Notes: generated by a model not told the origin, from the sequence alone. DNA of 63,594 nucleotides, filler included, from Nemertoderma westbladi (GCA_032718475.1; 4 parts of 4 records of this genome joined end to end with filler, not necessarily neighbours in it), one strand, 5' to 3'; numbered from the whole stretch's first letter, positions 1 to 63,594 are shown. A program made the numbers and translations.

Positions 1-1770
1 CTTCAGCAGCCTACAGACGCGGCGACGCGTATAACACACACACCGGTCGGGATCTGATACTGCCAACTCCGTTGGATCCCGTCACACAGGTACACTAGCG
101 CAACTCCGTTCATTGTATCAGACCGGACATTTTGCCTTCATTTTTGCATGGTTTATTAAGTAACAGAAATAAGTCACAATATATGAAAATTGAGATTGAA
201 AGAACATATTTTATCAAATGCGCTAACAATTATCGTATCCAAAACTTAACTTGTCTAGATGTTTTATTGGTTAATATGTCAAGACCATTGTATGAAAATA
301 TCAAACAAATTGGTTAAAAAATGACTTTAAGTGGCGCAAAAACAAGATCTGCCTCTATCTGATTGCCAATATGTACTGTAGGAAGCCTACAGTAGGCCTA
401 ATAATTTAAATAGTAATTTATGACAGTTACTAAAGAAAGACACAGCTGGAATTTCCGCTACGGGGGTTTTGTTCGTTGTCGGTGATTTCATTTCCGATAT
501 CAGTTTTCATGTTTGGCAAGACATGAAAACGTATGATCCCTATATAGTCTGCCTTTCCAGTTGTCAGTCGGAATATCTGTTTGTCTGTTAGTTTGTCCGT
601 CCAAATATAATAAACACACGACAAAGCTAACATTGTCCTATGGCGTTTTCCTGGACGGTGATTTCATTTCCGATGACAATTTTAATGTTTGGTGATATCA
701 TCTCTGTCTATCAGTCAGTCTGGCTGTCTGTCTGTCTGTCTGTTGGTATGGACGTCAACATACTGTATATAATAGAACATACGACCCAGCTAAAATTTTC
801 ACAATTCTGGTTTTAGAGGTGAAAAAATGAGAAGTAAAAACTTTCAATTTGAATTCCCCTATAAAATTCTGCACAAGAATCAAACAAAAAGAGTTTTTGA
901 ATTTTTTGTCCCATTACCCCTAAACCAAACTTAGAATCTGAAATCGAATTTCAGTGGGGGACTCAGCAGTTCTCCAATCTCCCTCTAGAGAACTACTAAA
1001 CTCTTAATAGTTGACCCTAATGTTAAACTTGTTTGATTCGTCCTGCGCGAAAGCACCGCGAATGTGTTGAATATTTTGCTACATTATATTAATAAGTTTG
1101 ATATACTGTATATACTGTACAGTAGTATATACTGTACAGTAGTATATACAGTAGTATACTGTATACATGTATTATTGATTTTCGTCCTGCGCGAAAGCAC
1201 CGCGTAATAAGCGAGGCCTACAGAACATGTTATTGAACTTAGTTTATAGGTTTATCTGCTTTCCAATAATTATAGTCATACAGTTTATGGTACAATATTG
1301 GTTAAGACTTCATTTGCGTTCTTCTTATCAAATGCGACCATAGAAAATGTAGCGGGACTATATTTCGGCGATATGTTATGCCTACGACACCGCAAAGGAC
1401 AATCTAAAAATGTTTTAAAACCAGCAGATTAGATTTAAAAATTGAAATTAACGCGATTAATGTAACAATATAAAAAAAATCAATACCAACAAAATAAAAC
1501 AGTAGGCCTAATTAAAATAAACATATTACGTACTGTGTATTACGTATTAAGCATTAAGTACGATAAGCGGAGGGGGAGATTTGGCTGCATGCCTTTCTGA
1601 CGTTCTGAATGTGGATTCGGACAACTTTTGTACTCAACTTATAATGCTATATATCTGAATTTGGAAACTGAAAAAAATATTCAATTTAATGCAGCTCGGC
1701 TGGCGTTTCTCTGGATAACATTTTGTATTTTTTCAATCAAAACTATATTTTTGTATTTTTTGTGTTTCAG

Positions 1771-2350
1771 TACTCAAACCCCTCCCACACTGCAGAGCTG
1801 AGTCTGTGAGACTTACGGAAAGGCGTTCGCACAGAAAAGCGTCCTAAACAGTCACCAAGAGATCCACACCGGAGAGCGACCATAGACTACCAGTGCAGCA
1901 TCTGTCTCACACAATTCTCTCAGCAAGGATCCCTAACCATACACAAACGTTTACATACGGGGGAGCAGATACGGATGTCTGCCACATGTGGATCCGGGTT
2001 TGTGGATACCAGCCGATTCAAACGCCACTCGATGCATTCACTCGGGGAGCCACAGTTTAGCTGCTATACTTTCGGTTAATCTTTCTCCCGGATTGGTATA
2101 TCCGCAAAATGAAAGTAAGTAGTGATCTACTTGTACTGGGTGGGTGTAACTGTACCAGACCAGTCGTTCAAAGGGTTTATAACTAGCTGATATGCGCGGC
2201 GATAGGTAGTCTGAGTGTGTGGTGTAGTTACGGAGAAAATTGAACTTCTCGCTATTGCGCTTCGGGGTTGGCGATCGGCCTCGAAACGCCCGGTACAGTG
2301 TTCTTTGGCCGACATTTTGAACATCGTCTGGCCAACGCGGACAGAACAGC
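1771..2350 (+). pseudogene. Decayed tandem C2H2 (Kruppel-type) zinc-finger exon
   Basis: Polypyrimidine tract + AG at ~1745-1770. Translation across frameshifts/stops gives VCETYGKAFAQKSVLNSHQEIHTGERP / YQCSICLTQFSQQGSLTIHKRLHTGE / TCGSGFVDTSRFKRH / SGEPQFSCYTFG*SFSR, i.e. HTGERP-type linkers with several lost Cys/His. Confidence 0.8.
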
Positions 2351-2789
2351 AGAACAGTTAGTAGTTGTGGTGGTGGTGGCTGTGACTGCAATAATTTTAA
2401 ATTTCCATTCCTATAAGTTCTCTCCTCTTTACAGTCAGCTGGTGATTGAGTTTTTATCATAATTTGTAACATGTTTTAAATTTGAAGTGTTATTATATAC
2501 TTTAACTTACATGTAAAATAAATGAATAAATTAAATAAGATTATAAAAAAACTAAAGGGCCTAACTTACAGTATATGCTACACGTCCTATGGAAATTCCA
2601 CCTTATTCTCACCTGCCGTAAAAATAATATCACCCAAACATCAATTATTATATTATTATACATTACGTTCATTATCTTCCATGTTCCAGCTACTACAGAG
2701 TTACAAAATATTTCCATTTTGAATAAAATAGTATTTATTTGGTTTATATTACTTTAATATAATTTTAAATTAACTTAATATTATAAACA

Positions 2790-3545
2790 AAATAAACTAA
2801 ATTAAGTAAATTATCATTGGTTGAAAAAATAAATAAACTAAATTATATAAATTGTGATTGCTTGAAAAAATAAATAAACTAAATTAGGTACTGTAAATTC
2901 TGATTGGTTTAAAAAATAAATAAACTAAATTACATTAATTCTGATTGGTTGAAAAATAAAAGAAAACAAAATTATGCAGTCAGACTGTAGGCCGTTTTGT
3001 GGTACTGCAGACTGAGGTATGGACCATGGCCTACTACTGTATATATAGTAGGCCATGTATGGACATAAACATGGTTTACATGGTAGGCTACTCGGGCTGT
3101 TTAACTGTAGTAGGCATAGTGAAGTAGTGTGGTACCAGTATGCTATATTGACGAAAATTCCTTAATTTCGTTTATTTATTTTTTCTACCCTGTACCAATC
3201 AGAAACCTGCTTAGTTTAGTTTATTTATATTTTCAACCAATTATAGAAAGTTTATTTATTTTTTCAACCAATCAGAAACCTCATTAATTTTGTTTATATA
3301 TTTTTTCAACCAATCAGAAAAGTACTTAATTTAGTTTACTTATTTTTTCAACCAATAAGAATTTACTTAATTTAGTTTATTTATTTTTTCAACCAATCAG
3401 AATTTACTTAATTTAGTTTATTTTTTTCAACCAATCAGAAACCTCCTTAATTTAGTTTATTTATTTTTTTAATCAATCAGAATTTACATAAATTTGTTTA
3501 TTTATTTTTTCAACCAATGAGAATTTACTTAATTCAGTTTATTTT
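2790..3545. repeat. Foldback-like element: two inverted arrays of a ~39-bp CCAAT-containing unit
   Basis: Left array (AAATAAATAAACTAAATTAAGTAAATTCTGATTGGTTGAAA-like, ~2790-2975) is the reverse complement of the right array (TTTCAACCAATCAGAATTTACTTAATTTAGTTTATTTATTT-like, ~3160-3545). Confidence 0.8.
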
Positions 3546-4379
3546 GTTTCTGTTTTCTTAATCCCCTGAACACCGTAATTTACTTTATTTTTTCTTAATC
3601 CCCTTCACAAAAAAATAAATTAAATGTGGCCTAAATCAGCCACCGTATAAAAGTTAATATTAATTTAATATATTAGTATTAATAGTAATAAAAAAAATTT
3701 TTGAAAGAAAGGACTATTTCTTTCATTACCTTTTTACTTTTTTTTAACTAATTTTACAGCATACACAATACCGAAATGAAACTAAATTGTTTATACCGGG
3801 ACCGGGACCGGGACCGGTACCGAATTAGGACAGGTACAGACAGGCTGACAGGGTGTACAGTAGGCTACAATCAATGACTGCTGAAGCAGTAGACCTTGGC
3901 TACAATATGTAAAAAGGAGTTACCGGTAGCCGGAGATAGATGTCAATAAATCGTCTGTACTGTTGTTTGTAAACAGTACAGTACTGTAAGACTAGAAGAC
4001 AGTAGTACTGTACATTTTCATAAAGATAATTTAAGGTAATGTGGAAATCCTTGTCGTAAGTATCATGTTCTTGGTGTAAGAAAGTCAAGTGAAAAACATC
4101 GTTTCACAATATTGCCGTAAAGGTTGTCGTAGCTACGATAACGTAAATTGACTTAACGTAAGATTAGTTAAAACGTTCTCCGTTTTTGCGATGACGAAAA
4201 TTGTATTTACAGTATACTGTACGATACAAATATTTGGATGTTGCTACGCAACCAGAGTATATCATTGGCTAGTGTCTGAATGATGGATTGCATTGCCTAA
4301 AGAACGCATAGCGGTAATCGTAAGCGATATACAGTTTAACACCACGCACCCCAATAGTTGCCTCACTGATTCGACTGAT

Positions 4380-4740
4380 TCTGTGCACAAAAATTACGAA
4401 ATTAAAGCGTTTTGAACATTGAAAAATACAACGAGAGTAAAGTAATTTTTCAAAATGAGGCGTAGTCGATAGACATAAATGTGAAACAGTAGACCACATG
4501 GCATGAGATAGCTCTATGGCTGAACTGCCAATCGGAATCTGTTGACAGATCATGGAGTGATGTCCGAAAATCTTTTAACGATATGTGCTGCTTAGCCATA
4601 AAAACGGAAGGCTGCGTTTGATAGAGAGTAGGAGGCACTGGGGGACATGAATCACCGAATCCCATCAGCACGTGGGCGTAATTTATAATAGAAGAGATTT
4701 TACTGTCGGAGATATGTAGCTATTGGTATTCCTGGTTCTT
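4380..4740 (+). pseudogene. Myb/SANT-like DNA-binding ORF relic, typical of the second gene of PIF/Harbinger transposons
   Basis: Translation IEKYNESKVIFQNEA*SIDINVKQ*TTWHEIALWLNCQSESVDRSWSDVRKSFNDM, then after frameshifts RKAAFDRE..GTGG. This fits the W.EIA..LN...R.W..V.K...D.....K......TGGG pattern. Confidence 0.65.
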
Positions 4741-4849
4741 ACGAAAGCCTCGTTTGTCACACAGATCGGGAGAATGGCGAAACTGATCCCGTTCTAATCG
4801 ACACGTCACTTGTTTCAGATGTAAGTAATAATTAATAGTAGGTCTACAG

Positions 4850-5400
4850 TCATGAGCTACTATAGATACGACCCGCCAAGCTGTTGCAAAGCCCCAAAAT
4901 TTAGTGGGCCAGTTATCTATCTTCTAGATACAACCCCTGAAACAATACAGTAGGTCTAGCGCGTCGAAAGTACTTGTCCCTAACTAAAATTATCTCCTCT
5001 TTCAGATGAGACAAATAAAAATTTTATAGCTCCAGTAGTTTCGAGATATGAGGAGTTCCTGGCACCCATACCATATCAGCACTTTTGGGAATTGATAAAA
5101 TTATTCAAAATACAAGCATCACCCTACAAGACTTTGGTATAACCATTAAACCATATTATGCATTTTTGGTTAGTCGAATTAATTATTACTAATCGAAAGC
5201 GAAATTAGAATATTATCTACATTGTTTATTTTATAATAGACACTAAAAGAGCACCAAAATTACAAGTAGCTCGAAATTTTCAAATAGCCAAAAGTGGTAA
5301 TTAGGCCGTATAGTTTGGCTACTGAGGTTTTATAATGTGCTGATTTCATTGGCAAGGTTTATAAAATTGGGGTATTTTCAAAAATGACCAATGTTTCAGT
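4850..5400 (+). repeat. Dispersed repeat, copy A (inverted relative to 9690-10165)
   Basis: ~550 bp collinear reverse-complement similarity, e.g. TAGATACGACCCGCCAAGCTG and AAAGTACTTGTCCCTAACTAAAATTAT. Confidence 0.85.
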
Positions 5401-5839
5401 CGAAAATTCTAAGTGCCAACCAGTGCACTTCTAGTTCAGTACTGCAGTACTCTGGTACTGGTGAGGTAATGTAGTGAATTATTCAGTATGGGGTATTTGC
5501 ATTACACTGCACTACTGCGTTAGGCATTACATTACTGCTGATAGTGCTGACTGCATTGTGCTCTTACTGTGTTCTGGTGTTAGGCATCAATAATGCCTTA
5601 TCATTATTACATTACCTGATTACCTGTATTTATTTGACTGTTTATTATCACCTCTCTTTACACGGGCTGGCAGCCACGGGCACGGGGGCCTAATTTAATC
5701 TGGACATAGTATCTGAATCTGTACTGTATGGAGGGGAGGCCGTAGCAGACTGTAGTTCAGTTGGAAAGTGCTGTGTGTATAGATGACGCTCGCTCGCTCG
5801 GTCTACAGAGTGGCACTTACAGTAGTTCGACTAGTCAAG

Positions 5840-6120
5840 GCTTTTTTATAGATCAAATGACAGAATGACACCAGTGCCTACCACTAACATTTGTACATTT
5901 CGACGTGCGATATATTCAGTAAACCCGGAGTCTGTTCCGACTTCATTGTGCTATAAATGCCTCAAATTCCTCGGAGACCGCCAGTAAAAAGAATGTACCG
6001 TCCATCGTCTATCGAAATTCATGAAGGAGAGTAAAATTAGTTATTTATCTAATCTAGAGATGAAGCTACTGCTCGACTTGGGGTTGGAGGGTCCGGTTGT
6101 TCTTTAAGAATCATCGTGCT
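5840..6120 (-). pseudogene. Possible heavily decayed piggyBac-like transposase fragment
   Basis: Minus-strand translation SLD*INN*FYSPS*ISIDDGRYILFTGGLRGI*GIYSTMK ... TGVILSFDL resembles the Y.P...hSIDE.MI.F.GR..hKQY...K region. Many stops. Confidence 0.35.
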
Positions 6121-6905
6121 AGGTTTATTCTTCTGCCTAAACCAGCGGGACCCCAATCTGCCCTTTCGGAGGATCTCAAGTAAGACAATATGCGTGGCCA
6201 CCTTAACAGTGTTCGTTCTTACTATGTATCTTGGATTTAATAGACAAAGGTAATTGATACATAATATATATGCTGACGTTTAACACTATCTGCTATCTGG
6301 CTCGGGCTATACGGGCTATATTACTACAGTAATTAATTGGCCAGTGGGGGGGGTTCCTTTAGAAATTTTGTAGATCTTTGCTCAAAAATTTCAATTTTGA
6401 TGGTATAAGGGATTTCGAGGACGCTAATTACGATAAAACATGTCAAACTTTCTGGCAAATTTTAATTTTCTGGCAATGCATCAATCATTTTTGGTGCTAT
6501 TTTCTGATTTTGCCCCCCCAGGACGAAAAGTACAAGTAAAAAATTGTCAAACTAAACATTTTGTGTTTGGTTTGATAATTCTAAACTTATACGGGTTTTC
6601 GAGGTAGCTGATCGCGATGAAAGTAGTTATAAATATTTCTGGTATGTACAAAAACCAATTTTGGTGCCATTTTGGTGCTCCAAAACGAAAAGTACAAGTA
6701 GCAAAAATTTGAAACTGTTAAATTTTGCCTTTGGTTTGGTAATTCTGACACTATACTGTTTTTCAAGGTCGCTAATCACGATACTACTACTACTAGGTCG
6801 AGCGAACTCGGACAGTGGAAATGAGATCCTTCCAGGCTTCCCGATTCTCCATAGTTATCGCAATTTCGTTTCTCCCAAGTTCAGTATGCCTTTCAAGTTG
6901 ATCTA

Positions 6906-8826
6906 CAGTCGGGGTCTCAAAGTGCATCTGTTCTTTGAGATTTTCTCAAAGAACTAAAAGTGTCTCAAATTTCTAAAAGTGGTCCAAGAAAATGACAAAG
7001 TGTCCTCAAAGATTTCAAAGTAGTACTGTCAGTCATTTCATACAGTCCTGCCTGAAGCTGGCTATGGTATGGGGTATATTGCATTTGACTATAGGGTATA
7101 ATATAAGTAATAAAAACCTCTATGAAACAATAAAGATGCCTCCAAAAAATACTGCAGTAATAAATATTTGTTACTGAAAGTAAGAATTAAACTTACTGCA
7201 GTAATAAAAAATTGTATTTTTCTGCAGTAACAAATAATTAGTTACTGCAGTAGAAATTTTTATTCAATTATTTATTAATATTGATTATTGCAGTAATAAA
7301 TATTTTTTACTGCAGTAATAAATATTTATTACTGCAGTAATAAATATTTGTTACTGCAGTAATAAATATTTATTATTTAATTAATTTAAATTTAAATTAA
7401 TTTAATTAATTTAATTAATTTATATTTAGACTCTTTAGAGACGCCATAATTGGGGTCTATCGGAATGTGTTGGTATTTGTGTCATAGACAGTTTGTCTGT
7501 TGCCCTATCTATATTAATGTATAGTGCTAAAACTGTACTGTTTAAATTTGTTTAGACCACGTGAACGCCGAATACCTTTACCAATGCATTTCAATGGTCA
7601 ACCAGCCATACTTTGCCGCACTGTAAATTATGTTATACAAAGTAAAGAATAACGATAGAGGCAGGAATAAAGATAAATGATTCAAGCGCACTAATTGGCT
7701 GTTCCCATAGATGTTTTAGGCATTGTTGGTGCGCAATGCATATGGTCAGAGCGACCGCCCAGTCTGCCAAAATCTATTATGTAATCAAATGGTACCACAA
7801 GCCAAGCAAAGCATGTGACAGTTCTTTCCGGCTCTGCACCTGTTTGTTTGAAGGTCGCCGACCGTGGGTCGCTACTCGCTAGCTGTGATTGATCGTTTAA
7901 ACTGGGTGCCGCTTTGCCAGAAGGCAGTACACATCAATTGAATATGAGGCAAACATTTAAAATATGCTCAAATATAAACGCCAGCGGCAGGGGATATTTT
8001 AATATCTCTATTAAGCTAAAACAACACAAGATTGTAGCCGTTCTATCGTACTTGAAAGTCGAAAGCCTTTCTTAGTTTTTAAGAAGGAATTATCGTGCTC
8101 TCGTCAACATAGTTATCATATTAATTAAACAGTTAAGGTAGTACGGTTTGACCTGAGGTGACTAATGAAATGAATAACAAAAGCTATTACAAGCTTTCTC
8201 CCAACAGGGCTTCTTTAGGTCATTATAATGAAACTACGTATACACAGAGAAACTACAGTGCAGTTTCTCTTATATTAATTGTTAATCTGATATTGTATTA
8301 TGTTATTAAAATAATCAATCTTGTCAAGCATTAATCTTGTTTCCCTAATTATGTTTCATGTATTATTTGAATGAATGTTTTTTAGAACGACTTTAGGGTG
8401 CCGTAAATTCAATTTGTACTTGCGACCGAAAACCCATCCCGTAATGACCTCAGGAACCTCAATTTGATAAATTAATGGGAATATAGCTTCTATGCAACAA
8501 CTGGCCAGCACACAAGTATCACTTTGTTGCCCGCATAATATTGTTCCCCGAGAATGCCTCTGCCTCTCAGCTTACCACGAGCTGTCAATCAGGAATACCT
8601 CGGAGTTTATTTTCTCAAAGAATTAAAAGTGCCGCAAACTACCTCAAAGTGACATTTCTCAAAGAATTCAAAGTGCCTAAAAGCAGGAAATCACTTTGAG
8701 ATTCCCAACTAAAAGTGTCTACAAGAATTCAAAGCGGCCGTTGGGAGTAATGTAATGACTTTTAGACACTTTTAGAAAAACTTTGAGAAAATCTCAAAGA
8801 ACAGATGCACTTTGAGACCCCGACTG
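6906..8826. mobile_element. Non-autonomous Tc1/mariner-type element (MITE), TA target duplication
   Basis: TA|CAGTCGGGGTCTCAAAGTGCATCTGTTCTTTGAGATTTTCTCAAAG at 6906 and its exact reverse complement ending at 8826|TA. Confidence 0.9.
7140..7378. repeat. ~22-bp tandem repeat (TTACTGCAGTAATAAATATTTR)
   Basis: Repeated near-palindromic TTACTGCAGTAA core, inside the MITE. Confidence 0.8.
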
Positions 8827-9689
8827 TATATATGTTATGGCTGGTCGTCCACGACTACGCTTTCCATGAGTTGGTTGCCAGAGAAGTAGATCTGGAATGA
8901 CCTCGTCTTTACTTCGCCAGCAGTGCCCACTGAATCTTAATCTGCGTTGACGGAGGGTTGTTGATACAGGTGGTATTGTACCATAAAGCTTGTCGTTTGT
9001 CATGTGTTGTCTCCAGCTGATGTTTAGGGCTGCCCTTAGTAGTCTTGTGTAGCAAACATCAATTCGTCATCTAATCACGTTACAACTCGTTAAAAATAAT
9101 TCGTGGTAATGCAACTATCGTTTTTCGTGTTTGTCTGGTGGGACGAAAAATGCAAGTAGCCTAAAATTTCAAAGAGAAAAAATCAAATTTGGTTGGATGG
9201 ATAATACGATATTTATGAGTGTCATATTCGAGATCGGCATCCCAAAAAACCCCAAATGTTATAAAATCAGGTTGATTTGGTAATGATTTTTCATTATGAT
9301 ATTTGTGCTACTGTATTTGTATTTTTCGTGCCACACATTGACACGTATCTAAAAAAAAGCCGTAATCAACAAGGTACGATATTTTTCAGTGTCATATTCG
9401 TGATCAGCATCCCAAAAAACCCCAAATGTTAAAAATCAGGTTGATTTGGTAATGATTTTTCATTATGAAGTATTTTTCGTGCCGCACATTGACACGTATC
9501 CAAAAAAGCCAAAAAAAACACATGGTCATAAAATCAATTTGTTTTCGTGGTGAATTTTCATTATCATATTTTCACTACTTGTTTTTTTCGTGCTCCAGGG
9601 GCACAAATAACTGACTAATAACTAATATAACAATATGTCTGTCTATGTTGTTATTTTACACAAATCTTCGATATGTTTGATGTAGAGGA

Positions 9690-10165
9690 ATAAACCTTCC
9701 CAATGAAAGCAACACATTCTAAAACCTCAGTAGCCAAACTGTATGGCCAATTTACCACGTTTGAAAAAAGTGCTTCTTGCACTTTTGGTGCTCTTTTAGT
9801 ATATATTGATAAAAAAATGAAAATGTTGCTTCTAATCTTACTTTCGATTACTAATAATGAATTCAACAAACCAAAAAAGCATAGTATAGTTTAATGGTTA
9901 TATCTAAGTCTTTAAAGGATGAGTATTTTGTGTAATTTTATCAATTCCAGGAACTCCTCATACTGTATCTCGAAAACTATTGGAGCTATTAACTTTTTAT
10001 TTGTCTCATCTGAAAGAGGATATAATTTTAGTTAGGGACAAGTACTTTCGAAGCAGTAGACCTATTGTTTCAGGGGTTCTACAGTATATAAGAGAAATAA
10101 CTGGCCCACTAAATTGAGGGGCTTTGCAGCAGCTTGGCGGGTCGTATCTAATAGTAGGTCATTGT
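9690..10165 (-). repeat. Dispersed repeat, copy B (inverted relative to 4850-5400)
   Basis: Reverse-complement match to copy A. Confidence 0.85.
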
Positions 10166-10237
10166 ACAGTAGGCCTAGTAATAAAGTTTTTTACTGCGAG
10201 CTAGTATTTTAGATTTTTTTTTAATAATATTACAATA

Positions 10238-10480
10238 TGGCCCGTATGCATAAAACACTTACGACGATCGTAACTTTACGATGATCGTAAGTTTCACATT
10301 TCCGATGATCGTAAATATAATCGGTATGCATAAACATTGACGATGATCGTAACTTTGTGATGATCGTAACTTTACGATTGATATCAATCGTAACTTTATG
10401 ATTGATAATACCTGCCCGTAAAAGTTACGATCGGGATTTCTATCAGCTGAGATTAACAGGTTGCCAGGCAACAAGCCAAA
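10238..10480. mobile_element. Probable terminus of a Harbinger-like non-autonomous element with subterminal repeats
   Basis: GGCCCGTATGCATAAA start followed by repeated ACGATGATCGTAACTTT units. No partner end found. Confidence 0.4.
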
Positions 10481-10512
10481 ACAATACTGTTTAACGTGGG
10501 TATAGGTGCTTT

Positions 10513-11667
10513 GGGGTAAATCTTTTCGACCTACGCGTAGGCCTACGCGTAGCTACGCATAGTTCGCAACATTGGGTCATATATCACCAGTTTCAGAGTT
10601 TTAACATTAACTACGCGTAGGTGCTACGCGTAGCTACGCGTAGGTCCTACGCGACCTACGCGTAGGTGCTACGTATAACTACGCGTAGGTGCTACCCATA
10701 ACTATGCCTATAAGTCGTTTATCATTAGTAGGCCTACGTATTCCAAGCGGTTCAGTACTAAAATAAGACCATACGGTATGTTCAATAAACAACCCACAAC
10801 CATCAAATGCTTTCAACAGTAATGCATCCTATACCTGTATACTCTATATAGAGGAATACCCTAAGACTACATATTCTTCACTTCATGCGTTGCGGGTGCT
10901 AAAATGTGTTACCGGTAATAATGTTTAGAGTTCAAAAATAGTTTACAAAGGAAATAGGCCGATGGTTCTTATCGATTCTCTATGCTTTTTATTGCCTTTG
11001 TTCACGATAGGGCAAGGATATATTTAATATGTTAACCCCTTGACAAGGGAAGGGGGAGACTAAATTGTCTACCATGATTGGTTGCTCTTGTTATTTGACC
11101 AAACAATTTGATTATATGCAGTATTTATCAGCTTTCGCTTAACCTCTTCACCGGTAGACTGGTCGCTTTATTTACTACTGTTCAATATTTAAATAATCCA
11201 ATGGAAACAAAGATACTTGAATCATGAGACGTGAATTTTAAGTTTACTTTTTATTCATCCTCTGTGTTTGTATGTGAAAGAGCCGAATATTATTTATTAC
11301 CAGTGCTGTATGTAGAGATATGAGTTTCCGATTCTGTTATTACATTTGTCTGATAATCAGATACCTGACATATACCGATACTTCCCTAACAACTCAACCC
11401 TACCGGACCTGAAATGAGAAATCATTGTTATCAGGACTGCTACGCGTAGCACCTACGCGTAGCTACGCGTAGCACCTACGCGTAGTTTCAAATTACCTAC
11501 GCGTAGTTCCAAAATAACTACGCGTAGTTTTAAAACACCTACGCGTAGTTGTTAAAAAGGCAGTGAGTCTGGCCCTACCGGTAAATGACAGGAATGGAAG
11601 TTACAAACTACGCGTAGCTACGCGTAGCTACGCGTAGGCCTACGCGTAGGTCGAAAAGATTTACCCC
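10513..11667. mobile_element. MITE with long TIRs and CTACGCGTAG palindromic subterminal repeats
   Basis: GGGGTAAATCTTTTCGACCTACGCGTAGGCCTACGCGTAGCTACGC at 10513 and its reverse complement ending at 11667. TGCTTT is duplicated on both flanks (10507-10512, 11668-11673). Confidence 0.9.
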
Positions 11668-12817
11668 TGCTTTGTTATGTTTACGTTACCACCGGTATGG
11701 ACACATAATTCTGCATACAGCTACAGAATATTGGCGAGCGCTTAGTGAGTAATGCCATAATGGTTTTACTTATAAGTATTCGCACGTGCTAAAATGTGGA
11801 AACAGCTGGTAATACCTAGGAACACCTGTACCTGTAACGTGCCATTTTTTTGAAAAACATGTTTGACAACAATTGGTACTAGAGTGCAAAGAGATATACA
11901 AGTATTATAGCTAAAGCTACTGTACCATAGAAATTACTAGGTAGGCCCTACAATGATAATTTTTTAACAAACTGCACAACTCCCCAGTAGTAGGAGAAGC
12001 ATAGATCCCCCATAACTCCTCCCTAGCTTGGGCTACGGGCTGCATCTCGGAGGCAATTAAAAAATGCCAAATTTCTGCGCTAAATCGAGGTGTTTAATGA
12101 CCATCTGTCACCATCAATATTGATTCGCGTCGTTGCCTTCAACCAATCGTTGCTTATCACCTACGCGTAGCCTAACCTCACGATGCCTGCCTTACTCGAC
12201 AACTGTTACCACCCGTGAGTATTGATTCGCGTTGTTGCATCAACCAACCATCGCATATTCATCTTCGCGTAACCTAACTTCTCAACGCATGGCTAGCCCC
12301 CACTACGCTATTATATTATATATCGATTGCCAACTCACCACGGCTACTCTTCGACGGCTGTCGCCAAACCAATCAATCCAACCAACCAAGCAGCCTGCCT
12401 ACCAGTCCAATCCAACGCTATTATGATACGTGTTGAAATTCCGCCACGTTCCAGCTACACATATACGAACAACATTTCCATAGTAGTTACTCAACCTAAC
12501 CAATCCCGCAGCATCTGTGCCATATTGAAAGGCTTCCACCACTAACATTATACTGTGCGTTTTTTTATTATAATAATTATTGATTATTACACACACACAC
12601 GCACACACACAACCCTATGATTCATATTCTTTCACGTATTTCCTATCCACGCAATCAACCAGCCAGCTATTCATCCATGTTGCTCCCCATCTCTTTTCTT
12701 ATTCGTTGATGATTATGACACGTACCATCTCTTCTTCGTTGACTATGCCACATCGCAAATTTTTATATATATAAGTGAATGTTTTAATAAAATTCATCAC
12801 TTGTAATCTTCTTCATG

Positions 12818-13118
12818 GTAATATATTGATACCATATCTAATTTTTTTGTTCTCACTCTGACATTGTGTTTTTTTTCCTTAATAATTTATACATTATCTT
12901 ACTCGTTGTATATTCGTTGGTCGGAAAACGACACCTCATAAAATGATACTGATTCCAGCATTGGGTATCGACTCAAAAACGAAAATCTGAGCTACGTGTC
13001 TCGCCCGATCTTTGTTTTTGAGTCGATACCTAATGTCGAACTCAGCATCATTTTTCTTAGGCGTCGTCTTCCGACCAAACACAATTTTAGAGTGAGAACT
13101 ATGGTGTCAATTTATTAC
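12818..13118 (+). ncRNA. Candidate ~300-nt structured RNA / long imperfect hairpin in the Polinton
   Basis: Nested complementary arms: 12818-12836/13100-13118, 12849-12871/13077-13099, TTGGTCGGAA(12917)/TTCCGACCAA, and CATTGGGTATCGACTCAAAAAC/GTTTTTGAGTCGATACCTAATG. No ORF. The structure is seen; RNA function is inferred. Confidence 0.5.
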
Positions 13119-13178
13119 AGCAATACGGTTTAAAATTTATCACTTGTAATATTTTTCGTATTTATTATTATTATTATT

Positions 13179-14246
13179 ATGGCCTTAACGCAAAAAACCG
13201 GAGCAACAAATAGCTGGAAATTTACTTACAATAAATATACTTGTACCGTCGTTCACAGCAAGTATTTTATTGTGGAATCTCAGGAGGACAACGAATCAAT
13301 TTGTTTTTCCCATCAAGATACCCGCTATTTGTTAGACATTCTAGAAACAACCAACAACAACAACCAACATCAATCCAGACCAGCAATTATACCAGGTAGG
13401 ATATATCCCACTCCTCGTTTTGCGCGGGGAAATTTGAATATTTCCATCAACCCCACATCGGGTGATGTTTACGTTCAGAAACAAGGCAAATGTAAAGTTC
13501 TCAACAAAGCTTTTACTGAAGTTCTAATTCAATACAGAGGGAAATTATTGCAATTTCTCTCTCCACCGCTAGAGATTATTAGCGATCAATTCTACATTGA
13601 ATTATCAAATCCAGAGTTTATTGGATTTGTAACAGCTTTTAAAGGAACCAACTATGTTGGCTTATGGAAAATCAGCCTCAGATACATTGATAGTGTTGGT
13701 TTTAACTATTATACGGGTTTCAATTTGTCAAAACAGGAACTAACTGTTTTGCTGCGAGAGTGGGACAACCAAGTCGCTGAAACAGACAAGCATCTTTTTG
13801 ATAAAAATATCATTCAATTATCAGACCGTCTCAAAATGATTAAAACCAATAATAAAAAAATTATTATCACCAACACCGATAATTCTACGGAAGTAGGCGC
13901 CGGCGGAAATTCTATCGAGTTGCATTACTTGAATGATAAAGCCCATATTAGTTTTCTCAAAGAATCGCTGGATAGCGTTTCTCTTACTGAAGCCCACGTT
14001 GACGGCTTTGTCCTTTTGGATAAACCTAAAGCGTTCGTAGAGATCCCATCACCTAATCCGGATGTTGAAGAGAGCTGCTCTCAACCGCAACAGGTCTTTC
14101 CTGAAATATTACCTCGGAAGCCAAGATCATCGAGTAAATTTACCAACACATCACCTGCAAAGAAACAGAAAGTTGTCAGTAACCCAGTTCTAGTAGAGCC
14201 TGTTACTAATTCTCCATGGAAACCAGATTATTATCCTAACATGTAA
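13179..14246 (+). CDS. Polinton ORF, 355 aa, with a probable PC4-like ssDNA-binding fold and a basic NLS-like C-terminus
   Basis: Intact ORF. Segment FIGFVTAFKGTNYVGLWK...YTGFNLSKQELTVL resembles the PC4 pattern (V.V..FKG...hDIR...KGI.L...Q...L). PAKKQK near the C-terminus. Confidence 0.65.
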   Translation: MALTQKTGATNSWKFTYNKYTCTVVHSKYFIVESQEDNESICFSHQDTRYLLDILETTNNNNQHQSRPAIIPGRIYPTPRFARGNLNISINPTSGDVYVQKQGKCKVLNKAFTEVLIQYRGKLLQFLSPPLEIISDQFYIELSNPEFIGFVTAFKGTNYVGLWKISLRYIDSVGFNYYTGFNLSKQELTVLLREWDNQVAETDKHLFDKNIIQLSDRLKMIKTNNKKIIITNTDNSTEVGAGGNSIELHYLNDKAHISFLKESLDSVSLTEAHVDGFVLLDKPKAFVEIPSPNPDVEESCSQPQQVFPEILPRKPRSSSKFTNTSPAKKQKVVSNPVLVEPVTNSPWKPDYYPNM

Positions 14247-14277
14247 GCCTAATCATAAGTTAAACTCTTTGCGGTTT

Positions 14278-14370
14278 CCAATAGTCATAAGCGATTGGTG
14301 ATTGGTTTAAAATTATTTCACTCGCTAGCATATAAATGTTTAGATGTAGTCAATATCATATCATTTCATT
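14278..14370 (+). promoter_or_regulatory. Pol II core promoter of the PolB gene
   Basis: CCAAT/ATTGG boxes at 14278-14305, TATAAA at 14331 and initiator-like TCATTT at 14361, exactly 30 nt later. Confidence 0.55.
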
Positions 14371-14429
14371 TTATTTTAATTTTTGGAGATATTTTATTAT
14401 TATTATTATTTATCTAAACAAACTTCAAC

Positions 14430-17400
14430 ATGGATAAAATAACAATATGTTGTTCATTCTGTCATATGAATGTAACTAGACATAATTATTTACGCCACCT
14501 ACGCTCACATTTTGAAGGTTATTCTTGTTTAAAGTGTCATGTCGTGACTTCATGCAGTGAAATTTGTAAACGACATGAAACGACTACTGGTTGTAAAGAA
14601 ATGCAGTTCCGCACCTATCAATTGACTTGTTCTACTTGTAATAAAGAGTATACATATGACGATTATCTACGACACGACTGTCACTTGAAATGTTACTACA
14701 CAAGAAAGCGTAAATTTTCGCAACGTAAAAATATAATATCCAGAAAAAACTTAAGGGTGGCTCTTGGCACATGCGCAACAATTTTTACGAGGGAACAAGA
14801 AGCTCACGATAATCGTCTTGAAATTTATGTCCACGACCTCCCAACTTCTAGAGATTATCCCGATGTAGAAACAGCATTAACGCAAATTCGAGGTAATATT
14901 CTTCAGTTAATATTAGACAGATTGAAAGAAATGAATGTTCTTAGACTGTGGTTAGGTCTAAATGTATTAATGTACAGATCACATTTTTCACAAGGTGAAC
15001 AATTGGAAACCTTTTATTTTAATTCTTCCGGTGGTGCTATTAATACTGTAGATTCGCCGCAAAGTTTTGACACATGGTTTGAGTATGTTTTGGAAAATAT
15101 ATTACAAAAAATAGCCATCTTTAACACACGTGGTTCGGGGTGGCGTATTAAATCTTTATTAAGGGTTGAAATTAAATTAGCTGAATCTAAGTGTAGCTCG
15201 TTACTATATAAGGGGCATGGATATATGGAATTACCTAAGGCTTTATCAGTTAAAAAATGTGTTATAAATGTACAATCGGCTGATAATAACTGTTTTAAAT
15301 GGGCAATTATATCCGCAAAATTTAGTAGCAAAGTGAAGATAAACAAAAACCGTACTTCATCGTACAAAAATTATATGAGTCATTTCATTTTTGACAATGG
15401 GAACAAAGATTATCCAACGCAGTGGCAGTTAGTTATTAAACTTTTTGAAAAACAAAATTCAAAATATATAATTAATTTATTATGTTGGAATAACGACAAC
15501 AAACGCACCCCGGTATCTATATTAAGACAACCCCCGTTTAGTAAAATTACACCCGATAAACAGTTATTAAATATATTACTTGTAGTAAAAAATAACAATG
15601 TACCTAAACAGAATCATTATGTTTGCATAACTAACTTGAATCGATTACTGAATACGAAAGCTCTTCATATCCAAAATAGGAAATATTGCGAAAGGTGTTT
15701 GGCTCATTTTTTTCAAGCGGAAGTTCTTCATCAACACCGTCTTGCATGCTACCAAGGAAGAAGTCAGCGTGAGAAACTACCTAAAAAAAGAACACACATT
15801 AGTTTTACAAATTTAGATAGAACCTTATCCCCATTGTTTGTCACCTACTTTGATATAGAATGTATCTTACAACCGTCAGTTAATAATCAAATTATACAGG
15901 AGCATATACCGTGTGCTGTGTGTTATTTAATTGTTCCCAATACTGAATTAATTGACCCTCCAAAATGTCATTTGAAAACATTTGTAAAGACAAATAATAA
16001 TAATTGTATTCAAGATTTCTTAGATTCATTATATACTGATATAACTGAATTATGTTGTTGGTCAGACATATACACTCATAAAACTATGTCATTTACTAAT
16101 ATTGATTTTGTAAATTTTGAACAAGCAAAATTTTGTTTTTATTGTAATGTTACTTTAAATAATAAAGTAGGGAAAAACAGACATCATTCACATATTACAG
16201 GTAAATATATTGAGGCAGCCTGTAATAGTTGTAACCGAAGTTTATCATTGAAACGATACCTGTATGTACTTTGCGGACACAATTCCAACAACTATGATAT
16301 ACATTGTATATTACAAAGCGGATTTAGAGATAAGAAATACACTGATTGGGATATAAAGGTTATACCGAGAAATACAGAACGATATATTTCACTGAGTGCC
16401 TTTATCCCAATTAAAAACACTTCTAAGAAAATTGAGTTACGTTTCTTAGACACATATCAATTTTTAAGCTTTTCTTTAAGTAATTTAGTTGAGTGTTCAA
16501 CAAAGGATGTAGCCAGTCATGATATAAGCTCAATTTTACCTATTACTCTACAAGAAATGAAATATTTTTATCCAAACTTGAATAACTCAACGATTAAACG
16601 GAAAGGAGTATTTCCATACGAGTACTTGACAGATATAAATAAATTTAATGATACTGGTTTGCCGTCTATAAATAATTTTTTTAGTAACTTAAGTCAAAAA
16701 ACATGCACAATTGAAGATTATAGGTTTGCGGGAATATCATGGGTAGAATTCGACTGTGTGAATCTCAAAGATTATCTTTTAGCCTATTTAAAACTCGATG
16801 TTTGTTTGCTTGCCGATATATTTGAGAATTTTAGGAATGTTTGTAAACAAAATTACGATTTAGAAGCGGTTTTTTACTGCAGTATCGTGTCATTTACCTA
16901 TGATTGCGCGCTAAAATATAATAAATGTAAAATAGAATTAATAAAGGATTATCAGACATATAGAGATTTTGAAAAATCAATTAGGGGTGGTGTTTCATTT
17001 TGTCGAAAACATTATATAGAATCAAATATACCAGGTACAAGTACATATGATTCTACTAAGGAAGAATGCCACATTTTTAATATTGATTTCAACTCTTTAT
17101 ATTCTGGGAATTTAAGTAAAAAACTACCCACCTCACAATTCAAAGAAGTAAGTATTAAACATTTAGAGAATGCAATACCAGAAAAACTAATCGAGTACTT
17201 GGTAGATTTAGACATTGAGGGATCTACTGGATATTTTTTAATATGTGATTTAAATTATCCCAAGGCTATTCACGATCAAACATTACAATTACCGTTAGCC
17301 CCCGAGCATTTAAGTATAAATGAATCAATGCTTTCACCTTATATGCGGGAACAATTTAATAACTTGTCGATACAAAGAGATACCTCCCGTAAATATAGAA

Positions 17401-17651
17401 TGTCTATACCAAAACTCATGCTGACACAATTTGATAAAGAGTTTTATCATTTACATTTGAAACTGTTAAAATTTTATATAAAACATGGATTAATTGTTAC
17501 TAAACTACATAAATTATATTCTTTTCAACAAGAATTTGTATTTAAAAATTACATCGATTTTAATATTAATCAAAGGCGACTGGCAAAAAGTTATATTGAA
17601 ACAGCTGTCGCGAAATTGCTCAATAATTCGCTGTTTGGCAAATCAATAGAG
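14430..17651 (+). CDS. Protein-primed family B DNA polymerase (pPolB) polyprotein, 3' end missing in the gap
   Basis: N-terminal Zn-finger-like motifs; GSGW; OTU-like DNNCFKW...HYVCI; ExoI FDIEC; HNH/EndoVII-like CFYC...HHSHITGKYIEAACNSCN; ExoII HNSNNYD; RKGVFPYEY; ExoIII YLKLDV; SIRGG; motif A DFNSLYS; motif B KLLNNSLFGK. No stops over >1070 codons. Confidence 0.95.
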
Positions 17652-17751
17652 NNNNNNNNNNNNNNNNNNNNNNNNNNNNNNNNNNNNNNNNNNNNTTAAT
17701 TAATTAANNNNNNNNNNNNNNNNNNNNNNNNNNNNNNNNNNNNNNNNNNNN
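17652..17751. other. Assembly spacer (N44-TTAATTAATTAA-N44)
   Basis: 100-nt gap with a six-frame-stop linker, identical to the other two gaps. Confidence 0.97.
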
Positions 17752-19607
17752 CTGCTAACCAGACACGCTACACGCTATTATACCAAACGTTTGTTTATAT
17801 GCTTGAATCATGTTGACATGTTTTTTTTCTAAACTTGTTTTAATCAACATGTTATTTTAACATCTAAATAACATAATATCCAATCATGTTATAATCAAAC
17901 ATTTGTTGATCACGTTTTAATGATACCTAAATGTAACATGTTTTATCATGTAATTATTTAACATTTGTTTTACATGTTATTGTGTAACATAAATCATACA
18001 TGTTTATTCCAGCTGTTTGTTAAATGCTACTTTGTCGTGTTGAACAAACGTCCTGCACATCATTGCCAATATGTCTTAAGGCTGTTTGAATAAACCGCCT
18101 AAAATTTACCGCCAAATTCGTTTATAGGCCTATAAATCATGCAGCAGTGCATGCAGTACATCAGTCAGTCAGTAGACACTCCACTGCCTGCCCCAGCCTA
18201 CCAGCACCCTCTCCATGCACTCCAGCCACATTCTGAGAGCTTGACAGTAGTGCTGCAGTGTGTAGGCCAGCTGTTTACTGGTTTAAGTGCTGCAATAGGG
18301 TTGACCATACTGCCATATGTTTGTTTACTGCCGTATGCCTATATTAACTGTTTAAGTTATTTTTAATTAAGCTTCATACTGTCTGACTGTCATATAAAAT
18401 GATAAATCTTTTTATATTATACATTATATGTTATATAGGCCTACATAACATATATAATACATAATATATGTCATATACATTATATATTATTTATGTACAT
18501 TATATAGGCCTAGCAGCCTAGCCTAATTGTATTGTAATACCAGAATACAGTAATATGTCTGTATGTAATGCAGTCAGGCAGTGCAGTGCCAGTAATTCGA
18601 TGACGACGACAGTTTAGATTGGGCTCTGTCTTCCTGGCGCTGGTTGGTCGAAACAACAGGCAAGCGGCAAGGGCTGCACTGGCAGACTGGAAAAATATTA
18701 TGGCCTCCTCGAAATGCCGGCCTACTGTTACCGGTACGTTGGAAAGAATTTTCGAATCCAGATCTTCTGTCAACTGTCAAGTTGGCCCACATTTAATGCG
18801 AAGGTTCTTCACTTAACAGGTTTGTATTGAACTTGAATAGGCTTCTTACACATCGTTATTTCAGTGATTCAAGTGATTAAAATCCTAATCCTGTAATCTA
18901 TTTGGATCAAATAGAGGGAAAAAGCGCCGGCGGCCGGAAGTAAATTACACATGCGGTCCCAGGCAGCCAGCTAAAGATACGCATCAGATTCTGGCGATGA
19001 GGTTATTATTTTACTTACTACTAGGCCTTGCTGTTAGGTTTGGCCCACTTGGTACTTTGGGCCGTTTATAAATCGTCAGAGCGTGCATATGTATACTGTA
19101 ATTTAAAATAAAACATGCCTTACTCTGGCTATCTATGGTAGGTAAGTAAATGTTTGCTTTATTTTTTACTCATTTCCTCTTTATAAACCAGTCCCCAGTG
19201 CAGTGGCAATGTGAAACAGTCTGTGATGGGTTGTGGTGACTTGTGCACGTTGATCTAATTGCTCCAATGCTACATATGTATATATATTATTATCATTTTA
19301 GGTGGAATATATGAGCGACAATGAATCCAATCATGTTTCCAATACGATACTCACACTGATTACCCAGACAACTAACAATACGTTGATCATTGATACTCAG
19401 AGGTGAAGCCTCTCCCTCTATCTACAACCTAACCCTATTCTAAGACAACACTAAACTCTAGACTTACCTAACCAAACCCTTTCACTAAGCTACCACTATA
19501 TATCCCATGGCGATATTTTCTCGAAATATTTTTCCAGTCTCGATGTTTTATATATCGAGACGCTTTTTTATACTTTTGGAAGCAGAGACAGAAGTTGGGC
19601 GAGACAG

Positions 19608-20955
19608 AAGTCACAGCCACTCAATGCAATGTCACAACCACTCAATGCTATGTCACAGCCGCTCAATGCTATGTCACAGCCGCTCAATGCTATGTCACAG
19701 CCACTCAAAGCTATGTCACAGACACTCAACGCTATGTCACAGCCACTCAACGCTATCTCACAGGCGCTCAATGCCATGTCACAGCCACTCAATGCAATGT
19801 CACAACCACTCAATACTATGTCACAGCCGCTCAATGCTATGTCACAGCCGCTCAATGCTATGTCATACCCACTCAACGCTATGCCACAGCCACCCAACGC
19901 TATGTCACAGCCACAGCCACTCAACGCTATCTCACAGGCGCTCAATGCCATGTCACAGCCACTCAACGCTATGTCACAACCACGCAATGCTATGCCACAG
20001 CCACCCAACGCTATGTCACAGCCACTCAACGCTATGTCACAGACACTCAACGCTATGTCACAGCCACTCAACGTATTGTCACAGCCACCCAACGCTTTGT
20101 CACAACAACCACTCAACCGCTATGCCACACTGCCACAGCCACCCAACGCTATGTCACATCACAACCACCCAACGCTATGTCACAGCCGCCCAATGCTATG
20201 TCACATCCACTCAATGCTTTGTCACAGCCACTCAAAGCTATGTCACAGCCACTCAACGCTATGTCACAGCCACTCAACGCTATGTCACAGCCAATCAACG
20301 CTAGCCACCCAACGTTATGTCACAGCCAATCAACGCTATGTCACAGCCACTCAATGCTATGCCACAGTCACCCAACGCTATGTCACAGCCGCCCAATGCT
20401 ATGTCACAGCCGCTCAACGCTATGCCACAGCCACCCAACGCTATGTCACATCACAACCACCCAACGCTATGTCACAGCTGCTCAATGCTATGTCACAGCC
20501 GCTCAATGCTATGTCACAGCCACTCAAAGCTATGTCACAGCCACTCAACGCTATGTCACAGCCAATCAACGCTATGTCACAGCCACTCAATGCTATGCCA
20601 CAGCCACCCAACGCTATGTCACAGCCGCTCAATGCTATGTCACAGCCGATCAATGCGTCACAGCCGCTCAATGCTTTGTCACAGCCACTCAAAGCTATGT
20701 CACAGCCACTCAACGCTATGTCACAGTTACTCAACGCTATGTCACAGCCACTCAACGCTATGCCACAGCCACTCAATTCTATGCCACAGCCACCCAACGC
20801 TATGTCACAGTCACCCAACGCTGGCCACCCATCGCTGGCCACCCAACGCTGTGTCACAGTCACCCAACGCTGGCCACCCATCGCTGGCCACCCAACGCTG
20901 TGTCACAGTCACCCAACGCTGGCCACAGCTATGTCACAGCGACAGCCACTCAACA
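19608..20955. repeat. 21-bp minisatellite (ATGTCACAGCCACTCAACGCT), roughly 60 copies
   Basis: Direct tandem repeats. Explains the overlapping repetitive ORFs on both strands. Confidence 0.97.
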
Positions 20956-21180
20956 ATTCCCCATTTATTTTTATTTAGGTTTACATCTTGTAGATACCGG
21001 TAATGAATGACACGAATAGCCAACGAAGATATTAATGAAATAACATTTCTTTAACAGATATTTATTGCAGATGATGAAGTCTTAGTTTAATATAGTCCTA
21101 GTCCGAGCCTTATATTTTTTTAACACAAATAAATTAATTTTCCAGATCCAAGATACGGGAAAGTTATTCCACTTTGCTAG

Positions 21181-21348
21181 CGACGGATATCCTTGGTGGA
21201 ACGGACTCCGGATTCAGTGATATCGACGGATCCTTGGCTGAACGGACTCCGGATTCAGTGATATCGACGGATCCTTGGCTGAACGGACTCCGGATTCAGT
21301 GATATCGACGGATCCTTGGCGGAACGGACTCCGGATTCAGTGATATCG
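21181..21348. repeat. 41-bp tandem repeat, ~4 copies
   Basis: GATATCGACGGATCCTTGGCTGAACGGACTCCGGATTCAGT at 21219, 21260, 21301 plus a partial first copy. Confidence 0.95.
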
Positions 21349-21501
21349 CTGTGGCTGAAACTGAATGATCAATGTAACTGAAAACTCCCCGTAACGTCCC
21401 AACATTGTTGTTTTAATTGTAATTTGTTTTATCGTAAATGTTAATTGTTGTCTATTTTACAATGTATTGCCCCGGGGTGGGTGGGGGGGGGGGGGGGGGG
21501 G

Positions 21502-21729
21502 GGGGGGAAACTGGACGCAATAAAACTGCATCCCTCTCCAGGGGAAATTCGACGCAAATAACAGATGATTTCTCTCAAAAATAAAACTGTAACCTGTTCT
21601 ATTGTGTTTAGTTAATTGTTTTGGTTAAAATAATGTGCCACTGTAACCTGCTCCTTTCCCTAAATTGAGAATTTAACATTGAGGCGGGATATTAATTCGC
21701 CAAGATGAGATTTGCGTCCAGTTTCCCCC
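21502..21729. mobile_element. Small MITE
   Basis: GGGGGAAACTGGACGCAA ... TTGCGTCCAGTTTCCCCC inverted ends. Internal GTAACCTGCTCCTTTCC motif recurs at ~31200-31410 and ~33240-33390. Confidence 0.7.
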
Positions 21730-22604
21730 TTGTCTCCAATTTTGGAACATTGAAGTGAACAGGGAAATTTTTGAAACTATTTATTATATTTCAATATTGG
21801 ATAATAATTTCCTTTGTGCTCTGATGGATAGCCCATAAAATTTTAGGAAAAGTCACAGAATCTCGGTTTTCACAACATATCTGTTTCAAAGATACAGATT
21901 AATTTCAAAAAAATTTAAATGACCCTCACCCACCCCCCCCCCCCCCCCCCCAGGCCAAATAGCGTTTAACAAGGCTGCGGTTGGTCTATATTATTACAGT
22001 TCAAATGGAATTTTGTTTCATTTTTGTATATACCGTACAATTTTACTTAAAGTTTGTGCAATGCAGTTCATTTGTTTAATGGTTGTTGTTGTTATTGTGA
22101 ACAATAACACTAGTTTTTAGGTGGTTAAGTTGTGCTGTACTGGCTACTACTACCTTGTGCTTAATAATATTCATGTTTTACACATAAATTATCTTCTTAA
22201 TTCGAACAATTGCATACCATGAGAACAATCCGGTGGTCGAATCAATGGATGACCAAATTAGTGTAGAGAATAACGATTTACAACGTTTAAAACAAACGTT
22301 TTCTTTGCATTAAAAAAACGTATATTTCCAAGCAATTTCGAAAGAACCGACGCATGATTCACGTTAGTTACACATGCTAGACACACGTTTAATTCAAACG
22401 TCATAAAGAACCGGCGATTGAGTAACGTTTGTTTCATGCTATTTACACGTTTACTTCTAAACGTTTATTACATGCCACCCGCTTGGACAAAATAACATGA
22501 AAATAATCTATTTCTGGACGTGTTGCAAACGTTTTTTCAAACGTTTGCCATGTTCAATAAAAATGTGATATAAACGTTAAAATAACATGAAATTGTTATC
22601 AGGG

Positions 22605-24170
22605 TAGCTATTATGGTTTCAGAACATATATCACTAACTGATCTGTCAGGTGCCTCAGCTATAACATCTGTGAACAATGTTGGTGAAACTAGTTCCAAGT
22701 CTTGCGAAACTTGTTCTTCTACTTCCAATAACTGTTCCAGATTATTTAAATCTAAATCCAGTGCAATTTGTGGGTGTGATGTAATTCCAGTTGAAGTGCT
22801 TGGCTGTGGCTCCAACGTATCATGAACTAAAGTTAATGACTCATGGTCTGGTATAGGCCTATCTAGGTCAAGAATCTCAGGTCCCGATCCTGGACTTGAC
22901 AGGATGGAAGGGCTACTTATTGCTATCTGAGGTGATAGGATAGCAGATGGTGAATCTATGTCATCTGTAGCATCATCATCATCACAAACTGCAACAGACA
23001 ACTTCAGCTTTTGTATCGCTATTGCATTGCGATCTACAGGGTATAGACCCGATTTTCGGAATCCAGAGATTATGTAGTCCGGTTTGCGCAGAAATGATTC
23101 TGAGAACAGTTGGTTCAATAGAGTTGGAAACATTTCTTTCTTTACTGTTGAGAGACGACTTTCTCGGTAAAAAGTTTTTAAAACCTTATACCAGTGTTTT
23201 TTGGCTGGACCGAAGACACCAACATCTAGAGGCTGTAATGCACTTGATGATTTCGGTGGTAATGCTACGATATGGACATCTTGTTCCTTTGCTTTCAGTG
23301 CTGGTTCATACGACATGTGTGATCCATGCCCATCGTAAAATAATATCATTGGCTTTGGCTTGTTTTTAACATATTCCAGAAAAACAGTAACAAACCATGT
23401 TTCAAAGCTGTGTCCCTCCATCCATCCACTTTGTGTTACATTGTAGGTTGTCCCCTTAGGCCCTCCCTGGAGCCATGTCACTACCATTCCGCCTCTTTCT
23501 GAGACTTTACCTTTATATAAGACATATGGTGGCATGTATGTCCCAGATGCATTTCCACAGAAGAGAACGCTGAAACTGGTTTTGCCTTCACTGGGAAGGA
23601 TATACTGTGCATCTCTAGTTCCCAACCTGTAAAAGCAATTCTTTGCCTTTGGGTCCAAATTGAGTCCAATCTCATCGAGGTTATAAAAGCGATTGGGGCA
23701 TTCAGCAATGTCTAATTTTGTCACTAGATTATTAACTAACTGAAAAAATTCATCCAAAACAGTTGGATTTAACCCTTTAGCCCTCCCAATTGTAACGTAT
23801 TCGGGCTTACGCTTACTAAGTATATTTGCATGCCTCCTCTCGAAAAGGCGAATCCAGGTGTATCCCGGGGTATTATTTTTAAACCTGTTTGCTTTTCCTG
23901 ATGCATCAAGGTATGTTTTGATAACATGAACCAATTGGTCCCGGGTCAGTGGCCAACCACATTCACCTAAGTAAATTAATGCGGCAACAACATATTTCTC
24001 AACCTCCTCTGATAACAATGGTGGTGCACCACGCCCAAAGTGGTTATGTCTACCTTCTTTCATTGGCCGTTTTCTCGATCCACTGAAATCATCTAGCACC
24101 CATCTAGCTGTCTAGATAGAGTACTTTTTGGTACCTTGTACCTCAATGCAACCTCACGCAACGATCCTTC
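22605..24170 (-). pseudogene. pogo/Fot1-like DDE_1 transposase (Tc1/mariner superfamily), frameshifted near the N-terminus and interrupted at the C-terminus
   Basis: psq-type HTH GSLREVALRYKVPKSTLSRW, CENP-B-type HTH (PGYTWIRLFERRH), catalytic NLDEIG / FYDGHGSH / LQPLDVGVFGPAK. An 8-bp insertion at 24108-24115 separates the HTH from the 520-aa ORF. Confidence 0.92.
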
Positions 24171-24259
24171 AAAGGACACAAATGCAGTAATTGGTAAATT
24201 TATACAAACAAACTACTGAATTAGCTGTAACTGTAAGCCAAACTGTCTGTCAAATACAC

Positions 24260-24326
24260 TAACTGTCCCAAATTTGAACATGCTGTCCCGAATTTGACCT
24301 GACCCGAATTTGAATAGTTTACCCTA
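24260..24326 (-). mobile_element. Probable 5' terminal inverted repeat of the pogo-like element
   Basis: On the minus strand TA|GGGTAAACTATTCAAATTCGGG followed by repeated TCAAATT(C/T)GGG motifs just upstream of the transposase. Partner end not in the contig. Confidence 0.55.
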
Positions 24327-26094
24327 CTGACCTACATACCTACCTCTCTACCAGCCTACAGCTGTACGGTAGGCCTACTGCTAATTACAACTTCAGAACT
24401 TACTGACTTAGCTGATTCGGACATCATATGGCAGTACAGCAGTACCGGTATGGCCTATTCAATACAGCAATATCTAACCTAACTAGGGATCGACCGAATT
24501 ATTCGGTTCGGTAGGCCTACCGAATTTTGCCGAATATGGCATATTCGGTTTAGTGGCATATTACTGTACTGCTGTATTCTGGTATTAGTGTTGTATCTTA
24601 TACTGTATACGGTACCTGTAGGCCTATACAACACTATACCTGTATACAACACTATACCTGTATACAACACTATACCTGTCACCTGTATACAACACTGCTG
24701 TATACAACAATTATACCGGTAGCGGTACCGGTACCTGTATAAAACACTTAATACTGTAATAAAGATAAATTTAAACAAATATAAAATCTTCATATATAAA
24801 AAAATTCCAATAAAAAGTCGACCAAAAAGTGAAATCCTGGTAGGCCTATTCTTCACATGGGTGACATTTTTAGCACTCAATCTGGCTGTCTGGACAAAAT
24901 TGCAATTAGGCCTATAGGCCTAGGCCTACTGCAGACTGATTATATATAATCTTAAATTTCGCATGCCTATAAACAGATAAAACAATATACTGTAGGATTG
25001 CATTTTTTCCGGCGAAAAACTAAATTTAAATATTTTTGGTGGAATTTCTTAAATTTGATTACATGTGTTGAAAAAGCATCGACGTAGAAAAAGGTTTGCA
25101 CATAATTTGAGCAAATTGAAAACACTGAAAAGTTATTGCAACTTTAGTATCTGCGCTCTTTGCAGCTTTAGTTATAGGCCTACGTACCCGTACCGGTAAT
25201 AATTATTTGAGAACACTAAATCATTTACTGATTTAACATTGAATAAGGTAAGGAACGATCCAGAGTTGAAGAGTGCAGTAATTTGAATTGCAGTAACTAT
25301 CAGACTATGGACTGATGGAAGCAATATAGTAAAATACTACATCTCAATTTATTTTGTAACACTATACTGCTATAGGCCTTTCGCTCTATTCGTTATTCCA
25401 ATAATTCAAGAATAAAATTACGTCTTACGTATTATGGGAAAAAACATAGAACATTTTTTTTCCAATATTATCTCGATCCTTTATTAACCTCCAGACAGCC
25501 AGACCTCAGTCAGTCGGTGACGCTCGGTAGGCTTAATTAAAATGCCTCGAGAATGGTGAAATAAAGTTCTACTTTTTCTCATGCAATAAGTAATTATTAC
25601 ATTCAGTAATACAGCCATTCCAGCGTAACGGTCGTGACATTCCGCATGGGTTTCCGGTATTAATGAGTATTCTAAGGGCACATGGAAGAATGATATTGAA
25701 AAGATATTACTATGATATGATCCTAAGATATGGACCTTTAATAAAATCGAAACCGCACTGGAATACATTACGTTTTATTGATTGTATTTCAGTTTAAAGT
25801 TGGCGTAACGGTCGAGACTGAAATGGACAAGCTTTTTAGAGACTCCTACACATTATAAATTTCTATCGAATTTACTGTACTTATTTAGCGTTACTTATGT
25901 CAGACTAACATGTTAATAGATAGAGTTTAAAATGAAATTAACAGTATGGCAATATAATATCATTAGAGAATGTGGCAATCAATTAACCAGCGTAACGGTC
26001 GTGACATAGTTTCGTAACGGTTGTGACATTATCGATTTTCACATAAATCTGAATTTCAAAAAATGGTAAGGTATTAGAGTTAGGTATTGCTATC

Positions 26095-27409
26095 GATTTC
26101 AGGCAGGTTTTCTTGTACGCTGATTTTAATGGAAGGCTTTTTACATTCCGCAATTGAACACATCTACCATTTTTGGTGCTAAAATGAAAAGTGCAAGTAA
26201 CCAGCATTTTTCAAATTAATGAAAACAACTAGACTTGTAGGAATGGTGTTTATTTCAATTACATACAAGTTTTCTGGTGCGCTGATTTCAATGGAAGGCT
26301 TTTTAAATTCCGCAGTTGAACACATCTACTTTTTTGGCGCTAAAATGAAAAGTGCAAGTAACAAGTATTTTTCAAATTAGTGAAAACAACTAGACTTGTA
26401 GGAATGGTGTTTATTTCAATTACATACAAGTTTTCTGGTGCGCTGATTTCAATGGAAGGCTTTTTACATTCCGCAGTTTAACACACCTACCATTTTTGGT
26501 GCTAAAATGAAAAGTGCAAGTAACCAGCCAGCCAGCATTTTTAAAATTAGTGAAAACAACTATACAGTAGAATTGTAGGACAGTAGGAATGGTGTTTATT
26601 TCCATTACATACAGATACAGGATTTTTCTGGTATATACGCCGATTTCAATGGAAGGCTTTTGAAATTCCGCAGTTGAACACATCTACGATTTTTGGTGCT
26701 AAAATGAAAAGTGCAAGTAACCAGCATTTTTCAAATTAGTGAAAACAATAAGAATTGTAGGAATGGTATTTATTTCAATTACATAAAGGGTTTCTGGTAC
26801 GCCGATTTCAATGGAAGGCTTTTAAAATTCCACAGTTGAACACATCTACCATTTTTGGTGCTAAAATGAAAAGTGCAAGTAACCAGCATTTTTCAAATTA
26901 GTGAAAACAATAAGAATTGTAGGAATGGTATTTATTTCAATTACAGAAAGGTTTTCTGGTACGCCGATTTCAATGGAAGGCTTTTAAAATTCCGCAGTCA
27001 GGCAGTTGGTGCACCATTTTAGCACCATTTTTGGTGCTAAAATGAAAAGTGCAAATAACCAGCATTTTTAAAATTAGTTGAAACAAGTAGAATTGTAGGA
27101 ATGGTGCTTATTTCAATTACATACAGGTTTTCTGGTACGCCGATTTCAATGGAAGGCTTTTTAAATTCCGCAGTTGAACACATCTACTGACCTACCATTT
27201 TTGGTGCTAAAATGAAAAGTGCAAGTAACCAGCATTTTTCAAATTAGTGAAAACAACTAGAATTGTACGAATGGTGTTTCTTTCTCTATTACATACAGTT
27301 TTTCCTGCTGTTCTGGTACGCCGATTTCAATGGAAGGCTTTTTAAATTCCGCAGTTGACTGGTTGAACATACCTACCATTTTTGGTGCTAAAATGAAAAG
27401 TGCAAGTAA
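26095..27409. repeat. ~161-bp tandem satellite, 8 copies, within a larger element carrying CGTAACGGTYGTGACA motifs (~25600-27950)
   Basis: TGGAAGGCT anchor recurs at ~26130, 26292, 26453, 26649, 26812, 26973, 27150, 27331. Confidence 0.95.
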
Positions 27410-28467
27410 ACTCTTCGTTCGCAAGTAAAATATTCTATGTAGTTATTGTAAGCTGATATTTTGGTTATTATGTGTACTACCTGATTACAGTATAATTATA
27501 ATTACATCCCACTGCAGCGGTGGTATCATAAATGATACAAATTAATTTATACTGTATAATAATGATTCCTAAGGTTTGTGTCACAACCGTTACGGTCATA
27601 AGTGCTGTTATAGCACATTATAGGTTAAGAAGAAACCTTTGTACACCCAATATTACAATTATCACTTTGTGTGGAATCATATTCCAAAATGTAATCTAAA
27701 TGGAGAGTGAAAAGGACGACCTTTCGTTCCTTAAATTATACATGCTATGCTAATATTCCCATTTCCCACATGTTAATGTCACGACCGTTACGCTGATTAC
27801 TACAACTGGAACATACAGTCAAGTTAAACTATATGACTCAAACAATTGATACGAACCACCTAACGATAGATATAAAAGATTATAACCATTACTGCCAGGG
27901 ATCTGGAGATATTGGAAAAACTTGTTCTTCAGCGTAACGGTCGTGACATATTTTCCATCCACTCATTACAATGCTATTAGAAAAATATTTATTAGTTGTA
28001 CATTATTTAACCGACATGGCTAATTACTACATAGATATAAGATTCTGAAAAACATATGGCATTGCCAGTTTGGTAATGATCATGCCATTTTGGTTTGTAT
28101 GTAATTAATGCCAAAAATATTGAATTTTTGGCATTTTTTAAATCACATTTTGCGGACACCTTAAAAAAAATTGGCTAGGGTTATGGAACATTTGAAAATA
28201 GTTTTATGAAGCACAATATGTGTGCTACACACTCAATACAAAAGAAATTCATTTCTAAGTACTTTCATTTTTCACCAAAATGTTTACTTTTGCTTGGAAC
28301 AGTTAAATATTGGTAATTTGCATATGCATAGTGCTGTAGCCCTGTAGTGGACTGTCCAATGTCACTCTGTCCAGCTGTCACCTGTCAGGCCTATGACTGT
28401 ATGAATATATACAATATAGGAATATTTATTATGATATGAATATGAATATAATACACCAAGGTCTGAA

Positions 28468-28750
28468 GGTTCCACCTTGGTGTAGTGGTCGCATTGAATT
28501 CACATCTCCCGTACAGCCGTAGGTCGTGGGTTCGATCCTCACATGGACCAGGGCAGTTTTCGTTTCGGCACGAATGCTTTAAAGGGACCAGCCAGGGCGC
28601 ATCTCTGCCTTGCATAGGCCTAGCTAAATGAGTACTGGAGTTTCCTCTGGGGAGTAAAGTTCTGGGGGGACCGCACTTGAAATAAGTCGTCAGACTTTGT
28701 GCGTAATCCCTGGCAGCCTGGCCTAGCGGCCGAAGAAAATTTACTTTTAC
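28468..28750 (+). mobile_element. tRNA-derived SINE, full length
   Basis: A box TGGTGTAGTGG (28478), B box GGTTCGATCC (28529), central AAATGAGTAC, T-rich tail. Second copy at 31490-31758. Confidence 0.9.
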
Positions 28751-29222
28751 CGGTACTTTATGCTTTAGCCTACTTACTTATATACAAGGATTAGGATCCA
28801 GGCAGTCGGGCACTTTTGCAAATTTGGCATTAGTCCAAATTTGTACTTTTTGATGCCAAATTTAAATTAAGTCCAAATTTGTTCTTTTGTGGGGCAATTA
28901 GCTGATTAGTAAACGACCGCTTAACCGGGCCGGGTTGGGGTGACCCGGAACCGGACCCGGCAAAAAGACGTCGGGTACCGGGTTTTATTAAAATTAAGCA
29001 ATTTGCGTGAATGAGAATGACAAGCCTGTTTGACATACCTATACGTAGGTACCAGTACCAGTACACAAAGTTGCCTAAAGCAGTAGGTAGTCAGGTAGTA
29101 AGTAGTAGCATCTTCTTAGATTTGATATCATTTTCGATCTGTTGGTTTTTTTCAATATTTTTTCTTTTGATATATCATTTTTTTTCGATTTTTTTTATTT
29201 GTATCATTTTTGATATCACAAG

Positions 29223-30036
29223 TGTTGACCCGGACACGGATATTGGGGTTTGGAATAATCCATTTGTTTTAACATTGAATCCCCTTTCTTAATTATAAAA
29301 CCATCGGAAATATCCGCAAATGCCGCACCATTACTGTCTGAAACGCTTCCTACAATCCGTTGTACTGATGTATCTGGATCCGAGCAGCCCAGTTGCATCA
29401 AGGTGTGAATAACGGAGGAATAAATACGGTGTGGTGGGGAGAGTCCGACTTACGTCGACGACTGGACGAATCGACGAGGATTGCGATCTGGGTTTAGCGG
29501 CGGCCCGGATTCTTGGATCGCTTGGGGGAAATGGTTGAACGTTGGGCAGACGTGTATCGCCCGGATTACGTTCTCTGCGACGCGAAAGTGTGAGGCAAAT
29601 TCGTTGGCGAATTGGGTCGGAAGCTGTAAGAATTCTACTGTTCTACGGGAATAAACCGCAGCCGTCCAGCGACTACGGACGGATCGGATACGGGGATAAG
29701 CAGGTATTTCGATCGAGTTACTCGTATTCTCGATGCTCGAGGCGGATAGAGAGTTGGTTGTGTTGGGTGGAGCCGGAGATACAGATACCGATAGCTGGAT
29801 AGCTCTGATCTGTTTATAATTATGTTTTTTTGTTATTGTTATTGATGAAGTAATGAAGCGCTTTATATTGGACATAAAATACCAGGTGGTATTCAAAGAG
29901 ACCACGATAATACTTATTTTATGGATAATAATCATGGTAATTATTGGAGGACTACAGTCGGGGAGGTTTAGTTATTCCTCCCGATTAGCCGATAGTCTTG
30001 TATTTTGTGTTACATTTTTATATTTCTTATACAACA
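29223..30036. mobile_element. Candidate solo LTR
   Basis: ~814-bp CpG-rich non-coding block bounded by TGTTG...CAACA. No target duplication visible (ACAAG vs GGATG). Confidence 0.4.
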
Positions 30037-30239
30037 GGATGTAACCGCCCTTGTCATGTTGTGTAAAGTATTTACAGCCGATATTTTTCTATTATTAACA
30101 ACTGGCTGACTGGACTCTGCTACAGCTAGTGTCATCTGATTATTTAAGCAAATGTTGTTCAATTCTATCAAACATATTAAATATAGGATGGCTTAATCGC
30201 CTGTCCTTATCTGATCTGATCTGACGGTATCTGACACTT

Positions 30240-30360
30240 GTTCCACCTTGGTTCAGAGCCCACCTTGGTGTAGTGGTTATCGTTATATTGAATTCACATC
30301 TCTCGGAGGTTGTGGGTTCAACCAAGGTAGTTTTAGTTTCGGCACGAATGTTATGAAGGG
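30240..30360 (+). mobile_element. Truncated SINE head of the same family
   Basis: CCACCTTGGTGTAGTGG...TTGAATTCACATCTC...GTGGGTTC...GTTTCGGCACGAATG. Confidence 0.8.
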
Positions 30361-31489
30361 TTTAGCGAGGTATGAATACTGGACTTTCTGGCCATCAGCA
30401 TGTGAACCTGTCATGTCAGCTGGTATTCCCCTTAAACCCGCCCGGGGGGGGGGGGGGGTCAATAAAACACCTCCCCCTCTGAAACTAACGATACTAACTA
30501 AAAGACTAACTGAAACGAACTAAAAGGAATTCATATAAAATAAGCTAGAAATTTTAAACTTGTTTTAAGCGGCGAGTGCCAAATTTTGGTGCCGGCCCAT
30601 GTGAAGAATACCGCCCATGTGAAGAATACCAGGATTTCGTTTTTCGGGCGACTTTTTATTGGAATTTTATATATGTAGATTTTTTATTTTTTTTTAATGA
30701 ATCCTTATTTTAAGTGTTTTATGCGCGTGCGCGATGTCCTATATTTTTTGAGGGGATGATCTTGATCAGTCAGTCGGAAGGTTAGTAAGAAGTTGAGTGT
30801 AAACAAAATCTGAGTTTGACTAAATATATATATAATGTAATGTAATAAATCAGTTAAATACAAATGTAATATACTCTCACAATCATAATATACTGTTAAA
30901 TAAATAAATACAAAGTATCGATATTCTCTCTCACTTCAACCTACATTACACATCACGCAATCTCCCTCTCTCCCTTTCTCGTACTCTCTCCCCCCATGTC
31001 ACACTTAATTAAAGGCTCCAATTAAACAACTACAGCTGATTGCTTTCCCAATTAACTTTAACACGATATCACAATCTTCTTACTACTAATAGTACTTAAC
31101 TAATTATGTTTATGCTAATTATTTATCAACCTATTATTGCCACATGGGGGGTGGGTGAATGGGAAGGTGGCTGGATGGTTGTTTATTGTTTTGGTTAGAA
31201 AAGTCAGCCGCGGTAAGGTAACATTTTCCTTTCCCTCAATTGGTTTGGTAGGTAACAAAATCGTTTATTGTTTTGGTTAGAAAACCCTGTCTCTGTAAAC
31301 TGCTCCTTTCCCTCAATTTGTAGGTAACAACGTCGTTTATTGTTTTGGTTAGAAATTGCAGCCGCTGTAACCTGCTCTTTTCCTTCAATTGGAAGGTAAC
31401 AACATCGTTTATTGATTCCCACATTCACATATTCCTTCATCGCCTTCACTCCACTGTATATGCTGGCAATCAGGCAATATGGGGCATTA

Positions 31490-31758
31490 AAAAAAGTAAA
31501 TTTTCTTTGGCCGCTAGGCCAGGGATTACGCACAAAGTCCGACGACTTATTTCCAGTGCGGTCCCCCCGGAACTTTCCTCCCCAGAGGAAACTCCAGTAC
31601 TCATTTAGCTACCACAAGGATGCAAGGCAGAGATGCGCCCTGGCTGGTCCCTTTAAAGCATTCGTGCCGCAACGAAAACTTCCCCCGCCCATGTGAGGAT
31701 GAACCCACGACCTACGGGAGATGTGAATTCTATGCGACCACTACACCAAGGTGGAACC
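31490..31758 (-). mobile_element. tRNA-derived SINE, full length
   Basis: Reverse complement of 28468-28750 over its whole length. Confidence 0.9.
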
Positions 31759-32309
31759 TTTTGTACGGTGTATGTTAAGTGTTTCGCCATATACACAGTA
31801 GAGAGATACCCCTTCCTGCCTTCCCTTTAACGTAACAAACAAACAAATATTTTAAGTGTAATATTTTAATTAATAATATTAATTATAATTATAATTAATA
31901 TAATTAACTTCAAATATTAATTAATGATAACTATTAACGAAAAAGATTTACCAAAATGTTGCAGCAAAGGTTGTATTGTTTTTAATAAATGTTTAATGAT
32001 TCAACACCAACTAAATCTACTAAAGTTGATTACATCTGAAACTATCCATCTTTGCTGGGACAATCACACAACCTTATACCCGCCATCCTTTTAATATATA
32101 ATAACATCCCTTGCCTTGGTGCACTGGATGCATACCGGGATGCCTGTACTGCGACGTCATATGATGATACTGATACGTAACAGGGCAACGTGAAACGTGA
32201 TCCCCTATTCTGCTATTGCAGTATTGGCTATTTACCTAACAGACAGTTTGCGTCCAGTCCCCCCCCCCCCCCCCCTGTCTCTTGATTTCACTAGAAAATA
32301 GAATACATA

Positions 32310-32830
32310 ACATTTTTCTGTTATAATTACTGTAATGGATAAATAATGAATTTATTGTTTATTAAACCGTACAAGCACGTTGAACTGGAGCTCTAACAAT
32401 TCCCCCTAGCGGCAGACAGGAACTGTAAAAGTCTGTCTGTGTGTAGGTTTTCTAATTAAGCAATGCTCGTAGGTTACTACTTTCAGATGAATCTGATGGT
32501 TGATTCTATAATTACAGCTACTTTTTTTTACGTTTCTGTCAATTCGCCCCCTAGCGGCAGACAGATGTATAAAAGTCTGTTTGTGTGTATAATTTCTAAT
32601 TATGCGATGCTCGTAGGTTACTGCTACCAAATTTCAGATAAATCTGGTGGTTGGTTCTATAATTACTGCTATTTTTACGTTTCTGTTAATTCGCCGCCTA
32701 GCGGCAGACAGAGTAACTGTAGAAGTCTTTCTGTGTATAGAATTTTTCAATTTTTGATAGACTACATGTGTACCAAGTTTTGGTTCCATTTCATCCATGA
32801 TTGACCGACTTATTAGCGTTCAAACATTCC
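32310..32830. repeat. Element with ~145-bp internal tandem units (CCCCTAGCGGCAGACAG)
   Basis: Motif at ~32403, 32548, 32694. A related GCCGCTAGAGGGC family occurs at 63350-63594. Confidence 0.7.
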
Positions 32831-33479
32831 TGCCACAAGCATAGCCAGAGGCAGCCACAAACAAATAAAAGCTGCAGGAACTCGAGCGATAATTAATTAT
32901 TAAATACTGTTTCAATTAAATTCTTTACGAAAATCTAGTTATCTCCTTTTAAATATGAACCCTGCATTCGTGGAAAATATAATATTTGAAAATTCAGCAG
33001 TCAGCCTACAAAAATTTTGCAGGCTAGGTCCTTGTCATCGCCTGTTATTTAGATGGCCTTGCCTTTTCCTCACTGTCACAACTTTTAGATTCCCGTGCAC
33101 CATGTCCCCGCCCTTAATACCGGTACTATAGGCTACTAAGCCTACTAACCTGCTATCAATGTACTACTGACTGTCTGATGGATGATATAGTTATAGTTCA
33201 TATCCGTACCTGTGGTATTTTCGTATTGCAGAAATAAGACTAACCTGAGTTATCGTTATTGTTTTGGTTAGAAAAGCCTGCCACTGTAATGTAACCTGCT
33301 CCTTTCCGTTAATTAAGAAATCTAGTTTTACGTATGGTTTTGGTTCGAAAACAGTGCCACTGCAACTGCAACCTGCTCCTTTTCCCACAGGTACGCCTAT
33401 GAAAGATAACCTTTTATTCATATTTTTGATTGATTTGTTTTCATAATCTGATAATTGTTTAACAAACTGACAAATAAAT

Positions 33480-36400
33480 ATGCAGTCAATGAAGAATGTT
33501 GAAAAAAGGTTGTTAACCTTTTGTGATCGGATGGCAGCTGAACATAAGAAGGACAATCCAGTCCCAGTTGTATCTCTTGCAGATTCTACGCAGGATACCG
33601 CCAATAAAAAATCCAAGAAAAAATCTAAAAAAATAAAGAAAAAACGAAAGAAGAAGAAGGAAACATCTTCTAGTTCATCTTCATCGGCTTCAGAATCTGA
33701 AGATATTGCCGAGGTGGTAGAGGAAGACCCTAATGCAAAGTGGATGGACCTATCTGTGCCTCTCAAACCATTGAGCAGTTTTGTTAAATGTCGCGAGGTG
33801 TTACTTGATGAGGCCCTGCAAATGATAACACGTCAACAATTGGAAGCCATGTTGCCGCCTATATTGAAGGATATTCCAATGTTTGAACTGAAAACGCTCT
33901 GTCTCGAACAATTAGAGATTATTAGTTCGAAGCGGATTCAACACATAATGGACGGCCAAGCAATGCTGAGTAGCTCAAGTACTAACAGTTCGGATGACGA
34001 AGTTTCATCAGATTTGGATGACGACATTGTTGATGACGAGGAGGACGATGGAGATGTTGATGCGCAGTTCAGCGATGAGGTAAGAGGAGCTGGGGAGATG
34101 GTGGAATCGTCACCCGATGAGGGTAGCGATGGAGGTTTTGGATACGATCGGGATCCGGTTGCCATTGATACACCGGGAGAAAGCAGCATCGAAAATGACG
34201 AGGTGGAGTGGCGACGAAAAGCTGAAGATTGCGATGGTCCTGATGACGTTGAGGCTCTGATTGAGAGTGAAATACAAAGGCAGATCGCGAAGTATAAGAA
34301 AGGTCTGCCAAATAGTAAGGAAGATGACTCCATTAACTCTGATTCTAGTCGATCTACAGAACGCGGTACCAACATGGAGGATTACCCCGAGTACCTCCAA
34401 CCTATGGACACTTCCGAGGTTATTGAATGCGGCTCAGAAGAGGGCGAAGTTATGACTGATGTGGAAGAGGTTCCTGTTAGTAAACCTCCTCAGCGGAAGG
34501 TCGATAACTCGAAGCCAATCGTTGGAAAGATGCCAAAAATACAAGCTAAGCTGGTGGCAAAGAAACGAGCTGAGAAAGAGAAAGCCAAACTGGAACAGTT
34601 GATGTCAGCCAAGGCTGCGAAAATATCGCCGAAGAAGGCGCTGCTGCAATCAGCAGAGGAGACAATGGCAAAGTTGAATAAGGCGTTGCGTGCTGCCGCT
34701 GCAGTTCCGAAGTTGACTCTGACTTCGGGTGAAAAAATTGGAGGCGGAAAAGAACTGGTTGAGAAAACGGTCAACATAAATGATGGTGCTGATGACGAAG
34801 ATGAATCAGGCAGTGATAGTGTGGACAAAGCTGACGCAGTGCTTGAACAAAGTATAGACAATATCGTAGAGTCATCGGTAAATCTAGTCAACAAAGTAGT
34901 CGTAAAGAAAGGTAAGAAAAAGAAGGTGGATAAACCTCAGCATCGATTTCAGGACATACATGAGTACGAGAATGAAGAAGATTCTACTGACGCTGTGTTC
35001 AACATGGATGTTTCATCTACAGTCGATGAGAACTCTTCTACATGTGGTGTGGAATATGTTTTGGAAGGAGAAGAGCTGAATAAATCGACGGCCGATGGTT
35101 CGGTTGATTCGAGTGTGGAGTCGCAAGGCACAGAGACCGAGTACGTATTAATGTCATCGTCCAGGTCAGCGCCGGGGTCAGGTGAATCTGAGGGGGAGGT
35201 TGAGACCGGCAGACAGTCCATAGGGGTTGTCCTCTCCCAGGAGGTATCTGCAGAACCTGTTGTCCCTCAGGTGTTTGGGGAGTACTTCGACCCCCAAGAT
35301 AATTCCATAGATATTCATTGCGATTCTACAGACGTCGATGGTGACACTGTAGAGATGATTCCATTTACTAAAACCATAACTAATGCAGCGTTGGATTTGG
35401 TTGAGGGCGACGATTTTACCTTGGAGTCAATTTCTATAAGTATAAAAAACGACGCAGTTCAACTAGCTGAACCTATTTCCGCTGTTGCCCAGCTGGTCAA
35501 CGAAACGGAAGCTAATGTTATTGTTAAAAAGGACACCATTCAGTCTCCCTCTATCACTAAGAAAGGTGGTCGTAAACGCGGTAGAGGCTCCCGAAGATCT
35601 GCACAAAAGAAGCCAAAGGAAGTAGAAAAGCAGAATGTTGACGAAACTGATGAATATTCCGGGGCTTTAGATGACCATCCAGATGTTGAACCAAAGATAC
35701 TAGCAAAAACTGACCATAAAGATAAAGAAGATCTGATACAAAATCCTGTAAATGCTATTGTTAATGATAGTAAAGAAGGTAATACAGAGATTGTAGCTGA
35801 TGATGTTGGTAAAGCTATGGATATTGATACGCAAGATATGATTGACCTCAAAACTAGAACGATTACAGAACTTCCTGAAAATGGAGATGCAACTGCTAGT
35901 GGTCAGCGTCCCTCAAAGAGGATGAGACGATCAACTGCCATTAAAACTAGATCCAGTAAGAGAAGACAGTCGATTAGTAATGAGCTAGTCGGTGGTAGTG
36001 ACCCTGTTGTAGATATAGATAAAGTAGCTGCCGTTTCCACTGGAGCTAGTGATGTTCAGGATAAAGAAGTGGAGAGTCCTGCGGTTGAGTCATCTGTATT
36101 GATCATCGACGCTTATGGGAACATTGATTCTCCACAAACAGTCATTCCCCAACCCAAATCAAAATCTACCACAACACCAACCGTAAAGAAAGGTAAAAAA
36201 CTTACTAGAATATCTCGAACAGCGAAACTCGAAGCTCCGTGTGTAGAATCCAGTGCCAGGGCTAACATAACCAATGGATCCACTACCGCTGTTTCCACCC
36301 ACTGCAAACCGATAAATAACGATGAGTTAGTGCAAAGGGACATCGCTGAAAGTGAAGCAATTCTACCGGATCTGACTAAACCACCCAAGACAACTTCGGT

Positions 36401-37319
36401 TGAGGATACTGCGGTGATTGCGGATAAACAGCCATCTTCATCGGCTCCTGCGAAGGTAACAAGACAGACACTTTCTCCACGCAAGGGTAAATGGAAACGG
36501 AAGATTCCCGATAAAGTGAAAGAGGTTCCAGTCAGCTTAGATAAAGTTACTAATAGAAAACCCAATGAAGATAGTATTAATCTTGAACAAACTGAATTGC
36601 TTAAGGTTCAAGAGGTTGTATCACCCGTTACTGACGACAATGCCAGTTCTATGATAAATTTGAACAGCGGTGAACCCAAATCCATTGCGACCGAAATTGT
36701 GAAACACAATGTTGATGTCCGTGATAAAGTTAAATCTACTGCAAAGGCGCCGGCAACCGAGTCTAACATTTCCAATGGTGGTCTATCTAAATCCAAAGTT
36801 AAAGTAATCGATTCTGCTAAAATCAAGACACCCACTTCCGATCCCGCCAAAACCAAAGCAGTCAAATCTGATTCTCTCCAAAACATGGCTGTCACATCCG
36901 ATTCGGTCAAAACCAACTTACGATCATCAGATTCTGTCAAAACCAACTCAGTCACATCCGCGACCGTCAAAACCAAGGAGAGGCCATCTGATTCTGTCAA
37001 AACCAAGAGACAAGCATCTGATTCTCACAAATCGAAGACAGGCACTTCTGTTTCTCTCAAAACCACGGCTGCCACATCCGATTATGTCAAAACCAAATCT
37101 GAAGCATCTGTTACTGTCAAAACTAAAGCTGGACCATCTGACTCCGTCAAAACTAAGATAAATACGAAGGTCAAACCGAAGAAATCCACTGCCAAAACTG
37201 ATGCTGATAGTTCATCAGCTCCTTCCTCTGAAGTCGCGCAGATGGAAATCTTGGAATTGGAAATGAGGGCGCGAGCTATTCGATCTCTAATGGAAAAATT
37301 CAATTTGGCAAAGCAATAA
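33480..37319 (+). CDS. CAAP1: Caspase activity and apoptosis inhibitor 1 homolog, single-exon, 1279 aa (start may be ATG 33531)
   Basis: LKPLSSFVKCREVLLDEALQMITRQQLEAMLPPILKDIPMFELKTLCLEQLEIISSKRIQHIMDG matches the CAAP1 core, and the C-terminus QMEILELEMRARAIRSLM matches the conserved LELEMRARAI motif. AATAAA after the stop. Confidence 0.88.
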   Translation: MQSMKNVEKRLLTFCDRMAAEHKKDNPVPVVSLADSTQDTANKKSKKKSKKIKKKRKKKKETSSSSSSSASESEDIAEVVEEDPNAKWMDLSVPLKPLSSFVKCREVLLDEALQMITRQQLEAMLPPILKDIPMFELKTLCLEQLEIISSKRIQHIMDGQAMLSSSSTNSSDDEVSSDLDDDIVDDEEDDGDVDAQFSDEVRGAGEMVESSPDEGSDGGFGYDRDPVAIDTPGESSIENDEVEWRRKAEDCDGPDDVEALIESEIQRQIAKYKKGLPNSKEDDSINSDSSRSTERGTNMEDYPEYLQPMDTSEVIECGSEEGEVMTDVEEVPVSKPPQRKVDNSKPIVGKMPKIQAKLVAKKRAEKEKAKLEQLMSAKAAKISPKKALLQSAEETMAKLNKALRAAAAVPKLTLTSGEKIGGGKELVEKTVNINDGADDEDESGSDSVDKADAVLEQSIDNIVESSVNLVNKVVVKKGKKKKVDKPQHRFQDIHEYENEEDSTDAVFNMDVSSTVDENSSTCGVEYVLEGEELNKSTADGSVDSSVESQGTETEYVLMSSSRSAPGSGESEGEVETGRQSIGVVLSQEVSAEPVVPQVFGEYFDPQDNSIDIHCDSTDVDGDTVEMIPFTKTITNAALDLVEGDDFTLESISISIKNDAVQLAEPISAVAQLVNETEANVIVKKDTIQSPSITKKGGRKRGRGSRRSAQKKPKEVEKQNVDETDEYSGALDDHPDVEPKILAKTDHKDKEDLIQNPVNAIVNDSKEGNTEIVADDVGKAMDIDTQDMIDLKTRTITELPENGDATASGQRPSKRMRRSTAIKTRSSKRRQSISNELVGGSDPVVDIDKVAAVSTGASDVQDKEVESPAVESSVLIIDAYGNIDSPQTVIPQPKSKSTTTPTVKKGKKLTRISRTAKLEAPCVESSARANITNGSTTAVSTHCKPINNDELVQRDIAESEAILPDLTKPPKTTSVEDTAVIADKQPSSSAPAKVTRQTLSPRKGKWKRKIPDKVKEVPVSLDKVTNRKPNEDSINLEQTELLKVQEVVSPVTDDNASSMINLNSGEPKSIATEIVKHNVDVRDKVKSTAKAPATESNISNGGLSKSKVKVIDSAKIKTPTSDPAKTKAVKSDSLQNMAVTSDSVKTNLRSSDSVKTNSVTSATVKTKERPSDSVKTKRQASDSHKSKTGTSVSLKTTAATSDYVKTKSEASVTVKTKAGPSDSVKTKINTKVKPKKSTAKTDADSSSAPSSEVAQMEILELEMRARAIRSLMEKFNLAKQ

Positions 37320-37876
37320 ATTATGGAATAATAAATTGATTTAAGTGTAATATAAGTTCAGTTACGAAGTCGGAGGTTTTTCAACTTAAAATAGTAAATA
37401 TTGATTATTTCGTGAAGTTGCAGTTCTGTAAATGAAAGCGAGTTCTGAACTAATGATCAGATCATTTTACTTTTTAGTAATTATTTAGTGGAATTCTATT
37501 TCCATTATTCCATTCGGTGTATAAATTCCAGTCTCACAGCAGTTATTGTACGTCCTTGTCGTGATTTGTTGGTGCCTCACATGGATTACAAATCTGTAAA
37601 GAAAATCAATTTCTTAGAGAAATCGCCGATATATTGGCGTTCGATGTTTTTTATCAGCTATTTAATTATCTGTTTAACTATAGTATAGTATTCTTTAAAA
37701 GGTTACAGATTTTATATTCATACTTTTTCTAGCTGATTAGAGCCCAATATTGGAAGAATCAGCCACACGTTTTCATGCGGTACCAACAAATCACGAACAG
37801 TTTCCGATTTGTAATGGATACGAGTGCTGTCATTTTTTAAGTACTAGATTACTCAGTTAAACCAGACGTGATGGGA

Positions 37877-37976
37877 NNNNNNNNNNNNNNNNNNNNNNNN
37901 NNNNNNNNNNNNNNNNNNNNTTAATTAATTAANNNNNNNNNNNNNNNNNNNNNNNNNNNNNNNNNNNNNNNNNNNN
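37877..37976. other. Assembly spacer
   Basis: N44-TTAATTAATTAA-N44. Confidence 0.97.
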
Positions 37977-39765
37977 CTGGGTAAAAACTAGGGCCTGAGT
38001 GAATACTGGTAAATTAGGAATCAATATTTATTTTAATTGCGTCGTGGGAGTGGCATATAACCTACCAGTAAAACAGGTATTAAAAATTAATTAATTAAAT
38101 ACTAAAGTAATAATAATAAAAAGGAGTTAAAAATTCGCCTATGTTTAGCTGGTAGACTCAGCCTAATATGTCTTCGACTTAGTATTTTGGTTGCAGTTTA
38201 GAAGGTGGTATAATGGGGCCGGATCCCCGCAGAGCCGACAAACACAACTCTCCATATCGGGGGGGGGGGGGGGGGGGGGGGGGGGGTAGAACCGCGCAAT
38301 TATGGAATAATAAATATGTGTAAATAATATAATGTATAGTAACGGGAAAGATAGTAATGGTAAATTTAAAAATATCACGTGTTATAGTTTACACAGGTTT
38401 TCAGTTTTACCGTGTGAATTGCCGAATTTTGCCAGTTAGCCGATTTATCAACACTTTGGTTGTGAGGCTATTATAGACTGACCGGATAGAAAAATCTTAT
38501 CGCAAAGAAATAAATCCCTTTGCAAACTCATCTATAGCAACATCCGTGGATGCGCGTATTGACAATGCCGACTAGTTTCCCATGGAAAATGTAACAATAT
38601 GTTTCTGTATAATATAATCTCTGTCAACAGACGGTGATAAGTTCTCAAGTACCGGTAGCATTCTCCCTAATGCATTAACCTCGCGGTCCCATAAGCCAGT
38701 GTTTGTCCACCTTGTGATATAGTAAGTCTGTAAGATAATAATTATTCTCTTTTATCGAATTCGATTGCCCCGGTATAATCCTTCTAAATCTTTGAGAAAC
38801 CAGATTGTTATTCGTGTTTGCTATAGATAAGTTTAATTGGTCTCTTATCTGAATAGTGCGTGTCATGGCAGCCTACTTCGACTATATTATAAATTGTATT
38901 GTAAATAGGATTAAATGCAGGTACATTAATCTGTATGCTGTGTTTATGTTTTGGCGTGATAGCAATGTCGCAACATGTGCATTATTGTCCAGGACGCCCA
39001 TTCAGGTGACTGTCCAGGACGCCTAAGGCCAATCGTATTGATATATCTGCATAGTTCGTGCTCTGACCATGATCTTGCGCACATAGAATGTTTTCTCAGT
39101 CAAATCGTTTAGACTCAATGAACACTTAAACAGATCGGTTCTTAGTCCTCTAACAAATGGGTTTGGATTATACCGTTAGGCTAAAAGCGTTTAATTGGTA
39201 CTCCCAGTCCAATGTCCTCTTACCAGCCGCGAATTGAACATTCATTAGTTAACCTGGTTCTAGTTATCTTATTGGGCTGTGTGAGCTCTTAGCTGTGGGG
39301 CTCTGTGTGCACCTCTTGATGGGGCCAAAAGTGCAAACGATTGTCTGGACTTACCCGTGTAGTTAACGACCTATAGACTAATCTCGATTACCGCAGAGCA
39401 ATGGAGCTTAGCCCTCTCGTCCCTGTCCGGCCTCTTTATCACCAACCGCGAGGCTTAAAATATGTCCAGGCGATTAATTTCCGTTTCAGCTAAATGAGGT
39501 TAAATTTTCTGCTCGTTACGCCGGTGTCAATATATCTAAGTGTGGTGACAATGCGTTATGCTTCCGGGTAAATTCAGAGGCGCTTTTTTCACTTAATCCG
39601 CTATCATTGGCGTTTGAAGTCCGAAGTTAATGTTGTATTGAGATTTTATCAGAGTATATATATATTATATATAATATGTGATGTTCTTAATAATTATATA
39701 TCTCGAGTGAAATTTTTCAATTTATTTTTTTTTAGATCTATATAGTTTTACTGTATTTCATTCAG

Positions 39766-40110
39766 GTTTGGTTTAAAAATAGACGAGCGAAATGGAGAAA
39801 ATATAAACGGGATACCGAGACAAAGAAAGAAAGTTCTTCCGGTGAAACGAAAAATGAGTTAAAAGCAGATATTTCAACTTCATCAAAACTTCGGGAATGT
39901 TCCACAACTGCAAATTCCACAGAAGTTGTTGGCGAATTAGTTTCTACCCAAACTGGGCCAGGTAGTAGATACGAAGTACCGGTAGGCGAACCAGCTAGCA
40001 GATACGGCATACCGGTAGCTGAGGGCGATAACTCGGATTCCTACTTATCTTCTGATAACGGCGGTGAACATCACTTGGATGAAACTGAAATGGTTGATGT
40101 AGAAATATAG
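39766..40110 (+). CDS. gsc: Terminal coding exon of a K50 paired-class homeobox gene, most like goosecoid
   Basis: Acceptor TTTCATTCAG| then VWFKNRRAKWRKYKR (helix 3, K50, intron at the PRD-class 46/47 position), 114 codons open to TAG. KR rather than the Pitx RER, and no OAR or Otx WSP motif downstream. Class is secure; orthology is less so. Confidence 0.7.
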   Translation, partial: VWFKNRRAKWRKYKRDTETKKESSSGETKNELKADISTSSKLRECSTTANSTEVVGELVSTQTGPGSRYEVPVGEPASRYGIPVAEGDNSDSYLSSDNGGEHHLDETEMVDVEI

Positions 40111-40754
40111 AGACTATAATTGTGTTTTTTTTTCTAAAAGAAATTGTTTGTTATTATTTTGATAAGCTTGTAATGAATGGTGCAATACAGTATTTGGCCT
40201 TATTGTCATGAATATATAGTCACTTTTAGGTTTTTCCGTACAAAATATTACTTACCCCTTATGGTTCGCTTACTATTTACATACTTTTATGTAAAGTATC
40301 ACTTTATAAGGTGTGCCGATCTGATCTGAGAGCATAGATAAAGTTAAAGTTACTCGAATTTACTTACTGAGTGAGTGGAAAAAAGCCACGAGTTATTGCA
40401 ACGTTTAACTATATACATACATAAAGTAGGCCTACGTAGACAGCCGTATATGACCGATAGCTGTAGAAAAGGTGTTTAGGCCTAATTTAATTATTATTTA
40501 CAATAATTTCGGCAAGTTTTTAATAATAACCGCGAGGAAAAGCAGTTTAAAGTTACAGTCAAATTTAAAGTAATCGGCTAAAGCTCTAAACTGACATTAC
40601 TTGATTGTACAACAGTAATATGATATGTTGCCCTCTAAATTTATATTAACTTACATTATATTGCGCTGTTAACACTAGCGGCTTTAAACGTAATGATAAA
40701 ATTAACCGTTTACCGTAAAATATTTCCGTATTTACTAATTTGAATCATTAGTTT

Positions 40755-41800
40755 GGAAGCAGGACAATTCGGTCCCGGACAATTTGGTCCCATGTTTTTT
40801 GTGTTTAGGGACCGAATTGTCCGGGACCGAATTGTCCGGGATCGAATTGTCCGGGACCAAATTTAATTGGAGCTACTGCACTATATAATGGTGAATGTTC
40901 TAGAACCTTAATATATATTATTATATGGTAGCTAGTGTTTTTTTTTACTAGCTAGTATTTTTTTGAAAATAAAAAAATTTTACTTTTTTTTGTTAACATT
41001 ATTAGTTATGGTAGCTATTATGGTGTTTTTATGGAGCTTGTGAATTATTTACTAGCTAGTAATAGTATGTATTTAAAATGTGTAAAACTGATTTTTTTTT
41101 ATATATTGCGTATGTATACTGCATGTGTTGTTGGTTGGTTAACAAGCCTAAATTATTATCTTAGATAATAGCTGGATCTCATTCAGGGACTGTTATAATA
41201 TCATCAATATTTTTGGTAATTAATATAATCAGCAACAGTTTAGGCCTAATTCTGAAATATCAATGTTTTCACAAGTTTTTTATAATTTCAAGGAAATGCT
41301 AGCTAGTAAAAAAAAACACTAGCTACACCGTAATAAATAATATATAATAATAATGTTCAAGATCACTTACCAATAACAAAAATAAAAAAAAGTATAGTAT
41401 TTTTAAAATTTCAAAAAATTCTAGCTAGTAAATAACACTAGCTACCATAAAAAAATATCTCTACTAATGTTCTAGAACATTCACCAATATCAAAAAAGCA
41501 CTAAAAAGCTGCTATCAGGAACCGGACAATTCGGTCCCGGACAATTCGGTCCCGGACAATTCGGTCCCGGACATTCGGTCCCGGATAATTCGGTCCCGGA
41601 CAATTCGGTCCCGGACAATTCGGTCCCGGACAATTCGGTCCTAGGACAATTCGGTCCCGGACAATTCGGTCCCGGACTATTCGGTCCCATTTATTTAGTG
41701 TTTTGGGACCGGATTGTTTGGGACCGAATTGTCCGGGACCGAATTGTCCGGACCGAATTGTCCGGGACCGAATTGTCCGGAACCGAATTGTCCTACATCA
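40755..41800. mobile_element. Mutator/MULE-type foldback MITE with 15-bp repeats (GGACAATTCGGTCCC)
   Basis: Inverted ends AGGACAATTCGG / CCGAATTGTCCT and a perfect 9-bp flanking duplication CATTAGTTT (40746-40754, 41801-41809). Confidence 0.88.
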
Positions 41801-44102
41801 CATTAGTTTCTATAAATATATAATTAATTATGTTTTTATGGATATTTACTAATTGAATCTGTGCTGTTCTAAAATACCAATTGGTATTGAAAAATCCCTT
41901 GTAACATTGAATAGGCCTACTACTGTAGTAACATTGACATGAATATTAGACATGGTTCACCATGCTGACTATACTGGTGATAATACTCGATAATACTGGT
42001 GATAATTTGACGCAAATCACATCGACCGAATTAATATCTGGCGTCAATGTTAAATTTATCATTAAAGGAATTGAGCAGGTCGCAGCGGCACGTTATTCTA
42101 ACAAAAACAATAAACCAAAGTCAACAGAACAGGTTACAGATTTATTTTTCAGAGTAATCAGATGTTATTTGCGTTGATTTCCTTGGACAGGGATGAATTT
42201 TGATTGGTCGAAGGGCCCCCCCTCCAGCCCATCTGCCTTCGAGAAAATTTAAATATTGTTGCGTTATAAAGAAATGTTACGTACAGTTTTATATGCCCCC
42301 CTCACTTTATGGTATTAATTGGGTCTAAAGAAATACACCACTTTATTTCATTTATTCTTTATGCACAACTAACCCAACGGACTTGTACATGTTCGACGTA
42401 CTAAAGCAGTAAAATATAACAGTCGCGCTCGCATTTATTATAAGTTAACCAGCATGTGAATGCATCGTTGATGGAGGAATGGTAGAATAATTTTTATATA
42501 TAATACAAAAAGTAAACTAATAATACATGCATTAGTATTTTGTAATCTGCATTGTAATTATTATATTACAGTATAATATTAAATAAAATGGGAAATTACT
42601 GAATTAATAAACAGTAAATGTGAGTGAAGCGAACGGATATTTTTTAAACTTTCCTTTAACAACATAATGATAGTTCTTCCCTCTACTTTATTTCTTCTAA
42701 AAAGTAATTATTTTATTACTTTTCGGTTATGAATTATTTCTCGCTAGTAGTTTAGAATTAAACTATGTTTCCAGTATTATATCGGACTAAATTTCAATGT
42801 ATCCATGTCTGAGGACATTGACTGGTAAGGAACTGAGTTGGCTATTAACATTTTAGAACCCCGTGTACTTTTGTGTTTTGTGCCGTTATTGATGATCTTT
42901 TGTTCTCAAAACAAAAAAAAAGTTCTCGTTGTGGCGATACCATAAGGCCTGTCCGCTGACAAAATACTCTACAACTTGATTACTAATTCGTTAAGCGTGA
43001 AACTGATCCCTTTCAAATGTGTTTCGGTTGGGTTGCTACATCAAATAAAGAAGGAAAGAGATTTAACCCGTCTTATGGGTTACTCTCTTGGTTGATACCC
43101 CGTGTCCGCTAATAATCGTAACTAAATACTTTAGGCCCACAGTCTGTAAGGGAGCTCAGTTAACTGTATGATCATCCCTTCTCCTTCCACTCAAACAGAT
43201 TTCTTACTGGCCGAGTTAGAGAATAAAACGCGCCGCATTAGATTTAATAACAATCGCAATTGTGGGTTTATTTGCTCAGCACAAAGTAGCGCTAATATAT
43301 CTAGAGGCCCTTGGAGAATTAATAAAATCGAGCAGTGTGCGTTTGGTGTTTGCATCTCAGAGAACTACTGCACTGTAGGCCCTACAGCCCTTTCCTTACT
43401 ATCAAACTCTGGGTCCCGAACTACTTAGTGAAATAACTAAAGTTTTTCATTACCGGTACTTGAATTCTTTACCACTACAGTACAATAACAGATTTGTGGG
43501 GCGAGTCAAAAATGCGAGCTACCAGTGAAGTCTGTCTCTGTGTTAGATGTGTCAGAGTGGGGGTGTCGGAAGCCAATATCAATATAAGAATCTGTATCAT
43601 TAGCCATAGTATAATATAATAATTGTTCCCAGAGATGGGTTACAGCTTCTGCTGCATGAAGCTCCTACTCGTGTCCTTACTTTAGTATGATGTTAATTTT
43701 GATGGATACTACAGTACAATTTTGAATGAATGGCACAACATGACCGCAAATACCAACTACAGTATGTGTTAAGTGGGATTAAAAAAATTAATATAATTTT
43801 TAATTTAATATAAAAAAAGGAAAGGTGCACATTACAATGGCAGTGTTTTCTAACCAAATACAATAAACATAACAGTGTTTCACTTGCGGTCAATGTGCGA
43901 CGATGTCTGCTATACCTACTTTATGGTCAATACTGAAAAAATACATGTCAACACTTCGGAAAAAATGGAGCTAGTGCATTTTTAAAATTTTATTGTAAAT
44001 GGTTTACCACATGTCAACACTTCGTAAAGGAAAATATAAGTTGAAATATAATGTTGGTATACTTTAAAAAGCATTCAGATTTATGTTACGGTACGTAAGG
44101 GA

Positions 44103-44138
<36 letters not shown>

Positions 44139-45340
44139 ACTGTTCACCCCCAGTCTTTTTTCGGCAGTTTTTTAATGCGTTTTCCGATGTAAAATGTTAT
44201 GCTGATTCCGAATCTGAAAAGATGGATCAGTTTTTTTGACGAAACAATGTCTTTCGTTGGAAAAGACCACCAAATAACCAAAAATTCCGAAATATTTAGC
44301 ATTTAACGAATCAGCGCCAAAACTTTTCCTACAGTATAGGAATCAAAACCATAAAAGAAAATAATTTTTGAAAAAATTTAAAAGCATTCACTTTTGGTAC
44401 ATGTTTGGTCAGTTGTAATCAGGAGAAAATTTTATATCACTTTTCTTGTGTTGGCTTTTTTGGGAGACTTTCTCTATCTACAGTACTAAACCGATTTTCG
44501 TTCTCGTTTGCAGAATTATGTAGAGGAATATTCCGCGCAAAAGTTGTGATGACAGAATTTTTTTTATTGAAATTTTGTTAGGCCTATTATTATTTATTAA
44601 TTAGGCCTATAATACCGGTCTAATATAATATAGGCCTATATTAGGCCTATGCACCAAAAGGGTCTGTTACCTCTGTATCTTTTAGAATTTGTTACCTATA
44701 GTGTGATTTTAGGCGCTGATTCCGAAAATAGCAAAATCTTTTTTGAAATTTTTGTGTGTTTGTTGGTCTTTATTGGTATCAAAAGACACCCCCCCCCCTC
44801 ATAAAGAATAAGTAATTATAAATATGACAAACTTGACATGGACGTATCGTTAGTGTTAGGTTATACAATTAGTTTATAATATTTAATTATATCAATTATC
44901 TGTGTAAGTTTTAGTTTTAGTTTGTAAGTGTGTAAGTTGTGTAAGTTTAAATTAATAATTTTGGTTAACTTCAATTAATTCTCACCTCTACCAGGTTGGT
45001 TATAGAGTGAAAATAATTGAAGGAAACAACAGCATGAGTTGTTACTGTCATGCAACCGCTCAACTGCGTCATGTCAGCCTTTAAACATGTATAATTAATA
45101 CAGCACTTCAGTTCACTGCACTGTAGACTCATGACATAGGGCATGACATGGGTGAATTATGACATGACATGACATCACTCTTGTGACTTCCATTGGAAAG
45201 AAATGAATCATCAGAAATTATACTAATTCTGCAGTAAGGAGGGGGCAGTGATAAGTCATAGTGTGCCAGGGGCCGCAGTGTGCCAGGCAGGGAAGCACGA
45301 TGCACCCGTATGGGATGAATGTAATATTTCATAGAATTAG

Positions 45341-47280
45341 CTAGTAATCCAATATGAGCTTCAGAAATATGTTTTCATACAAATGCGATTTTAGAATTCG
45401 ATCATGGGATGCAAATATCACATTTTCTCTGATACATAGGTTCTTAATCAAAGAATTGGTCATAGATACCAGGTAGTCTCTGCGTATAATTAAACTTGAA
45501 ACAACAATATTACAATCCTTCCAAGATCCGCGGGCTATTTGTATGGCCTCCCTTAATTTAGAAATGATCAAATCCTCTCTCTCGGTGTTTATGTCATTCG
45601 TGCCTGCTTGAATATATACAGATGAAATATTGGGGTAAGTTTTGGTTGACCTTTGTGGGGCGAGCCACGAAGTGAGCGAAGCCTTAGCATATGGGTGCCA
45701 TTGGCGAGTTGTCTGTCGTCATCGTCGTCTGTCGTCGTCTGTCGTCGTCGTCTGTCGTTGTTGTCGTCTGTCGTTGTAATTTTTGATCGCTAATAACTCG
45801 ATTATTCCTCGATGAAATTAAATGAAACTTGGTATGTATGTAGTCCGTCAACAGTTTAGAAGAATCTTAAGTTTGGTCAAAAACGAACGAACACAATGAG
45901 GCACAAGAGAAGGATGACGAGTATTGTGTTGAAGATTTCTGACTAACAGCAGACAACTTGTTAATGGTGCCTATATGCTAAAGGCTTTGATCACTTCGTG
46001 CTGCACGAAGGCCCCACGAATGTGTAATATTATCTACTAGAGACGTGGTTGTTGAGGTTGGTATGATCCGGCCAGAAGAGTGGATACCACGAGTATTGAT
46101 GTATCTTATATTACTGTCCATTAGTAGTAAACATGTTATACGAGCTGTTGTATTATTTGATTTAGCAGGAACTGGTACATATTCAGACTTATATACCGTG
46201 GTGAATATATACTATATTATATACTGTGGTGAATGTTCGTACAGCCCCACAGTAGGTGTTGTTATTTCGTTTGGCTCAGGCGGACCCATAGGGGTACCGT
46301 TAGTTATGATTGATGTCTCTCTAGCAAGGTCTACCGGTATATCTTCCGTAAGTGGTACTACAGTTCCAGTACTTGTATCCACTCGACTTCTATCCTTCGC
46401 CTGTATAGGACAGATATCGGATAGATTCTCATGCGTATCAGCCCTCTCCTCTACATCGACTATTGTTATATTACCTCTCTCACAATAATTTTCTCCTCCT
46501 TTAATCTCTCCTACAGTTTCATTTGTAATAAGAGTACTGGTAGAAGTCGAGGATGAACCTGATGGCCTACGTAAAACGGTTGTATTGTTCATATCAGTGG
46601 TTGGGAGCGGTGCCAATAATTTGAAACCAATTTCTTGGTTTATCCTGGTTTCTGTAATAGTTAACTCTATCTTGTTTAAGCAAGTGGATTCCAGTTCCTG
46701 TACTGTTTTGAGATTGTTTACTTGCGCTTCAAGTTTATCGATATGGTGAAGTAGTTTTGCTACTATACAAGTAATTATTGGGTTCTCATTAGAATCAGGG
46801 CCATCTTACTGAAGTTGATACCGGTAGAACATGTACCTGTACCTGTATTTAGTTTTGGTGAAAATGTATTTAGTTTATCCTTACCACTTTGGAGATAATA
46901 TTTCCATTAGGAACGAAATCTGTAATAGCTTCCACTATTATAGGCGACAATCCCACAATGGCAGACACAGGTGTTCCTGGCCAGCTGGGAGTCAATGACT
47001 CAATACCAGACGAATGTGACCATCCATTCTGAAAGTTGTCATCTTCACTGCTGGTATTTATTTCTCTTGATTGATGATTGACTTTTGCCAGAGTTCGATA
47101 CATTATTCATTAGCTGAGGTATCTCTATCTGAGGTATGACAATATTAATTAACAGAATTGCAGTATTTAGCTGTACTGCTGTAGGCCTACCTCAAAGCAG
47201 TAACAGTCAGACCTTGACGAGTTGAGTGAGCAGACCTTGACGAGACGAGTTGAGGTGTTAATGTAACTTTAACGCTGAAT
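45341..47280 (-). mobile_element. 5' end of a CR1/L2-group LINE: decayed ORF1 with coiled coil and SGNH/GDSL esterase
   Basis: LLHHIDKLEAQVNNLK coiled coil; block I LLLMDSNIRYI (~46100); block III VYIQAGTND (~45600); IVVSSLIIRRD. Starts exactly where the BEL integrase breaks. Confidence 0.75.
45654..46018. mobile_element. MITE inserted in LINE ORF1 (partial sister copy at 58917-59110)
   Basis: TGTGGGGCGAGCCACGAAGTGAGCGAAGCCTTAGCATATGGGTGCCATT with an imperfect inverted end ...CCCCAC; (GTC)n tract. Confidence 0.75.
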
Positions 47281-50200
47281 AGCTTCTCCTCCAATAGAGT
47301 TCTAAGTAGTTCATCAGTCAAGTAAGCCTTACACGGAATGATATGATGGCCTACCTTAGTGCTTCTTATTAACCCTTCCCAACTTTTGCCCCACCTGGGC
47401 GCATTGGTGGTGTTAAGTGTCCACATAGACACTGACATTTTGAGGTGTTCTTCAAGTTGGTGGTCATTCCAGTCAGTGATAAATTTGGAAATTTCGTTGT
47501 TGGCGCCTACGAAATTAGTCCCCTGATCAGATCTCATAGTTCGACTAGTTCCAAATCTACCGATCTGCCTCTGAAGGCAAAGAATGAAAGACTTTTCATC
47601 GACATATCATTGACCATATCGAGATAGACAGCTCGAAAAGTCATGCAAACAAAGATCACGCACCACTGCTTTACTATCTAATGAGCGCATTTAACTTCAA
47701 AGGGCCCGAAGAGATCCACGCCAGTGTGTGTAAACGGGGGGTGATAGCAGTCAACTCTTTCCATCAGGAGTGCCGCTTCCAACTGCGTTATCGGCTTACT
47801 GTAAATCCTCTTGGAAGGTATGCAATTCCGCAACATTTTGTTAAGAGCCGCATGAGGGTGAACTAAGTAGTAGCGCATCCTTATCTTACTCAGTATATGT
47901 TCTCTCCTGGCGTGATAGAGTCGGTAGTGAACGTCCTGTATCAACTTAGTTTGGATCTCGGGAACGAATATTAATGTTGGAAACATAGTGTCTTTAGAGA
48001 TAGGAGCATTAGTGAGACGGCCTCCAACTCGAATCAATCCATTAATCCTAATACTTGAGAATTTGTCTGACATTGGAGTCAAAGGATTGACGCTGAGTTG
48101 ATTATATTTCTCAGGTCTCTCAAGTTTCTGTGAGAGCCTTAAAAGTTGTAAATTAGATTTATCAACTTCAAGGGGTGACAAGCCTTCTACAGGTATATAT
48201 TATTAGTACTATATCTATAGTGGAATAGTTGTTTCAGAATAGTTATAGCCCTACATACTTTATCCCACGAGCTATAATTTTAATTCGGCCCTTGGGACTG
48301 TTAGGTCCTTGCCCTTAATCAGGGATTTGGACGCGACAAGAGATACACGAATGTCTTGGGGTGTTGTAGCCCTATAATACCAAGACCCTTGTTGCTTGCG
48401 TTACCAAAGACATGAAACTGGTATGTATGGGCAGCATTTGGAAAATATGCTCGAGGTACCCGAAAGTTTTCAATATCGGGCAAGGCATTTTCCCATTTCA
48501 GTCATTGATTTAGTAGATCACCTGAAAGAGGTTCGTCCCATGTAAGATTTTGGTCCCACATGGTTTTGACTATGTACCTAGCTTCCAGAATTACAGGACG
48601 TATAAAGCCTATGGGATCAAATAATGTACTCAATATACTAAGACAGATATGTTTAGTATGTACACCTGGAGGTTGAACCTGGACTTTGAAGCACATTTTG
48701 TCCAATTGAGTATCCCATCTAAGACCAAAATTTGGTAGCTGGTAGATAATCTTTGTTCAGATCCAGATCATGGCTGCCTCTCTGTTCCTTGGGTATGGTT
48801 GACAAGAATTCCCGGGAATTGCTCGTGAACTTTGTCAATCTGAAGTCACCCTTCTTTAAACAGTCGACTGTTCCTTGGGCAATAGACATGGCTTCTTCAA
48901 CAGTAGGGATATAATGAAAATTATCGTCTATGAATATGTTACGCTTTATGTTATTTATAACTTCATGCAACATATACAACATGACAAGCATTAGAGGGAC
49001 TGGATATCAACCAGAAGGCTTGTATAGTCATCCAATATTCTTTCGGAGGTTTAGAAAAATCTCCTTCGGCCACCAGAGGAATCACAGACTATCCTGGTCT
49101 TCCGGGATAACCTTAACTTGTAGAAACATTCCTTCGATGTCTAAGGGGAAGGCTATGTCATATTGTCGCAATCTAATTAATATCCCAGGTAGTGAACGCA
49201 ATAAGTTAGGGTCAGCCATTAGTTGGGAATTCAGTGATTGTCCCTTGTATAAGGCTGATCCATCGAATACTACTCTCAGCTTGTCAGGTTTGTCAGGCTG
49301 TTTCATATAATGATGAGTCATGTAGTAAGTGCGATCAGTATGGGGAGTATCGGGCGGTACCTCCGTTGCGTATCCTTCACTAATAGTCTTCGTCATCTGT
49401 TCGTTGTACATTCTGTGAGCATTAGGGTCGCCACTTAGTGTCTTTTTAGTTGACTAAGGCATTTCTCAGCTAAGATGCGATTATTCATCAACTTCACCAA
49501 CTTAGAGTGCCAAAGTAATCCAGTTTCGTATGAATTTGTATTTGAATGCGTATTGAATTCAATATATCTGAATATCTGAATTTGTATCACTCGTTCTTCT
49601 TCGATGGATAAAGCACAATCATGGGAATTTTCCTCCATTTTCTGCTGATCTACCAAGTTTGAAATCTTCTCGGTTAAAGTTGCATCCGTTAGCGATTTAT
49701 GTAGTAAAATATCCCTGTCTTCTTCAGCATCAGAATATCCATCAGATATTTGAGTCATGCTGGTTAATAAGCAGCGTGTGTATTCTCCATATTCCAGCAT
49801 GGTGGTGGAATCCTCCATATTAAATCTGGAAGTCGGTGAGTCGTTGTCGCCGGATTCACTTGATTTATAGTCGTAAATTTTTGAAAATTTTGTTCCAAAA
49901 TCGGATCCTCCCTCCACGAATTCCTCCGCTTCCACAATCTTACCGGATTTATGAGAATGATATAATTGGTCGATATGTTTTCTGAATAAATATGGTTAGT
50001 TGATATGTTCTCACTAGTCATTCTTTCATATAAAGTCTTTATCGATAGGCCAGTGCAGAACCAACCGATCCTGGTTCTACCAGCGTATGTAGTCAAAGGC
50101 GGAGGCGAACTAGGGAGCTTTTCCAAAATTTCCAGGGCCTCTGGCGCGTTCTGGCCGATTAATAATTGAACTCCTTGTCGATCAAGTTCGTATCTGGGAA

Positions 50201-51720
50201 TATTGTTATATTTCACAAAAGCGTCGTTTTCCCAATCATACATAGGAGCTTGACTTTCTGCAAAGTTCTTGATAGCAACCATCTTTATGTTATTCAATTT
50301 ACATATTTCATTTGTGTCTCCAGGATCTGATAAAGAAATTTTGTAATAACGAGTTTGTATAACCGATTGCCAGATTTGCATCACGCCAGACAGGTTTAAT
50401 TTCATTGGATGTCCAACTGTCTCGTTGAATAGCTCAAGTGATTTGGGGTCAGAGGTATTTAGAGATACTTGGCTGTCCGATGCTTGTTCGGGAGTTGATG
50501 GTAACTCATACATGATGGCTTTATAAACTAGTACTACATTATTGCAACTTTCCTCGTCCATGGAGAACTCATCTATGTCGAATTCCTGTTCAGAACTAGC
50601 CGATGTATCATAAGGTGAATAATCGGTGAATTGAACCTTTATTTCCATTTGAGGAGCTATATCCTTTTGATGCAATAGGTAGTGATGATTTCCATTGCAC
50701 TTGACACACGGTAAAATGGCTTTCCGTAAGGAAAATGGTGATGCTCAACCAGTTGAAACTAGCATATCGAATTGTTAACAAAACTGCGCCGAATTATCTA
50801 ATTAAATCGTTCCAACTCGCTTCGGAATCTCACAATTACCCAACCCACCACGCCACCACACATCGCGTTATCTTGCCACAAACCCACCTCAGCGCCACTC
50901 AGAAGACCTTCAGTTACTCTGCCAGCGTGTTATGGAACAAAATTCCTAACACACTGGTCGAATCTCGTTCACTGAAGTCGTTTGCAGTTAACTGCAAAAA
51001 ATGGCTCGAAGAAAATATGACGATATAACGATTCAACGAATAGAAAAATCCAGATTTTACATTACGGATCTAACTCTTAAACTTTTTGTTTATTTTATTT
51101 AATTTACCGGTAAAAATTGTACTTCTGTATATCACTCTAATGTTATACATGCCTTACCACAACCCGCTTGTAAATGAGGTCATCAGACCTCAAGCGGCTA
51201 TTGTGGGTACATAAAAAACATTATGATGATGATGATGACACTTGTAGGTATCCTTTAAATAACATTTATTCCTGCTATGTCCTGGACACAAGCACAGGAA
51301 TCATACCCTTAATGTGCTGACAGTTTCTCTTCGTTTCTCTAAAGACATTTTAATTAAGTCTGGGCACTGCGAGAGCCTATGTGACTCTTTACTACATAAT
51401 AAGCAGCCAGTGTTGTAATTTACTGATTTAATGATCGGTTTCAGTGGTTTTATTTCTGATTTTTGTGTTTGTTGTGTTTTCATAGTCCGAATCGGAGTTC
51501 GGTCACGAGATGGTCTGTCTAGTTGACCCTTGCGTCGAGGTTAGGGAGATCTTGGGTCCTTGCGTTGTTGTGCTGTGCGTTTCTGGTTATCCGAGATGTG
51601 ATATGAGCTTTCACTTTCTTCGGATTCCTCCTCGCACGTCTATAGATCGGTTTGATAAACTCGCTCCCGACGTTTAGTTGGGGATGTTTTGTCAGATTTT
51701 GGATCTATGTGGCGTTCGCG
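47281..51720 (-). mobile_element. Decayed BEL/Pao LTR retrotransposon, gag-pol part up to mid-integrase
   Basis: Gag knuckles CLLCSKESHRLSQC / CLCPGH / CNGNHHYLLH; LLIG..RTRIGW; RT KLRVVFDGS, DIEGMFLQV, NIFIDD; LFDPIGF; integrase PPFTHTGVDLFGPF, SDQGTNFVGA, APRWGKSWEGLIRSTK. Many stops and frameshifts. Confidence 0.93.
50708..51235 (+). mobile_element. L2/Crack-like LINE 3' fragment inserted in BEL gag
   Basis: YRIVNKTAPNYL..HNYPTH..KTFSYSASVLWNKIP..SLKSF; 3' stem-loop CCACAACCCGCTTG..CAAGCGGCTATTGTGG; (ATG)n tail; TGACAC duplicated at 50702-50707 and 51236-51241. Confidence 0.88.
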
Positions 51721-53660
51721 TCATTATGTAATCATCAGCAATGAGAATTCATAATCGAGGTATTCCAAAAATTCTTTCATACCCAAAGCTCTATTATATC
51801 ATTGTTAATTAATTTAAGCCGGCACCTTAAATATTGTATAATCTTAACTCTCAATGCAGTAATAATTATATTTTCTATTGTGTAGTTTATATTGTTTATA
51901 ATGTTGACATATCACACCATTATATATCTGTGCTATCTGTTAGTTATATAGGAGGAGGTGTTCTCGTTATATCTTATAAGCCATTGTTGGCTGGGGGCAA
52001 CTTGCCCATGACATTAAATTGCATTCATTCATTCATATCTATCAATATGACAGAACAACACCCTGCTAAGATTTAGTTAGGCTAAGGGGGTTTTCCTGGT
52101 CTCTGATTTTTTTTCAGAAGTTATTTTTCAAGTTTTTCATTTTATAGTTATCTGTCTGTCTGTTTATAGAGATCTATCTGCCTGACCAACAGTCTGTCTG
52201 TCAAAATAAAAGAAGTGCACATTAAACATTAACTAACACTAACATAAACTAACACTTTTGGTGTGGGGCTTTTCATGGTCGCCATTTGCCATTCCGATGG
52301 CAGTTTTCAAATTTGATGGCTTCTAAACTCTCTGTCTGTCTGTCTAACTGCCCCACAGAATTACCCACAGACTGATACGCAGGCATACAGACATACACAA
52401 CAGTATCAATTTTGAAAACTTTCAAACGAAGTGAAATCAATGAACAAGAAAACCCCTTAAAGGAAATTTTTGAGCCCTGATAATTGGCTTTTTCATAAGA
52501 ACAAACCAACAGTCTGATTTATTGAAAGTTCGTAACATGTTGATTTTGGAACCAAGTATCGTATGGAATCCATCAAGGTTTTACATCACGCATATAATTA
52601 ATACCTCTTGCAAACATACCTATTTTACCGCAGTCTTATAGGAAATTAAATATTGCATTGCAAACAATGAATCACATTGTATGAAATTGGCTGGGAAAAC
52701 CAAGTGATTTGCATAACGCAGTCTAGACAAGTCCAAAGAAAAATATAATATTGTTTTATACAATAATATTCTATACTCACTGGCAACTCACAAAGCAGCA
52801 ATATCATTGTCAAACTTCAGAATATAGGATTAGCCATGAGATGAAAGCAAACACAAACACTTGCAATTCTAGCAATATTTAGAGCATTATGTTTGTTATA
52901 TTTGCAGTTTGACTTAATTATCCAGTAGATTATATCTTAACTTGGTGATTAAACATACAGATCAGTGGTAGAAATATGTAATATTAGTGGGATGATTAAA
53001 ATATGTAGTGAATAACAAAGAATAATTAATACACCTTTATACTTGTCTTTCATATTCAGTAGGATTCCGTGTCAACACTGTGAAAAGTAATTTCAAGCAG
53101 TGGCTGGGGCTGCGGCCCCAGCGGAATTATTAAGAAGCCCCCCCCCCCCCCCCCAATTAATAAAGACGGGGGGGGGGGGGGGGGGGGGGGTAGGTTCGGG
53201 TACCAAATGAAACAATAAACCCAGCCCCTCCAATGTCCCTTATAAACAATCAGCAGAAACTTAGCTATAAAGGTAAATTTCTATACAAAAAAATATATAT
53301 TTGCACAACAAAATTCAATTGAATTAGAAATTTCAAAAAGTAAGAAGGTTATGTAGTTGACCTATTGAATTTAAACCTAATTCGAGAGGAGATGCGGACA
53401 AATGAGATCCGCACAATGCGGACCCAAACAAAAAGTATGATTTTAAAAATGAGGTTCGAATTGACCTGCTCCCAATTGTCCGGGTCCGAATTGTTCGGAT
53501 GCAAATCCGTTGAGAGACTCTACTCTGTAATAGTTTATAGAAAATCTGGAACGTTTCGTATAATTACTTTACACATCATCAGCCGAAATAACGGTAAAAA
53601 TTATGCCTAAAAAAATATTTTTTTATCACATCATTACAGTACAGTACATCACATTACATC

Positions 53661-53790
53661 ATTATATTGGTCGTGATGCTACTTAACTACGACCTTCTAC
53701 TAAAAGAAAGCATCATTATTTGTAGAGATAAACCCAAACTGAATGTACAGGGCACCTCATTCCACCGGACGCTATTATACCCTTAAAACT
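53661..53790 (+). pseudogene. Penelope-like element relic (GIY-YIG endonuclease C-terminus)
   Basis: IGRDA.NYDLLLKESIIICRDKPKLNVQGTS fits the L.hKEShhI...KP.LN motif. Confidence 0.65.
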
Positions 53791-54016
53791 TTCTATATTA
53801 CTGTATATTCTTCTATACCCTTTCTGCTAACCTACACTACTATAACCTGCTTTACATACACAGCGACAAGACTGTATAAGTTCCCCCCATATGCACTGCA
53901 CTCACTACTTAATATTTTCTACAATACAATCTCATATTCTAACCTCCCGTAGTGTAGGCCTACCGGTACCGTTTTTGTTCCCCCCCCCCCCCCCCCCCCA
54001 TATGCACTGAACTCAC

Positions 54017-54742
54017 TACTGTGGCCCTTGATACACTGTAACCCTGGCACACTGTGGCCCCTGGCACACTGTGGGCACTGGCAGACTGCGGCCTCTGGCA
54101 CACTGTGGACACTGGCAGACTGCGGCCTCTGGCACACTGTGGCCCCTGGCACACTTTGGCTCCTGGTACACTGCGGCCCTGGCACACTGTGGCCCTTGGC
54201 ACACAGAGGCCCTGGCACACTTCGGCCCCTGGCACACTGCGCACGTGGCACACTGCGGCCTCTGGCACACTGTGGCCCCTGACACACTGCGGCCCCTGGT
54301 ACACTGCGGCCCCTGGCACACTGCGGCCCCTGGCACACTGCGGCCCCTGGCACTTTGCGGCCCCTGGCACACTGCGGCCCCTGGTACACTGCTGCCCCTG
54401 GTACACTGCGGCCCATGGTACACTGAGGCCCCTGGCACACTGCGGCCCTGGCACACTGCGGTCCCTGGTACACTGCGGCCCCTGGCACACTGCGGCCCCT
54501 GGTACACTGCGGCCCCTGGCACACTGCAGTCCCTCGCACACTGCGGCCCTGGCACACTGCGGCTCCGTGCACACTGCGGCCCTGGCACACTGCGGCTCCT
54601 GGCACACTGCGGCCCTGGCACACTGCGGCTCCTGGCACACTGCGGCCCCTGGCACACTGAGGCCCCTGGCACACTGTGGACCCTGGCACACTGCGGCCCC
54701 TGGTACTCTGCGGCCCCTGGTACTCTCCGGCCCCCGGCACAC
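54017..54742. repeat. 17-bp GC-rich minisatellite (TGGCACACTGCGGCCCC)
   Basis: About 40 tandem copies. A short inverted copy lies at 45261-45286. Confidence 0.97.
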
Positions 54743-54879
54743 AGCATTAAGATTAACCCGCATTTGGAATTCGCTAGATATCAATATGAAACAAATACAA
54801 AATATACAAAATATTGTGCTAATTTCGGGGTTTATCAACGATTAGTTGGGGGGGGGGGGGGGGGGGGGGGGTTAGTGCG

Positions 54880-55081
54880 GTAATAATGTAATGTCAATAT
54901 ATGTTTACAGTACAGCACTACAGTAGGGCATTCCATCCAATGGCGATGCTGCTTCTTGATATTTCCCATCAACCATCAGTGACGGTTGGCTCCGCCCATG
55001 CCAAGCTGCCTCTGTTATTTTTATATTGTAATTATAACGGAGTTTCGGGAAATAAAAGATATAATAATAATAATAATAATC
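54880..55081 (+). mobile_element. Probable LINE 3' UTR with AATAAA and (TAA)n tail
   Basis: AATAAAAGATATAATAATAATAATAATAAT directly followed by AAGCT and the resumed BEL integrase. Confidence 0.55.
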
Positions 55082-55596
55082 AAGCTACCTAAATGATAGA
55101 CCCCTTCTCCCCATTTCGTCCAGTCCACAAGCGATGGAACCCCTCACACCAGCTCATTTCTAACTAAGAAAACCGGTGCTTATGCTACCCAAATCCGCAT
55201 GGATGGCAGGATGGCGATGAACTATTGAGACGTACCTGGCAAATATCCTATCTCGGCTACTATCTCGGCGATTCGCTACACACTTTGAAAGATACTATCT
55301 AGCCTCGATCCAAATGGTTTTCTAAAAGGGAAAATGTATCTATTGGTGACATAGTAGTACTCTTAGTGGATCAAGACCAACCTAGAAAGAACTCGGAAAC
55401 GGGTCGTATAACTGAAATTCATACGGGCAATGATGATTTAGTACGTTCAGTTGAATTAGCCATTTGGAGAGCTAAACCCATACCCAAAGTACACTATTTC
55501 AATCGACCAATCGGACACCTTTGTTTACTAGAACTGGCAAGGGAACGTTTTGGTAACTATGGGCAACAACGGGTTAGGCCAAGTAGTCTGACCTAA
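55082..55596 (+). mobile_element. BEL/Pao integrase C-terminal half (continuation of 47281-51720, opposite strand)
   Basis: YLNDRPLLPISSSPQAMEPLTPAHF*L ... RSKWFSKRENVSIGDIVVLLVDQDQPR..GRITEIHTGNDDLVRSVEL..RPIGHLCLLE. Confidence 0.9.
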
Positions 55597-56040
55597 AAAC
55601 CAGAGTAACGTCTTGTAGAAGGTTACGATTGAGTATGTAATTATTTATTAGCCATTTAATATAGCATAGGTATTAGTATTAGACTACACCGCGGGTAGCA
55701 ACAAAACCTACTTATGTTAATTGTATGTTGTATATCCTGGCCGCATGCAACAATTTAAATTAATGACAAATTATTTGATTTAAAAATTTAATTAATTTAA
55801 AATTAATGACTAATTACTAACGACAATACTCAATCGTGGAAGCGGATTTGTGTGACGTTACGAGCATATCAATATGCGAAAAATTTTCAAAAATTCTGTA
55901 TTTAATACAAATTAATAATAATAACCAAAATTAGAACAACCAAATTAAATATCACCATAAATAATCAATTAACTATTACAGTAGTTACTAGTGTGAAATA
56001 AGTGTGAAGAGTGAGCGTTCTAATCTCTACATTTACCAAT

Positions 56041-57900
56041 ATGTCACCGAACAATTTGGATAAATTAAATAAACAACGTGTTACTCTGGAAACACAAATA
56101 GAGCCCGTATAATTGTGAATACAACCAGTTTGTACAGTTTGCATTATATGAGCAATTCAACCTGTTATCATGGATACACAAAAATAGTGACATTCTGGTA
56201 AATATTAAAGTTATGTCTTTTTGAACCGTATTTGGACGATAAATTAAATCAAAAGGTTCAAATAACCTCTAAATAAGACTAAATCGTGTGAATTCAAAGC
56301 ATATATGATTGTCTAACCTTTCTTTGATGCGAGGATTATAGTAGACCCATTATGGCTCCGGACCAATCCCCCATCTCCCTGGCTTGATGAGAGTTTAGCG
56401 TAAACGATTAAACGACGAATGTGAATTAGCTTCTTTGGTCCAACCCGCGGTCCAGACTCTAATAGAAGGGTTCCAAAGTAAAGCACATATTCATCCGTCT
56501 GGGTATGTAAAGTGTTTCAGTGTCGCTTACAGTCAAACCAACCGATACCTTTCAACACCAGCATCTCTAACCCCAACTTAGTCGCGGATGCTCCAATGTT
56601 GGAAGCCCATATTGTAGAGCCCCTCTATGATGAAACTGACGAATGGATTATCGCTCCCCCAGGTCGAGCTGATCAAATCAAGTCTTTAATTTGGGATAAA
56701 AACCTCAAAAGACCTCCATCCACCATTCTATGGGATTCAAGACCACCAGGATTTCGTCTTACTCAGTCAACATTATGTTATGAAGCCCAAGGATCCCGCC
56801 TGTAGTATGGATTTCCTACCTTTGGTTAATCCTCTTGATATCACGGAGATCGAGCCCATGCAGAAGCACCTCGACCATATAATCAAATTGAATACCTTTC
56901 GTAAACCTTTCAACATAACTATTGAAGATAAACCCGCGCCCCCTCGGAACCTCGCTAATTTTATCAGCGATCAGTTGATCCTTTGGAACATTGATGTACG
57001 ATTTAGAGAAGACAAACTCTCTATTATATTGAAAGGAAAGTCCGTTGTAGAGAATGTTTAGAGTTATAAGTCGGCAGTTATCGCCCGAGGTTCTATCAGA
57101 TCTCTGGATAGCCAATGGACGCCGGTGGAAGTAGATGAAACTGTCGCGTACCTCGAGTTCAATAATACTCTTGAGGTCATCCAACAATATGGCGTAATGC
57201 TGTATGATAATGAAGGTTCCATATCAGATGATGAACTCAGTTCAACCCGGTTAATACACATTCGTGGTTTAACAGGAGCTACACATGTTTTTACGCGAAC
57301 CTCCCGGAACGCCGACATTATCTTTACTCCTCCATCCCTTCAGGAGATGTTATCTCGACATGGCTAATTCGAGAAGTCTTACCGATATGTTCTAGAAACC
57401 GGTTCATCACCCTGCACTGGGTATAGAACCCTCGATGTTACCTCAACCCGTCTTGGACCTGATGTTTGACAAGAGGATCTGTAAACTTGGTTCAGCGATC
57501 TATCCCGACCTCTACAAGGACTTCGACTCCTTGTTAGACATTCACTATCCCTTTGCGGATACACAAATGATCCTCCCATGGACACAGGAACGTGGTTTCT
57601 TTCGCATTATCTATGAACGCGTAGGTAATGGAATGCGCCGAGCGGAACGCACCGGCATCTGACTTATCTCCTTCCATGAACTTGGATGGGACTTTAAGGA
57701 AGGTCGGTATAATCGTTATTTAAACTTATATGGTGATAATTATTCCCGTTATTATTATAATAATTTCAATGGAAACAATAAAAACAATTTCCTAATTATT
57801 TCAATGGTCCTTTATCCACCCCTGGTGCTGTTTATTCCAATGTGTCCCTCTTCAGCCTTCTCTCGCTATTTATATGGTATGTGAGAATTCTGCCATATCA
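56041..57900 (+). pseudogene. Decayed long ORF of unknown identity downstream of the BEL integrase
   Basis: Chain of abutting/overlapping plus-strand ORFs (56512-56805, 56780-57061, 57125-57367, 57435-57662) with globular-protein-like composition. Confidence 0.5.
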
Positions 57901-58080
57901 GGTTACTTGTAGTAGGACTTTAAGATCCCACCCATTACTGCTCGGCACCCTGCTTGTCAAGGTCAACTGCGAAGGGAAATTCCACAGTTTCGAATGTTTT
58001 CGAAGGTTTCTACCCCCCTTTGTTGGTATTGACAGTCAGTTCTATGATCCCATCTGAAAGGGACAATTGAATAAGCATTT

Positions 58081-58180
58081 NNNNNNNNNNNNNNNNNNNN
58101 NNNNNNNNNNNNNNNNNNNNNNNNTTAATTAATTAANNNNNNNNNNNNNNNNNNNNNNNNNNNNNNNNNNNNNNNNNNNN
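58081..58180. other. Assembly spacer
   Basis: N44-TTAATTAATTAA-N44. Confidence 0.97.
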
Positions 58181-58823
58181 ACCTGAGAGAGTGTACATCT
58201 CGTGGGAGACCTGAGAGTGTGTACATCTCGTGGGAGACCTGAGAGAGTGTACATCACTTGAGAGACCTGAGAGAGTGTACATCTCGTGGGAGACCTGAGA
58301 GAGTGTACATCTCGGGGAGACCTGAGAGAGTGTACATCTCGTGAGAGACCTGAGAGAGTGTACATCTCGTGGGAGACCTGAGAGAGTGTACATCACTTGA
58401 GAGACCTGAGAGAGTGTACATCTCGTGGGAGACCTGAGAGAGTTTACATCTCGGGGAAACCTGAGAGAGTGTACATCACTTGGAAGACCTGAGAGAGTGT
58501 ACATCTCGTGGGAGACCTGAGAGAGTTTACATCTCGGGGAAACCTGAGAGAGTGTACATCACTTGAGAGACCTGAGAGAGTGTACATCTCGTGGGAGACC
58601 TGAGAGAGTGTACATCTCGTGGGAGACCTGAGAGTGTGTACATCTCGTGGGAGACCTGAGAGGGTTTACATCTCGGGGAAACCTGAGAGAGTGTACATCA
58701 CTTGAGAGACCTGAGAGAGTGTACATCTCGTGGGAGACCTGAGAGAGTGTACATCTCGGGGAGACCTGAGAGAGTTTACATCTCGCGGGAGACCTGAGAG
58801 TGTACATCTCGTGGGAGACCTGA
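58181..58823. repeat. 28-bp minisatellite (ACCTGAGAGAGTGTACATCTCGTGGGAG) with recurring variants
   Basis: About 23 head-to-tail copies, no spacers. Confidence 0.97.
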
Positions 58824-60048
58824 GGGGCATTACGCGCTAGGCGATTACGCCCGAGGGGGCGTATTCTACAGGGGGGCAATTTCGACTGGGACACCGGTAT
58901 GCCTGTCTGCCTGAGGTGCGAGCCACGAAGTGAGCAAAGCCTTATCATATGGGTACCATTAACGAGTTGTCTGTCGTCGTCGTCATCTGTTGTAATTTTT
59001 TGATCGCTAATAACTCGGTTATTCCTTGATGAAATTAAACGAAACTTGGTATGTATGTAGTCCGGCTAAAGTTTATAAAGAATCTCAAGTTTGGTCAAAA
59101 ACCAAAGAACGCAACGAGTTTACAGTGGATACGAGTATCCATCTGCCATAAATCAGCAGTAAGTAAACAGGGCAACCTGATCCGATCCCCTATTGGCTAT
59201 TTACCTAAACAGACAGTTAGGTAAATATCATATCTTTTTCTCCTGATTGGATATAGGATCAGATGCTGTCAGATCAGATCAGATAAGATCAGATACTGTT
59301 GATGGCTTCTATCAGTGCAGCAGTGCCTAGCATCGTAACTTAATAACGCCCCCCCCCCCCCCCCCCCCAGACTGGAATCCATACACAATAAAAGTGTAAA
59401 AAAGCGTAATAAAAATTACAATAAAAGCGCGCCAATGTGGCGCGTGGGGCGCACGAAAATCGTAAAGCGCTCCGGCTTTGGCGCGTGGCGCTCCCAAAAA
59501 TAAAAACCGGCGCTGATTTGTTGGTTTAACAATTATGGAAGTGCCTTAAAAATTGCATTAGCTGTCAAAAATAATTCGGCTCGCTTCGCTCGCCTTTCTT
59601 TTTTCTGTGGGGCGAGACACGTTTATCTAAGAACGTTTATCTATCTGTTTAATTTTTGAGCCCTTTTTTATACTAGAATATAAAATATACTGTAACTGTA
59701 AGAACTCAAATCCCGACCGACTAATTAAATCTTAAACATAAACTAATCATAAACTGACAAATCCCTTAATACCACTACTCAAATCCCAATTGGTCAACCA
59801 ATTTAACAATAAATACTAAATGACTGGCGATGTAAATATGTGGTGTTACAGAAATTATAGCACGGCGAACCTTGGCATACGGTTCATATAGGGCAAATGG
59901 GGCATGTCCGTCTGTCTCTCTGGTAAATCTTTGAACGCGAATTTCTCGGCATCGCTGATTTGAAATTGAACCAAACTTAGTAGGTAAGTAGTAGAGGGAA
60001 AGTTTAGACAATTTGTAAAGTTTGGTGAAAAATCATCTATATAAAATG

Positions 60049-62015
60049 ACCTATATAAGGCGCAGTACGAGTCCCGACTCAAACAGACTACAGCGGCCAA
60101 GAATGCAGTTAAGACTGCATCTAGGTCCCTGAACAGGCAGTACTCTGTTAATCTACAGGAGCTAATAAACCAACAGGTTGATGCCATCAATGATGCTGAC
60201 GACAGCAGGCAATCATCCCAGGCATGGAAATCGACCAACTTGCTTATACTGGGCGGAAAAGCCAACCAACCACCAAGGTTAAGGCTGAATCACCAGCCGA
60301 TCGCCTCAATGGTTGGAAGGCCCACTTTGAAAAGCTCCTCAATAATGACAGGGTATTGCCTGATAACTTTATAGAAGTAAAAGTGTCGTCTGAGTCTGTA
60401 CTTCCCAGATATTCCCATTGGCGATATCTCCTTTGCAGAAGTGAAGGCTGCTGCAAAGAGCATTAAGACCAATCGTGCCAGTGGAGTAGATGGTGTTCCC
60501 CCTGAGGTCTTTAAAATACCTGAGTGTTTAAAGCTCATCTATCCCATCATAGTAGACATGTACAGTACAACAAGAGTCCCACAAGAAATGAAAACAAATA
60601 AGTTGGTGCCAGTTCCCAAGAAGGGCAACCTAACACTCTATGGTTCTTTTCGGGGAATCTCATTGATCTCGATTGCTGCAAATCTATACAATAGAATTAT
60701 ATTAAATCGCATCAGGGATCCCATTGAGAGACTGCTCCGTGGAAATCAGAATGGGTTCCGTAAAGGTCGTGGGACCATGGAGCCCATTTTGGCACTTAGA
60801 AGGATAATTGAAGAGTTATCAAAAAAGAAAGACAAGCATCTGGCTGTTATCTTTGTTGACTTCTTCAAGGCCTTTGATTCAGTCTCCCGCTCACGTATGT
60901 TCAGCATACTTTCATTATATGGGATTCCTAATGAAATTATTGCAGCAATCAGATCAGTATACGATGGTTCGACAACATTTGTGTCTTCTGTTGATGGTGA
61001 CACAGAACCATTTGAAGTGTTATGGGGCGTCCTCCAGGGAGACACACTTGCACCATTCTTGTTCATAATTGTGGTTGACTATGTTCTACGCATGTCCTTA
61101 GATCATCATAATGATGATGGGGTGATGATAACTCCACCTACTGGTTCCAGAAGTCGAGGAAATCCTGCCAAGTACCTAACTGATCTAGACTTTGCTGATG
61201 ACTTAGGAGTACTCTCAGAATCACTAGAGGGAGCCCAACGGCTCCTCAGCTCATTAGAACATGCTGCTTCTAGTGTTGGTCTTTTTATTAACTCCAGAAA
61301 GACCAAAATTTTGACAGTTAACTTTGAAAGTTCTCAGCAAGTCTCTGATCGGATGAGCATAAGCTCAAAGGATGGTATGCTTGAGCATGTGGACGATTTC
61401 TGTTACCTGGGATCATGGATCCGGAAGTCAGGTGAGGACCTTCGAATACGTAAGGGAAAGGCATGGGCAGCCTTGAATAGGCTTTCCAGGATTTGGAAGT
61501 CACCGAGAATTAATCGGAAACTTAAGGTCCGATTATTTAGAGCAGCAGTAGTTCCAGTACTCCTCTATGGGAGACCATGCTGGGCTCTAACTGCTGAGGA
61601 CACCAAATCTCTGGATGGCACATTCACAAGAATGCTACGCCGGGTTCATTGTGTCAATTACAATGCACACATCTCCAACTAGACACTATATAACATTGGA
61701 GGTGTCTCATTGGTTCCCCCAAGCTTGACACTAGAACAAAATCGCCTCCGCTTTGCAGGACATTGCTTTCGCCGTGAGGACCAGCCAGTGCATAATCTTG
61801 TACTTTGGCAGCCTCATGGAGTGAATAAGCATGGTGGACAGCCCATGACTTTCTTGAGACGCATCTTAAAGGACACTGGCCTTGAAGATGCGGATGATCT
61901 AGCAAATGTCATGGGTGATAGGGAGTTGTGGCGGCGCAATTTTGTCGACAAGCCGGCACAGCATTCTTAAAAATGCAGCTGCAATGCAGCATGCCGATAC
62001 TAGTAGTAGTAGTAG
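60049..62015 (+). mobile_element. 5'-truncated RTE-clade LINE
   Basis: RT ORF, (TAG)n tail at 62001-62015, AAAATG duplicated at 60043-60048 and 62016-62021. Confidence 0.92.
60441..61970 (+). pseudogene. RTE reverse transcriptase (frameshifted ORF)
   Basis: VPVPKKGNL..FRGISL, QNGFRKGR, FVDFFKAFDSV, GVLQGDTLAPFLF, LDFADD, FCYLGS, RLRFAGHCFR. Confidence 0.93.
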
Positions 62016-63594
62016 AAAATGTTAAATTTCTCGTGAACGCCTCATTTTCCAGAGCTGAAATTTTGGTTGCTTGTAGAGAATCATAAAGTCTATCTTCTAC
62101 GAAATTGAAAAGTTAAGACATTTAATTGGGGATCGGCTAGAGACTCCGAAGTAATGACATAGGCCTACCGGTACGGTACTGCTGTACTGTACACGTTCGT
62201 GGGGACTTCGCGCAGCACGAGAGTGCCTACGTACAAATTTTGGTTTAATTTAATCTGCAATTGCCCGACTTATTTCGGTTTTTACAAAAAGTCTGAACTG
62301 CAATTGCCCGACTTATTTCGGTTTTTATAAAAAGTCTGAAACTACCGGTACCGAGTGTACAGTCTTGTTTTGATAAAAACTCAAATTATTTCTAAACTTC
62401 TAATAGACTGCATACATAATAACAAAGTTGGTTTAATTCTAGTTATTATTGTTGGCTTTAAAGAATTAATATAAAAAACGTTAAAAATTTGCTTTGGCAC
62501 AGATATGATGCGAACCAGCGCGAGAAGATCCCATTGGATGGCTAGTCCAATGCCTTATCCACCCACGTATTACAGTTTTATACTGCAATTTCGTAATCAC
62601 TACTGATGAACATTACAGCAGCAATTAACTGTACCGGTAGGCCTACGCATTTTCCGAGTCTCTAGCGGATCCCCAATTAACTGTCTTAACTTTTCAATTT
62701 CGTAAAAGATAGACTTCATGATTATCTACGAGTAACCAAAATTTCAGCTCTGAAAAATGTGGCATTCCTGAGAAATTTAACATTTTGTACAAAGCACATA
62801 ATCTGTCGTAGCTGACGTCAGACTGCATGATTTTTCACCAAACTTCACAAATTTTCTAAACTTTCCTCTTACTACTTATCTACTAAGTTTGGTTCAATTC
62901 TGAACCAGCGATGCCGAGAAATTCGCGTTCAGAAATTTACCAGACAGACAGACAGACAGACAGACGGACATGCCCCATTGCATTGGAGCCTATATGAGTC
63001 GTATGCCAAAGCTCGCCGACTACGTGTCTCGCCCCACAAGCTGACAAGTACGAAATTGCAGAATAATAATTTGACACCACCTAGCGGATTAATATACTGT
63101 ATAATTGTATATCGATCGAATACATTTTATAGCATGGGGTATAGCAGGGTCCGAGCCACGAAGTTGGTGGAGCCTTTGCGAACTGGCGCTATCTCTTAGG
63201 GGGGTAGGTCAATTATGGCAAATAGTTCATTCAATACTTGATACTGTATGTCATCATCGTCGCTACGATTTTGACTTACTTATATCTTCATCGGATTTAA
63301 AGCTTTCGAGTCTAAAATTAGTAGGCATCAATAAGACCATAAGTTTTGTTTTTTAGGGACTTCCAGACACCATCAAATCCCCAGTCTCTCGCTAGAGGGC
63401 TCTTTTCTTTAAACCCGTTCTAGCTGAAACTTGGCATATTTGTACTAGACCATTAACTGTGTCATTCAAAGGAGGCTCATCTGTCTGTAGTTCTCTAGTC
63501 TGCCGCTAGAGGGCAAAATGTCTCAAAGTGCAATCACTGATTTAGCTGAAACATCAGATATGTGCTAGAACACGTCCGGTGTGTTTGCCGGGCT

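Follow-up and report, generated by a model that had tools for sequence, protein, structure and literature searches.

The window, i.e. the complete 63.6-kb stretch of DNA analysed here (four contigs joined by N spacers), carries a recurrent 8-base insertion that consists of a constant CAG or CTG together with a copy of the adjacent 5-mer. With a probability of roughly 0.8, we interpret these insertions as footprints left by the excision of a DNA transposon with a 5-bp target duplication and cuts three bases inside its ends. This reading fits every test that we ran, namely the 3+5 geometry, the absence of the trimer from empty sites, the occurrence of both CAG and CTG, the palindromic target rule and the near-absence of the scars from open reading frames.

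Frequency and geometry of the insertions

Perfect words of the type 5-mer, CAG or CTG, same 5-mer were found 75 times in the window (29 CAG, 46 CTG). A low-complexity filter left 66 words, masking of tandem arrays likewise 66, and the combination of both 62. Dinucleotide shuffles in 1-kb blocks yielded a mean of 1.92 words with a maximum of 7 in 200 shuffles and Markov models predicted 1.4 to 2.7 words in the window, which is in agreement with the chance expectation of about 2 given in the initial annotation; about two of the matches must be due to chance. The recurrent scar described there is real and had been understated, with 24 listed sites, all of which (24/24) are perfect matches, one position being off by 1 base (25491).

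The enrichment is about 30-fold and confined in the window count to 5-bp duplications around CAG/CTG. With both strands merged, CAG/CTG reached 66 at 5-bp duplications and the next trimer 17. For 4-bp duplications CAG/CTG showed no excess (23, top trimer 33), and for 6-bp duplications it was outside the top 12 trimers. Both lengths of the scar, 5 and 3, are fixed, and neither a longer nor a shorter series was found: 5-bp duplications around longer CAG..CTG remnants of 6-60 bases were counted 0 times and those around CTG..CAG 4 times, compared with 1-2 for five control pairs, and a shortened class with a single C or G between the 5-mers was weakly, not clearly, above its controls (17 vs 9 and 12). 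TA-CAG/CTG-TA words are also in excess in the window (53 vs 9.4 expected), and their density in 1-kb bins correlates weakly with that of the 5-bp scars (rho 0.32, P 0.01). Scar density had no link to CpG content (rho -0.03).

The matches are unevenly distributed. In the masked set of 66, contigs 1 to 4 contain 11, 46, 6 and 3 matches, corresponding to 0.68, 2.54, 0.32 and 0.64 per kb. The sites map as follows (window coordinates, no strand assigned):

2342..16043, contig 1, scars and chance matches: 13-base words from 2342, 2345, 3840, 5437, 5447, 5569, 5611, 5856, 6499, 10830 and 16031
18273..18898, cluster 1, contig 2: 18273, 18305, 18378, 18509, 18536, 18554, 18570, 18678 and 18886
24389..25503, cluster 2: 24389, 24398, 24432, 24460, 24564, 24574, 24749, 24881, 24969, 25223, 25296, 25307, 25362 and 25491
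28367..30113, cluster 3: 28367, 28392, 28458, 28509, 28709, 28897, 29087, 29457, 29633, 29790 and 30101
31466..33474, further scars upstream of a CAAP1-like frame: 31466, 31811, 32205, 32214, 33443 and 33462
42594..63048, contigs 3 and 4, sparse scars or chance matches: 42594, 47171, 51418, 55202, 59313, 62177 and 63036

The word at 16031, located in an open Polinton-type polymerase frame, is likely a chance match, and the overlapping pair 2342/2345 may be a simple repeat. The region from 24.8 to 25.6 kb has low depth and is apparently single-copy DNA.

Comparison of sister repeats revealed clean empty sites for six insertions (28509, 28709, 26576, 26994, 27354 and 20125). The trimer is missing from the empty sisters and was thus not copied from the flank. 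The repeat-borne insertions are (no strand assigned):

20125..20137, scar-like insertion in a 21-bp tandem array; empty sisters at 19874 and 20415; C at position 4 violates the target rule given below; masked from the 62-site set
26524..26536, insertion in a satellite unit (alignment of 8 units, 162-bp unit); scar and (CAGC)n expansion not distinguishable
26576..26588, scar in a satellite unit; sister units empty
26994..27006, scar in a satellite unit; sister units empty in the alignment
27182..27194, degenerate scar with one mismatch between the 5-mers; 8 bases longer than sister units
27354..27366, scar in a satellite unit; sister units empty
28509..28521, scar in a SINE-like repeat whose copy at 31492-31760 has the exact empty site, with 0 mismatches over 10 bases to the left and to the right
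28709..28721, second scar of the SINE-like copy that carries 28509; the sister copy 31492-31760 again has the exact empty site

Both SINE sites had been proposed to have an empty counterpart, which proved exact. The same proposal for the satellite units holds for 26576, 26994 and 27354; at 26524 the sisters are empty, yet a (CAGC)n expansion reads equally well. For 28458, no alignable empty sister was found.

Target rule, reading frames and independent contigs

In the 62-site set, G at position 2 or C at position 4 of the duplicated 5-mer occurs at only 1 of 124 positions (P about 2e-10), a depletion that also stands against the local background. Scars of either orientation show it, which is what an enzyme with two-fold symmetry would produce. 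Before masking, 3 of 66 sites violate the resulting rule N-H-N-D-N. This palindromic rule, new here, resembles a transposase target preference; it could partly come from repair bias instead of target choice. The duplication of 5 bp assumed in the initial annotation is correct, but it is not non-specific. The duplicated 5-mers have a GC content of 35% compared with 39% in the local background.

One scar coincides with a break in a gene:

24103..24115, no strand assigned, scar where the frame of a pogo-type (DDE_1) transposase gene is broken in its 5' part, based on tblastn with the homologue P0008 and Pfam DDE_1

The P0008 match runs in frame -2 up to this scar and in frame -1 past it. Otherwise the scars are nearly absent from open frames, with 1 match in a total of 14,615 bases of long reading frames; in this count the pogo interval ended at 24098, so that the frame-breaking scar at 24103 was left out.

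Nine scars were spanned without an 8-base gap by contigs from public runs, seven of them in cluster 2 together with 28367 and 28392, which are both covered gaplessly by an X2 contig. The scars at 24881 and 24969 were spanned in all four runs (three samples, three studies). Among the rows listed for these contigs, neither filled nor empty alleles were present at the scars, a scope under which this result is no evidence of fixation.

Proposed excision mechanism and search for the donor

A transposase dimer would cut an N-H-N-D-N site with a 5-base stagger and place the element there. During excision, cleavage would fall at the element end on the transferred strand and three bases further in on the other, without hairpin formation on the flank. 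Two of the three bases in the resulting 3' overhangs would pair with each other, and repair of the central mismatch in either direction during end-joining would result in CAG or CTG. Repeated germline hopping would leave many scars, those shifting the frame being purged from working genes. Since no donor was found, we infer the element itself as well as its activity and the way in which it is cut. The CAG...CTG termini suggested initially are compatible with the scars, but the donor could also end in CTG..CAG: the scar does not tell the two apart, because both give a join paired at two of three bases that resolves to CAG or CTG.

No element flanked by a 5-bp duplication and bounded by inverted CAG..CTG or CTG..CAG ends was found in the 63.6 kb despite 60-odd scars, as the initial annotation had noted for an intact donor. 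Duplications of 5 bp around CAG..CTG, CTG..CAG and mixed inverted-repeat ends yielded pairs at chance level only in the window. A candidate MITE at 10513-11667, readable as a CAG-ended element without its left CAG, was rejected as donor. Its family depth begins at 10514, the preceding loose ends (18, 12, 14 and 2 contigs) share no CA, and an X1 contig shows the empty site, which agrees with ends of the type GGGG..CCCC and a perfect duplication of 6 bp. Likewise, the TA-flanked, CAG-ended element at 6906-8826, the element at about 40755-41800 with its 9-bp duplication, and the pogo element, the single visible end of which is GGG adjoining TA, are not the donor. Pfam analysis of 18 + 148 frames identified pogo as the sole transposase and no hAT transposase, and Rfam gave 0 matches. 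Searches of metagenomes, viral sequences (pattern- and protein-based) and prokaryote genomes for more DNA of the same organism gave 0 matches.

Sola elements make a 4-bp target duplication and differ from the pattern described here, which has no CAG/CTG excess at that length. The closest likeness is the scar chemistry of Sleeping Beauty, where, according to the accessible parts of PMC6943129 and PMC8151067, a 3-base CAG or CTG lies between duplicated TAs as a result of staggered cuts, with the non-transferred strand cut inside the element, and end-joining. The same trimer in both forms and the fixed three bases between the target copies are shared with Tc1/mariner, and a fixed CAG/CTG missing from empty sites would fit the Tc1/mariner footprint of the terminal 2-4 element bases if the donor ends in this trimer. 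In contrast to Tc1/mariner including pogo, the target duplication here is 5 bp and varied (N-H-N-D-N) instead of TA. Transib/RAG shares the 5-bp duplication; PMC1131882 gives invariant CAC ends, GC-rich targets and a donor-site hairpin, whereas here the 5-mers are not GC-rich and, if the trimer represents the end of the element, CAG/CTG outnumbers CAC/GTG by 66 to 7. In Ginger2/TDD, TDD-4/5 also make 5-bp duplications, but their termini are TGT..ACA (PMC2836005, seen in part), and TGT/ACA as spacer is at background level here (10). The PHIS element NuwaI involves the word CWG, as here; in PMC4482050, however, it is CWG itself that is duplicated as the target and already exists in the empty site, whereas the empty sites here have no such trimer. 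A defining feature thus disagrees for each of Tc1/mariner, Transib, Ginger2 and NuwaI.

Two groups overlooked in the initial annotation remain to be considered. The CMCT clade has CA..TG ends and 2-5 bp duplications, and its members other than Transib would agree with the scar provided that they end in CAG..CTG; the accessible text of PMC12730594 names no member with CAG ends that makes 5-bp duplications and leaves three end bases behind. hAT5, which the same text places in the Blackjack-containing animal hAT lineage, shares the 5-bp duplication and is an animal lineage; the 'hAT-5' of PMC6004678 is an unrelated 8-bp element. The failure of the initial annotation to assign the combination to a known superfamily stands for geometry and chemistry combined, but not for the 5-bp duplication alone. 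No paper describing the footprint was found in the literature searched (Repbase Reports and most subscription journals were outside reach), and the accessible parts of PMC4455052, PMC5753468, PMC5225508 and PMC8232201 contain nothing decisive on the question.

Alternative explanations and implications

Within the excision reading, the donor may be a hAT5 element that cuts inside its ends rather than making a flank hairpin. In favour of this donor, PMC12730594 defines hAT5 by 5-bp target duplications. As general background, many hAT ends begin with CAG, and hAT5 occurs in marine invertebrates. It would, however, require a non-hAT cutting chemistry: in line with the initial annotation, the available text of PMC8151067 describes a hairpin donor site for Hermes and Transib and variable footprints for Tol2, and the hAT enzymes studied there leave no element ends, in contrast to the one fixed, flank-independent trimer seen here. 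Together with the lack of a hAT transposase among the frames analysed, this makes a hAT5 donor rather unlikely; termini, target rule and footprint of hAT5 were not found in the literature searched, the defining Repbase Reports lying outside it. An undescribed non-hairpin DDE lineage comes close to an even chance, and another described group whose footprint is unstudied has a low probability.

The lack of a donor in the window despite so many scars would also be expected if no element ever came or went, and a site-selective nuclease or integrase made a 5-base staggered break at which repair added a fixed CAG/CTG from a small template, e.g. by abortive retroelement insertion or templated end-joining. 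Truncated retro-insertions do not have fixed lengths, unlike the scars with their constant 5 and 3 bases, and a direct precedent for a constant trimer in both orientations comes, in the accessible part of PMC6943129, only from transposon excision; we regard this scenario as improbable. The words could also have arisen by ordinary slippage, or as side products of Tc1/pogo scars at TA targets. Some matches are simple repeats (727, 731, 62944-62952 and 26524), the 5-mer has TA at positions 4-5 in 16 cases vs 8 expected, and TA-type scars are abundant in the window. But 39 of 62 sites have no TA adjoining the trimer, the excess persists after low-complexity filtering and masking, and slippage copies existing bases, whereas the empty sites are without the trimer. 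The empty sisters largely rule out such an origin for most sites, and overall it is very improbable. Least credible of all is an assembly or sequencing artefact. The window joins four contigs with the scars concentrated in one, and the public-run comparison used contigs, not raw reads, with one run possibly being the source of the window itself; against this stand the nine gaplessly spanned scars, two of them in every run, and the existence of degenerate scars with one mismatch between the 5-mers (25 vs 16 expected, P 0.025), such as the one at 27182.

Taken together, we slightly favour an undescribed animal cut-and-paste lineage, or a hAT5 branch without hairpin chemistry, that leaves with a 3-base stagger in the manner of Sleeping Beauty and enters at a near-random palindromic target of 5 bp; its germline hopping would have left about one scar per kb of non-coding DNA and almost no copies of its own. 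If true, the target rule and cutting geometry of a transposon would be readable from its scars alone, and the enzyme, with a Tc1-like exit and a 5-bp near-random entry, would fit none of the groups checked. The scars would provide an exact image with which to search for a transposase lineage that may be new, or would indicate that the flank hairpin common to hAT enzymes and RAG is dispensable for the former; with a hAT5 donor, the element would be less novel and the chemistry still new. Such an enzyme, not limited to TA or TTAA sites, would be of interest for gene-transfer tools. For this genome, excision scars would be suggested as a major source of small insertions (0.3-2.5 per kb in the four contigs) and would represent a fossil map of germline transposition sites.

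Abundance and context of the scars

The initial annotation had listed 24 copies of a scar consisting of a 5-mer, CAG or CTG, and the same 5-mer again. All 24 were perfect on recheck and the sites are genuine, but the tally was 3x too low, since the window contains 75 perfect matches (29 CAG and 46 CTG). Low-complexity filtering left 66 of these, tandem-array masking likewise 66, and both together 62. Block-wise dinucleotide shuffling (200 rounds) yielded a mean of 1.92 scar words and a maximum of 7. With strands merged, the runner-up trimer in the window reached only 17 at 5-bp duplications, and CAG/CTG was not special at 4-bp or 6-bp duplications. The scar signal is real, strong and specific.

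Scar density differs between the four contigs (window 1-17651, 17752-37876, 37977-58080 and 58181-63594, with N spacers between them), amounting to 0.68, 2.54, 0.32 and 0.64 per kb. Scars cluster at 18.3-18.9, 24.1-25.5 and 28.4-30.1 kb. Directly downstream of the first cluster, the stretch 18900-19150 is GC-richer and shows, by eye, a CCGGAAGT word and what may be a first exon with a GTAAGT donor at its end, which hints that scars may accumulate beside promoters. Long reading frames (14,615 bases) contained a single scar word, at 16031; the pogo interval used for this count ended at 24098, so the scar at 24103 was excluded.

Domain searches revealed animal-type content, namely a C2H2 zinc-finger remnant, a homeodomain exon, a CAAP1-like frame, and BEL/Pao and LINE remnants, together with the following gene:

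22537-24330, minus strand: pogo-type DDE_1 transposase gene (domain search and homologues)

The pogo transposase is ~50% identical to its best homologues, and the element end has GGG beside TA. The scar at 24103 coincides with a frame break in this gene: across it, the alignment of the homologous protein P0008 switches from frame -2 to frame -1. The CAAP1 frame (33471-37319) is a single frame of 1282 aa whose N-terminus holds the CAAP1 domain and whose C-terminus holds a 30-bp repeat; it is free of scars. A Polinton-type region (13134-17651) comprises two frames, of 370 aa (unnamed) and 1078 aa, and is cut off at the contig edge. Pfam gave no significant name for these frames; from our reading of its motifs, the longer one appears similar to protein-primed, Polinton-type polymerases. 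Long homopolymer tracts of G or C (~15-34 bases) are numerous in the window:

21474-21507: G/C homopolymer tract
38259-38286: G/C homopolymer tract
44106-44137: G/C homopolymer tract
53139-53190: G/C homopolymer tract
54848-54872: G/C homopolymer tract

Empty sister sites and presence in public runs

The scars are insertions. Sister repeats display the empty state, with a single 5-mer and the trimer missing:

28509, 28709: exact empty sister sites, SINE-like repeat
26576, 26994, 27354: empty sister sites, 162-bp satellite units
20125: empty sister site, 21-bp array

The site at 26524 has 8 additional bases compared to its sister units, yet is readable as a (CAGC)n expansion, and for 28458 there was no alignable sister copy. 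One satellite unit (27000-27035) carries an inverted duplication of neighbouring bases beside its scar, resembling a hairpin-repair footprint.

An assembly artefact had been named as a possible source of the scars. They are present in the DNA and not assembly-made, because contigs of public sequencing runs bridge them without an 8-base gap. At least nine scars were crossed in this way by the four runs (X1-X4; three samples from three studies), whose kind was guessed as DNA and one of which may be the source of the window.

Scars bridged by contigs of public runs
24881, 24969: all four runs
25223: X1 and X4
25296, 25307: X4
25362, 25491: X1, X3 and X4
28367, 28392: X2

On contig 2, one-mismatch scars numbered 25 versus 16 expected (P 0.025), and a crude estimate puts the mismatch between paired 5-mers at ~4%. 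This excess is no more than modest, which suggests that the scars are young.

Target rule and proposed excision

Although previously considered non-specific, the 5-mers follow the rule N-H-N-D-N: across the 62 sites left after filtering and masking, the second base was G or the fourth base C at 1 of 124 positions (background ~19%, P ~2e-10), while 3 of 66 sites broke the rule before masking. The middle base was A/T in 45/62 sites, a lean without significance (P 0.06). The rule is palindromic and kept in both scar orientations, and we therefore infer that the target is chosen by a two-fold symmetric enzyme. It could partly stem from repair bias, but the shortened scar class expected in that case was only weakly above controls (17 versus 9 and 12).

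TA-type words are also in excess in the window: TA-CAG/CTG-TA (53 versus 9.4 in shuffles), TAGGCCTA (28 versus 0.4) and TACCGGTA (21 versus 0.7). Elements that target TA and end in CAG, GG and CC are their likely origin, so this genome seems to bear the marks of several excision systems. The 5-bp scars form a class of their own, because 39/62 sites lack TA next to the trimer, although TA at 5-mer positions 4-5 was twofold enriched (16 versus 8 expected).

For Sleeping Beauty, cleavage of the non-transferred strand is described to take place inside the ends, leaving 3' overhangs which end-joining converts to TA-CAG-TA or TA-CTG-TA (PMC6943129, PMC8151067). Applied to a 5-bp target, such steps, all read back from the scar itself, would yield exactly the scar seen. 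Trimer length is strict, with no longer CAG..CTG remnant between 5-bp duplications in the window. Most likely (probability about 0.8), the scars are the excision footprint of a DNA transposon, an inferred donor that would target 5-bp N-H-N-D-N sites and leave by cuts staggered by 3 bases. The proposed excision origin is retained, whereas the CAG...CTG termini are one of two options: by base pairing, an element ending in CTG..CAG would lead to the same pair of products, making donor orientation unreadable from the scar.

Candidate donors and known transposon groups

Systematic searches of the window found no donor element, and collection scans gave no match for further DNA of the organism. A high-copy 1.15-kb MITE (10513-11667) with 30-bp inverted ends and internal 10-bp repeat arrays has CTG plus a 5-mer at its right end and the same 5-mer at its left end. 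It was ruled out as donor: the family begins at 10514 with no preceding CA in other copies, and a contig carrying the empty site is compatible with GGGG ends and confirms a perfect 6-bp duplication. The base outside the common GGG end is apparently G or C among the copies. At 6906-8826, a 1.9-kb element whose inverted CAG..CTG ends are flanked by TA lies nested in a larger one (4832-10184; inverted arms of ~500 bp). The element at 40745-41810, presumably Mutator-like, is built from subterminal repeats of 15 bp arranged as inverted arrays; it shows what looks like a 9-bp duplication and carries a nested insertion.

The scar works like a Tc1/mariner footprint, but its duplication is not TA. Transib differs in its CAC ends and GC-rich targets (PMC1131882), Ginger2 in its TGT ends (PMC2836005), and NuwaI in that CWG itself serves as its target (PMC4482050). 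Candidate donor groups are hAT5, whose defining feature is a duplication of 5 bp, and the CMCT clade, in which CA..TG ends go with 2-5 bp duplications (PMC12730594). However, those hAT and Transib enzymes that have been studied form a hairpin on the flank (PMC8151067), so that a constant trimer is not left.

No description of a 5-bp CAG/CTG footprint was found in the literature searched, which lay outside Repbase Reports and most subscription journals; the donor family may therefore well be on record, even if the footprint it leaves is not. The 5-bp scar resembles the known TA-type CAG/CTG scar in kind, and the odds that it points to a transposase lineage or chemistry not yet described are slightly better than even.
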